Assembly (NCBI RefSeq): GCF_964355755.1
Contig: NC_092678.1
Coordinates: 3,488,422 to 3,552,421 of the forward strand
Length of the DNA stretch: 64,000 nucleotides
Direction: 5' to 3'
From: Antedon mediterranea
Taxonomy: Eukaryota > Animalia > Echinodermata
The notes under the pieces were generated by a model. It had not been told where the DNA came from and did not search any database. It saw nothing but the letters and a program-made list of their open reading frames with translations. This document shows positions 1 to 64,000 of the stretch, one piece after another (position 1 is the first letter of the stretch; the number at the start of each line of letters is the position of its first letter). The position numbers were made by a program, and so were the translations under genes.

Positions 1-418
1 ACACAAAAAGAAAGGAACTGAATCACCATGGAACACATTATATCTGATGATTATCGTTGTTAGTATTAAGTGGAGTTGAAACATTCAAAGGCTTGAAAAC
101 ATTGTAGAACCACAGGGGCCATATCTAGCATAATTATGCTATCTAGCGTAATTTTGACTCATTTGGCATTTCTAATTTTAGAAAATCTACATAATCTGGC
201 ATATTTCTGAAAAACCAATTTTTCCGATGATCTAGCAGTTTTGCTAGTATTTTTTCGAAACAATCTAGCATAATTGTAACCAAATCTAGCATAGTTCGGT
301 CAAAATCCTTATTCATAAATTCATATACCGTCCTCTGATACAATGCCATTTGTTCATAATCTTGTGCTGCCACCTAGCATTATTTTGTTTCCATCGCTGC
401 CCATACATTTGTACTTAC

Positions 419-2785
419 TTCCTCCGACTTGTGGTATATTGATTCCTACCCCGTTATCGGTTTCGTTGACGTTACCGCTTTCTTCTACTTCTGGTGCTGC
501 AGTTGTTACCATTAGTGCTGGATCCCCAAGGGAAGACTCTATTCCCATTACTACTGATGACAAATCTGAAAGTAATACAATAAGTGTGTCTTGTTTTAAG
601 CTCTGTCTACACTATCAAACTTTATGTGACAAAAAAAAAAAAAAACCTGTGATGTGCCCATGTATGGACATGAAGATGTCATATCACCACCATATTTTGG
701 CTCATAGATAAATCACTTTTTTTTGTGTCAAACTAGTTTGATAGTGTAGATAGAGCTTTAGATTGTTCTTTCTTTTGTCAGATATTTTACGGTTATTTAA
801 ATACCATACTATGATTCTTTTATCATTATCTAATGTTAAGTAGTCCAAAAATGAGTTTGTTTTATTTAGTGAAACTTACCTGATAACTGTGGTGGATCTA
901 TTTCCAATACAGATCCATCCTGTGTTTCTCCTCCTCCTCCTTCTTCTTCTTCTTCACTACTACTGCTGCTATCTTCTGTATTCTGTTGTTGTTGTTGTTG
1001 TTGTTGTCTCTGCCTCTGCATTTTCTGTCGTAAATTTCTAAACCCATTAGGTCGTCTATATTCTTCACTGTCTGCGTCTCGAAGTTCTCCTGAAAGTAAA
1101 TAAGTCATATTTAGTGATATTGCCCATGCTAGTTCGCACACACACATACAGCGCCATATCTCGATTAGTCTAACCTATCTCATAATTAAGGCTTCGTTGG
1201 TAGCTGGGCTGCATTATTTTTTTCCTATCAGGTTAAGGCAGAAGTCATGAATACACGAACCAAATTGGGCCCTATGGCAATTGAAAGAAGTTTTGAAATA
1301 TATTTGTCCAAAGTTGTTTTATATTGATAATTTGTCGTCTACCATTCATAATTAACTTTTAGATTGATTTGATTTTTTTTACCAAACAATACAACAAAAT
1401 AAATTAAAAAATAGTATTTTTTATTAAAATATTGTTCAAAAAAGTGATTATCTATACTATACCATTAGCAGTTCAAAAGTTCATAAATTAATTTCCATAT
1501 ATTTTTTATAGAACAAATATTCTGACTAATTCAATACAAACCTTCTCTTAAGCTCTGTCTACTGCGCTATCAAACGTTATGTGACAAAAATGTGATGTGC
1601 CCATAGGCCTATATGGATATGATGATGTCACACTCATTTTGTAAAACTAACTAGCTTTTCCATAATAGTATATCTACAGGCAGTTTTCATACATGGTTAC
1701 CATGGTGAATTGATATTTATTATTTTTTACATTGGTGAAATTAATAATTATACATTGTAATGTTTTTGTTTGGTAATGCAATGTATATAAAAAGATTGAA
1801 AAAAAAAAATCCAAAAAACTTCGTAGTTCAAATGCTAACAAATTAATGTTCATACAACACTTGTACTTGTATTATTTATAGTAATTGTTAAAGAAATCCC
1901 CTTCCAACACATGCAGCCTTGGTTTATTATTTCAAATTTCGCAGGCTATGATTTAAAAAAAGTGGTATGATTCAGATATTAATTTTACATGCGTCGTAGG
2001 ACTGACTTTTACGTTGCTTCCTGTTCTTTATTAGTTTCGTATTAACAGCATTTAAATTCAATCAAAATGAATGAAGTGGTTGTATACAGTGACAAGAGGT
2101 ATATAATATTGAGAATATTGTTGAATTAATAGATTATTGGTTTCGTATTGACAGCATTGTTATTATTCAATATGATTAAAGATGTTGTGGTGTATTGCTT
2201 TGGTACAAGACAGTACAACTATTATATGATAGTGATATTTCAGTTTTAGAAATTACTCATTTCCCGTCTTGAAGTAAATAGCATATTTGTTTTGTTGACC
2301 AAGCATGGTTTTGGTATTTAGAACATGTGTATTACCATAATACTGAATAATGGTGTAGGCCTACTACATTGCTTCTTACCCTTTCTTGTTGTTATATTCC
2401 TCCAGTTTTTTTAGAATTGTTCTTCACTTCGTGGTTATTTTGTGATTTTTAATTTTACATCCGTGTTTGGGTGATTTGGTTTACTTTAGGTTTATGTTAG
2501 ATAAGGATTTTTAAAGGGATGTTAATTTTATTGTGTCTACAAAAAAATTGTCAAATTTGTTAATTAGTAATTTGTTATTTTATTTTTTCAGTTTTCTTTC
2601 TTATAAATGATGTTATTGGTAAGGGTGTATCAATTACAATAGTCGAACAATAATTGATAATGTTACAAGTAACATTAATATACATAGACCTAAATATAAA
2701 ATTTAAAAGTTATCTTACTTCCAGGCCTTGCTGCAGACAATGCAATCAGGACAAGAAGTATTGATAATAATGATAATGTATTCAT
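419..2785 (-). CDS. Gene I (partial, continues left of the window): secreted acidic/Gln-rich paralog of gene F
   Basis: Signal exon 2785-2719 (MNTLSLLSILLVLIALSAARPG), exon 1089-880 (poly-Q, EDSSSSSEEEEE), exon 565-419 (DLSSVVMG..GVGINIPQVGG; compare F's ELSSLSSVVG..GVNSPQVNG). Phase 1. The join between exon 1 and exon 2 is uncertain. Confidence 0.65.
599..757. mobile_element. MITE family 1 (PIF/Harbinger-like), full copy
   Basis: TIRs AGCTCTGTCTACACTATCAAAC / GTTTGATAGTGTAGATAGAGCT with TTA on both sides. Related partial copies near 1550-1650, 5705-5735, 9164-9307 and 15011-15105. Confidence 0.8.
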
Positions 2786-4088
2786 CTTCGACCCTTAATA
2801 AATGAAATAAAAAGATTTGATCAATAAAAAATAATACATAAGATACAAAAACGACACATTTTACCACACCCGTACTGATATTACCTCAATCTGCGGACCA
2901 TTACTCATTACCACACGGCCTATACAGTAATAGCATTCACTCAAAAATATTAACAAAGAAACAATTTTTTTTATTTTATTTATTTAAAAACATATTTGTA
3001 CAGGATAAAAACATATCAGATATAGAGATTGTACCTGTTTTACATAATATCCTGTTTTCAGAGCAATAGATTAAAAAACATTTAAAAAGAAGACATTCAA
3101 AAACTTACAATAAAACTGTAAAAATCACAATACAAAGACAAACAATATTAAAGTGTTTTTAAAGAAGAACATTGACTTGATTAAATAACGGCCATATCCT
3201 AATAATATTATACATGAACTATTTTGTAATTGAAAATGGTAACATAAAATTACAATAAATTGTTTTATGATTGGGATTTATTTGCGCGATTTAATTGATA
3301 ATGAATTTCCTAAAACATTTAATTTTGTGATTTCGCTTTATACGCTCATCATTAATATTGCTTTATATTACATCTACCCAGTACGGTAGCGGGCAATCGC
3401 TGTAAGATTAATTATCAGCTACAATTATATAGAAAATGACTAACTAAAATAACGACGTCAAAAATGGATTCCGATATTATAATGCTCTCCCTATCAAAAG
3501 AAATAAATATAGATCACATTTATATGACCTTTCAAAGGTTATATTAGTTTTTTTATTAGGCCTATGCAAAATAAGTTTGTTTCGGTTTTTAACAATAACT
3601 TCTGTGAGTAGGAAAATCAGTATATGAATTTAGATTTTCTACTTATGTAATTGGCACGTACATATTTAGGCCTATCATTTATGTAATTGCATACCTACAT
3701 ACTAAATACACATTAAATATAGACACATTACCTTTATTTACTGATCACTAGCTGCTTTCAAATTGTTCTTGCTTTCCGTCTTGTCAAGTTGTTTAAAATT
3801 ATTAATATCTTGTAGTATACCTTATGGATCTGTATATATCCGTTTAGTTTTAAAATCGTCAAATCACCATCCTTTACGTAATAAGTTCATTGCGTTTTCA
3901 AGAAGTTTGCGTTTATCCTCCAACTTAAACGTCACTGAATTATTTATTGTAATTTCCTTTTACATTTGACCTTGTGACGTTGAAACTTTCTTCCTTAAAG
4001 ATTTAATTTCCGAAGTGCACTTTTCTGTTCGGCTTACATTCGTTTATTTTTGGTTCTAACATACTTGGTATTCAATATTAATAATGGC

Positions 4089-4343
4089 GCGCCAAGCTGT
4101 CATTTATTCAAGCAATAGAAATATCTTAGTTTTAAATAGAGTAATTTTTAATAGAGATATCTCTGTTAATCTCTATTATTAGAGATATCTCTATTAAAAA
4201 CTAAGATATCTCTATTTGAAACTAAGATATCTTAGTTTTTAAGATATTTTAATTTTAAATAGAGATATATCTATTAATAGAAATATATTTTCTTAGTTTA
4301 AAACTATGAAATCTTTATTTCCGAATAAATGACAACTTGGCGC
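4089..4343. mobile_element. MITE with 21-bp TIRs and internal AGATATCT repeats
   Basis: GCGCCAAGCTGTCATTTATTC ... GAATAAATGACAACTTGGCGC. Confidence 0.7.
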
Positions 4344-4560
4344 ACTATTGACTTGATCTCTCTGTGACTTGAATACTACTGTTCGAGTTTTACAAAGGAG
4401 AAGGAATCAAAATATCATTTATTCTAATGATGTATTTATTTCACCAAGAATACGCGTTTTATTATAAGGAAGACCGGTTTCTAAAAACAATATATTTATT
4501 ATTATTTATCTATAGGCCTATCATTCTAGGAGAATGTGCATTTAGATATAATATTTATCA

Positions 4561-5473
4561 CTATCTACTCGAGCCCCTCGGTTGTGGTACGCCATGACAA
4601 CCCGCCTTGCACGGACCAGATGATCCTCGTCTAGCTCGCCTGATCTCGTCAAGAACATCATGTTTATCAACCTCTACCGACTGAGAATAAGCTTGCACGT
4701 TCGCCAGATTTGCTGCAGCGACTAAAATAAAACACATACTAATAGATATATGATAATAATACTTTCAATAGTTCTTTTTGTCAATGGTATTGCAGTGGCG
4801 CTTACATTTCTAACATAGGCGGATCCATTTGCGATGCGCAAGATAAGCCATTAGGTTAAATTCAGCACTTAATTTCACAGTTTTTAGGCTCTTATTAAAA
4901 GAAATGGAACAATAGAACTAACAAGCAATATTTGAAATGTTTCGTTAAATAATTTGGTTTTAATCTATTCCATTTCAGATTTTAATTACCGTTTTGATTA
5001 TTAGAGTTTGTGTTTCCTTGAGCGGAATCATCATCTTACCTTCGAGTCACTATAAATATTGTAATTATTTGATTAGTTGATTTTATTCGGCTTTTAGAAC
5101 CTTAATTATTGTGGTTTTTTATTTAATATATGTATTGGTTGCCTAATTTCGGTTTAAGGTTAAAAAGATAATCATTTTTAAAGTGATGTTTAGGTTAATA
5201 TTTTGTGTGTACAGAAAACTAACTTTCAGTCATCAAGGAAAACTTTGTATATTATCTGCCAAAGTGTACACATTTTTATGTCATCGTTGGGCCACTTATG
5301 GCATCTTATTACTGATTTGTTTTGCAATATTTTTTACAATAATTAAAAAGTCATTAATGATGTACATACATTTCAATAAATATATATATAAACAAACATT
5401 AATCTTACTTGCAGTAAGCTGCAGATAACGCAATCAGGACAATAAGTATTGGTAAAAAGCCAAATGTTTTCAT
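4561..5473 (-). pseudogene. Gene H: probable chimeric pseudogene (signal exon like gene I, exons 2-3 like gene G)
   Basis: Exon 5473-5409 (MKTFGFLPILIVLIALSAAYC) is 2 nt shorter than the gene I paralog, so it ends in phase 2. Exon 5049-4990 has TAA at 5036-5038 where G has CAA. Exon 4721-4561 (VAAANLANVQAYSQS..RRARRGSSGPCKAGCHG..*) is intact. Confidence 0.6.
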
Positions 5474-6695
5474 TTTTTATCCTAATAAAAAAGAAAAATG
5501 TTAATTATAGAAAATAACACAAACAACATTATACGTTATTATTTATTTCGTTCGTTAAAAAGGCTTTTTTTCTTTTATTTATATCCACAAAAAAAGTAGT
5601 AGTAGTAGAAGTTAATCCAGGTCTGCACATACCAAATTTGTGTTTGCATTATTCAAGTTTGCAAACTAAAGTTTGCTATTGTAAGCCTAGATTTCGTTTC
5701 TGTTTCACATAAAGTTTGATAATGTAGACAGAGCTCGAACGTATATTTTATTTTTTTAAGTGATTTTTTCAAATTTGTTAATTTTTTTAAATGTTTCTGT
5801 TTCCATATATTTATATATATATTTTTGTAAATCAACAATTTCAGCCTTCGGGCTGCATGTTTTTTATTGTATAAACCTGAATAAAAAAAAAAAACAAAAA
5901 AAAAACTCGGAGTTTGCTCAAGTTTGCAAACAAAAGTTTTAAGTTTTAGGCTATGTACCTTCTTGACAAACTAGTTTGCTGATATGAATGATGAACACAG
6001 CCAATCAAGTAACTTTCGTTGTATTCATATTAATCTGCAGATGTACAAAAAGTCAGCCTCCAGTAAGAGAAGGTAGTTCTCCAAAGTTTGCTAGGGACAA
6101 ATCCTCACTAGCAAATTTAACTTTATCAGCTTGCATAACGAACTTCTACAGTAGTTAAATCGGAGTATGCTATCAAATAATTGGTAAAGTTTGCTAGTGT
6201 AGACTATAGGCAGTTTATCCTGGTTTAACCCGAAATGACTTCGATACTGTCGGCGTGAGTTTCTCACAAAATAGGCCTAATAATTCAAAGTATTTTACAT
6301 TTATATTTATTTCACCAAGAATACTTGTTTTTATTACACCCGTTGATAAGCTGTATTATTATTTAAAGTAGATCGTTTTTATTTGAACATAACAAAACAA
6401 ATTCTTATACTGTATCACCATTTTGTACGCCTATTGAAATAGTAAACTCAGATACAATAAATATACAACAATTACCGGTTGATTGTTATAGATAAATTGC
6501 ATCCACTATTTCTTAATTGATGATATGATGATATGATATATTGTTAGATCATGGAGTGTATTTATATAATTACACTCTGGTTGATGCTGTTAATTTTCTT
6601 AAAATAATGAAATAATTAATCTAACTATTAATTAAAATCAGGAAAATATGCACAGATCTACATATTTATTTTGTTGTTGAAATTGCGATTTGTTT

Positions 6696-7639
6696 TCATT
6701 TATCTTCTCCCGACTGAGAATTAGCTTGCACGTTCGCCAGATTTGCTGGAGCAGCTAAAATAAAACAATATATATCAGTAAGTATGATAACATAATAAAT
6801 GTAATTTAAATTAACTGTACTTTGTTTCAATGGTTGTACAAATTGGAGTGACATCGCTGAGTAAATGATGAGCTAAATGTAAATAATACGGTGAAAAATA
6901 TATGAACTGTAAATGATACATTATATATATTTTAAATAATATATAATAAACGTTTGGTGATTTAATGTAGGTTGATTAGTATTCCATTGAGATAGCGCCT
7001 TCTGGATGGCTCCTTAGGTCATTTACATATGTGCGCAATTTAGCCAAGAAGGCTGAGTCGCAGGTCATTCCCCACCATTTTTTATGTACGTAATTTATTT
7101 TTTAGTTGTTCCAAATAATTACCGTTTTCGTTAGAATTTGTGTTTCCTCCGGCGCCGAGTTGAGCGGGACCTCCATCTTCGTTAGAGGCTGTACCGTCGT
7201 CTTGCCTTCGCGCCCCTATCATTAGAAAAGTTTATTATGTTAAATATTTATTTCAACCCCATCAAACAGCGATATTTCCAATTGAATGATACATTTTGTG
7301 ATCAATTAAGTTTATAAGATGAAAAACATTTTTCTTTTTTACTCTCCTTTTTATAAAACCATTAGGGAAAAAAAATATATGTCTGATTTAAATGTATACA
7401 GGTTAAAAAATATGTTTGTAAACATTGAAACCCATACAATTAAGTCTTTTGCAACTTACTTATATAAAGCTTATGACAAAGTAGGTCCGAAAATAATATA
7501 GATTTTATTATGAGAAATAGGCCGGGGGCCATTGCTTATTGAAATAAAAGAAAGAAAAAAAAAGAAAGAATCACACTTTCTGAAAGTATCACTAAAATTT
7601 CGTTTGGAAATAATTAGAATAACGTATATAATGTTCTTC

Positions 7640-7674
<35 letters not shown>

Positions 7675-8206
7675 CATTTATTTACCCAGGGTGGCCCAAA
7701 CGGTTAAAAACTGGTTTCCATTGGGGCCCTGCATTTTACGTGCAAAAGCAATAGCACACAGTTAATAATGTATAACTCACTGTCCTAATTAAAAGAGGGC
7801 AATCCTGTTCACAGACGATCATATACACAGGTATAAACACAAATAAGATTTTAAATAAATAAACATTTGCATGCATGTCATTATTATTAGTATTATTAGA
7901 AAGATATGTATTAATACATTAGAACTCCTACAAAGGGGATAAGTTCTTGACCCAGTAAGTTCCCCTTAAATGAGTGTCATAATAGTTGGTTGACCGGAAT
8001 GTTTATTAACATGCTCTTCATTTGTTTAACAGTAACGGTATCACCTTAATAGGGTATCACATATATCATGATTGTCATCTTAATAAGGGTGCCCCAAAGG
8101 GGCTGTACTGTATTTGTTCATACATCACTATACTATGAATCTTACTTTCTCGTCTTGCCGTCACAGCTATAATAAGAACGAGGCATAAGAAAAACGAATA
8201 ACGCAT
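6696..8206 (-). CDS. Gene G: small secreted precursor, about 70 aa, with RRERARR cleavage site
   Basis: Exons 8206-8146 (MRYSFFLCLVLIIAVTARRE), 7215-7123 (RARRQDDGTASNEDGGPAQLGAGGNTNSNEN), 6754-6696 (AAPANLANVQANSQSGEDK*). Phase-1 GT-AG; minus-strand AATAAA at 6306-6311. Confidence 0.65.
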
Positions 8207-8571
8207 GATGTCCTATAAAATAGAAAAACAATAATATAGTATGGTAACTTTAGATATTTGAAGAATCTTGCTCCTCGTATATGTACACGCAAATAATTTC
8301 ACCAATCACAAGTAACAGTTTGGGTGACCCATTGTTTGTGATTGGTCGATTTAATGTACGTTACTCGTATTTGTTGTTGTTTTCATCACCATTTCCAGTG
8401 CTGGCACTCTCCATTCTATATGAACCTTTTTATTTTTCAAATTTTCAATTTTAAACTCCAATTAAAAACAATGTCTGTTAGTTTCGCTCGTTATCAATAT
8501 TAATGAATAATTAACTTAAATTATATACAATATTTCAATAATTTCCTTTTCCTGTTTGAAGGGGTTTGAAA

Positions 8572-8685
8572 GTGGCCTAGACACTTTAGAGGATGTGTAC
8601 CGATCCCTTGACATTGGCCTAGACACTTTAGGGGACGTGTACCGACCCCTTGACTTTGGCCTTTAGAGGTACCGAACCCTTGCCT
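8572..8685. repeat. Minisatellite, about 42 bp x 2.5
   Basis: TGGCCTAGACACTTTAG(A/G)GGA(T/C)GTGTACCGA(T/C)CCCTTGAC repeated. Confidence 0.8.
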
Positions 8686-9163
8686 TTAAAGCGTCATCCA
8701 AAACCATTTGCCCTTTTATTGCCCTAAGATTACAAATCCTCAATTCTATTACATTTTTTACTTGTTTAGAGTTTAAAGTCCCAATTAATCTAGATGTTCC
8801 ATGAACAGTTTATTGACTTAACATGTGAATGGAATATATCTCGCTAAATTTCTGAGCTGTCACGAATCTCTGATAACTAGTTCCTCTCTATGTGACGGTA
8901 TTAATTTTCGATAATTATAGTACCTTAATTGTTTCTCCGTGTTTCTCTCTTTGGCATCCGACACAAATGTATTAGTAGCTAAATGGAACTAAGCTACACC
9001 CACAGCTTTCGCTATACCTATTTTAAGAAACGCAAGCCTACAGTGAGGGGTTTCCCTCTGCTGAACACCCCCTGACCATGCGTGCCCTGAGAACCTATTA
9101 TTAGCAATGTTTTGTTGATGTATACTGTGCGGCATAATCAAATTTATTCGCAATATTGTTATT

Positions 9164-9307
9164 AAGCTCTGTTACACATCAAACTTTACGTGACAAACAA
9201 ATGTGATGGGCCCATATATGGATACGATGATGTCAAATCAGTACCATATTTGGGCATATCACTACCATATTTGGGCACACTTTTCTTTGTCAAACTAGTT
9301 TGGTAGT
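9164..9307. mobile_element. MITE family 1, degenerate copy
   Basis: Same left end and internal CATATTTGGGCA repeats as the element at 599-757. Confidence 0.7.
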
Positions 9308-10783
9308 AGCGTATGTGAAATGTTTTAAATTACCAAATTAAAGTACTCACTACTGATGAAGCTAATAATATAACGCCATAGAATAATCGATATGAAAAAG
9401 TATAGAAATTGACTAACCGAAGTCACTATAATATTGTAGGGCAGCCATTACGTAAATTGTGACGCTGACAAATGCAATTGAAACGAAACCACTAAACATT
9501 TAAAAATATTGATATAAAAGATGTAACCTGAAGTTTAAGTAATTAGAACTGTTTTCCAAAAATACTTAAATACAATAAATACCTTTTTTTTTTGGATGAT
9601 CTCGTCAACAATATACACGACTTGAAGTGCTTGGTAGTTGCTTACAAACAAATATGTGATTCAATTTAAAAGCATTTCTCATTTTTATACTTTTTTTTGA
9701 ATGATTATGTGGCAGTGCAGGGTTGCCAATATCTGGGTCTCCCGCACGTAGGCCATTTTCACATGATAAAAAAAGGTTTTAAGTTAAATCCACTACAGAC
9801 GAGAACCCGTGTGTCATCAAAAATCTAATCCAACCTCAATTAATCATGGCTAGTAAGAATTGATGTATAGCACACACGAGATCAATTGATTTATATTATT
9901 AATATCTAATATAAATGTTGATATTTGTTGGCAACCTAATCGACGGATACTTCGTACGTATCTAATGTGTATCTTCAATCGTATCTTCATAAGTTTTGGC
10001 ACGTGCCGCGCGTCATAGACAAAATCGCTTACAATTCGATTGACAGTATTGGTTCCTAGCGAGGAACAAGTTCTCAAAAACTGGGGACCAGTGACTGAAA
10101 ACTGGTGTCTTAAATTTAATGTATTATATAAATTGGATTAGTGTAACATTTGTATATATAATATTTGTATATATAATATTACAGTTCGACAATAAAACAT
10201 TGTTTTACTTTCATATTTTATTAGTACTCATTCAAGGTACGTACATAATGGTAAAATATTATGTTATTCTGACTACATTTAATGTTATATAAAATGGACC
10301 TGCCAGCGACTGTTTTAATAATTTATTCAATATACAATTCAGTTTATTATTAGTTCAATATTATAATATTTGAATATATTTCGTTGTAAATGATGTGTTA
10401 ATAATATACATCAAGTCTACCCCAAAAAAATGTTTACCCCTTCTCCAAATGCATAATTAATTATGGACTCCATATTTGATACCTTTTCTATCAGCTTTTG
10501 CTCACGTGATTGTCTTTTCTTTTCTTTATCAATGTTGTAAAATAGAATAAAGTAATCCCAATTATAGGAGATAATGATAACGTATATAAATAGCACCTTA
10601 GTTTCTAGTCTTCTTTGTTACCTCTGAGCGACATGCTTATCAATTGATTTTTACAAAGCGTTATCAATAATTTTGTATAATATTAGTATTTCAGTTTCGA
10701 TGTGTTTCATTTGTGAACAGTAGGAACAGTTTACAGTTGATGAAGTGCAGAGTAACATTGACACAATGATGGTTCTACGTCAT

Positions 10784-13136
10784 TTAAGGCATCTGGTCGC
10801 CTACAGGATCTAGATTACCTAAAAAAACAGTAATAATAATATTAATATCAAAATATTAAATATAGTTTTTTTTTTTATAGTTTTTTGCCCTTTCATCATG
10901 CCGGTGCCAGGTGGTAATTACCTGGTTCTTTAGCCGTATCCGGTGCCAGTTGCTCAGTCTTACACTCCCCTTTATGTTCTACAAAGAACTCTGGTGTGTT
11001 GTTTCTGCACATTACGGCTTCAAAGACGCATTGTGAAACATAGGTTTCCCCGTCACTACCACACACGGCGTCGTTTTCGAGTGGACATGATGTCCTACAG
11101 GTCGGTTTTGCTGGCTCAGGAGTGATTTTTTGTGTAGTTTTAGTTTTTTCCGTTGCCCTCTTGGCATTTGTCACCATTGCGCCGGTTGTGACGACTGTAG
11201 TAAATAAATGTCACCATTAACTTCAAATTTTCCCTCACTACCATTGATAATATTAATAGATCATATTGCATAGTTGTATACTGGTATACTTAACTTAATG
11301 CAATATTACCAACATCGTCACCCGTATCTCCTTCGATGTTACCTTTATTAACGTAACGTATTTACGTAATAAATAAACGTGACGTCTATGTTCTTTCCAA
11401 TTCATGCATGGTAGGTTGCCCACTCATTAATTTTTGTTTCCCTTCATGTCAATATAGATGATCATATTTTATTTCTAGATACTTATACTAGTGATAAAAA
11501 AGGCCACCTGATTTGATTAGTTAAAATAGGCCCCAAAACAGAACGAAATACAGATAATTATGAACATCGCAATATATTAGCACAATATATCTTAAGGTAG
11601 AAAAGTTTTACCATTAACTTGAGGTGAGTTTACACCAGGGGCTGGGCCACTTCCAGCGTCTCCTCTATCAACTTGACGTGGCGTAGAGGTATCACGAACG
11701 GTGGTGGTTTCACGGACTGTGGTGGTCGTTTCAACTGGCATAGCTATAGTTGTTGTCGCAAGAGGGATTGTAGCAGTAGCAATCTCTACTGGAGGATCTG
11801 TCATGGATGACTCTGCTACTAGACTGCTAGGTCCCACCACTGAAGATAAAGATGACAACTCTACCAAAGAAAAAACATATTATTAAATCACCGTTTAAAG
11901 ATGCTTTGTCCTTTAAAATATGATATAGATGAATAAACTCGAATAAACTTGAATAGGCCATTTTGCAGTGTTAATAAAGTTATTCATTCCCATCTCAAGA
12001 TGTTTTAATGCACTTGTTGGTCAAAGTATTAACCATGTTAAGTTCCCATCTTTACAGAACCTCCTCAGACATTGATCAAGTATATTAGTGCATTATATAT
12101 TTTTCAAACTATACCAACCACTTGTAAAACTGCTTTCATTGCTTTCACTAGAGTCTTCCTCCGAACTACTGTCGTCCTCGTTTTGTACATTGTCTGCAAA
12201 TTTGTTCTCTCTCTCGTAATTTTCGTTTTCATTGTCGTTCACTGTCAAAGAAAATATACGTCTTATATTATAATTGCATTACAATAACAACAAAAACAAC
12301 AACATTATGTAAAATCTGTAAAAAGTCCCCTTACCAACCAAGATTCGAACTTTTTAAGAACTATATGTAAATGTCCTTATCACTGCGGATGTCATGTTCT
12401 AGCTCAATTGATTACATGATTTATTTTATTTATTTTTATTTTATGTCTTTAGGCAATGTGGCCAAGGATTTCCAATAGTGAATTAATCACTGTCCTATCA
12501 GATAGGTGGTAATCCCCCTGATACAGGGGCTATTGTGTGAACCAGTTCACCGGGGTAACCCCCTACTCTTTTTCGAATAATGAACTGGGTTCTTTAAAGT
12601 ACACACAGGTTATAACTATGTACACTGGACCTACGGTTTATAGTCCTTATCCGAGAAGACTTGTTCCACCACCAGAACTAGGAGCGAGTCGGCCTCGAAC
12701 CCTTGCCGATGTTGTTGTTGGCTCTTTAGGTACGGTAAACGGCGATATACATACGGTAAACGAATGATATATTTTAATTGTACGCACCTACTGCACAGAT
12801 ATTACATATTTTGTACTTCTCCTGATGATTGTGCCAAATTTATAGTATTTAATAGTGTGACTATTTAGATCTATAGTTTTAATTATTTAGAATGTACAAT
12901 ATATTTTATATAAAATGATAGCCAAATGAAAAGAAACTTCTAACATTTAATGAACACTGTACTTCGTACTTGTGTGATATTCTTTCAGTAATTGAATAGT
13001 ATAGTTTTTACTTACTTTGACCATATCGGAGAAAATGCTGAAAGGGGTTGTTATTGTACCTCTGGTAGTAAGGGGCAGCTGAGGTCATGGTTATAAAGGC
13101 TAGGCCTAGTACAACAAGCATACTTAATTTCGTCAT
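10784..13136 (-). CDS. Gene F: secreted acidic/mucin-like protein with one Kazal domain, about 266 aa
   Basis: Exons 13136-13016 (MTKLSMLVVLGLAFITMTSAAPYYQRY..), 12241-12119 (EDDSSSEEDSSES), 11860-11612 (Thr-rich, RGD), 11194-10922 (CRTSCPLENDAVCGSDGETYVSQC..), 10818-10784 (TAA). Phase 1; 801 nt. 5'UTR exon donor near 13590. Confidence 0.82.
12420..12705 (-). mobile_element. tRNA-derived SINE with a conserved central domain, in a gene F intron
   Basis: B-box-like GGGTTCGAGGCC on the minus strand near 12691-12702 and an A-rich tail near 12420. The core CCCCTACTCTTTTTCGAA..GGGTTCTTTAA..ACCTACGGTTTATAGTCCTTATCCGAGAAGAC resembles Nin/Deu-type invertebrate SINEs (recalled, not searched). Confidence 0.6.
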
Positions 13137-13662
13137 ATTGGAACTACAAAAACAATAAACAAATATGAATTATATTGTCAATATTAAACAGCATTATTGA
13201 TATATACATACAGTATAGAATTAATATTAAAAGATGCCCCAACAAAATATTCCCTTATTAGAGAGTGTCTCCTGAATATGGGTTGGTCGTAGTATTACAA
13301 CTTATATTGTTTCTCAGGAAAGTATCCCCTGGATAGTGGTGTTCTATTTTCTTACACAGTACTAGGATGTGCATACCCTACCCTAATGTGCCCTTCCATG
13401 GAACCACATGTATTAGAATTATCATTGCAATCTTTCCTCATGGGAACGAATTAATAGCCCAGTGATTCATACGGATTGGTTAGATGTCAGGTGATAAACT
13501 AACACAGTTTTGCAGCAATAGCAGCAACAGTACTTAAATACTTCTTTATGATTGATTTTAAACCTATGTTAAATAGTAACATTATACATACCTTGGTTGA
13601 TTCTTCTTGTTTGATTCAGGGTACCATAAAAGTGTTCTATTGTGAAACATATATATACATAC

Positions 13663-13713
13663 TTTATAATACTTGGTTAAGACGGAAACAATTACGCATG
13701 TAGTCTGACGTCA
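13663..13713 (-). promoter_or_regulatory. Gene F core promoter: TATAAA box plus CRE
   Basis: Minus-strand TATAAA at 13663-13668, TGACGTCA at 13706-13713, and a 5'UTR exon donor gtatgt near 13590. Confidence 0.45.
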
Positions 13714-14847
13714 CTGTCTTTCATGGTCTTTGATTTTATTTCATTTCCACAAATTTCTAATTATAGGAAGTACAATAATTAGATTAATTAAGTTTCCTTT
13801 TGCTGTTATGTTCTTAGTTTGGAGTTTTTCAAAGTCTATTGTAATTAAATTTGCAGCTTATAATATGTTTATATGTACATACTTATATAAAAGTAGTAAA
13901 GATATATTATAGAGATAGATAGATTTTGAGATAGTGAGATTTAGGATTTGGTAGTCGGAAGTTGACTTATACCACGACTACCAATAGGAAATGTGTCAAA
14001 AGATGATTTAATCTCTGAAACAAAAGAGTATTCTCTGTTATATCGTGAGAAAATGTTTTTATTAGCGTTTTAAAAGTTAGGTTACTATGTTTAATGTCAC
14101 CACAGTGGTCACCGATTTTAAGAATCATTTTGTGATGACTTGGTTAAAAATATACATTGAGGATGTATGCGTTTTGTAACTGATGAACTTCCGGTAAATC
14201 CCGAAGACAATCAGTTTGGTTATCCTATTTTTGTTTTAATGTAATTTCCATTTGATAAAAAATATATACAGACCGTACACAGTACAAAGGAGAAATACGG
14301 TGCAAAACTACGAAAAAAAATGGTCACATTAATATTCTCTTTCATTCGGTGCTATAATGGCAGACAAGTAAAAACTATTTCGAAATCTATTTATGGACCG
14401 GCACCTAAGAATCTCAAAACAAGTGCATGAGATGGTTTGGGTTAACAAGTCGCAATATTAATGAATAAAACAGCATAAAATACTTATATCTATCTGTAAA
14501 CACATATTGTATGCTTTAGGTTGTGTTTGAATTTACATTTTTCCATTGATCGACATTTTAAAAATGTCACCCACCCCACCATCAGTTTATAAGTTGACTT
14601 AGCCACTTTGAAGACAGGATGTGAACAATTACGTACGCCTCCGCAATAGTTAAGATGGGCGTTTCTATGAACCAATAATTACAAATTGTTTGCAACGTCC
14701 AGGCTTCTCGATTACAAGTTCAATAACTTTTTTTACCAAAGTATATTTTTAATGTATGGACATAACAACAGAACAAAAATACGTAAGTGCGCGATAATAT
14801 TGATAGTGTTTTGTCCGCACCGGCGCACGTTAAGTGACGTCAGACTA
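13701..14847. mobile_element. Possible 1.15-kb non-autonomous DNA transposon
   Basis: Perfect 15-bp inverted repeat TAGTCTGACGTCACT (13701-13715) / AGTGACGTCAGACTA (14833-14847). Confidence 0.4.
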
Positions 14848-15727
14848 TGGTATTAATTTACTATGACAAAACAAAATTACTATCTGTCTAGGACTTTTTA
14901 TAGATATATTAGGTTCGTGCTGTGGGTATACACACTTTTACTTGACGATATACACTGTATGGTCATTTTCATTTGTTAGATTTACTTCTAATTTGCCCCA
15001 TCCATTTGGTAAACTCTGTCTACACTATCACACTGTATGGACATGGATGATGTCATATCACTACCATATTTGGCCATATCACTACCATATTTGGGCACAT
15101 CACACTTCATTTCCCTCCTCCGCCCATGCAATATAGAAAATATGACAATGCTATTATTATATTTAGCTAGTTGTTCAGTTTAATGTTACTCATGACTTTG
15201 ACAATTTTGAGAAATGAATGTTGATTTTTTATCAATTAAGATTCTTTAAGGTGTTTAGCTTTCCTAGATATCGTCAAGGGTCTAATTTAACACATGCACT
15301 CAATTTTCAGTTTCTGCTTTTTTGTTTAGTTGCTTGTCTAGTAGCTCAATCAGTCCATTGTGACCACGTGCGTTTCGTTGCGTTTCACTTTTGCTTTAGT
15401 ATTTAGAGTAAGTCATTGATATTGTAGGCTTAGTCGTAATATGTTGGATTTATAGAAAAGTGTAAGTCACAATTTGTAGGTAATCCCCATCGATCCACCT
15501 CGTAATCGTCTAAGTTAATCTTCTTGCTTGCAAACTTGCAAACGATCTTGTTGGTTCTGGTAGATCAACCGCGTAGATAAGCCTAACGTTGGCAACTAAA
15601 AAGAGTTCATCTGCAAGATATACCTTGATGATGGAAGACTTTTGGCAAATGACCAATAGAACTTAGGCTAAAGTACGTTGACTCGTCCCATAATATAATT
15701 ATACAATAAACTTGGGGTAAAGCTTAA

Positions 15728-15931
15728 AGCCTGTTTTCCTGTCGACGTTAGTAGACGCTATCGTCGTTGATCGTTAAAAGTTCAACGACGATCGTTTGAA
15801 AACGATCAAGTTGAAATGATAACGATAGCGATTACCTTTTCCTGTAAATCGCTAACATTTCAATGTTTACGTAGAAGATTGCCGATTAATGTTAACGATA
15901 GCGTCGAATAACGTCGACAAGAAAACAGGCT
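15728..15931. mobile_element. MITE (PIF/Harbinger-like)
   Basis: Long TIRs AGCCTGTTTTCCTGTCGACGTTA ... TAACGTCGACAAGAAAACAGGCT, flanked by a TAA duplication. Confidence 0.8.
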
Positions 15932-16909
15932 TAAGAAAACCATTGATGTAATTATCAATATCATATATTTATGTTTATAATTTTAGCAACACCTGTTATT
16001 TTGCTTTGTTATCTGTCTTGTTTATTGAATGACCTATAGTCAATAAAATGGACTATTAAGCCCCCCACAATCTGTGCTTATATTAAGTTTGTCCAAAGAA
16101 TCGTATCTCAACAATTAATGTAGATTCATTTTAATATTATTGAGTATTTTTTTAAAAACTTCTTAAAGTATTTTCAAAATTATGTAACAAAGATTTAATA
16201 GCGAGTCATCAATATCACTATGCATTGTATTGTCATTTGATGTCAAAATCCGGGGATTTTCATGACTTTGTAATATTTTTATAGAATGATTCATATAAGT
16301 AGCATGCCTGTTTGCACGTAAGCCACAACTTGACATGGGTAGAACATCTTCACTGTCTTGTATCAACGCATGGAATGCCAATTTTCTGACATAAAATGTC
16401 ATTATCTTGGACGTGATGACAGTCGAACTTGGTTTGTTCATTAAGAGTAATAGAATGTAAATCCGCCAATATAATCTTGAATTACTTTATATACCCTAGG
16501 CCTACATTGTAATAGAATTTACAAAAATGATGAGGCGAAACATGGGTGTGACATAGGCCTACTAACTCATTATATTGTTATTAAAACAAATTAAGTTTGG
16601 AGATAAATTTTACAACCATGAAATGTTTTTAATAGATTTAATTAACACTTTTTATTAGATAATAATGACACAACTAATACAAACATGCTAATATTATTGT
16701 ATTTCTCTCTTAGTTTAGCTAAGATAGAAATGCAATACATCATGGGCCCACTTCATTTGGATCGTAGTAGTCAGAGCTTAAGCTGAGTTCGATCATGGCA
16801 GGTCCATGTGGCAGGTCTCAAAGAACTCTTATTTTTGCCAAGTTGGCCTATTTTTCTTTCGGAAGAGAAGGGTTGTCAAATATTCCTTGTAGGCTATTAC
16901 ATATCTGAC

Positions 16910-17398
16910 TGTAATAAATTACCATTCCTAACAGATACAGTAACTTAGTATTTACAAGAACATTCTAGAATAAGATGTTTTGATTTAAGAAACCATGCAT
17001 AATTAATAAGAACAATCAGGAACATTCCAGAAGTACTATTAATAGAAACTGTAATCATGTAATAATGAGAAGTATAAAGAATGATCTAGAACAATAGGAA
17101 CATATTGTATATAAGGGGAAGTATGACAATTGTAAGAGGGAGAAGGATTTTTTATTGAAGCATTTATTTTAAAGAAGATTGTTGGATTAGAGGTTGGATA
17201 TTATATTGTAAAGTTATTGTGAAGCTGTTGTTTAAAGTGCTTACTGGATTGTTAAAAGTTGAAGTTGATTGAAATTAAAGCTTTGTTTTGGGGTTATTTT
17301 ACAACTTTGTGGATTTTGTGTGTATACTTTTATGTCACAAGAGAGTTCCTAAAGTATTTTCAACCGCTCGGAAACATACGTGAGAGGAGTTCGTGACA
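16910..17398 (+). mobile_element. Probable solo LTR (about 490 bp)
   Basis: Starts TGT and ends ACA; flanked by CTGAC/CTGAG (near-perfect 5-bp TSD); internal TATATAAG and ATTAAA. Confidence 0.6.
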
Positions 17399-18215
17399 CT
17401 GAGCCGGAACGACACCACTTAAAGCTTGACCCTCTCTACATTCTTTATTTTAGGCCTACTATTTATGGATCTCTGTTTAATATCATATAAAATAGACATC
17501 ATAGACATTGAATATAAATTACTACAAACACTGTTTTCAAAGTTTTCAATTTAATAACTATTCACCAATTATAGATTGTGCAATTTATATACGATTAGAT
17601 AGATTCCATACTACTTTCATTCGTCTTATTTGTTTAGTATTTTGACATTTTTTCATAGAAAGGAAGTTTAGGAGTATTATACATAGATTATTTTGGCGCG
17701 AATTCAGATTACACTTTTAGTGGTTAACTTTAAAGTACATTTTCACAAGACAGATTATCAACTGTCTTATTAATTCTAACGATACGCTGAAATGACGGAT
17801 TAAGATGAGTAACAATCATGTCTAAAATTGTATTAAAAAGTATGCAGTTAATACGGAGTCACCACTTCAATTTGACGTCAGTAACGCCGGGAATACTAGC
17901 ATACTAGAGGGCGTATTTTATTTTCTTTATTTCTAATTTATACTAGCGACCTCTCCAGTTCAGGAAATAACTACATTACCTATTTGTATAGGTATAAGTA
18001 CATGATGATTCCGAATATTGTTTTATGCCATATCATTCAGCGTAATTTAATACAACATATAGGCATACAAGAAGTAATCCAATGTACTAGGCCTGAGGTT
18101 GTAAATACATACATAAGTTATGCACTTACAAGAATATTCTGAAACAAATTCAAAATAAATTAAAAAAATCAAAATTTGACTATTCAGAATGTTCAGGAAA
18201 ATTTAACTTATTTTG

Positions 18216-21200
18216 TCATCGTTGATTTTCAAACCTGCTGGGAGATTCGATTGTATCAACGCATGGACCCAAGTAGGCTACACATAGGTCTGGATTATTA
18301 CGTCTACAACCAGCGGCCTTTAGATGGCACTCTGACAGATATGTCTTGCCATCAGTACCGCATACTTTTGAAGTGGAGTTTCCAGTTGGACATCGTTCGA
18401 CACACTTTTTTCTTTTGTCTGTAAATTAAAGATAGTAGACAGAAAAGATAATAATAGTATTAATAAATATCGTTTTTAAATCAATAAATTGAAGTGAGCG
18501 TTATAAACGTAAGCCCGATACTTCATTCTCTTTTGGATGCCTGTTTTTGGGGATTACCCTTTCCTGTTCGGGAAATTACCCTTTCCTGTTCGGGAAATTA
18601 CCTAATATTACCTACCTTACCTATTAAGATATCTATCATCTCTATAGAGTTTGAGCTCCATGATTTCAGAAAGAAAGTCTTTTATTCAATAATTGGAATT
18701 ATATTTGAGTAATTAATATTAATTATCCAATGAAATAAATGATTACTATTAATAAATATATTTAAAAAAACATTTACTTTTTCCTGTTGTGGATGGCTGG
18801 CTGGATCTTTCGTTGGTTCCAACAGGTTGTTCGTCTCCTGTTCTGGGCTGCTCGGCTCGTTCTTTCTTTTGCTTGGTTTGGCGATTTCTATTAGTGGGCG
18901 TTCCTTGAGCTTTAGTATAATAATTCATTTTTTTGTCACATTAATGAAGCAAATATATTAATAAATGGTCAAAACGTATACATTTTGCAAAATTTTGAGT
19001 GGAAATCGTTAACATTTATGACATAACCTGTAATTACCCTTTTCATATTGCACTGGAATAATAACTAAATATAATTTATAGGACGAGATTGGAAGACCTA
19101 CATCACGAACAAACACATCCACAGAGACGACAAACCTACCTCTATTTAGACGAGCAGATGGACCAACTGTAGGCACTACGTCATTTCTACATTGTCCTGC
19201 ATAAGCCACACTCAGTTCGATGATGTTTAGTTTGCAAGCAAATATTTCCAAAACACACGCGGATGGATAGTCGTTTCCATCAGTACCACACACACGGGAG
19301 TTACGGGATTGAAGTGGACAGCTATCTCTACAAACACTTTTCGCTGCTGTATGTGAGTAACATAATAATTATTATTTTATGTAATGTATTAATAAAGTTC
19401 AACCATACTAAAATCCTTTCGAAATGTGAAGATACTAGGTATGGATTCAAAATCCTGCATGAGAAGGGTTTGGCATAGTTATAAATATTTAAATAATAAT
19501 AATACCAATAATAGTAATAATAAAGAAAGTCAAACATACGTCTTGTGGGTTCAGCCTCCACTGGGCCATTTATTGGAGGGTCTGGCATTACAGGAGCAAT
19601 ATCTACTTCACAAGGTCCTAAATATGCTATCTTGGTATTTGAATTTTTTCTGCATGCCACAGCTTTCAAAATACAGCGCGAGACATAGGAAATACCATCC
19701 GTACCACATACTTTATCGTCAACTAATGGACAATTATCTGGACATTCGTTGTTGTCTGCAAAAGAAATGTTCAATAATCATAATAATAATATTTCGGCCA
19801 AAATCATTGGTGAGTGAATAGGTACAAAATATGAATATTTTAAAATAAAATATAAATATCTCATTACAAAGTATAAATGTATAAAACAACAGTTACCCCC
19901 ATTAGCTACAGTTGCAGTACCATCTGGGCCTCTACTTGGATGTACTTCGTCACCATTATGAGTAGTTGGTCGTGTACCTGTGTTAGAGTTAGTACTTTTG
20001 CCTGAAACCAATGTTTTGGTTCCACTCTCTGGATGGGCTGAACTGCTACTGGGCGTCACTAAACCCTCATTACCATTATCTGGGTACATTCCTTCTGTTT
20101 CCATACCATATGGATTAGTATCTCTATCAGTTTCACTACCGTCCTCATGATTTCTTCCAACTCCACTCTGTGAATTTCCTCTATTATCTGGATAGTTTTT
20201 GTCATTAGTATATGGGTTCTCTGTTGAGTCTCCATCTGGATGGAATGATTCACTCTTAGTATTCCTGTCTGGGTATGGTTCTAGGCCAGTTCTTCTATTT
20301 GGGTATATACCGGAACCAGTAATTGGATAACCAGTTGGTGATGCTCTGTCTAAGTATCCTTTCCTTTGTGAGCCGCTAACTGGATACATACCTGTACCAC
20401 CGGTAGGTCTCAATCGACTGACATAACCATTCCTATTTAAGCCACTTTCTGGAAATGTTTGTGGATTTTCATCCATTGTTCTACTATCGGGCTTGTACCC
20501 ATCTGGTCTAGTACCGGTTTTACTACCAGGATAATTTTCATTTCCTCCTGTACCACTACCTGGATATCCTCCTTGTTGCGTCCAACCTGGTGTAGGATAG
20601 GTTCCTGTACCACTGCTTGGAAAACCATCACTGCCAGTACCGCGATCTGGATTTACATTAGTACCAGTTCCACTACTTGGATAATTTCCATTTCCTCCTG
20701 TACCACTACCTGGATGTCCTCCTGTTTGCGTCCCACCAGATGTAGGAAAAGTTCCTGTTCCACTACTTTCTGGATATCTTCCTGAAGTACCACTGTTTGG
20801 ATAACCATCACTGCCAGTACCGCGATCTGGATTTACATTAGTACCGGTTCCACTACTTGGATAATTTCCATTTCCTCCTGCACCACTACCTGGATATCCT
20901 CCTGTTCGCGTCCCACCAGAGCTAGGATAAGTTCCTGTTCCACTACTTTCTGGATATCTTCCTGAAGTACCACTGTTTGGATAACCATTACTGCCGATAC
21001 CGCGGTCTGGATTTACATTAGTACTCGTTTCACTACCAGGATAATTTTCATTTCTTCCTGTACCACTACCTGGATATCCTCCTTGTTGTGTCCCACCTGG
21101 TGTAGGATAGGTTCCTGTACCACTGCTTGGATAACCATCACCGCCGGTACCGCTATCTGGATTTTCATTAGTACCGGTTTCACTACCAGGATAATTTCCA

Positions 21201-24200
21201 TTTCTTCCTGTACCACTACCTGGATATCCTCCTTGTTGCGTCCCACCAGTGTTAGGATAAGTTCCAGTTCCACTGTTTTCTGGATTTACATTAGTACGGG
21301 TTTCACTACCAGGATAATTTCCATTTCCTCCTATTCCACTACCTGGATATCCTCCTTGTTGCGTCCAACCTCGTGTAGGATAGGTTCCTGTACCACTGCT
21401 TGGAAAACCATCACTGCCAGTACCGCGATCTGGATTTACATTAGTACCGGTTTCACTACCAGGATAATTTCCATTTCTTCCTGTACCACTACCTGGATAT
21501 CCTCCTTGTTGCGTCCCACCAGTGTTAGGATAAGTTCCAGTTCCACTGTTTTCTGGATTTACATTAGTACGGGTTTCACTACCAGGATAATTTCCATTTC
21601 CTCCTATTCCACTACCTGGATATCCTCCTTGTTGCGTCCAACCTCGTGTAGGATAGGTTCCTGTACCACTGCTTGGAAAACCATCACTGCCAGTACCGCG
21701 ATCTGGATTTACATTAGTACCAGTTCCACTACTTGGATAATTTCCATTTCCTCCTGTACCACTACCTGGATGTCCTCCTGTTCGCGTCCCACCAGATGTA
21801 GGAAAAGTTCCTGTTCCACTACTTTCTGGATATCTTCCTGAAGTACCACTGTTTGGATAACCATCACTGCCAGTACCGCGATCTGGATTTACATTAGTAC
21901 CGGTTCCACTACTTGGATAATTTCCATTTCCTCCTGCACCACTACCTGGATATCCTCCTGTTCGCGTCCCACCAGAGCTAGGATAAGTTCCTGTTCCACT
22001 ACTTTCTGGATATCTTCCTGAAGTACCACTGTTTGGATAACCATTACTGCCGATACCGCGATCTGGATTTACATTAGTACTCGTTTCACTACCAGGATAA
22101 TTTTCATTTCTTCCTGTACCACTACCTGGATATCCTCCTTGTTGCGTCCCACCTGGTGTAGGATAGGTTCCTGTACCACTGCTTGAATAACCATCACCGC
22201 CAGTACCGCGATCTGGATTTTCATTAGTACCGGTTTCAATACCAGGATAATTTCCATTTCTTCCTGTACCACTACCTGGATATCCTCCTTGTTGCGTCCC
22301 ACCAGTGTTAGGATAAGTTCCAGTTCCACTGTTTTCTGGATTTACTTTAGTACGGGTTTCACTACCAGGATAATTTCCATTTCCTCCTATACCACTACCT
22401 GGATATCCTCCTGTTCGCGTCCCACCAGATGTGGGATAAGTTCCAGTTCCACTGTTTCCGGGATTTACATTAGTACCGGTTTCACTACCAGGATAATTTC
22501 CATTTCCTCCTGTACCACTACCTGGATATCCTCCTGTTCGCGTCCCACCAGATGTAGGATAAGTTCCTGTTCCACTACTTTCTGGATGTCGTCCAGATGT
22601 ACCACTGTTTGGATAAGCATCACTGCCGATAACGCGATCTGGATTTACATTAGTACTCGTTTCACTACCAGGATAATTTTCATTTCTTCCTGTACCAGTA
22701 CCTGGATATCCTCCTTGTTGCGTCCCACCTGGTGTAGGATAGGTTCCTGTACCACTGCTTGGATAACCATCATCGCCAGTACCGCGATCTGGATTTTCAT
22801 TAGTACTGGTTTCACTACCAGGATAATTTCCATTTCTTCCTGTACCACTACCTGGATATCCTCCTTGTTGCGTCCCACCAGTGTTAGGATAAGTTCCAGT
22901 TCCACTGTTTTCTGGATTTTCATTAGTGCTGGTTTCACTACCAGGATAATTTCCATTTCTTCCTGTACCACTACCTGGATATACTCCTTGTTGCGTCCCA
23001 CCAGTGTTAGGATAAGTTCCTGTTCCACTAGTTTCTGAATTTACATTAGTACCGGTTTCACTACCTGGATAATTTCCATTTCCTTCTGAACCACTACCTG
23101 GATATCCTCCTTGTTGCCTCCCACCTGGTGTAGGATAGGTTCCTGTACCACTGCTTGGATAACGATCACTGCCAGTACCGCGATCTGGATTTACATTAGT
23201 ACCCGTTTCACTACCAGGATAATTTCCATTTCCTTCTGGACCACTACCTGGATATCCTCCGGTTAGCGTCCCACCAGATGTAGGATAAGTTCCAGTTCCA
23301 CTGTTTCCGGGATTTATTTTAGTACCGGTTTCACTACCAGGATAATTTCCATTTCCTCCTGTACCACTACCTGAATATCCTCCTGTTCGCGTCCCACCAG
23401 ATGTAGAATAAGTTCCTGTTCCACTACTTTCTGGATGTCGTCCAGATGTACCACTGTTTGGATAACCATTACTGCCGATACCGCGATCTGGATTTACATT
23501 AGTACTCGTTTCACTACCAGGATAATTTTCATTTCTTCCTGTACCACTACCTGGATATCCTCCTTGTTGCGTTCCACCTGGTGTAGGATAGGTTCCTGTA
23601 CCACTGCTTGGATAACCATCAACGCCAGTACCGCGATCTGGATTTTCATTAGTACCGGTTTCACTACCAGGATAATTTCCATTTCTTCCTGTACCACTAC
23701 CTGGATATCCTCCTTGTTGCGTCCCACCAGTGTTAGGATAAGTTCCAGTTCCACTGTTTTCTGGATTTACATTAGTACGGGTTTCACTACCAGGATAATT
23801 TCCATTTCCTCCTATACCACTACCTGGATATCCTCCTGTTCGCGTCCCACCAGATGTGGGATAAGTTCCAGTTCCACTGTTTTCGGGATTTACATTAGTA
23901 CCGGTTTCACTACCAGGATAATTTCCATTTCCTCTTGTACCACTACCTGGATATCCTCCTGTTCGCGTCCCACCAGATGTAGGATAAGTTCCTGTTCCAC
24001 TACTTTCTGGATGTCGTCCAGATGTACCACTGTTTGGATAACCATTACTGCCGATACCGCGATCTGGATTTACATTAGTACTCGTTTCACTACCAGGATA
24101 ATTTTCATTTCTTCCTGTACCACTACCTGGATATCCTCCTTGTTGCGTCCCACCTGGTGTAGGATAGGTTCCTGTACCACTGCTTGGATAACCATCACCG

Positions 24201-27200
24201 CCAGTACCGCGATCTGGATTTTCATTAGTACCGGTTTCACTACCAGGATAATTTCCATTTCTTCCTGTACCACTACCTGGATATCCTCCTTGTTGCGTCC
24301 TACCAGTGTTAGGATAAGTTCCAGTTCCACTGTTTTCTGGATTCACATTAGTACGGGTTTCACTACCAGGATAATTTCCATTTCCTCCTATACCACTACC
24401 TGGATATCCTCCTGTTCGCGTCCCACCAGATGTGGGATAAGTTCCAGTTCCACTGTTTCCGGGAGTTACATTAGTACCGGTTTCACTACCAGGATAATTT
24501 CCATTTCCTCCTGTACCACTACCTGGATATCCTCCTGTTCGCGTCCCACCAGATGTAGGATAAGTTCCTGTTCCACTACTTTCTGGATGTCGTCCAGATG
24601 TACCACTGTTTGGATAAGCATCACTGCCGATACCGCGATCTGGATTTACATTAGTACTCGTTTCACTACCAGGATAATTTTCATTTCTTCCTGTACCACT
24701 ACCTGGATATCCTCCTTGTTGCGTCCCACCTGGTGTAGGATAGGTTCCTGTACCACTGCTTGGATAACCATCACTGCCAATACCGCGATCTGGATTTTCA
24801 TTAGTACCGGTTTCACTACCAGGATAATTTCCATTTCTTCCTGTACCACTACCTGGATATCCTCCTTGTTGCGTCCCACCAGTGTTAGGATAAGTTCCAG
24901 TTCCACTGTTTTCTGGATTTACATTAGTACGGGTTTCACTACCAGGATAATTTCCATTTCCTCCTATACCACTACCTGGATATCCTCCTGTTCGCGTCCC
25001 ACCAGACGTGGGATAAGTTCCAGTTCCACTGTTTCCGGGATTTACATTAGTACCGGTTTCACTACCAGGATAATTTCCATTTCCTCCTGTACCACTACCT
25101 GGATATCCTCCTGTTCGCGTCCCACCAGATGTAGGATAAGTTCCTGTTCCACTACTTTCTGGATGTCGTCCAGATGTACCACTGTTTGGATAAGCATCAC
25201 TGCCGATACCGCGATCTGGATTTACATTAGTACTCGTTTCACTACCAGGATAATTTTCATTTCTTCCTGTACCACTACCTGGATATCCTCCTTGTTGCGT
25301 CCCACCTGGTGTAGGATAGGTTCCTGTACCACTGCTTGGATAACCATCACCGCCAGTACCGCGATCTGGATTTTCATTAGTACCGGTTTCACTACCAGGA
25401 TAATTTCCATTTCTTCCTGTACCACTACCTGGATATCCTCCTTGTTGCGTCCTACCAGTGTTAGGATAAGTTACAGTTCCACTGTTTTCTGGATTCACAT
25501 TAGTACGGGTTTCACTACCAGGATAATTTCCATTTCCTCCTATACCACTACCTGGATATCCTCCTGTTCGCGTCCCACCAGATGTGGGATAAGTTCCAGT
25601 TCCACTGTTTCCGGGAGTTACATTAGTACCGGTTTCACTACCAGGATAATTTCCATTTCCTCCTGTACCACTACCTGGATATCCTCCTGTTCGCGTCCCA
25701 CCAGATGTAGGATAAGTTCCTGTTCCACTACTTTCTGGATGTCGTCCAGATGTACCACTGTTTGGATAACCATTACTGCCGATACCTCGATCTGGATTTA
25801 CATTAGTACTCGTTTCACTACCAGGATAATTTTCATTTCTTCCTGTACCACTACCTGGATATCCTCCATGTTGCGTACCACCTGGTGTAGGATAGGTTCC
25901 TGTACCACTGCTTGGATAACCATCACCGCCAGTACCGCGATCTGGATTTTCATTAGTACCGGTTTCACTACCAGGATAATTTTCATTTCTTCCTGTACCA
26001 CTACCTGGATATCCTCCTTGTTGCGTCCCACCAGTGTTAGGATAAGTTCCAGTTCCACTGTTTTCTGGATTTACATTAGTACGGGTTTCACTACCAGGAT
26101 AATTTCCACTTCCTCCTATACCACTACCTGGATATCCTCCTGTTCGCGTCCCACCAGATGTGGGATAAGTTCCAGTTCCACTGTTTCCGGGATTTACATT
26201 AGTACCGGTTTCACTACCAGGATAATTTCCATTTCCTCCTGTACCACTACCTGGATATCCTCCTGTTCGCGTCCCACCAGATGTAGGATAAGTTCCTGTT
26301 CCACTACTTTCTGGATGTCGTCCAGATGTACCACTGTTTGGATAACCATCACTGCCGATACCGCGATCTGGATTTACATTAGTACTCGTTTCACTACCAG
26401 GATAATTTTCATTTTTTCCTGTACCACTACCTGGATATCCTCCTTGTTGCGTCCCACCTGGTGTAGGATAGGTTCCTGTACCACTGCTTGGATAACCATC
26501 ACCGCCAGTACCGCGATCTGGATTTTCATTAGTACCGGTTTCACTACCAGGATAATTTCCATTTCTTCCTATACCACTACCTGGATATCCTCCTTGTTGC
26601 GTCCCACCAGTGTTAGGATAAGTTCCTGTTCCACTACTATCTGGATTTTCATTAGTACCGGTTTCACTACCAGGATAATTTCCATTTCCACCTGAACCAC
26701 TACCTGGATATCCTCCTTGTTGCGTCCCACCTGGTGTAGGATAGGTTCCTGTACCACTGCTTGGATAACGATCACTGCCAGTACCGCGATCTGGATTTAC
26801 ATTAGTACCCGTTTCACTACCAGGATAATTTCCTTTTCCTTCTGGACCACTACGTGGGTATCCTCCTGTTCGCGTCCCACCAGATGTGGGATAAGTTCCA
26901 GTTCCACTGTTTCCGGGATTTACATTAGTACCGGTTTCACTACCAGGATAATTTCCATTTTCCCCTGTACCACCACCTGGATATCCTTCTGTTCGCGTCA
27001 CACCAGATGTAGGATAAGTTCCTGTTCCACTACTTTCTGGATATCGTCCAGATGTACCACTGTTTGGATAACCATCACTGCCGGTACCGTGATCTGGATT
27101 TACATTAGTACTCGTTTCACTACCAGGATAATTTTCATTTCCTCCTATACCACTACCTGGATATCCTCCTTGTTGCGTCCCACCTGGTGTAAGATAGGTT

Positions 27201-30200
27201 CCTGTACCACTGCTTGGATAACCATCACTGCCAGTACCGCGATCTGGATTTTCATTAGTACCGGTTTCACTAACAGGATAATTTCCATTTTTTCCTGTAC
27301 CACTACCTGGATATCCTCCTTGTTGCGTCCCACCAGTGTTAGGATAAGTTCCTGTTCCACTAGTTTCTGAATTTACATTAGTACCGGTTTCACTACCTGG
27401 ATAATTTCCATTTCCTTCTGAACCACTACCTGGATATCCTCCTTGTTGCGTCTCACCTGGTGTTGGATAAGTTCCAGTTCCACTGTTTCCAGGATTTACA
27501 TTAGTACCGGTTTCACTACCAGGATAATTTCCATTTCCTCTTGTACCACTACCTGGATATCCTCCTGTTCGCGTCCCACCAGATGTAGGATAAGTTCCTG
27601 TTCCACTACTTTCTGGATGTCGTCCAGATGTACCACTGTTTGGATAACCATTACTGCCGATACCGCGATCTGGATTTACATTAGTACTCGTTTCACTACC
27701 AGGATAATTTTCATTTCTTCCTGTACTACTACCTGGATATCCTCTTTGTTGCGTCCCACCTGGTGTAGGATAGGTTCCTGTACCACTGCTTGGATAACCA
27801 TCACCGCCAGTACCACCGCGATCTGGATTTTCATTAGTACCGGTTTCACTACCAGGATAATTTCCATTTCTTCCTGTACCACTACCTGGATATCCTCCTT
27901 GTTGCGTCCCACCAGTGTTAGGATAGGTTCCAGTTCCACTGTTTTCTTGATTCACATTAGTACGGGTTTCACTACCAGGATAATTTCCATTTCCTCCTAT
28001 ACCACTACCTGGATATCCTCCTGTTCGCGTCCCACCAGATGTGGGATAAGTTCCAGTTCCACTGTTTCCGGGATTTATATTAGTACCGGTTTCACTACCA
28101 GGATAATTTCCATTTCCTCCTGTACCACTACCTGGATATCCTCCTGTTCGCGTCCCACCAGATGTAGGATAAGTTCCTGTTCCACTACTTTCTGGATATC
28201 GTCCAGATGTACCACTGTTTGGATAACCATCACTGCCGGTACCGTGATCTGGATTTACATTAGTACTCGTTTCACTACCAGGATAATTTTCATTTCTTCC
28301 TGTACCACTACCTGGATATCCTTGTTGCGTCCCACCTGGTGTAGGATAGGTTCCTGTACCACTGCTTGGATAACCATCACTGCCAATACCGCGATCTGGA
28401 TTTTCATTAGTACCGGTTTCACTAACAGGATAATTTCCATTTCTTCCTGTACCACTACCTGGATATCCTCCTTGTTGCGTCCCACCAGTGTTAGGATAAG
28501 TTCCTGTTCCACTAGTTTCTGAATTTACATTAGTACCGGTTTCACTACCTGGATAATTTCCATTTCCTTCTGGACCACTACCTGGATATCCTCCGGTTGG
28601 CGTCCCACCAGATGTGGGATAAGTTCCAGTTCCACTGTTTCCTGGATTTACATTAGTACCGGTTTCACTAATAGGATAATTTCCATTTCCTCCTCTACCA
28701 CTACCTGGATATCCTCTTGTTCGCGTCCCACCGGATGTGGGATAAGTTCCAGTTCCACTGTTTCCGGGATTTACATTAGTACCGGTTTCACTAATAGGAT
28801 AATTTCCATTTCCTCCTCTACCACTACCTGGATATCCTCCTGTTCGCGTCCCACCGGATGTGGGATAAGTTCCAGTTCCACTGTTTCCGGGATTTACATT
28901 AGTACCGGTTTCACTAATAGGATAATTTCCATTTCCTCCTCTACCACTACCTGGATATCCTTCTGTTCGCGTCCCACCAGATGTAGGATAAGTTCCTGTT
29001 CCACTACTTTCTGGATATCGTCCAGATGTACCACTGTTTGGATAACCATCACTGCCGGTACCGTGATCTGGATTTACATTAGTACTCCTCTCACTACCAG
29101 GATAATTTTCATTTCTTCCTGTACCACTACCTGGATATCCTCCTTGTTGCGTCCCACCTGGTGTAGGATAGGTTCCTGTACCACTGCTTGGATAACCATC
29201 ACTGCCAGTACCGCGATCTGGATTTTCATTTGTACCGGTTTCACTACCAGGATAATTTCCATTTCTTCCTGTACCACTACCTGGATATCCTCCTTGTTGC
29301 GTCCCACCAGTGTTAGGATAAGTTCCTGTTCCACTAGTTTTTGAATTTACATTAGTACCGGTTTCACTACCTGGATAATTTCCATTTCCTTCTGAACCAC
29401 TACCTGGATATCCTCCTTGTTGCGTCCCACCTGGTGTAGGATATGTTCCTGTACCACTGCTTGGATAACGATCACTGCCAGTACCGCGATCTGGATTTAC
29501 ATTAGTACCCGTTTCACTACCAGGATAATTTCCATTTCCTTCTGGACCACTACCTGGATATCCTCCTGTTCGCGTCCCACCAGATGTAGGATAAGTTCCT
29601 GTTCCACTACTTTCTGGATGTCGTCCAGATGTACCACTGTTTGGATAACCATCACTGCCGATACCGCGATCTGGATTTACATTAGTACTCGTTTCACTAC
29701 CAGGATAATTTTCATTTCTTCCTGTACCACTACCTGGATATCCTCCTTGTTGCGTCCCACCTGGTGTAGGATAGGTTCCTGTACCACTGCTTGGATAACC
29801 ATCACCGCCAGTACCGCGATCTGGATTTTCATTAGTACCGGTTTCACTACCAGGATAATTTCCATTTCTTCCTATACCACTACCTGGATATCCTCCTTGT
29901 TGCGTCCCACCAGTGTTAGGATAAGTTCCTGTTCCACTACTATCTGGATTTTCATTAGTACCGGTTTCACTACCAGGATAATTTCCATTTCCACCTGAAC
30001 CACTACCTGGATATCCTTCTTGTTGCGTCCCACCTGGTGTAGGATAGGTTCCTGTACCACTGCTTGGATAACGATCACTGCCAGTACCGCGATCTGGATT
30101 TACATTAGTACCCGTTTCACTACCAGGATAATTTCCTTTTCCTTCTGGACCACTACGTGGGTATCCTCCTGTTCGCGTCCCACCGGATGTGGGATAAGTT

Positions 30201-33200
30201 CCAGTTCCACTGTTTCCGGGATTTACATTAGTACCGGTTTCACTACCAGGATAATTTCCATTTTCCCCTGTACCACCACCTGGATATCCTTCTGTTCGCG
30301 TCACACCAGATGTAGGATAAGTTCCTGTTCCACTACTTTCTGGATATCGTCCAGATGTACCACTGTTTGGATAACCATCACTGCCGGTACCGTGATCTGG
30401 ATTTACATTAGTACTCGTTTCACTACCAGGATAATTTTCATTTCCTCCTATACCACTACCTGGATATCCTCCTTGTTGCGTCCCACCTGGTGTAGGATAG
30501 GTTCCTGTACCACTGCTTGGATAACCATCACTGCCAGTACCGCGATCTGGATTTTCATTAGTACCGGTTTCACTAACAGGATAATTTCCATTTCTTCCTG
30601 TACCACTACCTGGATATCCTCCTTGTTGCGTCCCACCAGTGTTAGGATAAGTTCCTGTTCCACTAGTTTCTGAATTTACATTAGTACCGGTTTCACTACC
30701 TGGATAATTTCCATTTCCTTCTGAACCACTACCTGGATATCCTCCTTGTTGCGTCTCACCTGGTGTTGGATAAGTTCCAGTTCCACTGTTTCCGGGATTT
30801 ACATTAGTACCGGTTTCACTACCAGGATAATTTCCATTTCCTCCTCTACCACTACCTGGATATCCTTCTGTTCGCGTCCCACCAGATGTAGGATAAGTTC
30901 CTGTTCCACTACTTTCTGGATATCGTCTAGATGTACCACTGTTTGGATAACCATCACTGCCGGTACCGTGATCTGGATTTACATTAGTACTCCTCTCACT
31001 ACCAGGATAATTTTCATTTCTTCCTGTACCACTACCTGAATATCCTCCTTGTTGCGTCCCACCTGGTGTAGGATAGGTTCCTGTACCACTGCTTGGAAAA
31101 CCATCACTGCCAGTACCGCGATCTGGATTTTCATTTGTACCGGTTTCACTATCAGGATAATTTCCATTTCTTCCTGTACCACTACCTGGATATCCTCCTT
31201 GTTGCGTCCCACCAGTGTTAGGATAAGTTCCTGTTCCACTAGTTTTTGAATTTACATTAGTACCGGTTTCACTACCTGGATAATTTCCATTTCCTTCTGA
31301 ACCACTACCTGGATATCCTCCTTGTTGCGTCCCACCTGGTGTAGGATATGTTCCTGTACCACTGCTTGGATAACGATCACTGCCAGTACCGCGATCTGGA
31401 TTTACATTAGTACCCGTTTCACTACCAGGATAATTTCCATTTCCTTCTGGACCACTACCTGGATATCCTCCGGTTGGCGCCCCACCAGATAGATAAGTTC
31501 CAGTTCCACTGTTTTCTGGATTTACATTAGTACGGGTTTCACTACCAGGATAATTTCCATTTCCTCCTATACCACTACCTGGATATCCTCCTGGTCGCGT
31601 CCCACCAGATGTGGGATAAGTTCCAGTTCCACTGTTTCCGGGATTTACATTAGTACTGGTTTCACTACCAGGATAATTTCCATTTCCTCCTGTACCACTA
31701 CCTGGATATCCTCCTGTTCGCGTCCCACCAGATGTAGGATAAGTTCCTGTCCCACTGCTTTCTGGATGTCGTCCAGATGTACCACTCTTTGGATAACCAT
31801 CACTGCCGATACCGCGATCTGGATTTACATTAGTACTCGTTTCACTACCAGGATAATGTTCATTTCCTTCTGAACCACTACCTGAATATCCTCCTTCTAG
31901 CGTCCCACCTGGTGTAGGATAGGTTCCTGTACCACTGCTTGGATAACTATCACCGCCAGTACCGCTATCTGGATTTAAATTGGTACCGGTTTCACTACCA
32001 GGATAATTTCCGTTTCTTGCTGTAACACTTCCTGGATATCCTCCTTGTTCCGTCCCACCAGTGTTAGTATAAGTTCCAGTTCTACTGTTTTCTGGATATC
32101 CTCCAGCTGTACCATTGTTAGGATAACCATCACTGCCAGTACTGCGATCTACATTAATACCCGTTTCACTACCAGGATAATTTCCATTTCCTCCTGTACC
32201 ACTACCTGGATATCCTCCTTGTTGCGTCCCACCAGATTTAGGATAGGTTCCTGTACCACTATTTGGATAACCATCACTGCCAGTACCGCGATCTACATTA
32301 ATACCCGTTTCACTACCAGGATAATTTCCATTTCCTCCTGTACCAGTACCTGGATATCCTCCTTGTTGCGTCCCACCAGATGTAGGATTGGTTCCTGTAC
32401 CACTATTTGGATATCCATTACTGCCAGTACCGCGATCGGGATTTACATTAATACCTGTTTCACTAACTGGATAATTTCCATTTTCTCTTGTACCACTACC
32501 TGGATATTCTCCGGTTCGAGTCCCACCAGAGTTAGGATATGTTCCATTTCCATTGTTTTCTGGATATCGTCCAGTTGTACCACTGTTAGGATAACCATCA
32601 CTGCCAGTACTGCGATCTGGATTTACATTAGTACCCGTTTCACTACCAGGATAATTTCCGTTTCTTACTGTACCACTACCTGGATATCGTCCTTGTTGCG
32701 TCCCACCAGAGTTAGGATAAGTTCCAGTTCCACTGTTTTCTGGATATCGTCCAGCAGTACCACTGCTTTTATCACTGCCAGTACCGCGATCTGGAGTGAC
32801 GTTAGTACCCGTTTCACTACCAGGATATTTTCCGTTTCTTACTGTACCACTATCTGTTGGATATCCTCCTTGTTGCGTCCCACCTGAGTTAGGATAAATT
32901 CCAGTACCGCTGCTTTCTGGATATCGTCCAGCTGTACCACTGTTTGGATAACCATCACTGCCAGTACCGCGATCTGAGTTTACATTGGTACCGGTTTCAC
33001 TACCAGGATAATTTCCATTTCTTGCTCTACCACTTCCTGGGTATCCTCCTTGTTGCGTCCCACCTGAGTTAGGATAAGTTCCAGTTCCACTGTTTTCTGG
33101 ATATCGTCCAGCAGTACCACTGCTTGGGTAGCTATCACTGCCAGTACCGCGATCTGGATTTACGTTAGTACCCGTTTCACTACCAGGATAATTTCCGTTT

Positions 33201-36200
33201 CTTGCTGTACCACTTCCTGAATATCCAGTTCCACGGTTTTCTGGATATCGTCCAGATCTACCACTGTTTGGATAACCATCACTGCCAGTACTGCGATCAG
33301 GATTTATATTAGTACCCGTTTCACTACTAGGATAATTTCCATTTCCTCCTGTACCACTACCTGGATATCCTCCTTGTTGCGTCCCACCAGATGTAGGATA
33401 GGTTCCTGTACCACTATTTGGATAACCATCACTGCCAGTACCGCGATCTACATTAATACCCGTTTCACTACCAGGATAATTTCCATTTCCTTCTGTACCA
33501 CTACCTGGATATCCTCCTTGTTGCGTCCCACCAGATGTAGGATTGGTTCCTGTACCACTATTTGGATATCCATTACTGCCAGTACCGCGATCGGGATTTA
33601 TATTAATACCTGTTTCACTAACTGGATAATTTCCATTTTCTCCTGTACCACTACCTGGATATTCTCCGGTTCGAGTCCCACCAGAGTTAGGATATGTTCC
33701 ATTTCCATTGTTTTCTGGATATCGTCCAGATCTACCACTGTTTGGATAACCATCACTGCCAGTACTGCGATCAGGATTTATATTAGTACCCGTTTCACTA
33801 CCAGGATAGTTTCCATTTCCTCCTCCTGTACCACTACTTGGATATCCTCCCTGTTGCGTCCCACCTGAGTTAGGATAAGATCCAGTTCCACTGTTTCCGG
33901 GATATCGCCCAGCTGTAGCACTGCCAGGATAAGCATCGCTGCCAGTACCGTGATCTGGATTTACATTGATACCGGTTTCACCACCAGGATAGTTTTCCTT
34001 TCCTCCTGTACCACTACTTGGATATCCTCCTTGTTGCGTCCCATCTGAGTTAGGATAAGTTCCATTTCCACTGTTTCCGGGATATCGCCCAGCTGTACCA
34101 CTGTCAGGATAAGCATCGCTGCTAGTACCGCGATCTGGATTTACATTGGTACCGGTTTCACCACCATGATAGTTTCCATTTCCTCCTGTACCACTACCTG
34201 GATATCCTCCTTGTTGCGTCCCACCTGGTGTAGGATAGGTTCCTGTACCACTGCTTGGATAACGATCACTGCCAGTACCGCGATCTGGATTTACATTAGT
34301 ACCCGTTTCACTACCAGGATAATTTCCATTTCCTTCTGTACCACTACCTGGATATCCTCCGGTTCTCGTCCCACCAGATGTAGGATAAGTTCCAGTTCCA
34401 CTGTCAGGATAAGCATCGCTGCTAGTACCGCGATCTGGATTTACATTGGTACCGGTTTCACCACCATGATAGTTTCCATTTCCTCCTGTACCACTACCTG
34501 GATATCCTCCTTGTTGCGTCCCACCTGGTGTAGGATAGGTTCCTGTACCACTGCTTGGATAACGATCACTGCCAGTACCGCGATCTGGATTTACATTAGT
34601 ACCCGTTTCACTACCAGGATAATTTCCATTTCCTTCTGTACCACTACCTGGATATCCTCCGGTTCTCGTCCCACCAGATGTAGGATAAGTTCCAGTTCCA
34701 CTGTCAGGATAAGCATCGCTGCTAGTACCGCGATCTGGATTTACATTGGTACCGGTTTCACCACCATGATAGTTTCCATTTTCTCTTGTACCACTACCTG
34801 GATATTCTCCGGTTCGAGTCCCACCAGAGTTAGGATATGTTCCATTTCCATTGTTTTCTGGATATCGTCCAGTTGTACCACTGTTAGGATAACCATCACT
34901 GCCAGTACCGCGATCTGGATTTACATTAGTACCACTTTCACTACCAGGATAATTTCCGTTTCTTGCTGTACCGCTTCCTGGATATCTTCCTTGTTGCGTC
35001 CCACCATCAGAGTTAGGATATGATCCAGTTCCACTGTTTTCTGGATCTCCTCTTGGTAGCGACCCTCCAGAGCTAGGGTAAGAATTGCGTCCAGTTGTCG
35101 TACCACTATTTGGGTAAGTGCCTTTATATATCTTATGAATATTACAATCGGTATAGATTCCTCTTTCATGCTCCCTTTCTGAATGTGTTCTCTCGTTATC
35201 AGTTTTGTCAGCACTCTGACGGACTGGTGTGCTGCTATCAGTAGTATAAAAACGGCTTCTACTTGTTGAATATGTTGGTCTATCCCTACTATCCGGATTC
35301 ATGCCTTTACTTCTGTCTGTATAGTACCTCCTTAGAATACCACCGTCTTGATTTCCTCTATTTTCAACAGTGCCATCTACTGGATACAGTCCAGTACCCC
35401 TCTCTTTATTTGTGTTGGTACTAGTACCTCTTTCTGGGTAATATTTTGTTCTTGTGCCATCATTTTTCGGGAGGCTGCTATTTCGTTTGCCACCATTTTG
35501 TGATCCAGGTTCAGGAATATGAGTACCGAAATTGACATTGTCGCTATCTCGGCATAAATGCCAGCCTGGGAATAGATCTAATATAGTACGTCGAATATTT
35601 GAATTGTCAACAGTAGGACTGTCATTGTAAGTTCGTTCTCTTTGCTGTGTATAACCGGGGTTGACGTCTGTTGTTTGTTGTCGGGGGTAACCATCCATGC
35701 CACCAGACGAATAACCAACATTATAACCTTGTCTTTGGTCTGGATACTGGTTGTAATAGTTAGTGCCTGGATACCGATATTGATTTCCAGGATACATACC
35801 GGTGTTATAATATCCACCCGTGTTTGGTGACTGTTGGGGATACCATCCCCTTGGTGCTGATGTATAATATCTATTATTGTAAGAATCGCCATTATTTGCT
35901 GGATATCTCATTTCCCTTCCAGGATACCTTGCAGTGTCAGGTGTTCTTTGGTGAGAATAAAAGTCGTATCCACTAGGATAGGGACCGTAATTTGGTTGTG
36001 CTTCTCTGTATGGATACTGAGTTGTGCCAGGACCTGAATAGAAGCCAGTATTAGGTCCTGCTCTTCTTGGGTAGCCGTTTGCGTCACCTTGTGGGTATAA
36101 GCCAGTCCTACCTTGGGAATACGTTCCGAAGTTGGCTTGATCAGGCTGTGGATATGGTAAGAAACCTATTACTGGATACATGCCACCACTGCTGCTGCTA

Positions 36201-38626
36201 CTACTACTACTACTACTGCTGCTGCTACTACTACTGCTGCTGCTGCTACTACTGCTGCTGCTACCGTCTGCAGAGGTAGTTGTTGAAGTAGAATCTTTTT
36301 CGTTTTTATCACGAGGGACGTTATCACTTTGTGAAGATGATTTGTTTGGATCCTCGACTCCAGTAACTGGTTCTTGACGGAAATTTCTTTCATTTGTCAC
36401 AATCTGATTTCTTCTTTCATTTATATCAGGTAAAATTGGCTCATTTGTATCAGGTAAAATGGGCTCATTTGGATAAGTCTCGTCTCGTTCAGAAGGAATC
36501 TCTTGTTTTGGATTCGAATTGAAATTAGTACCCCTATCAGAATCCGTTGGTTGAAAAGAAGGTTGTTCTTTTCTTCTTGAAGGATCTTCCCGACCAACAT
36601 TTTTTTCATTTCCTTTGTTTGGATTTCCCCGAGTGTTTTCCTTGCCACCATTTCCACTGCGAGTAGGTCCAGGATTTTTCACAGGATTTTGTGGATCACT
36701 TGATGTAGGTCTATCTGTAATGTTTAATATTAAAGAATGATTGAAGATAAATAATTTAAAAGTATTGTACTACTTGTAATAATTTTCCTCGAATTTCATT
36801 CGCTTTTTTGAACAGAAAATACAGATGATACTCTTACTTGGTTTTTGAGCTATGTAGCGTGTTGTCTGCTCTCCGCTGTCGTCATCATTACTATCACCGC
36901 CAGTATTCTGTTTGGCAACTTCGCCATATTTAACTCCTGTCAATATACAATACCAAACATTGTAATTAATGGTATAAATTATGAAAAATAAGGTTTTATA
37001 CTGCATCTATTAATACGCTAGGTGGATAAAAGGATAGTAATAGTAATACCGTACCTCCACTTTCACCACTGTCATCGTCATCACCTTCTGTGTAAGCGAC
37101 GACACCAGTTCCTAAGGAAATACAAACTTCCAAATTAAAGGCTAACCAAACAAGTACACTGTATCATGTATATAAAAGGTAACAATACACAGGCAGACAA
37201 ATAAACATGTAGTAAAAATGAAGAATAAAAGGTAATTGTAATTATTAAAGTTGACGCACCTTTTCTGATTTCACCGCTATCGTCATCATCACCTTCAGCA
37301 AATTCCTGTTGTAATGTTCCTATAGAAATACAAACTTCCAAATTAAAGGCTAACCAAACAAGTACACTGTATCATGTATATAACATGTATACTTATACAA
37401 GATACTAAAGAAGAAGAAATGAAGAATAAAAGGAACTGTGACGCACCTGCTCTGATTTCACCGCTGTCGTCATCATCACCTTCTGTGTTAGTGACGACAC
37501 CATCAGCGAGTTCCTGTTTTAATGCTCCTAACGAAATTATAAAACTAAAGTTTAAACTGGAAAATATAATAATCATTTATATACAAATATTACAAAACAC
37601 AAACTAAACATAGACTTGAAGTTAAAAAATATTTTTAAAAATAAAAGCGAAAATGTACCGGTAGTTATATTATCATTATTAACGCACCTCCAGTTTTGAT
37701 TTCACCGCTATCATCGTCATCACCGTTTGTCAATGCAGCTCCAACACCGCCAATGAGTTCTTGTAGCAGTTCTTTTTCTTTTAAGGAAAGTAAAGTGAAG
37801 TTTATAATAACAGTTTTTATTATTACAGTTGCCTGACAGTGATGTTTTGTGATTTGGATTCTGGCAATTCCATTGTCGAATCATCAACAAAATTTATTTT
37901 ATATTATATTAAAAACTGTAATTAATAATGTATGTACTCATTATTATTTATGTAATCATAATACTATTATGGGATGGTATCGTATTTGTAAAGCGTTTTA
38001 TAATGACAACTGTCTGAAATGACAGTGGACTAATGCTGCATCATCTCCTTTCCTAATAGTCCATTTGTTTCGAACTCATGCAGTTGTATCTTACTTTGTG
38101 CATTTTCCCCGTACTTTAGCTTAATAATACCCCGAATATGTAGATATTGGTTATTGAAACATAACTATTAAAACTGTTTTGTGTTTACCATGTTCTTGAT
38201 TAAGTGCGTCAGGTTCAACTGTACCGCCTACCAATCGTGCGATTACAGATCCAATGCTTCCACCGCCACCACTATCATCATCATCATCATCTAAAGGAAA
38301 CATTTTTTTAACTTTCTTTCTTAAGATTCATTAAGTTTTTTAAACAACCCCACGAAAGAGAAAAAAAAAAGTTTTTTTAAACAAGTACCTCTTTTTTCAA
38401 CTAATTTTAAATATATGTTATTGACGCTCAAAGAGACGCGCACGTTCAAAAGCTGATAAAAACAGCATGACTTTTCTTTGCGTTAACTTGTTGTGTGTGT
38501 GTTATTGACGATAGTTAATATGTAAATGTCTCACTTACCACTTTCATGTCCAACAAGTTCTCTCCATGGCAATGATGTTACCTTCGTTGTAAGAACTACC
38601 AGTATTAATAAACTGCGCATGTGCAT
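18216..38626 (-). CDS. Gene E: giant secreted Gly/Ser/Thr/Tyr-Pro repeat protein with acidic DDDSG N-terminus and 3 C-terminal Kazal domains, about 6050 aa, 12 coding exons
   Basis: Exons 38626-38539 (MHMRSLLILVVLTTKVTSLPW.., signal-like), 38290-38189, 37777-37688, 37527-37447, 37319-37260, 37111-37055, 36936-36838, 36714-19897, 19755-19540 (Kazal), 19346-19140 (Kazal), 18909-18778, 18418-18216 (Kazal, TGA). All phase-1 GT-AG; total 18153 nt. A 5'UTR exon ends at the donor near 39040. Confidence 0.85.
19897..36714 (-). CDS. Gene E giant exon (16,818 nt, 5606 codons): poly-Ser, Tyr-rich block and GYPGSGTG-type repeat array
   Basis: Uninterrupted 5634-aa ORF in the track; acceptor tacag at 36715-36719 and donor gtaac at 19892-19896 keep phase 1 with the flanking exons. 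Confidence 0.93.
20520..35040 (-). repeat. Coding tandem array: 39-aa core SGTGTYPTSGGT(RT/QQ)GGYPGSGTG(G/R)N(G/E)NYPGSETGTN(V/E)NP in 123/150/180-bp variants forming a 576-bp higher-order repeat
   Basis: Shadow ORFs recur at 23494, 24070, 24646, 25222, 25798 and 26374 (576-bp steps); 41+41+50+60 aa = 192 aa. Confidence 0.95.
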
Positions 38627-39120
38627 CCCTGTGTGTTAACATTAAAATACTGATAGTTGAAAAGACATTCGGAGTGTTATTACCGCACTCAAACCCGTGC
38701 GTGCGTCCGTGCATATGTACAGCTCATAGTTTACGCGCATGACATTACTACCTGGCCCATTATTATTTTTTAAATATATAGTTTAAATACCGTATTAGGT
38801 AAATTCAGCAATACGTGTTGCGCAAAATTGCGGACCTGTTTTTATAACCGCTAACGCATTACTAACTTAAGACAACGATTGATACCTAATAATAAAAGTA
38901 TTTAAACAAATTAACTTATTTATAACAAGGTTAATATGTTTAACTGCTATAAGTAATATACACCTGCAAAGAATAATTTAATTTTAAAATTGCTATTATT
39001 ATTTTTATTAATAATACTAAATAAATTTAATATCGCTTACCGTGACACTGTGTTCCTTAATTGTGATGGAAGTTGTTGTCGACTTATTTTCTGTTTGACT
39101 AAAAAGTTTACAAACTCCAC

Positions 39121-39157
39121 TTTATACCCAGCAAGTTGGTCTAGGTAATGACGTCAT
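39121..39157 (-). promoter_or_regulatory. Gene E core promoter: TATAAA box plus palindromic CRE (ATGACGTCAT)
   Basis: Minus-strand TATAAA at 39121-39126 and TGACGTCA at 39149-39156, upstream of a short 5'UTR exon ending at a gtaag donor (39036-39040). Confidence 0.55.
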
Positions 39158-40869
39158 ACCTTATAGCCTGGAGGTACTTATTAATAACTTAAATGGATAA
39201 TAATTGTAAGGTCTCTTCATAATCCATTGAATTTAGCCTTATCTTTAAATAAATGTCGGGTTTAATTTTGTCTGGATGTTAAACCCTAGACCACCCCTTT
39301 TTACGTGCGTAAAACGTTACTGATAACTTGTTGTGTTCCTCCCTTTGGGACATGAGTTTGCATTACCTTAGCAATAGCAATCGGCAGACGACCGGGTTTT
39401 TGTACGCGCGTACGTCACAACGTTATCGTTATCGTCCTTTTCTTCATTATTTTGAAGATGAAAGTGTTTAATTGGTGCTACTCTCAGGATGCTTAATCCT
39501 TTGGGAAATTACCCATGATTGATGTAATTTCTTTAACATCATTGGTCAATAAAAACACAGAACATTGTAACCATTTCATTTTGTAATGATTTTTAATCAA
39601 TTAGTCACTGGTTATGGTAGTTGTTAATTATTAATGATGTTACACTACCAAGAGTGCTCAGTGCTGTATCTCCACATTTGAATATATTTGTGATCATGGA
39701 AGGTTATGGTATACGACGTAAATAGCTAATAATAAGAATAACAAATGAAGACATTGATGCTAGTTCTTCCAAGATGATGAGATCGAGCTTACATTTGAGT
39801 TTCGTGCCTTTCCAATGCCTTTTGAATGTGTTGACAGTAATATTTACCAAAGTAATTTTCGTAGTTTACCAGCCCATTTCTTTGATTGGAAAGTAAATAG
39901 ATACTTTTCTGATACATTAACGAAAATTAAATACAAGGTACATGACCTCTGCGCGTTGTTTATAGCGAATATTTATTTGTAAAGAGTATTGTATAATACT
40001 CACAAGGATTAATTTCTTGTATTTTAAACTTAAAAACAATTTGATTAGCAGACACAGACTTTCGTTTAAATTCCTGGATGTAGTTTCAAGAATCGTTTTT
40101 GTCTGGCTAAGGTCATTGATTTGTGATTTTAATTAACGAGTAAAATTGTTTACTTAGGACAACTAGTTTTTAACAAGTATCATAACTTTTTGATTGTTTT
40201 GAAACTTTGTTGAAAAAATAAACAAATTAAATTATAATAAAAAGTACATTGGCAGGTGAACTGCTTACAGATAAAAATCATACAATTTCAGTCACTGCAT
40301 TAGATAGTCGTATGAATCTAGCTGTTATATTCGGCTATACTTTTTGTTTAATTAGCATTATTAGAATATTTCTGTTCAGTAGTAAAAATATGTATCATAA
40401 TTTGAGAATATCTGCAGGGACGGATTTTGACCATAAAAGCTCCACCCCTCACTCCCTTTCTGATGCAAACATAAATAAAACTAACAATAAAGATATTGTT
40501 ATTATTTTTATTATAGACTAATTTCTAACCCATATTCTGATTATTCTTTGCTGTAAAAGTCCTCCAATGTCAACCAGTGTAAAATAAACAAAGTCCAATA
40601 ATAACTTTCTTTCTACAGTAATACTCTAAGTTTAATGTTAGATGGCCTAATTATTATTATTGGTGTTGAAATCGATATTTACAGTACAAGTTATAACTTT
40701 ATAACTTTTTCATAGAAAAAGCAAAATTAGAATTGTATTTTCTGTCCTTGATTTAAACGAATACAAAAAAATTGTTTCGTACAAACAATTAATTTAGAAT
40801 GGTTTGCTTCTACTAATACAATTGGTTCTATAATTAAGAAACTAGAGCATTGCGCTAGAATTTGACTAT

Positions 40870-42608
40870 TTAAACGTCTGGTAGTTCAGTTGTGCCAATC
40901 TCTAAGATTTCAACAACAACCACCTCTTCCTCCATCGGTACTTCCGTTGCTTCTTCTTCTTCTATTACTTCCATTGATTCTTCTTCTTCAGGTATTTCCA
41001 CCACAGGTTCTGTTGGACGTTTCTTTTTCTTCGGAATGTCGTCAGGACATCTTCCAGAATGAGCAATCTCTAGTTCCGGAGCGACGCGGCAAGCCCGTCT
41101 TCGAACGGCGCACGCTGTCGTGTAAGTACGTCCGTCTGTCCCACAAACCTTTGACAACTTCGTTCCTGTTTCACATTTTTTCGGACAGTGCTTAACTTCA
41201 ACAACTAAAACACATAATATAACAAACTTTACAAATCCATAGAACAAGAAAAGTCAATCACAACAATTTAAAAACGGGTAATTTTGTCTGACCACCAATT
41301 CCTTAAATTTCGCTCGTTTTCAGTTATGACGTCGAAGGGACAAATGAGTTTAGTTCTGAAGTCATACTCTTCAAGGTAAATTCAAAGTGACTTAGAAGTT
41401 TAAAGTACTTTCATAAGAACAAGCAGTTTCTAAATTTAAACCTTTAGTGTGGTAATTATGTAACAGCAACATGAATAATAGTCCTGCTTCGAGCATATTG
41501 TTAGTTTTAAAATATTTAGATACTAGAATGAAATTTTTGAGTATTAAATACGCGCTTGCTTGTGTGGCGCATAGAGATATTATGTTCACTATAATATCTC
41601 TATGTGTGGAGTCACTTACCTCTGCATTTCCGGTCATGTGCTTTTTCCAGCATAGGCAAATTCATTTTACATTTGCGGCGAAGCAGATGACAGAGATGGC
41701 GATAGTTTCTATGGTCATTTCCACAAATAGGACCGATGCTGGTGGTATTATCTGGACATTTCCTAAGAAGCGATTGGCAATCTAAGTCCATCGGCTCAGC
41801 AGCTAGAATGTATACAATTTGAAACAGTTAATGAATATCATGAAACAAGTAATATTTTGAGTCAAACCATCTTAATTTATTTAAAAAAATATTCATTTTG
41901 AGAATAAATTAGATAATGTAAAAATATGTGTATGTAAACGCGTGGCTCTGCATAAACGGCGTCCCATAATATACGGCATGTCTGCTGCCACCTATAATTC
42001 ATATTGTGACATCGTTTCATTTTAACAACATCTTTATACAGGATTACACAATCAGGTAAAAGAAAACCTGTTTTGCATTGTGGTCCTTTCTTGAATACAA
42101 AAAAATCATGGAAAAAAAGTTTGTTTTGTGGAAAAAAAATGAGATCTGTATCTAGCTTTGAATGAAGTAATTGGTAATTGAATATGTATTTTCAGTTGGT
42201 AGGTTATTCCATATAACTTTGAAGGACGAGTTTATCTTACTAATGGTATAGTAGGGTATTGTTATATTGAATTATATTGTCAATATATATATATGTCAAT
42301 AACATGTAAACTGTATTACTTTAAATGTATGTGTATTGTTTCTGGGGTCTTGAGACAAGAAACTTGATTTCTTCTAGAGAAGACCCCAAATGTTGGCTTA
42401 TTACTATGTTTTCATTTAAATAATGTACACACCTGTATATTATACTGTATAATGCCATTGTTGAACAAATAAATGTTTTTTGAACTTGATCTCATTGACC
42501 ATAAATCATAAAATAACGAATGCCAAATAAGATATAATGAAACTTACCAATACTAATAACAAATGTTACAGATATAAGTAACAGAAGAATATTAGCGAAC
42601 GCCGCCAT
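40870..42608 (-). CDS. Gene D: secreted protein with 2 Kazal domains and a Glu-rich tail, about 192 aa
   Basis: Exons 42608-42548 (MAAFANILLLLISVTFVISI), 41802-41620 (DCQSLLRKCPDN..ICGNDHRNYRHLCHLLRRKC..HDRKC), 41204-40870 (Kazal plus EEEESMEVIEEEE, TAA); 579 nt. Confidence 0.82.
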
Positions 42609-42928
42609 TCTGTCGATAGATACGGAAATAAGTCGAATTAGAATGATTAAAATAATTGTGTAATGTTTTACTATTTATTAAACTAAATTTCCGGTTAAAA
42701 CAATTAATGAATACACAAAGTAATATTTTAATTACGCGATTGTTTGCTATAGTTATTTACTTTTACAAAACAATAACAATGGTTGTAATAAACCATGGGA
42801 AAATAATAATAATAATAATAATAACAATAATAATATTAATAATAATTTGCTTACTGTATCGATTTAAAAATGTATATAACACAGGTAACGGTATTAAAAC
42901 ATGCGCATCATAAAGAAGGTAGTGCAGT

Positions 42929-43135
42929 GGGGCTGTAGCTTGGTGGTTAACGTGCTTGCCTTTCAATCCAGGGTTCATTTCTGACCTAGTGGCAACTCAC
43001 GACTCTTTCAACTCCACTCCCCAAGCCTCAAATGAGACTTAGTTTATAAGCACGATACATTATAAAAGTTTATCTATCCTGTAATTGGCGTGTTTGTGCT
43101 CGCTGTTGGATGCGTATGAAATAACAATAATAATG
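42929..43135 (+). mobile_element. Degenerate tRNA-derived SINE
   Basis: GGGGCTGTAGCTTGGTGGTTAACGTGC (A-box-like head), degenerate GGGTTCA B box and an (AAT)n-like tail. Confidence 0.45.
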
Positions 43136-43490
43136 AAAGAATAAGAAAACCAAAAGGTAAATATATCGAAGACTATGGTATCCGTTACGAAGCGTATCAA
43201 ACTGACGAATTATGTTAAAAGTATAACAAGTAGGATCCTACTTTATTACAGTAGTATTATATATAATTATATAATATCTATATATAATAAAATGAATTGA
43301 AATTACCTTTTATAAGAGAAATATTCAACAATCCAATTAATTACTGTAGAACCACCAGACCTTTAAGATGCCTAAGTCGAGTATGCTCACCCAAAGTTAA
43401 ATTTTCTATTTTAATATCATATTCTTTTCTGCATCATTACACCCAAGTACTTTTGGGTTATTCAAATAGCATGTTAATAACAGTGACGTT

Positions 43491-43802
43491 TGATGGCCTT
43501 TCAATATGACCTTAGGGTAATTTGAGCAACTGCCAAAATTATATATTTTTTTATAATAAAGAAAGGAAATATTAAATACTATTGAAAATGTATACGTAAC
43601 ATTTGTTTACTTAAAAGTCAGGCTAGAGCCAGTATATACGGATTTGTCCCTCTAGATTAGTATAGGCCTACTGTAGGCCTATGTTGATGGCCTTTCAATA
43701 TGACCTTAGGATAATTTGAGCAACTGCCCCAAAATTATATATTTTTTTATAATAAGAAAGGAAATATTAAATACTATTGAAAATGTATACGTAACATTTG
43801 TT
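43491..43802. repeat. Direct duplication of about 115 bp
   Basis: 43491-43607 is nearly identical to 43685-43802. Confidence 0.85.
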
Positions 43803-44776
43803 ACCATCAACTGGTTACATCATACACTAAATTACGTAGCCTTATATATACTGTTGGTAAATTGTTTTCCTTAATTGACATTGCATACGTATGGCAGTTT
43901 GTATTTGCATAAGATACATGTATGATTTTTCATTACCATAATTACCAGTGACTAGGCTACAACATGTGTCCTTGTTTAGCCACCGTTAAATAAGGAAGAG
44001 TGAATCTTCCTTTCATAAGGGTGTTGAATGCTTAAATTGTATCTGGGCACATTAACGTGAGTGGGGTGCCAAATTGAGGTTAAAGAGAAGTAAAGTATAC
44101 TGTAATGTAAGTAGTATTTGTGCGAAATTATATCACATTGTTCGACAAGTACTGTGTATGATAAGAAGACATTTAACCCAGGAACTAATGGGTAAGTATT
44201 GTAATCACAATCGAATGAAACTGCCAATTGATTATGTTCTGATCCACCCACGTTACCCTGTGCCCCATTTCCATCCTGGTTTTCACGAAATGGAATATAT
44301 TCCCGGTTGCATAACAACATTCCAGCTACGTGTATACACTAGGCATACTCGTTGACCCAAATACACAGCGTGTGAACTGTATCACCGGATCCTGCTTTCA
44401 CAATTTCTTCCTCAAACAATTTATCCCTGGAGATTTTCCAAACGTATTGAAAAATAATTTGTCATGTATGCTAAAATTGGTTTTTCTGTTGCCTGTTTTT
44501 GTTTTTACTGTCCCATAATTATTTTGATTTTAATTATGATCGTACATTTTGTGGAGAGCGGCAGATTTCATCCTGACAACACACAAAATGATATATTTGA
44601 CAATACACACAATGCAATATTAATAATGTTTTTATTTGTATCAATATCTTACTTAGTTTATTTACTGGTAAAGTATTTCAATTCTTTAAATAATCTTTAC
44701 TAGGAGGCAACGATTCATACAGAATGTTTGTTTTTGATGACTTTATTTAAAATTGTACAAGTACAAAATATATCGT

Positions 44777-47332
44777 TCAATGATTTCTGTAAAAGAAATC
44801 ATAATCAACTAGATTTGCTTTCATGTATTTATCACGAATTCTTAACCTTTTACATTTCTTCCGCTTCTTTCTTAATCCTAACACCACGTGACAGTCTCCT
44901 TTGTATGCTATGTGTAAGTTGTTGTTGAAGAAACATTTTGCTTGTTGGAATGCGCACATGTTTGGAAATGTAGTAAAGTATAACCCGTTTGTCGCACATA
45001 TGACGTTATTGTAATCGGTACAAGCTAAGTTGCATAACAGTGCTGGTTCTGAAATAGAAACATCAATAAATATTGATAATCATAATGATATTGAACTATT
45101 GTGTAATTGTATAAGTTACTGTTGCTGTTATTATTATTAGTCTTGATATTCGTATTGATATTATTATTATTACTGATACTTATTTTTATTTATTATATAG
45201 GCTTATGCCTAGTGATTGATATTTATTAGTGATTCCGTTTATTGATAATGTTAGTGATATCGTACTTATATTTCCATTATGTGGTGTGATGCGGTATCCT
45301 TGCTATTTCTTTAAAGATGTATTGTCCCCCAAAAACATGATTAATTATTAAGATTAATTAAATCAGACTCTGAATAGGTTATTTTGTAGTTTTAATAAAG
45401 TTAATCCCTTCCGTAAAAATTAAAAGAAAAATGTTTTCTTTTTTGAACTGACAAAATAAATGGTAAAATTCAACCAAAAAACCATTGGCTGGCAGCCAAT
45501 TTGATTATTATTATTATTACATTTTTTCAGGTAAATAATTGTTTTTCGGTTCAATTTTTTTTCAAAGTGGATAACTATTATGTGACATTAAAATGGCATA
45601 TGGCATAACAAACACAAATTAAATTTTTTCAAGGGGGCAATATATCTGTAAGAAACCAATACAAATACAATTTTATAAAATATAAATATATCAAATTGCA
45701 GGTGTCCCTTACTGATTGGGCCATCGAGAAGAAGTTCAAGGATTTTGTAAAATATTTGACGATCTAATTATAAATATCAAAGATTCAGGAAACGTACCAC
45801 AAAACCTGCTACTGTTTTCGGTACTATTTTCGTACGCAATAATGTATTAATTACTAATTCACAAGTAATTCAAGGAAGTCACCTTTGAATTGTTATCTTG
45901 TTGAAACTATATAACTTCCTGTTTAGGCCACTGCTATGAAATTTTATACCAAATCATAATTATTTTTGAAAATTGTTGTCACGAATGGTATGAATTGTTA
46001 TTTTTTAAAAGTTCAAGTAACTTTAGTTCAGTAGTTATGATTTATATTTATTATACCGTCTTGTGAAAATATACAGTTTCCCGTGTAGGCAACTCGCAAT
46101 GTGTAGTCGTGCGTAATACAGGCCACCACTCGTAGTACGCAAGCGGATGAATACGTTACTCCATCAACTCCACAAACAGGTGCTGATTCCAGTGGACACT
46201 CTTCCAGACATGCTTCGGTCGTGGGACCTGGGAATACTAGGATAATATGATATATAGATTTACCATAAAAATACAAATAGTTTATAAGCAAATAGGTTGT
46301 ATGATTTTGGTGAACAATTTTGTATGATTTTGATGAACAATTTTTGTTTTCTCACAAGGAAATATGATATCACTGTAAAGTGTGTTTTTGTGTGTATGAT
46401 GTAATTTAAAATACGAAATATAATAAAATAGTTACCTGGTGGTACTAGTTCAGTAGGAGGAGGCAGAGGTGGAGAAGTGACTGGTCTGGAGCCTAGTCCT
46501 GGTCGAGCACCACCACGAGATGGGGGTCGTAATGGTGGTTTCATAGGTCCCCACGGTCTTGAAGGAAAGCGTGATGGTTTATCTTCCCTTGACTCTGATT
46601 CTTCTTCCGATGATGAAGATTCAGTTTCCTTAGTGTCATACGACAATCCGGGATACGACGAATATCGTCCCCATGATGAATAATCACTAAAATCGTCATC
46701 ATTTTCTTCACTATCACACAATCTTAATATATCTAAAACTATAGTTGTAAAATAAATTATTATATAAATGTATATACAAAATATATACGTACGTTGAAGC
46801 TTCTTTACAGTGACACAGTGTTATTGAAACGTGTTTTTATAATGCTATACTTTAATTCAATTCAATTGTAGCACGTTATACTAGTAGGGAATTGTGTCAG
46901 TAGGCCCTATACCCTAGTAAAATTTGATAAACATTATGCATTAAGATTTATTATCTAGTAATCCATCCCCAAGATAAAGTTTATAGGTTATGGAATTTTT
47001 CAGTAATTCTGTTATTATTGTGAACTTTATTTTGACCTTCATGTGTACATTCCAGGCCACTGATTGGTTACCGAAATTCACTTTACACACCCATCATCAC
47101 CACTTATCTGACTTTTTTGGCACAACCTTTAAATAGTTTGGTAGGTGACTTAAACACGTGACTATAACGTCACATAATTGTCGATTGGAATAATTTCAAT
47201 TTTTTAAATTTTTTAATGTGATTTATTTTTAATTAAGCAAAACTTACTTGATCGTCTTCTGCGTGTTTCGATTTCTGGTAGTATTACAGAACATATCAAG
47301 AACAAGATCAACACTTTTCCAGAGTTTTCCAT
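44777..47332 (-). CDS. Gene C: secreted acidic/Pro-Arg-rich protein with 2 Kazal-like domains and a basic tail, about 274 aa
   Basis: Exons 47332-47248 (MENSGKVLILFLICSVILPEIETRRRRS), 46732-46436 (DSEENDDD, ESSSSEEESES, PSRPWGP), 46227-46057 (Kazal), 45048-44777 (divergent Kazal CNLAC..ICATNG..FPNMC..C..YKGDC, then RKKRKKCKRLR). Phase-1 introns; 825 nt. Confidence 0.8.
45311..45651. mobile_element. MITE / non-autonomous DNA transposon
   Basis: TIRs TTAAAGATGTATTGTCCCCC ... GGGGGCAATATATCTGTAA; related fragments near 11895-11990 and 55120-55260. Confidence 0.65.
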
Positions 47333-49151
47333 TTTCTACAACATTCAAGACTTGTGCAGCAGATCCGAGGTCTTCGCAATTGCTGCCAAAATTATCAACG
47401 AAATAGATGTGAAGAAAACTCACCACCAAGATCAGGGACTGATCGCTGTATGAATTACTAAGAGCACAATTCCTAAAGGCATCCTCAGCAGCAAAACGTC
47501 AGAATATTTTATCATACGAGCATATTAAAAGACCATATAATACTGTGCATAAACAAGATTAATCTTCTTATGAATAAGTGATCAAAAGCAACAGTACAAT
47601 AAATTGTAGCACTTGTTGATCCGAAGTGCCCAAAAGCAGCAGTAGGACTAGTTAAAGATCTTCAAACATCAAACTGGAAACGAGCAAAAGAATGAAGTCA
47701 ACTTTCAGATGATTCAAATGTATGATGTAATGTGTTAATGCAAGTTGGATTTGTTGAAATGCGTAGTTCAATCATTCAGATGTTACGATATTGTCACTGT
47801 CATACTTCCTATGCCTTTTCCTTCTCCAGATCTCACTGCTTGGTGGTGATTTACTCGAAAATGTATTGTAATTAATGGGAGTTTTTAGAATTCTATGACC
47901 TTATTTATTAACTATTATTACTCATTTGAGTTTAATACAAGTTGATCGCAATTTAACATTCTATAAAGTTAATCGTGAATGCAAGTTTAAAATAACTAAA
48001 TTATAGTCGTATAACGTGAGAGCGATAAATTAATTACGTCTTAATCCAATTCATGCTAAAATCTTGTACTTATGGCTCAAGTTTCAACAGTATTTCATTT
48101 CAGAGAATGTAGGTTTTAAAGAACATTATTTGTCAACATCCCATGTGGCTTCTGCTATTGCATTAGCAACAGTATTAACGATGTTGTATTCAGTGGGTAT
48201 CCCAAAGCGTAGGCTTGTAGAAATCGTAGATATTTCAAAACCATGTTCCTTCCTTCCTTAGTGACCTGATTTTATGTTTCTGGTTCGCTAGACAGAAATT
48301 CAGCACAATGTACAAGCAATTACCGTATTTGTGGTTTCAAACAAATGTATCAAAGCAGTTAAAGTTGCCTAGTAGCAAAACAAAACTTTTAAATGTTCAC
48401 GAGAAAGAAGGACACAGGAAATGAAGAAAAGATATAAATAACATTACTCGTTGAACGGAAATATATAAATGACTGTTGTAGACGAAGGCTCCAGTGTACT
48501 TATAATGTGATAAGGAAACTATAATTGAATACCTTAAACACACACTTTTGTAAAAAACAGTATTTTTTTTAACATTTCTTAAAGTTATTTTATTATAAAT
48601 GTATATCAATATCATATCTAATAGTATAGCCCGAAAAAAAAAGAACTGTTAGTTTGTTGAACTTTGATTATACGTGTTCTACTTTCATGTTGAAATTGAA
48701 CTGTAATCCTCTATTTCTTGTAAGGTATTTATATTCAATCCGGGTGTTAAAAGCAGGTCATAGACGAGTATAACACATTACATGCGATATACAAATTATT
48801 GTTGTATTTACTATTATGACATTTCAGAAATATGTAGAAAATATTAAACACAAAAAGTTTATTTCACTTTTTGAATAATCTTTGTATTACCTAAGTTATT
48901 AGGTTCGTGTCAAATGGGGAAAACAAGTGGGCCAATCCTGAGTAATTATATAATCCTTGAATTAAAAATAACGCATTAGTTATCAATTAATTACCAACCA
49001 CCCTCTTCATCGTGTTAAATGAGTCAGGGATTTTCATTCAGTGACGTCATAACGTTCAGAAAAATAATTACAATCAGAATTAATTATTTTATCGAGTATT
49101 TTAAACATCTATACATTGTATATACATTAAGTAAAATAGGTCCTGAAATAG

Positions 49152-52100
49152 TTACTGTAAGTCTTCAATTTCGGACTTTAAGAATGCAAGTTCTTTCAAA
49201 ATGTTAGATAGTGCTTCGGTTAGTTCGCTAGCCAAGAGAGTCAACCTGTCGATAGTGTTATTGAGTTCGTTAATCTCTTCAGGTACTGCTTCTGTTAGAT
49301 CACCTACAGTTGTTTTAGGAGGGCAGAATGTGTTTTCTGGGCAGTCGTCTTCTTCTGTGGGTGTGGGTGTGGGTGTGATTGTTACTTCAGGAGTTAAGGT
49401 GACTACAGATAAGGTAGTTAAAGAGGCAGTGGGTTTGGTTGTTTTACTTTCTGATTCGGTTTGTTGGAAGTCTGTCTTTACAGTTGTTGGGTTAAACGTT
49501 GTCGACTGGGTTGTTGGTGGTATTTGCGATTTCTTTGGTTTCTTTGTACACTTTCCTGTGTATGCTACAGTTACATCTGTTCTCAGTAAGCATGACTTTC
49601 GTCTTAGCCCACAAGCAGAATTGTAAGTTACTCCATCACTTCCACATACTCGGTCCGCTTTTTTAGGGATTGGGCATTTTTCGCCGCAATCTTTGGCTAA
49701 AAATTGGAAATAGTAATTATTAAGTTTTTTATCTCTCAGTGTTTCAATTGTTACCCTTTGAGCATACTTAGTTGAGACTTTGCAGTTATGAATTTCCTGG
49801 CCTTGTGGAAAACTAAAAATGAACTATTAACTTACGTGTAGGCCGGAGCGTAGTGGTTTTGGTTGCTTCAGATGTAGGCTTTTCTTCTGTCGTTTTATCG
49901 GAACTTGCTGGTGTAAATGTTGGCATCGGCGATGTGATTTTATTGTTGTCGTCTGCTGGACTTTCAGACGTAGGTTCAGTAGGTTCAGTGGTCGGTTCAA
50001 CCCCTGAAGTTGATATGGGTTCACCAGCAGTCGTTGGAGATGATGTTGGTTCCTGGTCGGTTTGTTCCTGTTTCGTTGGATCCGGATTAGTTAGTTCCTG
50101 GTTAGTTGGATCTACTGAGTCTAGATTGATTGGATCCGGATTAGCTGAATCCTGATTATTTGGATCCTGATTGGTTGGATTCACTGTGTCTTCCTGTTCG
50201 TTTTCTTTACTCTCTGATTCAGAATCATCGTTGTCATCTGGTGCATTGGTTGATCTAACCACTGGTCGTACCTTAAGGCATCTTCCTTTATGCACCACTG
50301 CGACGTTTCTATTCGCTTCGCATGCACGTTTTCTCAGTAAACATTCAGATTGGTACGTTTCTCCATCAGTACCACACACTCGATCTCGTTTCTGTGGTTT
50401 TGGACATTTCCTTTTACATTTTGGTTTACCTATACGCAAAAAGGAAAAAGCCCAAAATATATATTAGTAGATCAAACAGTATAAAACAGTAAGATACTGC
50501 TTATAGTTTTTCGATTATGTCGGACTACTGAAACATTTCCTTTATATTGCATGGTCTATCTGAAGTTACACTTCTAATGTATATATTTCTTAACATTGTT
50601 GTCAATATAAATTCTCTTTATTTTAAAGAATATTTCAAACGTCATTTCTGGAATAGTTTCTGAATAGTTTATTTTTAGAACTTGCTATAATATGGTTTAA
50701 CCCAATCATCAGTATGTTAGTAATGGTGCATGGTCTATCTGAAGTTATACTTCCAATAAATATATTTTTTTAACATTGTTGTTAATAAAATTCTCTTAAA
50801 TTAAACGTAATTCTGAGAATAGTTTTTGAGTATTTTCAAAACTCGCCATTACGGTTTAACCCAAACATCATTATGTTAGTTAATCTATTGTTAGTTAGTT
50901 AGCCTTATTTCTGTAAATGTATAAAAAGACTATATTAATTGAGTGAAGAGACCGAAAGACTCCACGTTAATAGAGATAGTTTGTCAAGGTTCATGAGGTC
51001 ACAATTTGCACTTAATTGAGGCCATGTTTAATTGTAGTTGAATTGTTTCCAAATTGCTAATTTGTGACAAAGCATTTCTTAATTTTATAAATATCTATGT
51101 AGCTAGGATGTAAACCACCAGGCCCAGATACATTCATGTTCAGGTTCACATCCGTTCGACGATATGAATATTAATAACTAAATAATAAATATAATAAATA
51201 AGTATGCATAATTATAGTAGATATATATATATAACTCTAACTTATTACAGTACTTTTCGAGTAGGCCTCGATTTTTTTTAGCGTCACACGAATATGTTCG
51301 TACATGCAATGGTAAAGGATTATTTTTAATCAGTACTGTATTTTAACAATGGAAACTCCAAACTGAAATCACAATATTGAAATAATAATATATTATTATA
51401 TTTATTTTCAGAAATGCGAATTGCAGTACTGTTTTAATATTTTACGATCAAATGGAAGGAAACTGTTTTAGCAACAACCTGTAGCTCTCGTGAAGGTAAG
51501 GATGTGTCTTTTATCGTACTGTTTGATATATTTTATTTACTATGTTTCATGGTGTTAATTTAAGCAACCAAGATTTCGTACAAATAATGGTGACCCTAGG
51601 CCTAGAGTTTCCTTTGTTTTTTTTTAGTTGGCTTACTTTTAATCGGTTCTTTTCGGCCTGATGGGGTTCCCCTTGGGCCTACGATTTCATAATTTCTAAA
51701 CTTCAATGGTTGCCTTTCTATATCGTTAATACATCTGCCTCGGTATTCAATAATCAAACGGACACCTTTCAGACAGCTGAGTCTCCGCAGAAAGCAAGCA
51801 GAGATGTACGTTTGTCCGTTTTTGGCGCAGACAAAATCGGCTACAGTCGGTTGAGGGCACTGTTCACAATCATCTTGACATTAAATATATCAATGTTTAG
51901 TGATTATTGTTATACTATAATTATATAATAAGATAAGATATTTCGGTAGTAGGAATTTAGTCAATACAATCAAAATATTCCAATATTCTTTTAAGTGTTC
52001 ATCATTAGGCCTACATTATAATAAAACAAATAATTACCGTCGGAGCCTTCTCTTTCATCCGGACGTACGATTGTTGGGGTGACTGGTAATCCAATTTCGT

Positions 52101-54033
52101 TCCCATCTGGTTGTTCTCTCTCGGTCACTGGAAGTGGAGACGGAGGAGGACGCCGTTGCGGTAATAACCTGGGTGGCGTTGTTTCTGGCTGTTGTAATTT
52201 ACAGGACCCTTTGTGAACCGGGAAAATATCTAGTTCTGTCCGACATGCCTTTCTTTTTAGCTGACATTTTGAAGGATACGTTTTACCATCGCTGCCGCAA
52301 ACCTGCTGCGAAACATCGGACTGTTTTGAACATACTTTGCATCTTGTCGGACGGCCTATAATAAGCATATAGTCAGTGTTGGTGAATAATATTATTACAT
52401 GTTTCTTAATATTATGCATTATTGGAAATAAGAATACAGTTTTCTGAGATGAGATAAAATAAAGTAAAATTTAAGGTGAATGTGCTACTGTACTGATATT
52501 TTAAAATAATGTAAAATGCATTTTTAAAATGATTTATTTAAAAAAATATTTGTTCTTATTGTCTGCTATGTTCACTAGTTTGAGTACCGTAATTAATAAT
52601 GTGTATACGTATGATTGCATGTACAGTACTACTCACTTCCTTCCTGGTCATTGTCCTCATCTACTTCACTTGTGGCATCTTGGATCGATGGTGTTAAGAG
52701 CTCTCTTAAGTTGTTCAAACCACCAGTTATGTTATCATTAGCATCCTGTTGTTCACTTGAACTTGAACTCAAAGTAGTATCCTCTTCTGATTCTTTCCGT
52801 CCTTCATTTTCCTCCGGGCTTACCGTGGTCTCATCTAATATGTTCGAGGGTGTGACTGAATCAAAACACTTTCCACTGTAGGCTACAGTTATATTACTTC
52901 CTTTTACACAAGCTTTCCTCTTTAGGATGCATTTTGATGGGTAGGTTTTCCCGTCGCTACCGCATACTTGCCGGCCTAAGGATTTTGGTATAGTGCACTT
53001 TACACACTTTCCTCCTATTACAAAAAATTGTCAACATAACATTTTTTGGGTAAAATCTGTAACTTTTTATATATAAGTTATATTTTAAACAAATTGGTTT
53101 TTTATGTAATAATACATAAAATGTTTGTCGATTTGTCAAGTTACCGTACCTTCTGTGGGTGCTTTTGTTGTGTCCTGAAGATCTGAAAGACTTTCGGGAG
53201 AGGTGTTTCCTAAAGACACCGACGTAACTGGTGGTGTATCGATCGTTGTGTTAACTGGAGTTGTTCGCTCTGGTGTCTGGGTGGTAGTAGCTCTTAATAC
53301 TCGTTCACATTTACCCTTGTAAGCAAGTTTAACATTCTTTTCCTGTAGACAAGCTTTTCGATTTAATACACACTCTGATGAGTATGTTTTACCGTCTGTT
53401 CCACATACCTTTTCGTCGGGACTGGGCTTAGAACACTCGGGACACGAATCTAATTTAAATTACCAATAAATTAAACTTAACAATAGGCCAAATCATTTCT
53501 CGTATTATATACAATAATTTAAGCAAATAATAATGATCTAGTTGTTATTTTGTTGGAAGGATTTTACGTTTGTTTGAGTGAATAACTCATAAATTATAGT
53601 TGAGGGCAGTATTGCCTAATACTATGGAACAATCATAATCATATTAGAATAATACACTTTTTGTTTTTGTAATAATAGTATTACAAAAGTAAGTAAAATA
53701 CCTTTTGCTGCTAAAGTCTCTCTACACAATGCAAAGACTACGATGAATACAATAATGCAGGTTTTATTTGTATTTCTGTGAATAAAATACGGTTAATTAG
53801 AATACTTTCGTAGATCGTTTATTAATTTATTTTTAAATATCAAGAAAAGGCAAACATTGAAAGTTAATAGAAGTATTTTCTGCTGAGTTTCCTAAAATGC
53901 TTTAAAAATTGAAAGTCTAGAGATATCTTCAGGTTGAGTTACATTTGCAATTTTTGCTATTAAACTTACAAATGTTTTAGTGGCCTAATTTTCAAATGTT
54001 ATTAATATTAGTTACCTACCTTATCATTTTCAT
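49152..54033 (-). CDS. Gene B: secreted protein with 6 Kazal-like domains, mucin-like linkers and a C-terminal coiled coil, about 819 aa, 8 coding exons
   Basis: Exons 54033-54020 and 53775-53702 ([29 protein letters not shown]), then 53449-53150, 53014-52637, 52355-52038, 51873-51637, 50429-49836 and 49696-49152 (TAA). One Kazal per downstream exon; total 2460 nt. Confidence 0.83.
50547..50882. repeat. Diverged tandem duplication, about 180-bp offset
   Basis: TGCATGGTCTATCTGAAGTTA...GGTTTAACCCAA..TATGTTAGT occurs twice. Confidence 0.75.
51637..51873 (-). CDS. Gene B exon 6, Kazal domain (not in the ORF track)
   Basis: aag|[48 protein letters not shown]...EPIK|gtaagc; 237 nt, phase 1-1, weaker AAG acceptor. 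Confidence 0.8.
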
Positions 54034-54604
54034 CTCGTCTTCCAATAAAACCAGTGAGTGATGAAATAAATGGATGTAGGCCTACTCATACCATATTTAT
54101 ATGAGTCGATGCTGTTCCCCTGGTGAAACGACTTCATTTGAGACTGGACCGGTTGTCCGAGTGTGTGCTTGGAGGTTAAAGTGTACCTAAGAGGCAAAAA
54201 TGAAATACCCATTGTGTTAGATACAGAGTACAGCACACACTAGTTGACCATTAATGGAACAGAAAATAAAATAGTTAAGTTTATTCAATTTTAACTGTAT
54301 TTTACATGTATTTGCTTCTCTTTCTTTGATGTTTTTTTCACGCTACTGCTCTAGCCCGCTACGTCCCATTAGGACTACTCAATCAGAAGCTAAAGCAAGC
54401 AGCAGTTATAATAATAATAATAATAATATTTATTCGGCAAAAGTTCATAAAGTACATTTTACAATTCATCTTGCCAGGAGCAAGTAATAGGCATGAGCCC
54501 AAACAGAAAACTGCTCTTACTCCATCATTACTTATAAAATACAAAAATAACAAAACTAAGTAGCACAAATTAAGTCAAAATAAAACTTCACACCTCTCAC
54601 TTGA

Positions 54605-54733
54605 TCTCACAAACTCATTAAAGGATGATGGACAGAGGCCATGCATTATTTTAAAACCTAATGTGAGTCTATACACTTTAAATATATCTTCAATACTTAA
54701 AATATTTAGGGTCTTTAACCTATATAAATATGA
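54605..54733 (-). mobile_element. LINE (CR1/L2-like) ORF2 C-terminal remnant
   Basis: Translates to SYLYRLKTLNILSIEDIFKVYRLTLGFKIMHGLCPSSFNEFVR, which resembles the post-RT region of CR1/L2 elements. Confidence 0.5.
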
Positions 54734-55804
54734 AGTGTCCCAATTTCCTTCTTGTAATAATATAGTTATAGTTCTAAGGACAGACAGTTTTGTGAAAATG
54801 GAAACTCCACTATGATTTATTGATTCCAGCTGCTACAGTAGACCCAAAAAACGTCTGGGAAAGAGTCTATTAGGACATGTCATGCTAAAATTACAAATGC
54901 CTAAGCATTTCTGGTATATTCACTGTCAGATATTCATTGAATTATTATCGAAACAGTCCATTAAAGTTTGTGTTTGTAATAGGATACTTCACAATTGAAA
55001 TATCTAGGGTGATGAAGTGACCCCCAGATTTGACCTTAGCAATAAAATTAACTAAAGTGACAGAAATTGAGTATTCACTTCTGTAACAAAAAAATAATAT
55101 TTATTCACATATAAAAAAAGAAAAGAAACCCAAAAACCATTGTCTGACAGACAATTTAAGTATTTGTTGCTTTAAATTACATTTTTTCAGGTAAAATAAC
55201 TATTATGTGACAATAAAATGACACATTCAAAAACATTTGAAATAAAAAATATTTTTCAATAAGCGAGCAGCGTTTTTTGTAAGAAATATTTCTTGTTTTA
55301 TCATAGAAATGTAAATTACTATTTATATACTATTGCACTATTTAAATTAATATTGCAGTAGTCTGATTTTATTATTTTAAATATATCATTTCTTGTTTAG
55401 TCTCTTTTATCGTAATCTCGTTTTGAAGGAAGCTTGCTTCTTAACTTCATTATAGAAACAGTAATGTATTCATCGTAAATCAACCCTATAAATATGCCAA
55501 AAAATGTACTATACTTTATCCACCAGAGGTTGGAATCACATGTTGGCAAAGTTAGTTACATACTTGTACACAATTAATTCCCATTCGTCATTTAAATATT
55601 TCGGTATATTCACAACCGTTTATTGAACCGATAAATATTATAATCATTTTGAACTTAATTTCTGTTCTAGAAGCTTTGAATTAGATTATTCCACACTCTA
55701 TAGGGATTTCCGTTCTGGTTCATATGACAAGCATAGTTTTCCTTTCATGTTGTGCTCCTTCATTGTAAGAGAAATGCTGTTTCAAGTGCAATTGAGAATT
55801 ACTT

Positions 55805-55806
<2 letters not shown>

Positions 55807-55844
<38 letters not shown>
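55807..55844. repeat. (TA)n microsatellite
   Basis: Directly visible dinucleotide run. Confidence 0.95.
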
Positions 55845-55847
<3 letters not shown>

Positions 55848-56152
55848 AGTTATTGTATTTATCCACCGAATACCGCCCTCTATTTGAAATATATATGACT
55901 TTTTGTAGACACTGTGCTAAAACTCATTACATTGATATCTGTAACAAAATAGGACACTAAAATTGATGTTTGGACACAGTTGGCTTCTTATTAATTTGCA
56001 TACATGTCATTATTATCAAAGAACTTATAACACAAGAATCTCCTGTTCTTCAATTTGCATTCAAAACACAGTATCGGAAGTACCGGGTTAAAAGGTCAAA
56101 CTGGGCGACGCCATTTCACAGCATGGAGCAGCTCCCCCTCCAAACTAGGAAG

Positions 56153-56317
56153 TCAATTACTCTACCCCCTAGAGTATTAGCAGATCCCCTCTATGATTTT
56201 GACTTTCTAATTTGATGCGGGCGCCCTACTCCTCATTCAATTACTCTAACCCCCTAGAGCATTAGCAGATCCCCTCTATGATTTTGACTTTCTAATTTGA
56301 TGCGGGCGCCCTACTCC
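56153..56317. repeat. Tandem duplication, about 84 bp x 2
   Basis: TCAATTACTCTA..CCCCTAGAG..GCAGATCCCCTCTATGATTTTGACTTTCTAATTTGATGCGGGCGCCCTACTCC occurs twice. Confidence 0.9.
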
Positions 56318-58182
56318 ATGGCTCACAATGGCGCCACCCATAGCTCTATTCTATCCCACAATGCCTTTCGAAATTGTTACGCGCTTCGGACGAACAGGAG
56401 ATTCTTGTGTTATAAGTTTTTTGTTATTATTCGACTGATAAAGTACTGTACACCGTTAGACGCCGTGCTTACATATTACTATGTTTGAAGCATAATAAAC
56501 ATAATATGTTGTTCACCAGTAATCTTTCAACACATTTTTTTTTTTAATAACTTGTAAACACGTAGTAACAATTTCTGGTACAATGTAATGTGATCTCGGT
56601 TAATTAAGTTAAGCAAACATGTGTAAGCATTAACTTTATTCTCTAAAATATGAAAAACAACCTAAAGGTTGTGTATGTATTACCATAAGAATAGTAATTT
56701 TATCACTACCTTATCTAAGGCTAATATTTCGTGTCTCTAATGAAATCAAGTCTGGCCAGACGTAAGTCCCTATAGACATTAGTAATCTACGTTTCCTTTC
56801 ATTCTGGTTACTAGAGTGAGTAACACACTTGTACTGGGACTTTGTCTATATACACTTTACTTGTGAAATTACGGTTCGACAAATCTTTCACTTGGAAGTT
56901 GGAACTAGGTACGGAAAGACATTGTCCTGTCTATGTAAACAAATTCCCATATAGGCCGGCCAATGACCGCTTTTCAATGTGTCTCTTATGAATTAATTAA
57001 TTTACTAACATTTAAATTCCATGTATTTTAACGATTAAAACGCTGGTTTCATTTTATCGTCAATCCACATAAACTTGATACGAGCGACAAGTGTACAGTA
57101 TATATATTTTGATAATATAAATTCTTCGTCGTTTTCGTTGTTAAGTCGTTTCGTAATTTGGATATAAAAATGAACAACAATGAAACATCTTAAATAATTA
57201 ACATATATTTTAGAATCACTCAGCACAACAATATATTACAAATTGCATCTCACATAAAAAATACGTTTCATAATATTAGCAATAAATTATTAATAACTTA
57301 CATACGAACAATTTTATAAATTTAGGATAAATTTTATAGTACAAAGTATGCGAGATATATTAAATTGATTTTTATTTTTATAATATCATTGCCAATCATA
57401 AGATATCCATAATTATTTAGTTAAAATATCCTAAAAGCAACCATGAAATGCAACGAAATGAAAATAAAAAGCAGAGCTTTATCAATAGGTTGTGTGCAAT
57501 AATATATCAAATAGGTTGTTTTTGTCTATCATGTTATTTTTCTATCATATTATTTCAATCAGAGTTCCATAAATGGAGCTAAATAGCTCGTTTCAAACAC
57601 GACAAAGTTAATACTTGTCAATCATGAAGAAAAATACACTGAATAAATCCTGTTTCGTATTAAAACGGAAACATGGTGTGCAGTGGAGACTTGATTTGTC
57701 AGTCTGATGTATTGCTAATGAACTCTTGGCGAATTTCATTAAGGCGGAAAATGTTCTATTTCATCCGTTGTCTGGCTAGACGGATTTGTTGCGTCAATCA
57801 AATTCTCAAGGCATTCTACAGGAAGTAACCACAATATCTAAAAAAGGTTAAGAAATTAAATAATGTTATACAGACATTTTTGTAAGTCACATAAAGAGTT
57901 TAAGTTCCCGATTTTAAAGGTAATGAAATTAAGGTAACAAACCTTATAATATTATTTGATTTTTAATTAGAAAACAGCCCAAAAATTAAAAAAGTGTATT
58001 GATAATTTGTTTAGTATATAATTTATCCGTTGTCAAAGTGTCTATTTTAAGAATATAGCAATACATACTATACATATACATTTTGTCTTTGTGAATTCAC
58101 AGTAAGTTTTTTGTTTGCATAATATTCAAGATTATTGAAGCATATGTCTTATGAGTAAGTCGCAGAGCAACACTCTTACCTC

Positions 58183-61100
58183 TTAGCCGTTTCTTATACA
58201 CATGCCTCGATGACGTACTTGTAACGACGGATTATAAAGATGACAAGCGAAGCTTTCTAATATGCACGGTGATGGGTAGTTCAAGTTATCAGTACCACAC
58301 ACAGGATTAAAATCTATCGGACACTCAAATGAGCAAGTGTCTGTGAAATATGATAAGATTTTAAACGTTATGAAGTTCAGTTTGTGACAAATCATCTCAA
58401 TTTCTTATTAAGAAATCTAATATTATATTATAGTATTTTGAGTCATCACTGTTTGATTTGACCTTCTGTACAATAATCAGGAATGTACAGTGACGATTTA
58501 ACTGTTTTAGTTGTTTAAAAGTAGCATTTCCGATGAGGATGAGCAGGCTATTTCGTACAACCTGGCAATTCTCATCTAAAATTGTATTGGGTAGCTTATT
58601 TATTATTGAACTTACCTCCCCATCTATCTGAAGGTGACTCCGTTGTTGGTGGGGGAGGTCGTGTCGCCTTAGGCTTTGGTTTCGGTCGAATAGGCCTAGT
58701 AATTACAGGGTTCGATGGTTGTGGATCACATTTCCCCATATAACTTGTTCTTAGTGAGCTTCTTTTGATGCATGCTTTGATCTCCAGAAAGCATTCAGAT
58801 GGGTATGTCATTCCATCGGTACCACAAACCATGTCACTGATGTCAGGTGGTGGACAGTTGGTACATCTCAAGTAACCACTGTTAACTTCTTTTCTTTGAC
58901 TTCCGCATGGTCCTTCATGATCCAATTTGGTTCGAATTCCTCGCGTACATGCTCGACGATGGAGAACACATCGAGATGCGTATGTAATCCCATCATTACC
59001 ACATACTTTATCGGATGAGACCGGTGTTGGGCAAGTGGGACAACGATCAGTAGCTGGAATAATGATTGGTAAATCAGATTAGTTTATGGTTGCATTATTG
59101 TATACTAGGAAAGTTAAAAGTAGTTAATCGGGAAATTCAGAAATATAAAACAAATAATAATTAAAAACAAGCCTACTTACGTCGTTCCGTAGGTGCCGGC
59201 ACATCGGCAGGTGGATATCTTGAATTGGGCTCTGGAAACAGGTTAGCATTAGGCCGATCTTCAACGATGCAATCTCCTTGGTGTTTTACTCTTATATCAG
59301 TGCCTTTAATACATCCCTTCAAGTTCATTAAACACTCGGATGGGTAGGTGATATCATCAGAACCACATACTGAGTCCCAGGAAGATGGAATACGACACGA
59401 AGTGCATGGCTCGTTTGAATTTCCCGCGTTCGTGCCTCTAGCCTCAACTGGACATTCTCCATTAAAAGATACCCGGATGTCAACATTACGTAGGCAAGCA
59501 ATTCTCTCGAGTTGACACGAAGATGGATATGTTTTTCCATCGTTTCCGCATACAATATCTTCATAAGCTGCATTTGGACATTCTCCGCAAAGTTCATCTG
59601 TAAAGAAACATTTGTAAAGGTTTATTTTATGTAGGTAGCTTCAGTAGGTTATACTTATATGAAAACATATTAAACAGGTTTAATTAAGATGGGGGTTGGG
59701 GTGAGGTGGGAAAATGAATCATTTAACAATGTGATCCTAACTGTTTACATTGCTTTTACGCACACGCTTCTTCAGTGTATAATTTCCGTACGCATGCGCA
59801 TATTTAAGATTTACTACAGTTTTATATGTACGTCAACCAATGTGATAAAAAAGGTACTCACAGTTTCCGGATCCATAATCCTCTTCTGGTTCAAAGACGG
59901 GTGGTGGCTTTGGCGTTGTTGGCTCGTAGTCTATTTCAGGAATAACCACTGTAAATGTCTGCTTCTTTCTCTTTGGCCTTTCCTCTGCTGTGCACTCTCC
60001 AAGATGGGCTACGGATAACTCCAGCTTAAAAATACATGCTTTCATTATTATGTGGCAAGGTGACGGATAGTCAAGACCATCAGTACCACAAGTGACGTCT
60101 TCTGGTCCATAATCAGTAGCAATACACACGGTGCATTCTGAATACTTTCGCTTCTTCTTCGACTTTGGTGGTTTTGTAGCTGGAGTTTCAACCTCAACTT
60201 CTGGAACATCTGGAACGTCTGGTATAGGATCTAAAACTGGAGACGTCCTGGATACGCATTTACCCATATGAACAGGTCGAATGTTTACGTTCGTTAAACA
60301 TGCGTATTTATCTAGCCAGCAAATAGATGGATGCGTTTTGGAATCGCTTCCACAAACGGTATCGGATGCACGTGGTAATTCGCACTCTCCGCAATTTCTA
60401 GTTTCTGGAGAAAAAAACAACAGTTTCTTGATAGCTTAGTTCAAGGTAGGTCAAGTAATATGGATATAATCTGTCGCTGACCATCGGAGCTTCGGTTTCC
60501 TTTTGCCTCCGGATATTGATTTGGTTATTAAATAAAAATAAATCGTTATTATGCCGATTGAAGGATAAATATTTTACCATACGCTCAATTAAAACGAACA
60601 CACAAATTAGCTGAACAAAAATCAGTTCTAATTTGTATAAATAACAAATGATTGATTGAATAATGTTACTAATGTTTTAATTATTTACCTATGTATGTCT
60701 AAACAGAAATGTTATGTAATAAATTTAACAATACATTTAAAATCTGTAACGTAACACACCAACTTACCATACGGCCCTCGTTGTGTATGTTCTGGTCCAA
60801 CAACTGCCGGATTTCCCTGTGGATTTTCCGGTTGTCGATAGCGCCGTGTAGTAGTTGGTGGTAAAGTCGTTGTCGTCGGTGGCATGGTGGTGGTTGTTGG
60901 GGGCAATGTGGTGGTTGGTGGTAATGTGGTTGTTGGTTCAGGTGTTGTTGATGGTGGTGGGGGAGGTAGTCTTGTTGTACTTCGGCACTCTCCTTTATGT
61001 TTAACAGAAACTCGAACCCCTATTACACATATTCTTACTTTCATGTAGCATTTTGAGGGGTATGTCAGGCCGTCAGTACCACATACACGATCTGATCTTA

Positions 61101-61991
61101 ACGGTTGAGGACATGCTTTACAACCTGTGAACATATTTTAAAATAAATTTTACTATTTAAAAATGACAAGGTCATTCGTGTAACTTTTTTTAATACAGCA
61201 AACCACTAAAAAGTGAAAGTGAAAAACTGATTTTATATCAATCGAAATTAATTACAGAAATATAAATTGGTGAAAGTTAAGTAAAGTGTCAAGAACTAAT
61301 TTAAAGTAAGACTAGAAGGTGTTGACCTACAAAAATCTTCATAGCGGGATTATTACTAATAGGCTTAATTAATAAAGTAACATAAATGGCTTAGGGTCTT
61401 GTAAATTTTGTTCAAGTTTAAGTTCCGTTTTTGTATATCTGTCCAAAGAATTGGAAACAATTGCATATTTATTTTAAACATATTGCAATTATTGGTTATC
61501 GTAGACTCACCTTGCTTTCCTGGCTTTCGTTTTTTACTACGACGAGTAGTTGTTGGTAGCATTGTCGTTGTTGGTTCAGGCGTTGTAGACGGAGGTGGAC
61601 GTCGGGGAGGGATTTGTCTATGACTCGAACAACTGCCTTTGTGAGCTACCTTAATAGTTAGACCCATAACACATGCTTTAACTTTCATGTAACACTTGGA
61701 TGGGTACGTCAGACCATCTTTTGCACATACTCTATCGTTGACGGTTGGTAATGGACATGGCTTACAAGCTTTTGCTATTAAAAAAAATTGATGTGTGTAA
61801 TGTACTTACGGATATTAAATGTATTGTGTTTAATCAACTAGGTTTATGGGAGAAGCCACCACACATTCTCCAAGTACCCCTAAATCATGTTTTCTGTATT
61901 ACAGAATATAAAATAATTAATTCTTACCATTTGTACAGATAAATAAAGAGGCTGTGACGAGAGCCAAACAGGTCAACCGAACGTCTATCAT
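58183..61991 (-). CDS. Gene A: secreted protein with 9 Kazal/follistatin-like domains and Pro/Thr-rich linkers, about 746 aa, 7 coding exons
   Basis: Exons 61991-61928 (MIDVRLTCLALVTASLFICTN, signal-like), 61774-61511, 61124-60768, 60404-59862 (2 Kazal), 59597-59181 (2 Kazal), 59053-58616 (2 Kazal), 58340-58183 (TAA). All introns GT-AG, phase 1; total 2241 nt. Repeated C-x2/3-C...VCG(T/S/N)DGxTYPSxC...C...(H/Y)xGxC motif. Confidence 0.88.
59181..59597 (-). CDS. Gene A exon 5, two Kazal domains (correct frame is not in the ORF track)
   Basis: cag|..ELCGECPNAAYEDIVCGNDGKTYPSSCQLERIAC...PCTSCRIPSSWDSVCGSDDITYPSECLMNLKGC...PTER|gtaagt; 417 nt, phase 1-1. Confidence 0.9.
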
Positions 61992-64000
61992 TTTGTTATT
62001 CTAAAAAAATACAATTACATTTTACATTCAATATATTGAAGCCTACACTCCTTGTCTAACTGTTCAGTTATTTATGACTTTTAATTTCAAAACCCTTAAA
62101 CCGAAATATACATCAATTCATATTTCAGACAAAATACTTGACAAACTTGAAAATAGTATGATAACAGGAAGGCACAATTAAATAAAATTGTTAATAATGA
62201 TGAGTTAACAAAGGATAAATAAGATTTGGCAGGCACCAATGTCTTTGTACAATTTGACAATGACTTGGTCATTTTTAAGTCAATTGAATGTCTTTCGTCT
62301 TCGTCTGACGAATTAAACAATAATATCATTGTTAAATTCAGATCTGTCGTTTTAAAACTTTGCCAAAACATGTTGATTTGTGCCAGAAAAGCGGTTATCA
62401 AAAAAATAACCCAATACGTGGTTTTCCGTTAGATAAACCGATGTTTATCTTAAACGTTTTATAGACTAATTCGTTTTTATTATATGATATGTTCAGCTAA
62501 AGATACATTTTTATCCTCAGACTTATCGATTCACAGAAGTCTGTTATCAGTAATCCTCTATGGGATTAACCCTTAAATTTGGATTAATTGCCTATCTATG
62601 GTTGTTGTCTGAAACTATGAAATATAATAAATAACCATTTCTTCCAAATAGTTATAGTTATATATATAATTATATATTCTTAAATTTAATTTGACCCGTA
62701 TTCGAATTGTCTATACTTGCAAATTGCAATAGGGATATTACGAACTCGTGTAATCACGTTAACATCATAATACCTGGCCTTTAATTAATTAATTAATTAA
62801 TTAAAGTAAATTGTGTGTCGATAACAAGTAAGTACCAGTAGCCGTTGGATTAAAAAATAAAATAAAAAGGAAAGACAAGCGAAAGAAACAGAAACTAAAT
62901 ATTTGTTACTATTCTACCTGTGTTATATGTTGACCAAAGGTCATTTAAAAAAAGACTTTCTCTTGTATGCAATAAATGCATTAAAGAATTAAACTTTCAT
63001 TATTAATTATACAATAAAGTATACAAAAATAAATCTAAATAAGTTAATGTGAAATGGGCCAGAGAACCTGTTTTATTGAAATAAAAGAAAGAATCGATTA
63101 AACTTTTTAAATAAGTTTTATAAATTCTAGCAGGTAGAACTAAGATTTAATCGTTTAGTTTTTAGTCACTCTGTCGGTTGGTCGGTTAACACTAACTTAA
63201 ATTTGCGCACGCGACTTCAGCCATGTATATGGCCTTGTTAAAAATCTACCAGCCTTTACATTGATAACTTTTTGTACCAAGTAATAGAACAACTGAGGTA
63301 TTTTAATTATCGATTAATTATTTACAAAGTTAGACTAAATCTAAAATATGTGAAGATAAAAGTAATAATATTTTAAGTATATAGATTTACATTTTACTAC
63401 TAAAAGTTTTCGCAAAGTTTAGGCAAATTAAAACATAAATATTATGCCTACTTTAAGTTATAAAAATATTAAATGTTAAAGTTTAAGATAAGCACGATTA
63501 AAAGCCATCCACTCCATGGTAATTAGCAATGGTTAATATCTGGAAGGCGATTGACACGGGCTTTCTTAATTACTGTATTCCAAGCTCCATCGAGTTAAGA
63601 ATCAACGTATGTAAAATTAAAAAATTAATAACATTCTGAGCTAAGACTTTGAAGCTATAAATAAAGGTTTATTTCAATTAATAATTATAATATAAAATTA
63701 ATAAGATAAAGTATTAAGATATAAAGTACTAAATATTTGCGTGTAAGCCTAATATTAATAATTAAATTTAATATTTGTTTCTCACCTTACTTCTTTATAC
63801 TGTTAGTTCACCGAGTTGCACCGATGTAATCCTGATGAGGAGTTTCAAGTTAGTACCCAATTTTAAGTTATCAGCACGCCTTTTAAAGTGAATTATTGTC
63901 GAGTGTAAGTCCGGCTTTGGGATTAACACATTACGTTGATTGCGGCTAGAAATAAGAAGATTTTCAGACTCCCCATAGGCCTACAGAACGCGTCATTCCC

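What the first reader, a model, noticed from the sequence alone, without database searches (positions are those of the whole stretch)
419..61991. Co-oriented cluster of about 9 secreted-protein genes (23 Kazal-like domains plus a giant repeat protein): candidate toolkit for a secreted biomaterial
Seen: every gene is on the minus strand, starts with its own signal-peptide exon and is built almost entirely from phase-1 exons. Modules include basic Kazal domains (LKRKAC, LRKRAC, VRRRAC), acidic Ser/Asp/Glu tracts, mucin-like T/P linkers, RGD motifs, a coiled coil and a 6050-aa Gly/Tyr-Pro polymer. Known: marine cements and shell or skeletal matrices combine phosphoserine-rich acidic proteins, Gly/Tyr-rich proteins and protease-inhibitor folds (e.g. 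sandcastle-worm Pc1/Pc3, mollusc shell matrix). Inference: these genes are co-expressed and together build one material (adhesive, egg or larval coat, cuticle, or mineral matrix), with charge-complementary parts.
Basis: partly seen in the sequence, partly recalled or inferred. Interest (0 to 1): 0.85.

Follow-up and report, generated by a model that had tools for sequence, protein, structure and literature searches.

The report
Feather-star secreted Kazal matrix gene cluster
A feather star carries a row of eight intact-looking genes and one broken copy for predicted secreted proteins, built of small disulfide-knotted Kazal beads on floppy acidic or proline-rich strings and including a 6,050-residue tyrosine-proline repeat protein for which no relative was found; they are likely extracellular-matrix proteins of the kind seen in sea-urchin skeletons, but their tissue and any shared job are untested.

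Summary
In detail: nine co-oriented minus-strand loci, 23 Kazal domains, 36 of 37 introns in phase 1 and a 6,050-aa protein. Corrections: one locus (G8) is broken, G9 may run off the window, only 11 of 23 domains are clearly basic, and RGD is at chance level (2 seen, 3.1 expected). The animal is a crinoid: G1 and G2 have orthologs in Anneissia japonica (XP_033105664.1, XP_033105666.1), apparently neighbours there too. The one domain modelled is nearest to follistatin and hevin, and 18 of 23 have a loop longer than that of classical inhibitors. Contigs of one presumed RNA run fit splicing of G5, G6, G7 and G9. The closest precedent is a group of secreted Kazal/low-complexity proteins with consecutive gene numbers in sea-urchin tooth matrix (PMC2614417). 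Best reading (0.45): skeletal-type matrix proteins. Co-expression and a single shared material are not shown, and the sandcastle-cement analogy fits poorly (0.3% Lys in the repeat). The new element is G5's roughly 4,600-residue Gly-rich polymer with Tyr-Pro on an 11-residue grid, a possible cross-linkable elastomer (0.12).

The parts
58183..61991 (-). G1: 7 coding exons, 746 aa; signal peptide, 9 Kazal domains, Thr/Pro linkers, one acidic Gly-Ser-Gly site; pI 8.5
   Evidence: 68% identical (489 of 716 aligned) to Anneissia japonica XP_033105664.1 with the same 9 domains in order
49152..54033 (-). G2: 8 coding exons, 819 aa; signal peptide split over two exons, 6 basic Kazal domains (net +3 to +9), acidic and Thr/Pro linkers, C-terminal heptad repeat
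   Evidence: ortholog XP_033105666.1, 307 of 688 aligned residues identical, heptad conserved; a/d positions hydrophobic in 14 of 15
44777..47332 (-). G3: 4 exons, 274 aa; signal peptide, basic processing-type site, acidic Ser block, Pro/Arg block, 2 Kazal domains with 7-residue loops, basic tail
   Evidence: model from sequence only, no transcript or ortholog test
40870..42608 (-). G4: 3 exons, 192 aa; signal peptide, 2 basic Kazal domains, Glu/Val-rich tail
   Evidence: model from sequence only
18216..38626 (-). G5: 12 exons, 6,050 aa, pI 4.8; signal peptide, six short exons of which five carry an Asp-run-Ser-Gly-Glu motif and one an Asp-run-Ser-Gly, giant exon, 3 Kazal domains
   Evidence: last splice fits an RNA-run contig that starts at acceptor 18418 with 134 further letters, the upstream exon being 132 nt
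19897..36714 (-). G5 giant exon, 16,818 nt: about 25-Ser run, Tyr-rich block, then about 90 repeat units of 41, 50 or 60 aa (34774-21046) built on an 11-residue Tyr-Pro grid
   Evidence: no hit for its first 570 aa among 1.84 billion representatives; no usable Atlas hit; repeat model pLDDT 30
10784..13136 (-). G6: 5 coding exons, 266 aa, pI 4.5; signal peptide, acidic Ser block, Thr/Pro mucin-like block, 1 acidic Kazal domain with 7-residue loop
   Evidence: RNA-run contig covers 10267-10813 with 279 further letters, matching the 273-nt upstream exon plus 5
6696..8206 (-). G7: 3 exons, 70 aa; signal peptide, dibasic sites, short acidic Gly/Asn peptide; no Kazal
   Evidence: RNA-run contig ends at acceptor 6754, and a contig of the same depth lies on exon 2
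4561..5473 (-). G8: likely pseudogene; paralog of G7 (exons 2-3) and G9 (exon 1), first exon out of phase and a stop in exon 2
   Evidence: only an unspliced contig across its last acceptor is listed for the RNA run
419..2785 (-). G9: 3 exons seen, at least 141 aa; signal peptide, Gln run, acidic Ser/Glu block, exon resembling G6's mucin exon; 3' end not found in the window
   Evidence: RNA-run pieces end near the exon edges 565 and 2719 (table 3)

Best explanation
This is a tandem cluster of crinoid genes for predicted secreted, mostly disordered proteins studded with follistatin-type Kazal domains, and they likely serve as organic-matrix proteins at the skeleton's mineral-matrix interface. 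Shown: gene structure, domain type, repeat anatomy, crinoid orthologs of G1 and G2, and splicing-consistent contigs for four genes. Inferred mechanism: phase-1 exon duplication built the set; the disulfide-locked Kazal beads, about half with a basic helix, would bind sulfated glycans or acidic partners rather than proteases; the acidic Ser-x-Glu and Asp-run-Ser-Gly blocks would be phosphorylated or carry glycosaminoglycan chains and bind calcium; the Thr/Pro linkers would be O-glycosylated spacers; G2 would oligomerise through its heptad tail; and G5 would supply a long hydrated scaffold held together by regularly spaced tyrosines. The five domains with a 7-residue loop may still inhibit proteases and protect the matrix.
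For: Crinoid identity and conservation: G1 68% identical to A. japonica XP_033105664.1; G2 ortholog XP_033105666.1 on a record of the same length, 151,393 bp. Domain type: the alignment profile scores agrin and follistatin far above classical inhibitors; the model of G2 domain 6 (pLDDT 96) is nearest to follistatin and hevin, rmsd 1.6; 18 of 23 loops have 9 or more residues against 229 of 1,144 in other retrieved domains. [quoted passage not shown] Charge blocks alternate within G1-G4 and G6.
Against: No tissue, stage or proteome evidence for these genes. The source table of the most prevalent skeletal families in the A. japonica proteome paper has 17 rows and none for Kazal or agrin; the 280-protein list could not be read. 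The urchin test and spine paper's main text never mentions Kazal, and the sea-star skeleton yielded one Kazal protein. The domain tree does not resolve a link to the urchin protein, which was only one of 529 profile hits, and the tooth proteins are Ala-rich whereas these are Thr/Ser/Pro-rich. Crinoids have no teeth (recalled). The P1-equivalent position is conserved in only 4 of 14 ortholog pairs against 65% overall, as expected of inhibitors, though two other positions are as variable. Thr/Pro linkers fit mucus or cuticle equally well.
Confidence: 0.45

Rival explanations
1. The cluster makes a surface secretion: food-catching mucus, cuticle, egg coat or the larval attachment cement, with basic Kazal proteins cross-linking acidic, glycosylated chains.
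For: Signal peptides, mucin-like linkers (S+T+P 29-43% outside the domains in G1-G3, G5, G6), Tyr-rich polymer; crinoid larvae attach by an adhesive pit (bioRxiv 2024.01.30.577964).
Against: Kazal is absent from the main texts of the sea-star, sea-urchin and sea-cucumber adhesive papers checked (counts of 0); the repeat has 0.3% Lys and net charge -0.026 per residue, unlike the basic Gly/Tyr/Lys cement proteins (recalled); RGD at chance.
Confidence: 0.2
2. The genes are neighbours only because they arose by local duplication; they act separately, some as multi-headed protease inhibitors or growth-factor and glycan binders in body fluid or basement membrane, and build no common material.
For: Tandem origin explains co-orientation on its own (G7/G8/G9 share exons; a crinoid-only group of 20 domains at SH-aLRT 89); 5 of 23 domains keep a 7-residue loop, four with Leu or Ile at P1; P1-equivalent position variable; likeness to follistatin.
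Against: Most of each protein is low-complexity sequence; 18 of 23 loops are longer than the inhibitor type, one has Pro at the P1 position; linker sequence is conserved at 59% in G1; no follistatin N-terminal or EGF-like subdomain was detected.
Confidence: 0.2
3. The proteins belong to the soft connective tissue (ligaments, dermis); G5 is an elastomer cross-linked through its tyrosines and anchored to collagen or glycans by its Kazal and acidic ends.
For: Repeat has 28% Gly and 10% Pro, no Cys, 332 of 344 Tyr followed by Pro, 11-residue Tyr spacing in 176 cases; no fold predicted; echinoderms lack elastin (PMC10381214 abstract); resilin is cross-linked by dityrosine (PMC5082342 abstract start).
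Against: Composition only; weak constraint among repeat units (dN/dS about 0.66); no ortholog of the giant exon's first 570 aa was found although Anneissia proteins are in the related database; low pLDDT from ten near-identical rows is weak evidence of disorder.
Confidence: 0.15

Closest known systems
Sea-urchin tooth-matrix Kazal/low-complexity proteins, Glean3:17587-17590 and 22278 (PMC2614417; section 11 read)
   Same: Echinoderm, secreted, Kazal domains among alternating basic Pro-rich and acidic blocks, one member without Kazal, consecutive gene numbers that suggest a tandem cluster (my inference).
   Different: Those have 0-2 Kazal domains and 14-25% Ala; these have up to 9 domains, Thr/Ser/Pro linkers and a giant Tyr-Pro repeat. 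Orthology untested: their sequences are in .doc supplements that could not be read.
Anneissia japonica 'agrin-like' XP_033105664.1 and XP_033105666.1
   Same: Orthologs of G1 (9 of 9 domains in order) and G2 (heptad tail conserved), on records of the same length with accession numbers two apart.
   Different: Automatic name only; the G2 ortholog has one fewer N-terminal domain and one extra domain after the heptad. No ortholog of G3-G9 appeared among the 120 hits listed of 529.
Strongylocentrotus purpuratus XP_001181022.2 and brittle-star agrin/Kazal skeletal proteins (PMC4336488; passages read)
   Same: Signal peptide, long-loop basic domains first, Thr/Pro linkers, an acidic Ser-Glu patch, short-loop domains last; reported from skeletal proteomes.
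   Different: Domain tree gives no supported orthology; no giant repeat.
Follistatin, SPARC/hevin and agrin Kazal modules
   Same: Closest solved structures by sequence and by fold.
   Different: No follistatin N-terminal, EGF-like, EF-hand, laminin-G, SEA or NtA domain was detected in the exons scanned.
Resilin and high-molecular-weight glutenin repeats (glutenin recalled; resilin from abstract of PMC5082342)
   Same: Gly/Pro-rich, periodic Tyr, very long repeat array.
   Different: No sequence homology shown; rich in Thr and Asn; ends in Kazal domains; elasticity and cross-links untested.
Sandcastle-worm cement proteins Pc1/Pc3 (recalled)
   Same: Gly/Tyr-rich protein and a poly-Ser run occur.
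   Different: G5's repeat is nearly Lys-free and slightly acidic; poly-Ser is one run of about 25; the animal is an echinoderm.

Membership tests
Kazal-fold domain (PF07648) | Six-cysteine pattern and score above the curated cut-off | tested here: met
   23 domains, six invariant Cys; 20 of 20 Kazal-bearing exons above cut-off
Kazal-fold domain (PF07648) | Helix plus small sheet fold | tested here: met
   One domain modelled, pLDDT 96; TM 0.82-0.91 to follistatin and hevin; the other 22 not modelled
Classical Kazal protease inhibitors | Seven residues between Cys2 and Cys3 forming the canonical reactive loop (rule recalled; 702 of 1,144 retrieved domains have it) | tested here: not met
   5 of 23 have 7; 18 have 9-11
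Classical Kazal protease inhibitors | Inhibition of a serine protease | not testable with these tools
   Needs an enzyme assay
Agrin | Laminin-EGF, laminin-G, SEA or NtA domains besides the Kazal array | tested here: not met
   None in 27 exon translations; Anneissia orthologs carry Kazal families only
Follistatin | N-terminal domain and EGF-like subdomain before each Kazal module | tested here: not met
   No such Pfam hit; domains follow introns or low-complexity linkers directly
Sea-urchin tooth Kazal/Ala-Pro-rich group | Signal peptide, Kazal domain, alternating basic Pro-rich and acidic blocks | tested here: met
Sea-urchin tooth Kazal/Ala-Pro-rich group | High Ala content (14-25%) | tested here: not met
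   Ala 0.6% in G5's giant exon; linkers are Ser/Thr/Pro-rich; Ala not tabulated for the other genes
Sea-urchin tooth Kazal/Ala-Pro-rich group | Common descent | tested here: inconclusive
   Sequences unreadable; tree with another urchin Kazal protein unresolved
Echinoderm skeletal matrix proteins | Occluded in or lining the mineral | not testable with these tools
   Protein list of the feather-star proteome not readable
Spicule matrix proteins (SM30/SM50 type) | C-type lectin domain | tested here: not met
   No lectin hit
Sabellariid cement proteins Pc1/Pc3 | Basic Gly/Tyr/Lys protein paired with poly-phosphoserine protein (recalled) | tested here: not met
   Lys 0.3%, net charge -0.026 per residue in the repeat
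Sabellariid cement proteins Pc1/Pc3 | Co-secretion from adhesive gland cells | not testable with these tools
   Tissue of run X1 not on record
Resilin-like elastomers | Long disordered Gly/Pro-rich repeats with periodic Tyr | tested here: met
   (disorder predicted only)
Resilin-like elastomers | Dityrosine cross-links and elastic recoil | not testable with these tools
   Needs biochemistry and mechanics

The most novel reading that the evidence does not exclude
G5 is an echinoderm counterpart of resilin: a roughly 600-kDa secreted elastomer with Tyr-Pro cross-link sites on an 11-residue grid, an acidic glycan- or mineral-binding head and Kazal anchors at its tail, and the neighbouring genes supply the linkers that tie it to ossicle and collagen in crinoid joints. 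It would be a candidate elastic protein in a phylum that lacks elastin.
Probability: 0.12. Interest if true: 0.75.

Novelty: new variant of a known kind. Interest (0 to 1): 0.43.

Why it matters
Crinoids are the sister group of all other living echinoderms and have few of the lectin-type spicule proteins of sea urchins (PMC7351957, passages). A conserved crinoid cluster built on the same plan as the urchin tooth-matrix Kazal group would suggest that Kazal-plus-disordered-block proteins are an old or repeatedly used part of the echinoderm matrix kit, hidden under the automatic label 'agrin-like'. It gives named targets for an existing feather-star skeletal proteome and developmental series. G5 is a new, very regular natural polymer of interest for materials work whatever its tissue.

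Tried and rejected
No whole genome is held for the window, so copy number elsewhere and G9's 3' end were not checked. Splicing of G1-G4 and of G5's 5' exons and giant exon was not tested on reads; G1 and G2 rest on orthologs, G3 and G4 on sequence alone. No listed holder is on record as RNA; X1 is a guess, and it shows unspliced low-depth cover of introns and spacers as well. Contig depths differ widely between genes but cannot rank expression, so they were not used. The DNA runs X2-X5 may be the source sample and are no independent support. A search with one G2 exon found nothing among 1,216 candidates, although the profile search later found the ortholog, which shows that blanks for low-complexity queries such as one search are weak. 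Atlas: no usable hit for the G5 piece; only generic Kazal clusters under 0.9 for the G1 ortholog. Domain tree of 111 rows by 47 columns: quick method, 8 of 108 branches starred, origin unresolved; four long proteins were capped at 8 domains, duplicates dropped and one listed protein gave no rows. Long plus-strand frames over the repeat (up to 1,106 aa) are taken as a by-product of its codons. RGD rejected. A palindrome recalled as the Alx1 site occurs 12 times against 6.8 +/- 2.5, reached in 5 of 100 shuffles: not counted as evidence. No Rfam match. No earlier scan notes. A wide structural search was not run. Papers: no hit for the two Anneissia accessions or three SPU numbers; a six-term search on follistatin/Kazal biochemistry gave 0 papers and PMC3427181 (passages) did not help, so the view that follistatin-type modules are mostly not inhibitors is recalled.
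Full report
OBSERVATION. The window is 33-34% GC outside one 45% GC block and holds intron-containing genes. Reading the minus strand I built nine models and checked them in scripts. G1-G7 and G9 are open; all 37 introns are GT-AG; 36 are phase 1. A motif scan gave 23 Kazal-like domains, all minus strand; a profile of those domains found no 24th on either strand; Pfam Kazal_2 passed its cut-off in 20 of 27 exon translations, the other 7 being the low-complexity pieces, which matched nothing. Distribution: G1 nine, G2 six, G3 two, G4 two, G5 three, G6 one. A blind scan for hydrophobic first exons gave 10 distinct minus-strand donors, 8 of them my first exons, against 0.8 per strand in 30 shuffles. 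Corrections: G2's signal peptide is split by the one phase-2 intron; G8 is broken; G9 lacks a stop inside my model; 11 of 23 domains are basic (+3 or more) and 10 neutral or acidic; RGD is at chance.

ORGANISM AND CONSERVATION. One G1 exon retrieved Anneissia japonica XP_033105664.1 at E 3e-129; the next hit was at 1e-26. The full model aligns at 489 of 716 residues, 75% in the domains and 59% outside, with all nine domains in order. A profile of the 14 domains of G2-G6 retrieved XP_033105666.1, the G2 ortholog, with the heptad tail conserved. Both lie on a record of 151,393 bp and their accession numbers are two apart, so adjacency is probably conserved (inference). The window is thus a crinoid other than A. 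japonica. Only 120 of 529 hits were listed, so orthologs of the small genes may have been missed.

TRANSCRIPTION. Five runs hold part of G5; one, X1, is guessed to be RNA. Laid on 300-20290, X1 has a contig that begins at G5's last acceptor (18418) with 134 further letters, the upstream exon being 132 nt; one on G6's last exon and 3' flank with 279 further letters, against 273 plus 5 expected; one that ends at G7's last acceptor (6754), with a contig of the same depth on exon 2; and pieces that end near G9's exon edges. For G8 only an unspliced piece is listed. The joint table itself was filled by an interspersed repeat, so these are inferences from contig ends. The tissue is not on record, and unspliced background is present. 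This supports four models and says nothing on shared cells. G1-G4 were not tested on reads.

THE DOMAINS. The 23-domain profile ranks agrin, follistatin and FSTL3 above ovomucoid and rhodniin. An AlphaFold2 model of G2 domain 6 (pLDDT 96) is nearest to follistatin and hevin (rmsd 1.6, TM 0.82-0.91), then to classical inhibitors (TM about 0.7). The Cys2-Cys3 loop has 9 or more residues in 18 of 23 window domains and 13 of 15 Anneissia domains, against 229 of 1,144 other retrieved domains; 11 of 23 carry two or more Lys/Arg on the helix, against 5 of 37 in agrins. Five domains keep the 7-residue loop, four with Leu or Ile at P1, and may inhibit proteases. Against my reading, the P1-equivalent position is conserved in only 4 of 14 ortholog pairs (65% overall, binomial p 0.006), but two other positions are as variable. 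The proteins are neither agrin nor follistatin: their other domains are missing. The tree supports several one-to-one pairs with Anneissia and one weak crinoid-only group of 20 domains; it does not resolve origin.

G5. After the signal peptide come six short exons with Asp-run-Ser-Gly motifs, some visibly duplicated with their introns; such sites suit glycosaminoglycan attachment or Ser-x-Glu phosphorylation (recalled), and the urchin tooth protein phosphodontin has phosphorylated Ser-Gly-Glu repeats (PMC2830187). The 16,818-nt exon has no stop in 5,605 codons. Its repeat part (4,576 aa) has 90 units, mostly 41 aa (33), 50 aa (26) or 60 aa (19), with a 576-nt higher-order period; Gly 28%, Thr 15.5%, Ser 11%, Pro 10%, Asn 10%, Tyr 7.5%, Lys 0.3%, no Cys; 332 of 344 Tyr precede Pro, and 11 is the commonest Tyr spacing, 176 cases. 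In 86 of 91 aligned cores, the two Tyr columns outside my search anchor hold Tyr in 86 and 84 rows; overall dN/dS among units is about 0.66, so constraint is weak and units are not independent. No fold is predicted (pLDDT 30). The first 570 aa of the exon found nothing among 1.84 billion representatives and a 1,200-aa piece nothing in the Atlas; both blanks are weak for low-complexity sequence.

HOW IT LIKELY WORKS. Symmetric phase-1 exons let Kazal, acidic and linker modules be duplicated and shuffled locally (shown structure, inferred process). The products would be strings of disulfide-locked beads on glycosylated or phosphorylated disordered chains: basic beads binding sulfated or acidic partners, acidic blocks binding calcium, G2 oligomerising by its heptad (14 of 15 a/d positions hydrophobic), G5 forming a long tyrosine-linked scaffold. 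Where this happens is the open question. [quoted passage not shown] Against: no Kazal row among 17 prevalent families in the feather-star proteome table (I take the column headed 'O. japonicus' to be the feather star), none in the urchin test and spine main text, one protein in the sea star, and no demonstrated homology. Rivals: surface secretion or cement (0.2), unlinked functions including inhibition (0.2), soft connective-tissue elastomer (0.15).

NOVELTY. G1 and G2 exist in RefSeq under an automatic name, and Kazal-plus-low-complexity matrix proteins are known in echinoderms. I found no paper on this cluster: searches were made, limited to the open-licence library and to main texts. New here are the cluster view, the long-loop basic domains, the broken copy and G5. 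Verdict: new variant of a known kind, interest 0.43; the elastomer reading would rate 0.75 but has about 0.12 probability.

PAPERS SEEN. PMC2614417: section 11 whole, passages; supplements (.doc) unreadable and they hold the sequences needed for a homology test. PMC7351957: passages and supplement 3; the main supplement was too large and may list the skeletal proteins. Passages only: PMC2830187, PMC4336488, PMC5460417, PMC7853314, PMC10381214, PMC5831733, PMC3427181, PMC9382459, bioRxiv 10.1101/2024.01.30.577964. PMC2527298: term counts only. Search listing only: PMC7037938, PMC10120082, PMC5082342 (start of abstract). Recalled, from no call: Pc1/Pc3 composition, glutenin repeats, P1 numbering and the 7-residue rule, glycan and kinase site preferences, the Alx1 motif.

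Noticed in passing
window 590-745, 1542-1630, 9156-9307, 15036-15107: Copies of a short interspersed repeat; very deep cover and many loose ends in both runs suggest a high-copy genomic element.
   Followed up: partly
window 4083-4349: An imperfect inverted repeat of about 270 nt between G8 and G9, AT-rich, possibly a miniature transposon.
   Followed up: no
window 4561-4721 (minus): The last exon of the broken gene G8 runs on past the G7-like part into a basic processing-type site and a short two-cysteine peptide that G7 lacks.
   Followed up: partly
window about 12640-12760 (minus), first coding intron of G6: An open Thr/Pro/Arg-rich stretch that could be an unused or alternative exon; donor looks weak (read by eye).
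   Followed up: no
window 54092-54186, about 13592-13645 and near 39040 (minus): Likely non-coding leader exons of G2, G6 and G5, judged by eye from splice-like sites.
   Followed up: no
P0034 (XP_033105666.1) residues 860-910 against window 46073-46225: The Anneissia G2 ortholog ends in an extra short-loop Kazal domain whose best window match is G3's first domain; either a lineage difference or a merged gene model.
   Followed up: partly
window 23375-26692 (plus): An open frame of 1,106 codons opposite the G5 repeat, taken as a by-product of the repeat's codon use.
   Followed up: no
window 36189-36262: A trinucleotide array of about 25 copies encoding the poly-Ser run of G5.
   Followed up: partly

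What the first reader, a model, noticed from the sequence alone, without database searches (positions are those of the whole stretch)
18216..38626. Gene E: about 6050-aa secreted elastomer/adhesive-like protein with a 16.8-kb exon and Kazal end-caps
Seen: signal peptide, six acidic DDDSG microexons, a charged spacer, Ser25, a Tyr/Gly/Pro/Gln block, about 4800 aa of Cys-free G/S/T/N/Y/P repeats with Tyr-Pro roughly every 10-11 residues, then three Kazal domains. Known: Pro/Gly beta-turn repeats with periodic Tyr occur in elastomeric or adhesive proteins (HMW glutenin GYYPTS, spidroin GPGGY/GPGQQ, resilin), where Tyr can be cross-linked. Inference: a disordered or beta-spiral fibre with folded terminal assembly domains. 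I do not recognise this architecture as a named protein.
Basis: partly seen in the sequence, partly recalled or inferred. Interest (0 to 1): 0.9.

Follow-up and report, generated by a model that had tools for sequence, protein, structure and literature searches.

The report
Giant feather-star gel-forming matrix protein
This stretch of a likely feather-star genome holds an open 16.8-kb reading frame of tyrosine-studded glycine/threonine repeats that is predicted to splice into a 6,050-residue secreted protein with an acidic head and three Kazal domains, a likely cross-linked gel-forming matrix polymer rather than a rubber, with no relative found in the databases searched.

Summary
The gene model holds: 12 minus-strand exons, 11 GT-AG phase-1 introns, 6,050 aa, one 16,818-nt exon. 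The array (95 monomers, ten ~192-aa higher-order units) looks coding and real: 0 of 37 possible nonsense alleles, every 400-mer unique. Splicing is unverified, since no RNA data were obtained. A neighbouring gene is 75% identical to an Anneissia japonica 'agrin-like' protein, so the animal is likely a crinoid. Gene E sits in a same-strand array of about nine secreted-type genes with 23 Kazal domains. Three searches found no homologue, only one weak snail look-alike.

The elastomer label is only partly supported. Composition is resilin-like, but 2P+G is 0.485 (threshold 0.6), Thr is 15%, and AlphaFold gives no fold.

Best reading (0.4): a disordered, polyanion-headed polymer cross-linked through Tyr and end cysteines into a hydrogel in skeleton or ligament matrix. 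Main rival: a glandular glue or mucus (0.28). New variant of a known kind; interest 0.55.

The parts
39040..39156 (-). Candidate promoter and non-coding first exon: CRE-type octamer 39149-39156, TATA-like box 39121-39126, splice donor at 39040
   Evidence: Octamer; TATA box and donor read by eye; untested
38539..38626 (-). Exon 1: start codon and likely signal peptide
   Evidence: hydropathy and donor; no signal-peptide predictor run
36838..38290 (-). Exons 2-7 (38290-38189, 37777-37688, 37527-37447, 37319-37260, 37111-37055, 36936-36838): microexons of 57-102 nt, each with one D3-6-Ser-Gly site; five are also Ser-x-Glu
   Evidence: exons and an intron are tandem duplicates (79% over 189 nt)
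19897..36714 (-). Exon 8, 16,818 nt, open in one frame
   Evidence: the other two sense frames hold 107 and 616 stops over 15,936 nt; GC 42-46% against 26% in six introns sampled
36188..36262 (-). Ser25 run (13 AGC, 12 AGT)
35015..36187 (-). Tyr/Gly/Pro/Gln block followed by a charged non-repetitive stretch holding Cys580 (codon at 35554) and Cys716 (codon at 35146)
   Evidence: no Pfam match
20534..35014 (-). Repeat core, 4,827 aa: 380 sub-units of mostly 8-20 aa, nearly all ending Tyr-Pro; 95 monomers of 41, 50 or 60 aa; ten 191-193-aa higher-order units
19897..20533 (-). Degenerate non-repetitive tail of exon 8 (212 aa)
19540..19755 (-). Exon 9: Kazal domain 1 and Pro-rich linker
   Evidence: Pfam Kazal_2 E 1e-11; agrin and follistatin top in PDB sequences
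19140..19346 (-). Exon 10: Kazal domain 2
   Evidence: Pfam Kazal_2 E 6.6e-9
18778..18909 (-). Exon 11: charged 44-aa linker
18216..18418 (-). Exon 12: Kazal domain 3 with an extra seventh Cys (aa 6029, codon 18284-18282) and stop
   Evidence: Pfam E 1.3e-11; AlphaFold pLDDT 82; Cys at this column in 1 of 23 window domains and 0 of 267 domains from 39 database hits
17917..17931 (-). Two candidate polyadenylation signals
   Evidence: untested

Best explanation
Gene E is predicted to encode a ~600-kDa secreted crinoid matrix polymer whose likely disordered 4,800-residue Gly/Thr/Ser/Asn chain would be knitted into a hydrated gel through its regularly spaced tyrosines and three spare end cysteines, likely anchored in skeleton or ligament matrix by a polyanionic head and three follistatin-type Kazal domains. 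Shown: the open frame, repeat grammar, composition, acidic Ser-Gly sites, spare Cys, Kazal fold and gene cluster. Inferred steps: (1) all 12 exons are spliced into one message; (2) in the Golgi the six head sites take glycosaminoglycan chains or phosphate and Ser25 is phosphorylated, giving a Ca2+- or collagen-binding head; (3) the core stays disordered, with Tyr-Pro as stickers between polar spacers; (4) Cys6029 and Cys580/716 link chains end to end and a peroxidase forms dityrosine; (5) the Kazal domains act mainly as binding modules; (6) the site is the skeletal or connective matrix.
For: Coding signal: 0 of 37 possible nonsense alleles against 59 of 228 synonymous and 105 of 617 missense (pN/pS 0.66, Fisher p 0.0045), and all 11 off-length units keep the frame. 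Tyr is retained in 349 of 369 consensus slots, mostly replaced by Phe or His; 349 of 361 core Tyr precede Pro. The core is hydrophilic (GRAVY -1.33, net charge -0.025 per residue) and gives no fold. The six head sites have 4-6 acidic residues in the six positions before Ser-Gly, the context reported for chondroitin sulfate attachment (PMC10424144, passages). Five are Ser-x-Glu, a motif nearly absent from the core (1 seen, 23 expected). An acidic Gly-Ser-Gly site in neighbouring gene A is kept in Anneissia. The extra Cys sits in a column that is polar or charged in 18 of the other 22 window domains. Profile and fold hits are led by agrin, follistatin and hevin. Agrin/Kazal proteins occur in brittle-star and urchin skeletal proteomes (PMC4336488, PMC5460417, passages). 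Crinoid ligaments carry sulfated chondroitin along collagen, while echinoderms lack aggrecan and elastin (PMC10381214, passages).
Against: No expression, tissue or splice data were obtained. No orthologue was found, so no cross-species test of any motif was possible. Between recent duplicate blocks changes are near neutral (synonymous/missense codons 4/20 and 16/45; neutral expectation about 1:2.7), so residue-level constraint is weak. The skeletal-proteome Kazal proteins were not shown to be orthologues of this cluster, and the crinoid proteome list could not be read. Fold scores do not separate follistatin-type domains from true inhibitors (rhodniin ranks 4th). A low pLDDT from a 17-row near-identical alignment is weak evidence of disorder. 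Giant single-exon repeat proteins are typical of glandular secretions (recalled).
Confidence: 0.4

Rival explanations
1. Bulk glandular secretion: a glue, cement or feeding mucus (larval adhesive pit, embryos held on genital pinnules, tube-foot mucus) that sets by Tyr cross-linking and Ca2+ bridging of the phosphorylated head, with Kazal domains guarding it from proteases.
For: Size, single giant exon and concerted repeats. Crinoids have an adhesive pit and brood embryos on pinnules (PMC11336682, passages). Sea-cucumber adhesive proteins are orphan 33-46-aa tandem repeats (PMC10120082, passages). P1 is Leu, Leu, Thr in the three domains, and Leu suits chymotrypsin- or subtilisin-type proteases (recalled).
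Against: Lys is 0.3% and the core is net acidic, unlike mussel DOPA/Lys glues (recalled). Core Ser+Thr is 21-32% per 100 aa, below a mucin PTS level of about 40% (threshold recalled). No beta-sheet model like the sea-cucumber proteins. 20 of 23 cluster domains have Ser where canonical inhibitors keep Asn (role of Asn recalled).
Confidence: 0.28
2. True rubber-like elastomer, a resilin analogue storing energy in arm, cirrus or stalk ligaments.
For: Composition close to Rec1-resilin for Gly, Pro, Ser, Asn, Tyr, Asp and Arg (against PMC4455251); pI 4.7 against 4.8; periodic Tyr; echinoderms lack elastin; end cysteines recall HMW glutenin (recalled).
Against: 2P+G is 0.485 (0.41-0.53 by window), below 0.6. 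Only 9% of inter-Pro gaps are 7 or less, against 79%. Thr is 15.4% against 2%, and Thr-x-Thr is 219 against 114 expected. Fibrillin microfibrils already account for elasticity in sea-cucumber dermis.
Confidence: 0.12
3. Aggrecan-like bottle-brush proteoglycan in which many of the 292 core Ser-Gly sites carry chains and Tyr-Pro only keeps the backbone extended.
For: 292 Ser-Gly and 88 Gly-Ser-Gly in the core; Ser-Gly enriched 1.85-fold; echinoderms lack aggrecan yet have abundant chondroitin sulfate.
Against: Only 12 of 292 core sites have two or more acidic residues within five positions. Gly-Thr is more enriched than Ser-Gly (2.29-fold). Tyr conservation is left unexplained.
Confidence: 0.08
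4. Egg-coat or fertilization-envelope protein hardened by ovoperoxidase dityrosine cross-links.
For: Periodic Tyr, hydrophilic repeats, secreted-type start; envelope chemistry in sea urchins is recalled.
Against: No LDL-receptor-A or CUB domains, which mark the urchin envelope proteins (recalled; Pfam). One paper search gave nothing relevant.
Confidence: 0.07
5. The model is wrong: an assembly-inflated array, or exon 8 not joined as predicted.
For: No RNA support. Blocks at 576, 1056 and 3303 nt offset are 97.8-98.8% identical. Exon 8 holds in-frame donor-like sites at 32842 and 32668 and AATAAA at 35410 and 23318.
Against: The longest exact repeat is 384 nt and every 400-mer is unique. Divergence is graded, 8-10% at the 5' end and 4-5% elsewhere. 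No frameshift in 5,605 codons, and flanking splice phases match.
Confidence: 0.05

Closest known systems
Anneissia japonica 'agrin-like' XP_033105664.1 (P0002) and echinoderm multi-Kazal proteins
   Same: Secreted-type, Ser-type Kazal domains with low-complexity linkers. It is the likely orthologue of neighbouring gene A (75% over 144 aa; nine Kazal domains each; 7 domain pairs with strong support).
   Different: 749 aa, no giant core and no acidic microexons; not the orthologue of gene E.
Agrin
   Same: Follistatin-type Kazal domains (top PDB sequence hit); a proteoglycan (title of a reference seen).
   Different: No laminin-EGF, EGF, LamG, NtA or SEA match in the stretches scanned; three Kazal domains at the C-terminus, not nine.
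SPARCL1/hevin and the vertebrate SCPP cluster
   Same: Signal peptide, acidic Ser-x-Glu head and follistatin-Kazal domain (hevin is the top fold hit by a thin margin); tandem same-strand cluster of secreted acidic and Pro/Gln-rich genes.
   Different: No EF-hand EC domain. All introns are phase 1, whereas SCPP introns are phase 0 (PMC7807025, passages). An analogy, not membership.
Resilin (Rec1)
   Same: Hydrophilic Gly/Ser/Asn/Pro chain with about 7% periodic Tyr and pI near 4.8.
   Different: 2P+G 0.485 against 0.63; Thr 15% against 2%; wide Pro spacing; no chitin-binding domain; a core about 15 times the 310-aa Rec1 construct.
HMW glutenin subunits and spidroins (recalled, not tested)
   Same: Long Cys-free Gly/Pro/Tyr repeat domain with cysteines or folded caps at the ends.
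   Different: Gln-poor; acidic glycan-site head; Kazal caps; no sequence similarity found.
Holothuria leucospilota Cuvierian outer-layer proteins
   Same: Orphan echinoderm secreted proteins with long tandem repeats (33-46 aa; PMC10120082).
   Different: Those lack known domains and three of four model as serial beta-sheets. Gene E has Kazal domains, 10% Pro and no predicted fold.
Bradybaena similaris hypothetical protein BFZ20106.1 (P0040)
   Same: Secreted-looking protein with an 11-aa repeat containing Tyr-Pro-x-Ser-Gly (30 copies; 192 in the gene E core counting His/Phe variants).
   Different: E 8e-4, 32% identity, 952 aa, no Kazal-type cysteines; most likely convergent.

Membership tests
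Kazal / follistatin-like domain | Six-Cys pattern, Pfam Kazal_2 above cut-off, Kazal fold | tested here: met
   3 of 3 domains pass (36-45 bits, cut-off 22.8); domain 3 folds at pLDDT 82 and matches Kazal/follistatin structures
Kazal serine protease inhibitor (function) | Asn two residues before Cys4 bracing the reactive loop (feature recalled) | tested here: not met
   Ser in 3 of 3 gene E domains and 20 of 23 window domains; Asn in 178 of 267 domains from 39 hits; follistatin domains 2 and 3 also have Ser
Kazal serine protease inhibitor (function) | Inhibits a protease | not testable with these tools
   P1 Leu, Leu, Thr; needs an assay
Agrin | Laminin-EGF, EGF and laminin-G domains after the follistatin array | tested here: not met
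   Only Kazal families in exons 9, 10 and 12; none in the exon 8 stretches scanned
SPARC/SPARCL1, SMOC, testican | EF-hand EC domain (plus thyroglobulin domain in SMOC and testican) | tested here: not met
   The model ends 14 aa after the last Kazal Cys; no such Pfam match
SCPP | All introns phase 0 | tested here: not met
   11 of 11 phase 1; criterion from PMC7807025
SCPP | Tandem cluster of secreted genes with acidic Ser-x-Glu exons | tested here: met
   About nine same-strand genes; Ser-x-Glu-rich acidic exons in C, E, F and H; likeness only
Rubber-like elastomeric proteins (resilin, elastin type) | 2Pro+Gly of at least 0.6 | tested here: not met
   0.485, windows 0.41-0.53; threshold from PMC4455251 and PMC7061623
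Rubber-like elastomeric proteins (resilin, elastin type) | Disordered hydrated backbone | tested here: inconclusive
   pLDDT 33.7 from a shallow alignment; GRAVY -1.33
Resilin | Regularly spaced cross-linkable Tyr | tested here: met
   7.5% Tyr, median Tyr-Pro spacing 11, 95% retained across copies
Resilin | Di/trityrosine cross-links and high resilience | not testable with these tools
   Needs native protein or a recombinant gel
Chondroitin/heparan sulfate proteoglycan | Ser-Gly preceded by acidic residues in a low-complexity region | tested here: met
   Six head sites with 4-6 acidic residues upstream, beyond all 20,000 shuffles; criterion from PMC10424144
Chondroitin/heparan sulfate proteoglycan | Chain actually attached | not testable with these tools
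   Phosphorylation at Ser-x-Glu could compete at five of six sites (kinase motif recalled)
Lectican (aggrecan/versican) | Link/Ig G1 and lectin G3 domains (recalled) | tested here: not met
   No such Pfam match
Gel-forming mucin | PTS domain with Ser+Thr above about 40% and VWD/cystine-knot ends (recalled) | tested here: not met
   Core Ser+Thr 21-32% per 100 aa; no VWD or CK match
Sea-urchin spicule matrix proteins (SM50 type) | C-type lectin domain joined to repeats | tested here: not met
   No lectin match; definition from PMC5460417
Cuvierian amyloid-patterned adhesives | No known domains; repeats modelled as serial beta-sheets | tested here: not met
   Has Kazal domains; no secondary structure predicted; definition from PMC10120082

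The most novel reading that the evidence does not exclude
Crinoids independently built an SCPP-like gene cluster from follistatin-Kazal genes, and its giant member is a proteoglycan-resilin hybrid. One chain would be glued to ossicle or collagen by a glycan/phosphoserine head, polymerised end to end through spare cysteines and cured by dityrosine, supplying the elastic gel that echinoderm ligaments need without elastin or aggrecan.
Probability: 0.12. Interest if true: 0.85.

Novelty: new variant of a known kind. Interest (0 to 1): 0.55.

Why it matters
Echinoderms lack elastin and aggrecan, yet their ligaments hold sulfated chondroitin and behave as tunable elastic gels (PMC10381214, passages). 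Gene E is a concrete candidate core protein or gel-former with a defined 192-aa unit that can be expressed and tested. Repeat-rich giant exons like this are probably missed in short-read crinoid assemblies (inference), so a major matrix or adhesive component may have gone unseen. The surrounding cluster would be a parallel to the vertebrate SPARCL1-to-SCPP expansion. The design principle (repeat core plus folded caps) is already known from other structural proteins, so the novelty is in the architecture and lineage.

Tried and rejected
Homology searches that found no relative: exon-8 residues 150-900 against proteins of 30-3,081 aa (0 of the 7,986 best candidates scored); Kazal exon 9 against proteins of 126-2,000 aa (0 of 4 candidates); the last 901 aa of exon 8 against 1.84 billion representatives of any length (1 weak snail hit). 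Proteins of 3,100-9,900 aa were not searched in the 5.8-billion set, and the Kazal exons were not searched in the representative set. Pfam on exon 8 pieces was blank.

No whole genome is held.

Four look-ups of earlier scan findings returned nothing. Paper searches: crinoid+Kazal (6 papers, none describing such a protein by listing; one read in passages); feather star+adhesive+protein+transcriptome (18 found, 17 listed); fertilization-envelope terms (1 irrelevant); Kazal+adhesive protein+sea star+tube feet (2, neither on echinoderms by title); four repeat motifs as text (0). The four readable supplements of PMC7351957 hold no Kazal or agrin term, and its main supplement was too large to read, so the 280-protein crinoid skeletal list may bear on the tissue claim. 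PMC1259848 is not held.

Rejected: long plus-strand ORFs over the array (up to 1,106 aa) as antisense shadows; agrin orthology; mucin PTS; SCPP membership; simple assembly duplication. A Kazal tree (60 domains, 47 columns) left gene E's three domains in an unresolved group with the cluster's domains, two agrin domains and one brittle-star domain, so local origin is not shown. Thr-x-Thr enrichment suggested a beta-solenoid, but AlphaFold gave none.

Full report
OBSERVATION. The minus strand carries an open frame of 5,663 codons at 36769-19781. Splice signals give a 12-exon model from ATG 38626 to TGA 18216: 18,153 nt, 6,050 aa, about 603 kDa, pI 4.8, with 11 of 11 introns GT-AG, phase 1 and 118-411 nt long. 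Exon 8 is 16,818 nt. Its GC is 42-46% against 26% in six introns sampled, and the other two sense frames hold 107 and 616 stops over 15,936 nt. Exons 9, 10 and 12 each pass Pfam Kazal_2. A CRE-type octamer, a TATA-like box and a donor at 39156-39040 suggest a non-coding first exon (read by eye). The upstream gene D ends with its own stop near 40870. No RNA evidence was obtained, so splicing is a prediction.

REPEAT ANATOMY. The core (35014-20534, 4,827 aa) parses without remainder into 380 sub-units of eight classes, nearly all ending in Tyr-Pro. These form 95 monomers (36 of the 41-aa type, 32 of 50 aa, 25 of 60 aa, 2 odd) and ten higher-order units of 191-193 aa. Composition is G28.1 T15.4 S11.3 P10.2 N10.1 Y7.5 E4.3 R4.1 D2.6 Q2.4 K0.3, and 349 of 361 Tyr precede Pro. 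Tyr-Pro spacing has median 11 and mean 13.8.

IS IT CODING AND REAL? Among single-base alleles relative to class consensus, 59 of 228 possible synonymous, 105 of 617 missense and 0 of 37 nonsense changes are seen (pN/pS 0.66, p 0.0045; chance of no stop 1e-3 to 1.5e-5). All 11 off-length units keep the frame; those 11 were left out of the allele count. Against this, two recent duplicate blocks differ near-neutrally (4/20 and 16/45 synonymous/missense codons), so selection keeps frame, composition and Tyr/Asn/Gln more than exact residues. The longest exact repeat is 384 nt, every 400-mer is unique, and divergence is 8-10% at the 5' end and 4-5% elsewhere. This fits concerted evolution better than assembly inflation.

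CONTEXT. An exon of the first gene in the window is 75% identical to Anneissia japonica 'agrin-like' XP_033105664.1, and the other 38 hits are at 28-38%. Both proteins have nine Kazal domains, seven pairing with strong support. The animal is therefore likely a crinoid other than that species. The window holds about nine minus-strand genes with signal-peptide-type starts (A 61991, B near 53770 with start not found, C 47332, D 42608, E, F 13136, G 8206, G' near 5473, H 2785). A-F carry 23 Kazal domains (9, 6, 2, 2, 3, 1), and C, F and H have acidic Ser/Glu-rich exons. Gene E is the giant member of this array.

HOMOLOGUES. None was found for the head of exon 8, for Kazal exon 9 or for the last 901 aa of exon 8 among 1.84 billion representatives, except a land-snail hypothetical protein with an 11-aa Tyr-Pro-x-Ser-Gly repeat at E 8e-4, probably convergent. 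Four repeat motifs appear in no paper of the library, and crinoid+Kazal gave six general papers. Limits: giant proteins were not searched in the larger set, and no crinoid genome could be searched.

TESTING THE ELASTOMER IDEA. Rec1-resilin has G34 P14 S14.5 N6.6 Y6.9 and pI 4.8 (PMC4455251, passages), close to gene E except Thr (2% against 15.4%). The published elastomer threshold is 2P+G of at least 0.6. Gene E gives 0.485 and no 192-aa window exceeds 0.53; 9% of Pro gaps are 7 or less, against 79% in Rec1-resilin. AlphaFold on one unit with a 17-row alignment gave pLDDT 33.7 and no secondary structure, which is compatible with disorder but weak. It works like a Tyr-sticker polymer but does not meet the rubber criterion.

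(1) The six head sites have 4-6 acidic residues before Ser-Gly (at most 2 such sites in 20,000 shuffles), the context described for chondroitin sulfate attachment (PMC10424144, passages). Five are also Ser-x-Glu, the Golgi casein kinase motif (recalled), which the core avoids (1 against 23 expected). The microexons arose by tandem duplication. Of 292 core Ser-Gly sites only 12 have two nearby acids, so heavy glycanation of the core is less likely. (2) Three of 21 Cys lie outside the Kazal pattern: 580, 716 and 6029. The last sits in a mostly polar column and is unique among 23 window domains and 267 database domains. This allows end-to-end disulfide polymers; it is untested. (3) The Kazal domains resemble agrin, follistatin and hevin modules and carry Ser where inhibitors usually have Asn (role recalled), though fold scores do not exclude inhibitors.

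MECHANISM. The most likely reading (0.4) is a secreted disordered chain of up to about 1.8 micrometres contour length, with a glycan- or phosphate-loaded anionic head binding Ca2+, mineral or collagen, Tyr-Pro stickers cured by peroxidase, end cysteines that polymerise chains, and Kazal caps that bind partners. The skeletal or ligament site is inferred from agrin/Kazal proteins in brittle-star and urchin skeletal proteomes (PMC4336488, PMC5460417, passages) and from chondroitin sulfate along crinoid ligament collagen despite the absence of aggrecan and elastin (PMC10381214, passages). The crinoid skeletal list itself could not be read (PMC7351957, passages and four supplements). Rivals are a glandular glue or mucus 0.28 (PMC11336682 and PMC10120082, passages), rubber 0.12, bottle-brush proteoglycan 0.08, egg coat 0.07 and a wrong model 0.05.

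COMPARISON AND VERDICT. Gene E is not agrin, a SPARC-family protein, an SCPP (phase-1 introns; PMC7807025, passages), a lectican, a mucin or a spicule-matrix lectin by the features tested. It works like an end-capped repeat polymer with a proteoglycan-type head, in a cluster that parallels the SCPP array. The architecture was not found in the searches named, but the design principle is known: new variant of a known kind.

Noticed in passing
window 58185-61991 (minus): Gene A, nine Kazal domains, likely orthologue of Anneissia 'agrin-like' XP_033105664.1; it is not agrin by domain content and keeps an acidic Gly-Ser-Gly site in both species.
   Followed up: partly
window 49150-53790 (minus): Gene B, six Kazal domains, most strongly basic (net +3 to +9), with acidic or Thr/Pro linkers; possible glycosaminoglycan binder. 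Start codon not located.
   Followed up: partly
window 44780-47332 and 40870-42608 (minus): Genes C and D: short secreted-type two-Kazal genes; C has an acidic poly-Ser/Glu exon, D a Glu-rich tail.
   Followed up: partly
window 10790-13136 (minus): Gene F: signal peptide, Tyr/Asn-rich stub, acidic Ser/Glu exon (12241 to about 12117), Thr-rich stretch and one Kazal domain; a miniature SPARCL1-like layout without the EC domain.
   Followed up: partly
window 4560-8206 (minus): Two small secreted-type peptide genes (starts 8206 and about 5473) sharing a near-identical short exon start (about 6758 and 4722); one has a dibasic site before a two-Cys peptide. No Kazal domain; function unknown.
   Followed up: no
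window 419-2785 (minus): Gene H: signal peptide, poly-Gln then Ser5-Glu5-Gly4 exon; appears to run off the window's low end.
   Followed up: no
window 13706, 14835, 17873, 39149, 49042: Five exact CRE-type octamers (0.74 expected, 0 of 100 shuffles reach 5); two lie 20-40 nt before TATA-like boxes upstream of genes E and F, hinting at shared regulation.
   Followed up: partly
window about 640-740, 1560-1650, 9180-9300, 14940-15110: A dispersed repeated element with similar sequence recurs in introns and intergenic DNA (read by eye; 21-nt tandem units at 9237 and 15054); possibly a small transposon.
   Followed up: no
P0040 (Bradybaena similaris BFZ20106.1): Land-snail secreted-looking protein with about 30 copies of an 11-aa Tyr-Pro-x-Ser-Gly repeat, suggesting convergence on the same sticker spacing.
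   Followed up: partly
window 23375-26692 (plus): A 1,106-codon antisense open frame over the array, with other shorter ones; treated as a by-product of the repeat's codon use.
   Followed up: partly

Follow-up and report, generated by a model that had tools for sequence, protein, structure and literature searches.

An array of short exons encoding a DDDSG motif in a predicted giant crinoid protein: candidate sites for glycosaminoglycan attachment

We analysed a window of 64,000 nucleotides from the crinoid Antedon mediterranea (contig NC_092678.1, positions 3,488,422 to 3,552,421, forward strand); all coordinates below refer to this window. It holds a cluster of multi-Kazal genes that lie on the same, minus strand (10899-62000), with 22 Kazal-type cores, mostly in phase-1 exons. 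Two neighbours upstream of the gene described here match the Anneissia japonica 'agrin-like' proteins XP_033105664.1 (62.0-58.2 kb) and XP_033105666.1 (54-49 kb) at 60-80% identity. The upstream Kazal gene has a Glu/Val-rich acidic tail at 40873-41000 (minus), and an ATG at 13136 (minus) opens a clear signal-peptide-like start, probably that of the next secreted gene, which would run toward the Kazal exon near 11100. Runs of Ser followed by runs of Glu, resembling casein-like FAM20C targets, occur in nearby open frames at about 46619 and 970 (minus).

Within this cluster, 11 coding exons (E1 to E11) were joined into a predicted model of 6,006 aa that has no internal stop and whose introns are all phase 1. 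Apart from the array E2-E7, which is listed further below, the model and its putative upstream region consist of the following features.

39097..39156, minus strand: putative core promoter, with a CRE-like palindrome (39156-39149), a TATA-like element (39126-39120) and an Inr-like element (39102-39097), placed by consensus match
39041..39100, minus strand: putative non-coding first exon, ending at a G/GTAAGC donor
38539..38628, minus strand: E1, with its acceptor at 38628, an ATG at 38626, a signal-peptide-like start and a phase-1 donor GTAAGT
19897..36714, minus strand: E8, a 16.8-kb open exon encoding about 5,600 aa of repeats
19540..19755, minus strand: E9, a Kazal domain (Pfam PF07648, E 1e-11)
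19140..19346, minus strand: E10, a Kazal domain (Pfam PF07648, E 6.6e-9)
18216..18418, minus strand: E11, a Kazal-pattern domain, recognised by its Cys pattern and by tblastn to Kazal proteins, and the stop codon

The putative promoter follows the usual definitions of CRE, TATA and Inr, and TATA-plus-Inr spacings turn up elsewhere too in this AT-rich window. In E1 an in-frame stop lies just upstream of the ATG, and the hydropathy reaches a 7-residue peak of 4.0 with a hydrophobic core at about residues 6-12; judged by hydropathy, E1 is a putative signal peptide and the protein is likely to be secreted. E1 as a continuation of the upstream Kazal gene was excluded, since a stop codon of its own closes that gene at about 40872, and no further phase-1 exons were found in introns 1-2 under the donor patterns tried. 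The mature head is of low complexity and 163 aa long, with a pI of 4.05 and a net charge of -33. It contains only one dibasic site, and a neuropeptide precursor with acidic spacers was rejected on this ground.

The long exon E8 is composed of Gly (26%), Thr (15%), Ser (11%), Pro (10%), Asn (10%) and Tyr (7.5%), with 0.6% Ala and 0.1% Cys. Its repeat units are 123, 150 and 180 nt long, with higher-order periods of 273 and 453 nt, and its first 500 codons gave no Pfam match. The Tyr content (7.5%) could allow cross-linking. A poly-Ser tract of about 27 codons lies at 36180-36268, and in the unique start of the exon (35703-36633) the sequencing runs differ from the window at six single bases, five of which alter the residue.

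The array between the putative signal peptide and E8 comprises six exons, each with one acidic Ser-Gly motif.

38290-38189, minus strand: E2, 102 nt, an Asp run followed by S-G-G, with no Glu at +2; the motif stands at the exon start
37777-37688, minus strand: E3, 90 nt, D4-S-G-E; an A-rich, atypical acceptor, followed 6 nt into the exon by another in-frame AG
37527-37447, minus strand: E4, 81 nt, D4-S-G-E; the full-length form of the E4/E5/E6 unit, its acceptor with a tandem AG
37319-37260, minus strand: E5, 60 nt, D4-S-G-E; seven internal codons of E4 are missing
37111-37055, minus strand: E6, 57 nt, D4-S-G-E; without the first seven codons of E4 and one final codon
36936-36838, minus strand: E7, 99 nt, D3-S-G-E; likely a copy, and the one that has diverged furthest

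All six predicted exons have AG/GT ends, are in phase 1-1 and have lengths divisible by three. An earlier note on this DNA had described six tandem microexons encoding DDDDDDSGG, GDDDDSGEI (three times), GDDDDSGES and NDDDSGEQ, three of them with a common donor; the lengths, the peptides and the donor G/GTGCGT, which is that of E3, E4 and E5, were all recovered as described. The name was dropped. Microexons are limited in the literature to 27-30 nt, or to 51 nt in wider usage (PMC8378409, PMC8042270, PMC6600660), and E2-E7, at 57-102 nt, exceed each of the limits of 27, 30 and 51 nt and are short exons by size class. DDDSG occurs six times in 36838-38290 and not once in the six frames of the rest of the window, whereas 2,000 order-2 Markov simulations gave a mean of 0.001 and a maximum of 1. 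The GC content is 0.40-0.51 in these exons and 0.21-0.30 in the introns, and intron read-through from E1 to E8 is ruled out by in-frame stops in seven of the seven introns.

The introns preserve a record of how the array arose. One block is present twice in identical form.

37117-37175, no strand assigned: 59-nt intron block, copy 1, at the 3' end of intron 5; its sequence is the same as that of 37325-37383
37325-37383, no strand assigned: 59-nt intron block, copy 2, at the 3' end of intron 4

This duplication had been reported in the earlier note and is real, with limits one base away from those given there. In both of two high-share DNA runs, which come from one sample, the block forms a 59-nt contig of its own at about double depth (18 against about 8, and 600 against about 280), and it is therefore no assembly artefact. 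In a run from another study, the greater part of E5 is present together with an unaltered intron 4. Introns 4 and 5 can be aligned end to end, with z 24, and an alignment between introns 3 and 5 gives z 5.9; for the other 19 of the 21 intron pairs the alignment was no better than that of their own shuffles. Because the introns align in this manner and E5 and E6 are in-frame-trimmed forms of E4, E3-E6 are tandem copies of one unit, made up of exon plus intron, of which E7 is probably an older copy. Judged by eye, the DNA of E2 and E3 shows no convincing alignment outside the motif, and E2 is for that reason probably of separate origin, so the recent duplication claimed for the whole array holds for E3-E6, probably extends to E7 and does not include E2. 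In the spacers of E3-E5 (37447-37777, minus) a short helix-like L-x-Q-E-L/F pattern repeats upstream of the motif and drifts faster than the core.

Among the copies, the motif and its surroundings have evolved very differently. In the D3-S-G-E core of E3-E7 all six variable sites are synonymous (p 0.0014 with a null of transitions only, 0.005 when CpG is allowed for, three columns being CpG). Over four exon-pair comparisons, 0 of 24 core codons changed their residue, with 12 silent differences, against 25 of 57 codons in the flanks; the pairs share exons and are not fully independent, and the Fisher p of 3e-5 is therefore optimistic. Since changes in the core are only synonymous and those in the flanks are not, the units are coding, and it is the motif, not the spacer, that selection has preserved. 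On this codon evidence the core is under purifying selection while the spacers drift, which is the strongest result of the analysis, and the codon pattern singles out exactly the six residues concerned. Two runs cover E4-E7 in full, and neither lists a single-base difference there.

We give almost no credence to the idea that the E2-E7 units are intronic repeats, dead exon copies or an assembly artefact. Three of three sequencing runs contain no spliced joints over 35300-37600, a stretch that takes in E4-E7 and the start of E8, and none of the 5 available runs is on record as RNA. In run X1, the one candidate for RNA, a 201-nt contig crosses intron 4 unspliced; this run behaves like DNA and says nothing on splicing, and its gaps in coverage carry no meaning. 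Against such a reading stand the wholly synonymous changes of the core, indels that are each a multiple of three, the intact GT-AG ends, the difference in GC between exons and introns, and the reproduction of the duplication in DNA sequencing runs.

The same symmetry of the exons has a bearing on how they are spliced. Regulated skipping of E2-E7, proposed in the earlier note, would produce tissue isoforms with different numbers of sites, whichever modification the serines receive, and we consider it improbable. Skipping keeps the frame in 64 of 64 combinations because the exons are symmetric, but no duplicate could persist without this, and in the cluster phase 1 prevails, the best-scoring acceptor phase being 1 for 18 of the 22 Kazal cores and tied for two more. 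The acceptors of E3-E6 score -0.2 to -4.6 bits in a crude matrix built from 18 acceptors and 13 donors of the window, while 17 of the 18 training acceptors, each left out in turn, reach at least 0.5; the training acceptors were picked partly for pyrimidine, which biases the matrix against E3-E6. These weak acceptors are a mild point for skipping and only a hint, whereas the donors of E3-E6 are strong (8.5-11 bits). Casein genes lose phosphoserine clusters through skipped short duplicated exons, but the cases described are allele-specific splice mutations, with no tissue regulation in that account (PMC12470106). A more elaborate proposal, which we think distinctly improbable, is a casein-like phase-1 exon system built independently in the crinoid, with one cassette per exon, in which combinatorial skipping (64 forms) would set the number of GAG chains or phosphoserines on a 600-kDa matrix protein and so tune its charge, as between skeleton and mutable ligament. 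If skipping is regulated, the array would be an invertebrate parallel to the exon modularity of caseins; if it is not, the array shows in a clear and ordinary way how symmetric exon duplication multiplies a motif.

The reading that we prefer, at a probability of about 0.45, is that E2-E7 form an acidic head whose DDDSG motifs are attachment sites for glycosaminoglycan (GAG), giving a proteoglycan head on a giant matrix protein. Common to all six exons is D-D-D-S-G and not S-x-E, E2 having S-G-G. Besides the serine, the one strict need of XT1 is a small residue at +1, so that Ser is followed by Gly or Ala; its cleft favours acidic residues at -2 to -4 and is described as tolerating uncharged residues at -1, and among the peptides it binds is one from syndecan-1 with Glu at +2 (PMC5992326). 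The motifs have Gly at +1 in six of six, Asp at -2 and -3 in six of six, and Asp at -4 in five. Position -1 is also Asp in all six, counter to the preference of XT1 for an uncharged or small residue, which is no strict rule. The GAG site of DMP1 has Asp at -1. Thus the earlier view of acidic-Ser-Gly as a xylosyltransferase site fits at +1, -2 and -3, and at -1 falls outside the published tolerance. In human CS sites most acidic residues lie on the N-terminal side, at positions -3 and -4 where the chains are highly sulfated (PMC10424144), and the acidic run of DDDSG has the same polarity, upstream of Ser. The nematode GAG motif is given as E/D-G/A-S-G, and occupancy is described as poorly predicted by motifs alone (PMC8418075). 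At least three acidic residues in -5 to -1 are found for only seven of the 313 Ser-Gly pairs in the model, all seven in the head. A review reports chondroitin and heparan synthases in echinoderms and sulfated chondroitin in crinoid mutable connective tissue (PMC10381214).

One serine here fits two enzymes, XT1 and FAM20C. The main rival, which we regard as unlikely, although by no means negligible, is that FAM20C phosphorylates the serines of the five S-G-E motifs, to give Asp4-pSer-Gly-Glu calcium-binding clusters on a skeletal-matrix protein; E2 might still bear a sugar chain in this case, or the two modifications could share the serines between them. The FAM20C motif is S-x-E, with Glu at +2 (PMC12650399), and the earlier assignment of it to these exons is correct for five of the six, E2 being the exception. 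Where present, this Glu has been retained across a GAA/GAG synonymous change, and S-x-E occurs five times in the 163-aa head against twice in the other ~5,800 aa. Sea-urchin phosphodontin has phosphorylated repeats, with the Ser of S-G-E as the probable site, and the sea-urchin tooth matrix is reported to contain a FAM20C-like protein as well as phosphorylated members of a Kazal set (PMC2830187). Secreted proteins with Kazal domains and acidic Gly-rich blocks are described from the sea-urchin tooth (PMC2614417), and Kazal/agrin-like proteins from the brittle-star skeleton (PMC4336488). Phosphorylation is also in keeping with the Ser-run-then-Glu clusters in two nearby open frames, and it better explains why Asp at -1 does no harm. 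It does not account for E2, where the +2 Glu is absent, nor for the invariant +1 Gly, which is no part of the FAM20C motif; and with its acidic run upstream and Ile-Lys/Arg after the Glu in three copies the array is unlike FAM20C clusters in the familiar casein-type layout. GAG is preferred here to phosphate, as the invariant Gly, the upstream acidic polarity and E2 are all explained by it. There is, finally, a small chance that the serines are bare and that the Asp runs themselves serve as calcium-binding or charge patches, as the acidity of the mature head would suggest; against this, the codons for Ser, Gly and Glu are just as constrained as those for Asp, which charge alone would not need. 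A proteoglycan-like or calcium-binding head, as the earlier note put it, agrees with the acidity and with motifs compatible with GAG or phosphate, Asp at -1 counting against GAG.

Exon duplication raised the number of sites, and the six exons are most likely kept together in the main transcript. On the GAG reading the protein would be secreted, its serines being xylosylated in the Golgi, and the chains would make a polyanionic proteoglycan of the head, which may bind calcium or partners of positive charge. A flexible scaffold may be provided by the Gly/Tyr repeat arm of E8, and the Kazal domains may bind partners or proteases. Such a molecule could have its role in the crinoid extracellular matrix, in skeleton, ligament or surface coat.

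Homology searches placed the gene near no described protein. For E8, no ortholog was found at E 0.001 with residues 19-620 among 1,084 long candidates or with residues 19-900 among 7,984 shorter candidates, and the first 900 aa gave no usable match in the Atlas; the Kazal query from E9 returned no ortholog in the best 150 of its 1,861 matches. One protein (P0072, 56%) looked promising but proved to be a brittle-star protein of other layout. DDDSG occurs in none of the 178 proteins retrieved by homology searches, and 117 pattern matches in metagenome contigs included none confirmed as a related locus. The ortholog queries were E8 and Kazal sequences, not the spliced head, and these blanks do not make the head unique. 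By title or abstract start, a literature search for DDDSG or the gene found nothing relevant, and no paper on a crinoid skeletal proteome with mention of Kazal proteins came up. The gene apparently encodes an undescribed giant crinoid protein and is a defined candidate crinoid matrix protein, its exon-encoded array of selected motifs being a variant on known kinds.

Agrin identity was excluded. The 'agrin-like' proteins XP_033105664.1 and XP_033105666.1 have Kazal domains, but they match the neighbours and not the gene with the acidic head, and P0001 and P0032 contain no DDDSG. In agrin, laminin EGF and laminin G domains come after the Kazal/follistatin series (PMC10381214), whereas the model ends after three Kazal exons and has neither. 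The closer parallels come from echinoderm skeletons, one Kazal protein being described from that of a sea star (PMC5460417). Five sea-urchin proteins (Glean3:17587-17590 and 22278) share with the crinoid protein an echinoderm source, predicted secretion and acidic Gly-rich low-complexity sequence, with Kazal domains in four of the five, and their consecutive numbers suggest a cluster, as here (PMC2614417). The likeness is one of described features. As described there, the urchin proteins have one or two Kazal domains near the N-terminus and alternating Ala/Pro-rich blocks (PMC2614417), while the crinoid protein, of about 6,000 aa, has three C-terminal Kazal domains and an exon-per-motif head; it shares the combination of Kazal domains with acidic Gly-rich blocks and lacks Ala/Pro-rich blocks, Ala being 0.6% in E8. 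Phosphodontin is likewise an echinoderm secreted protein with tandem S-G-E repeats behind a signal peptide, but it is made up of 35 contiguous Glu-rich repeats of 11-12 aa with no upstream Asp run, and the published description, as far as drawn on here, includes no Kazal domain (PMC2830187).

Among vertebrate genes, the alpha-s caseins and other SCPP genes resemble the array in having many short duplicated exons with Ser-modification motifs, and differ in that they have no sequence relation to it and that skipping is documented for alpha-s caseins (PMC12470106). The head also recalls the proteoglycan form of DMP1, an acidic matrix protein with a GAG chain on an N-terminal Ser-Gly, although DMP1 is a vertebrate protein with one main site and neither Kazal domains nor a Gly/Tyr repeat arm; it shows that a GAG chain and phosphate can occur on one acidic matrix protein (PMC4669440). 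Human genes are described as showing a general pattern in which disordered, symmetric exons that carry motifs are duplicated in tandem (PMC3632108). The crinoid array agrees with that pattern in the symmetry of its exons. Casein and SCPP genes have phase-0 introns, and SCPP genes descend from the vertebrate SCPP locus, whereas all introns of the crinoid model are phase 1.
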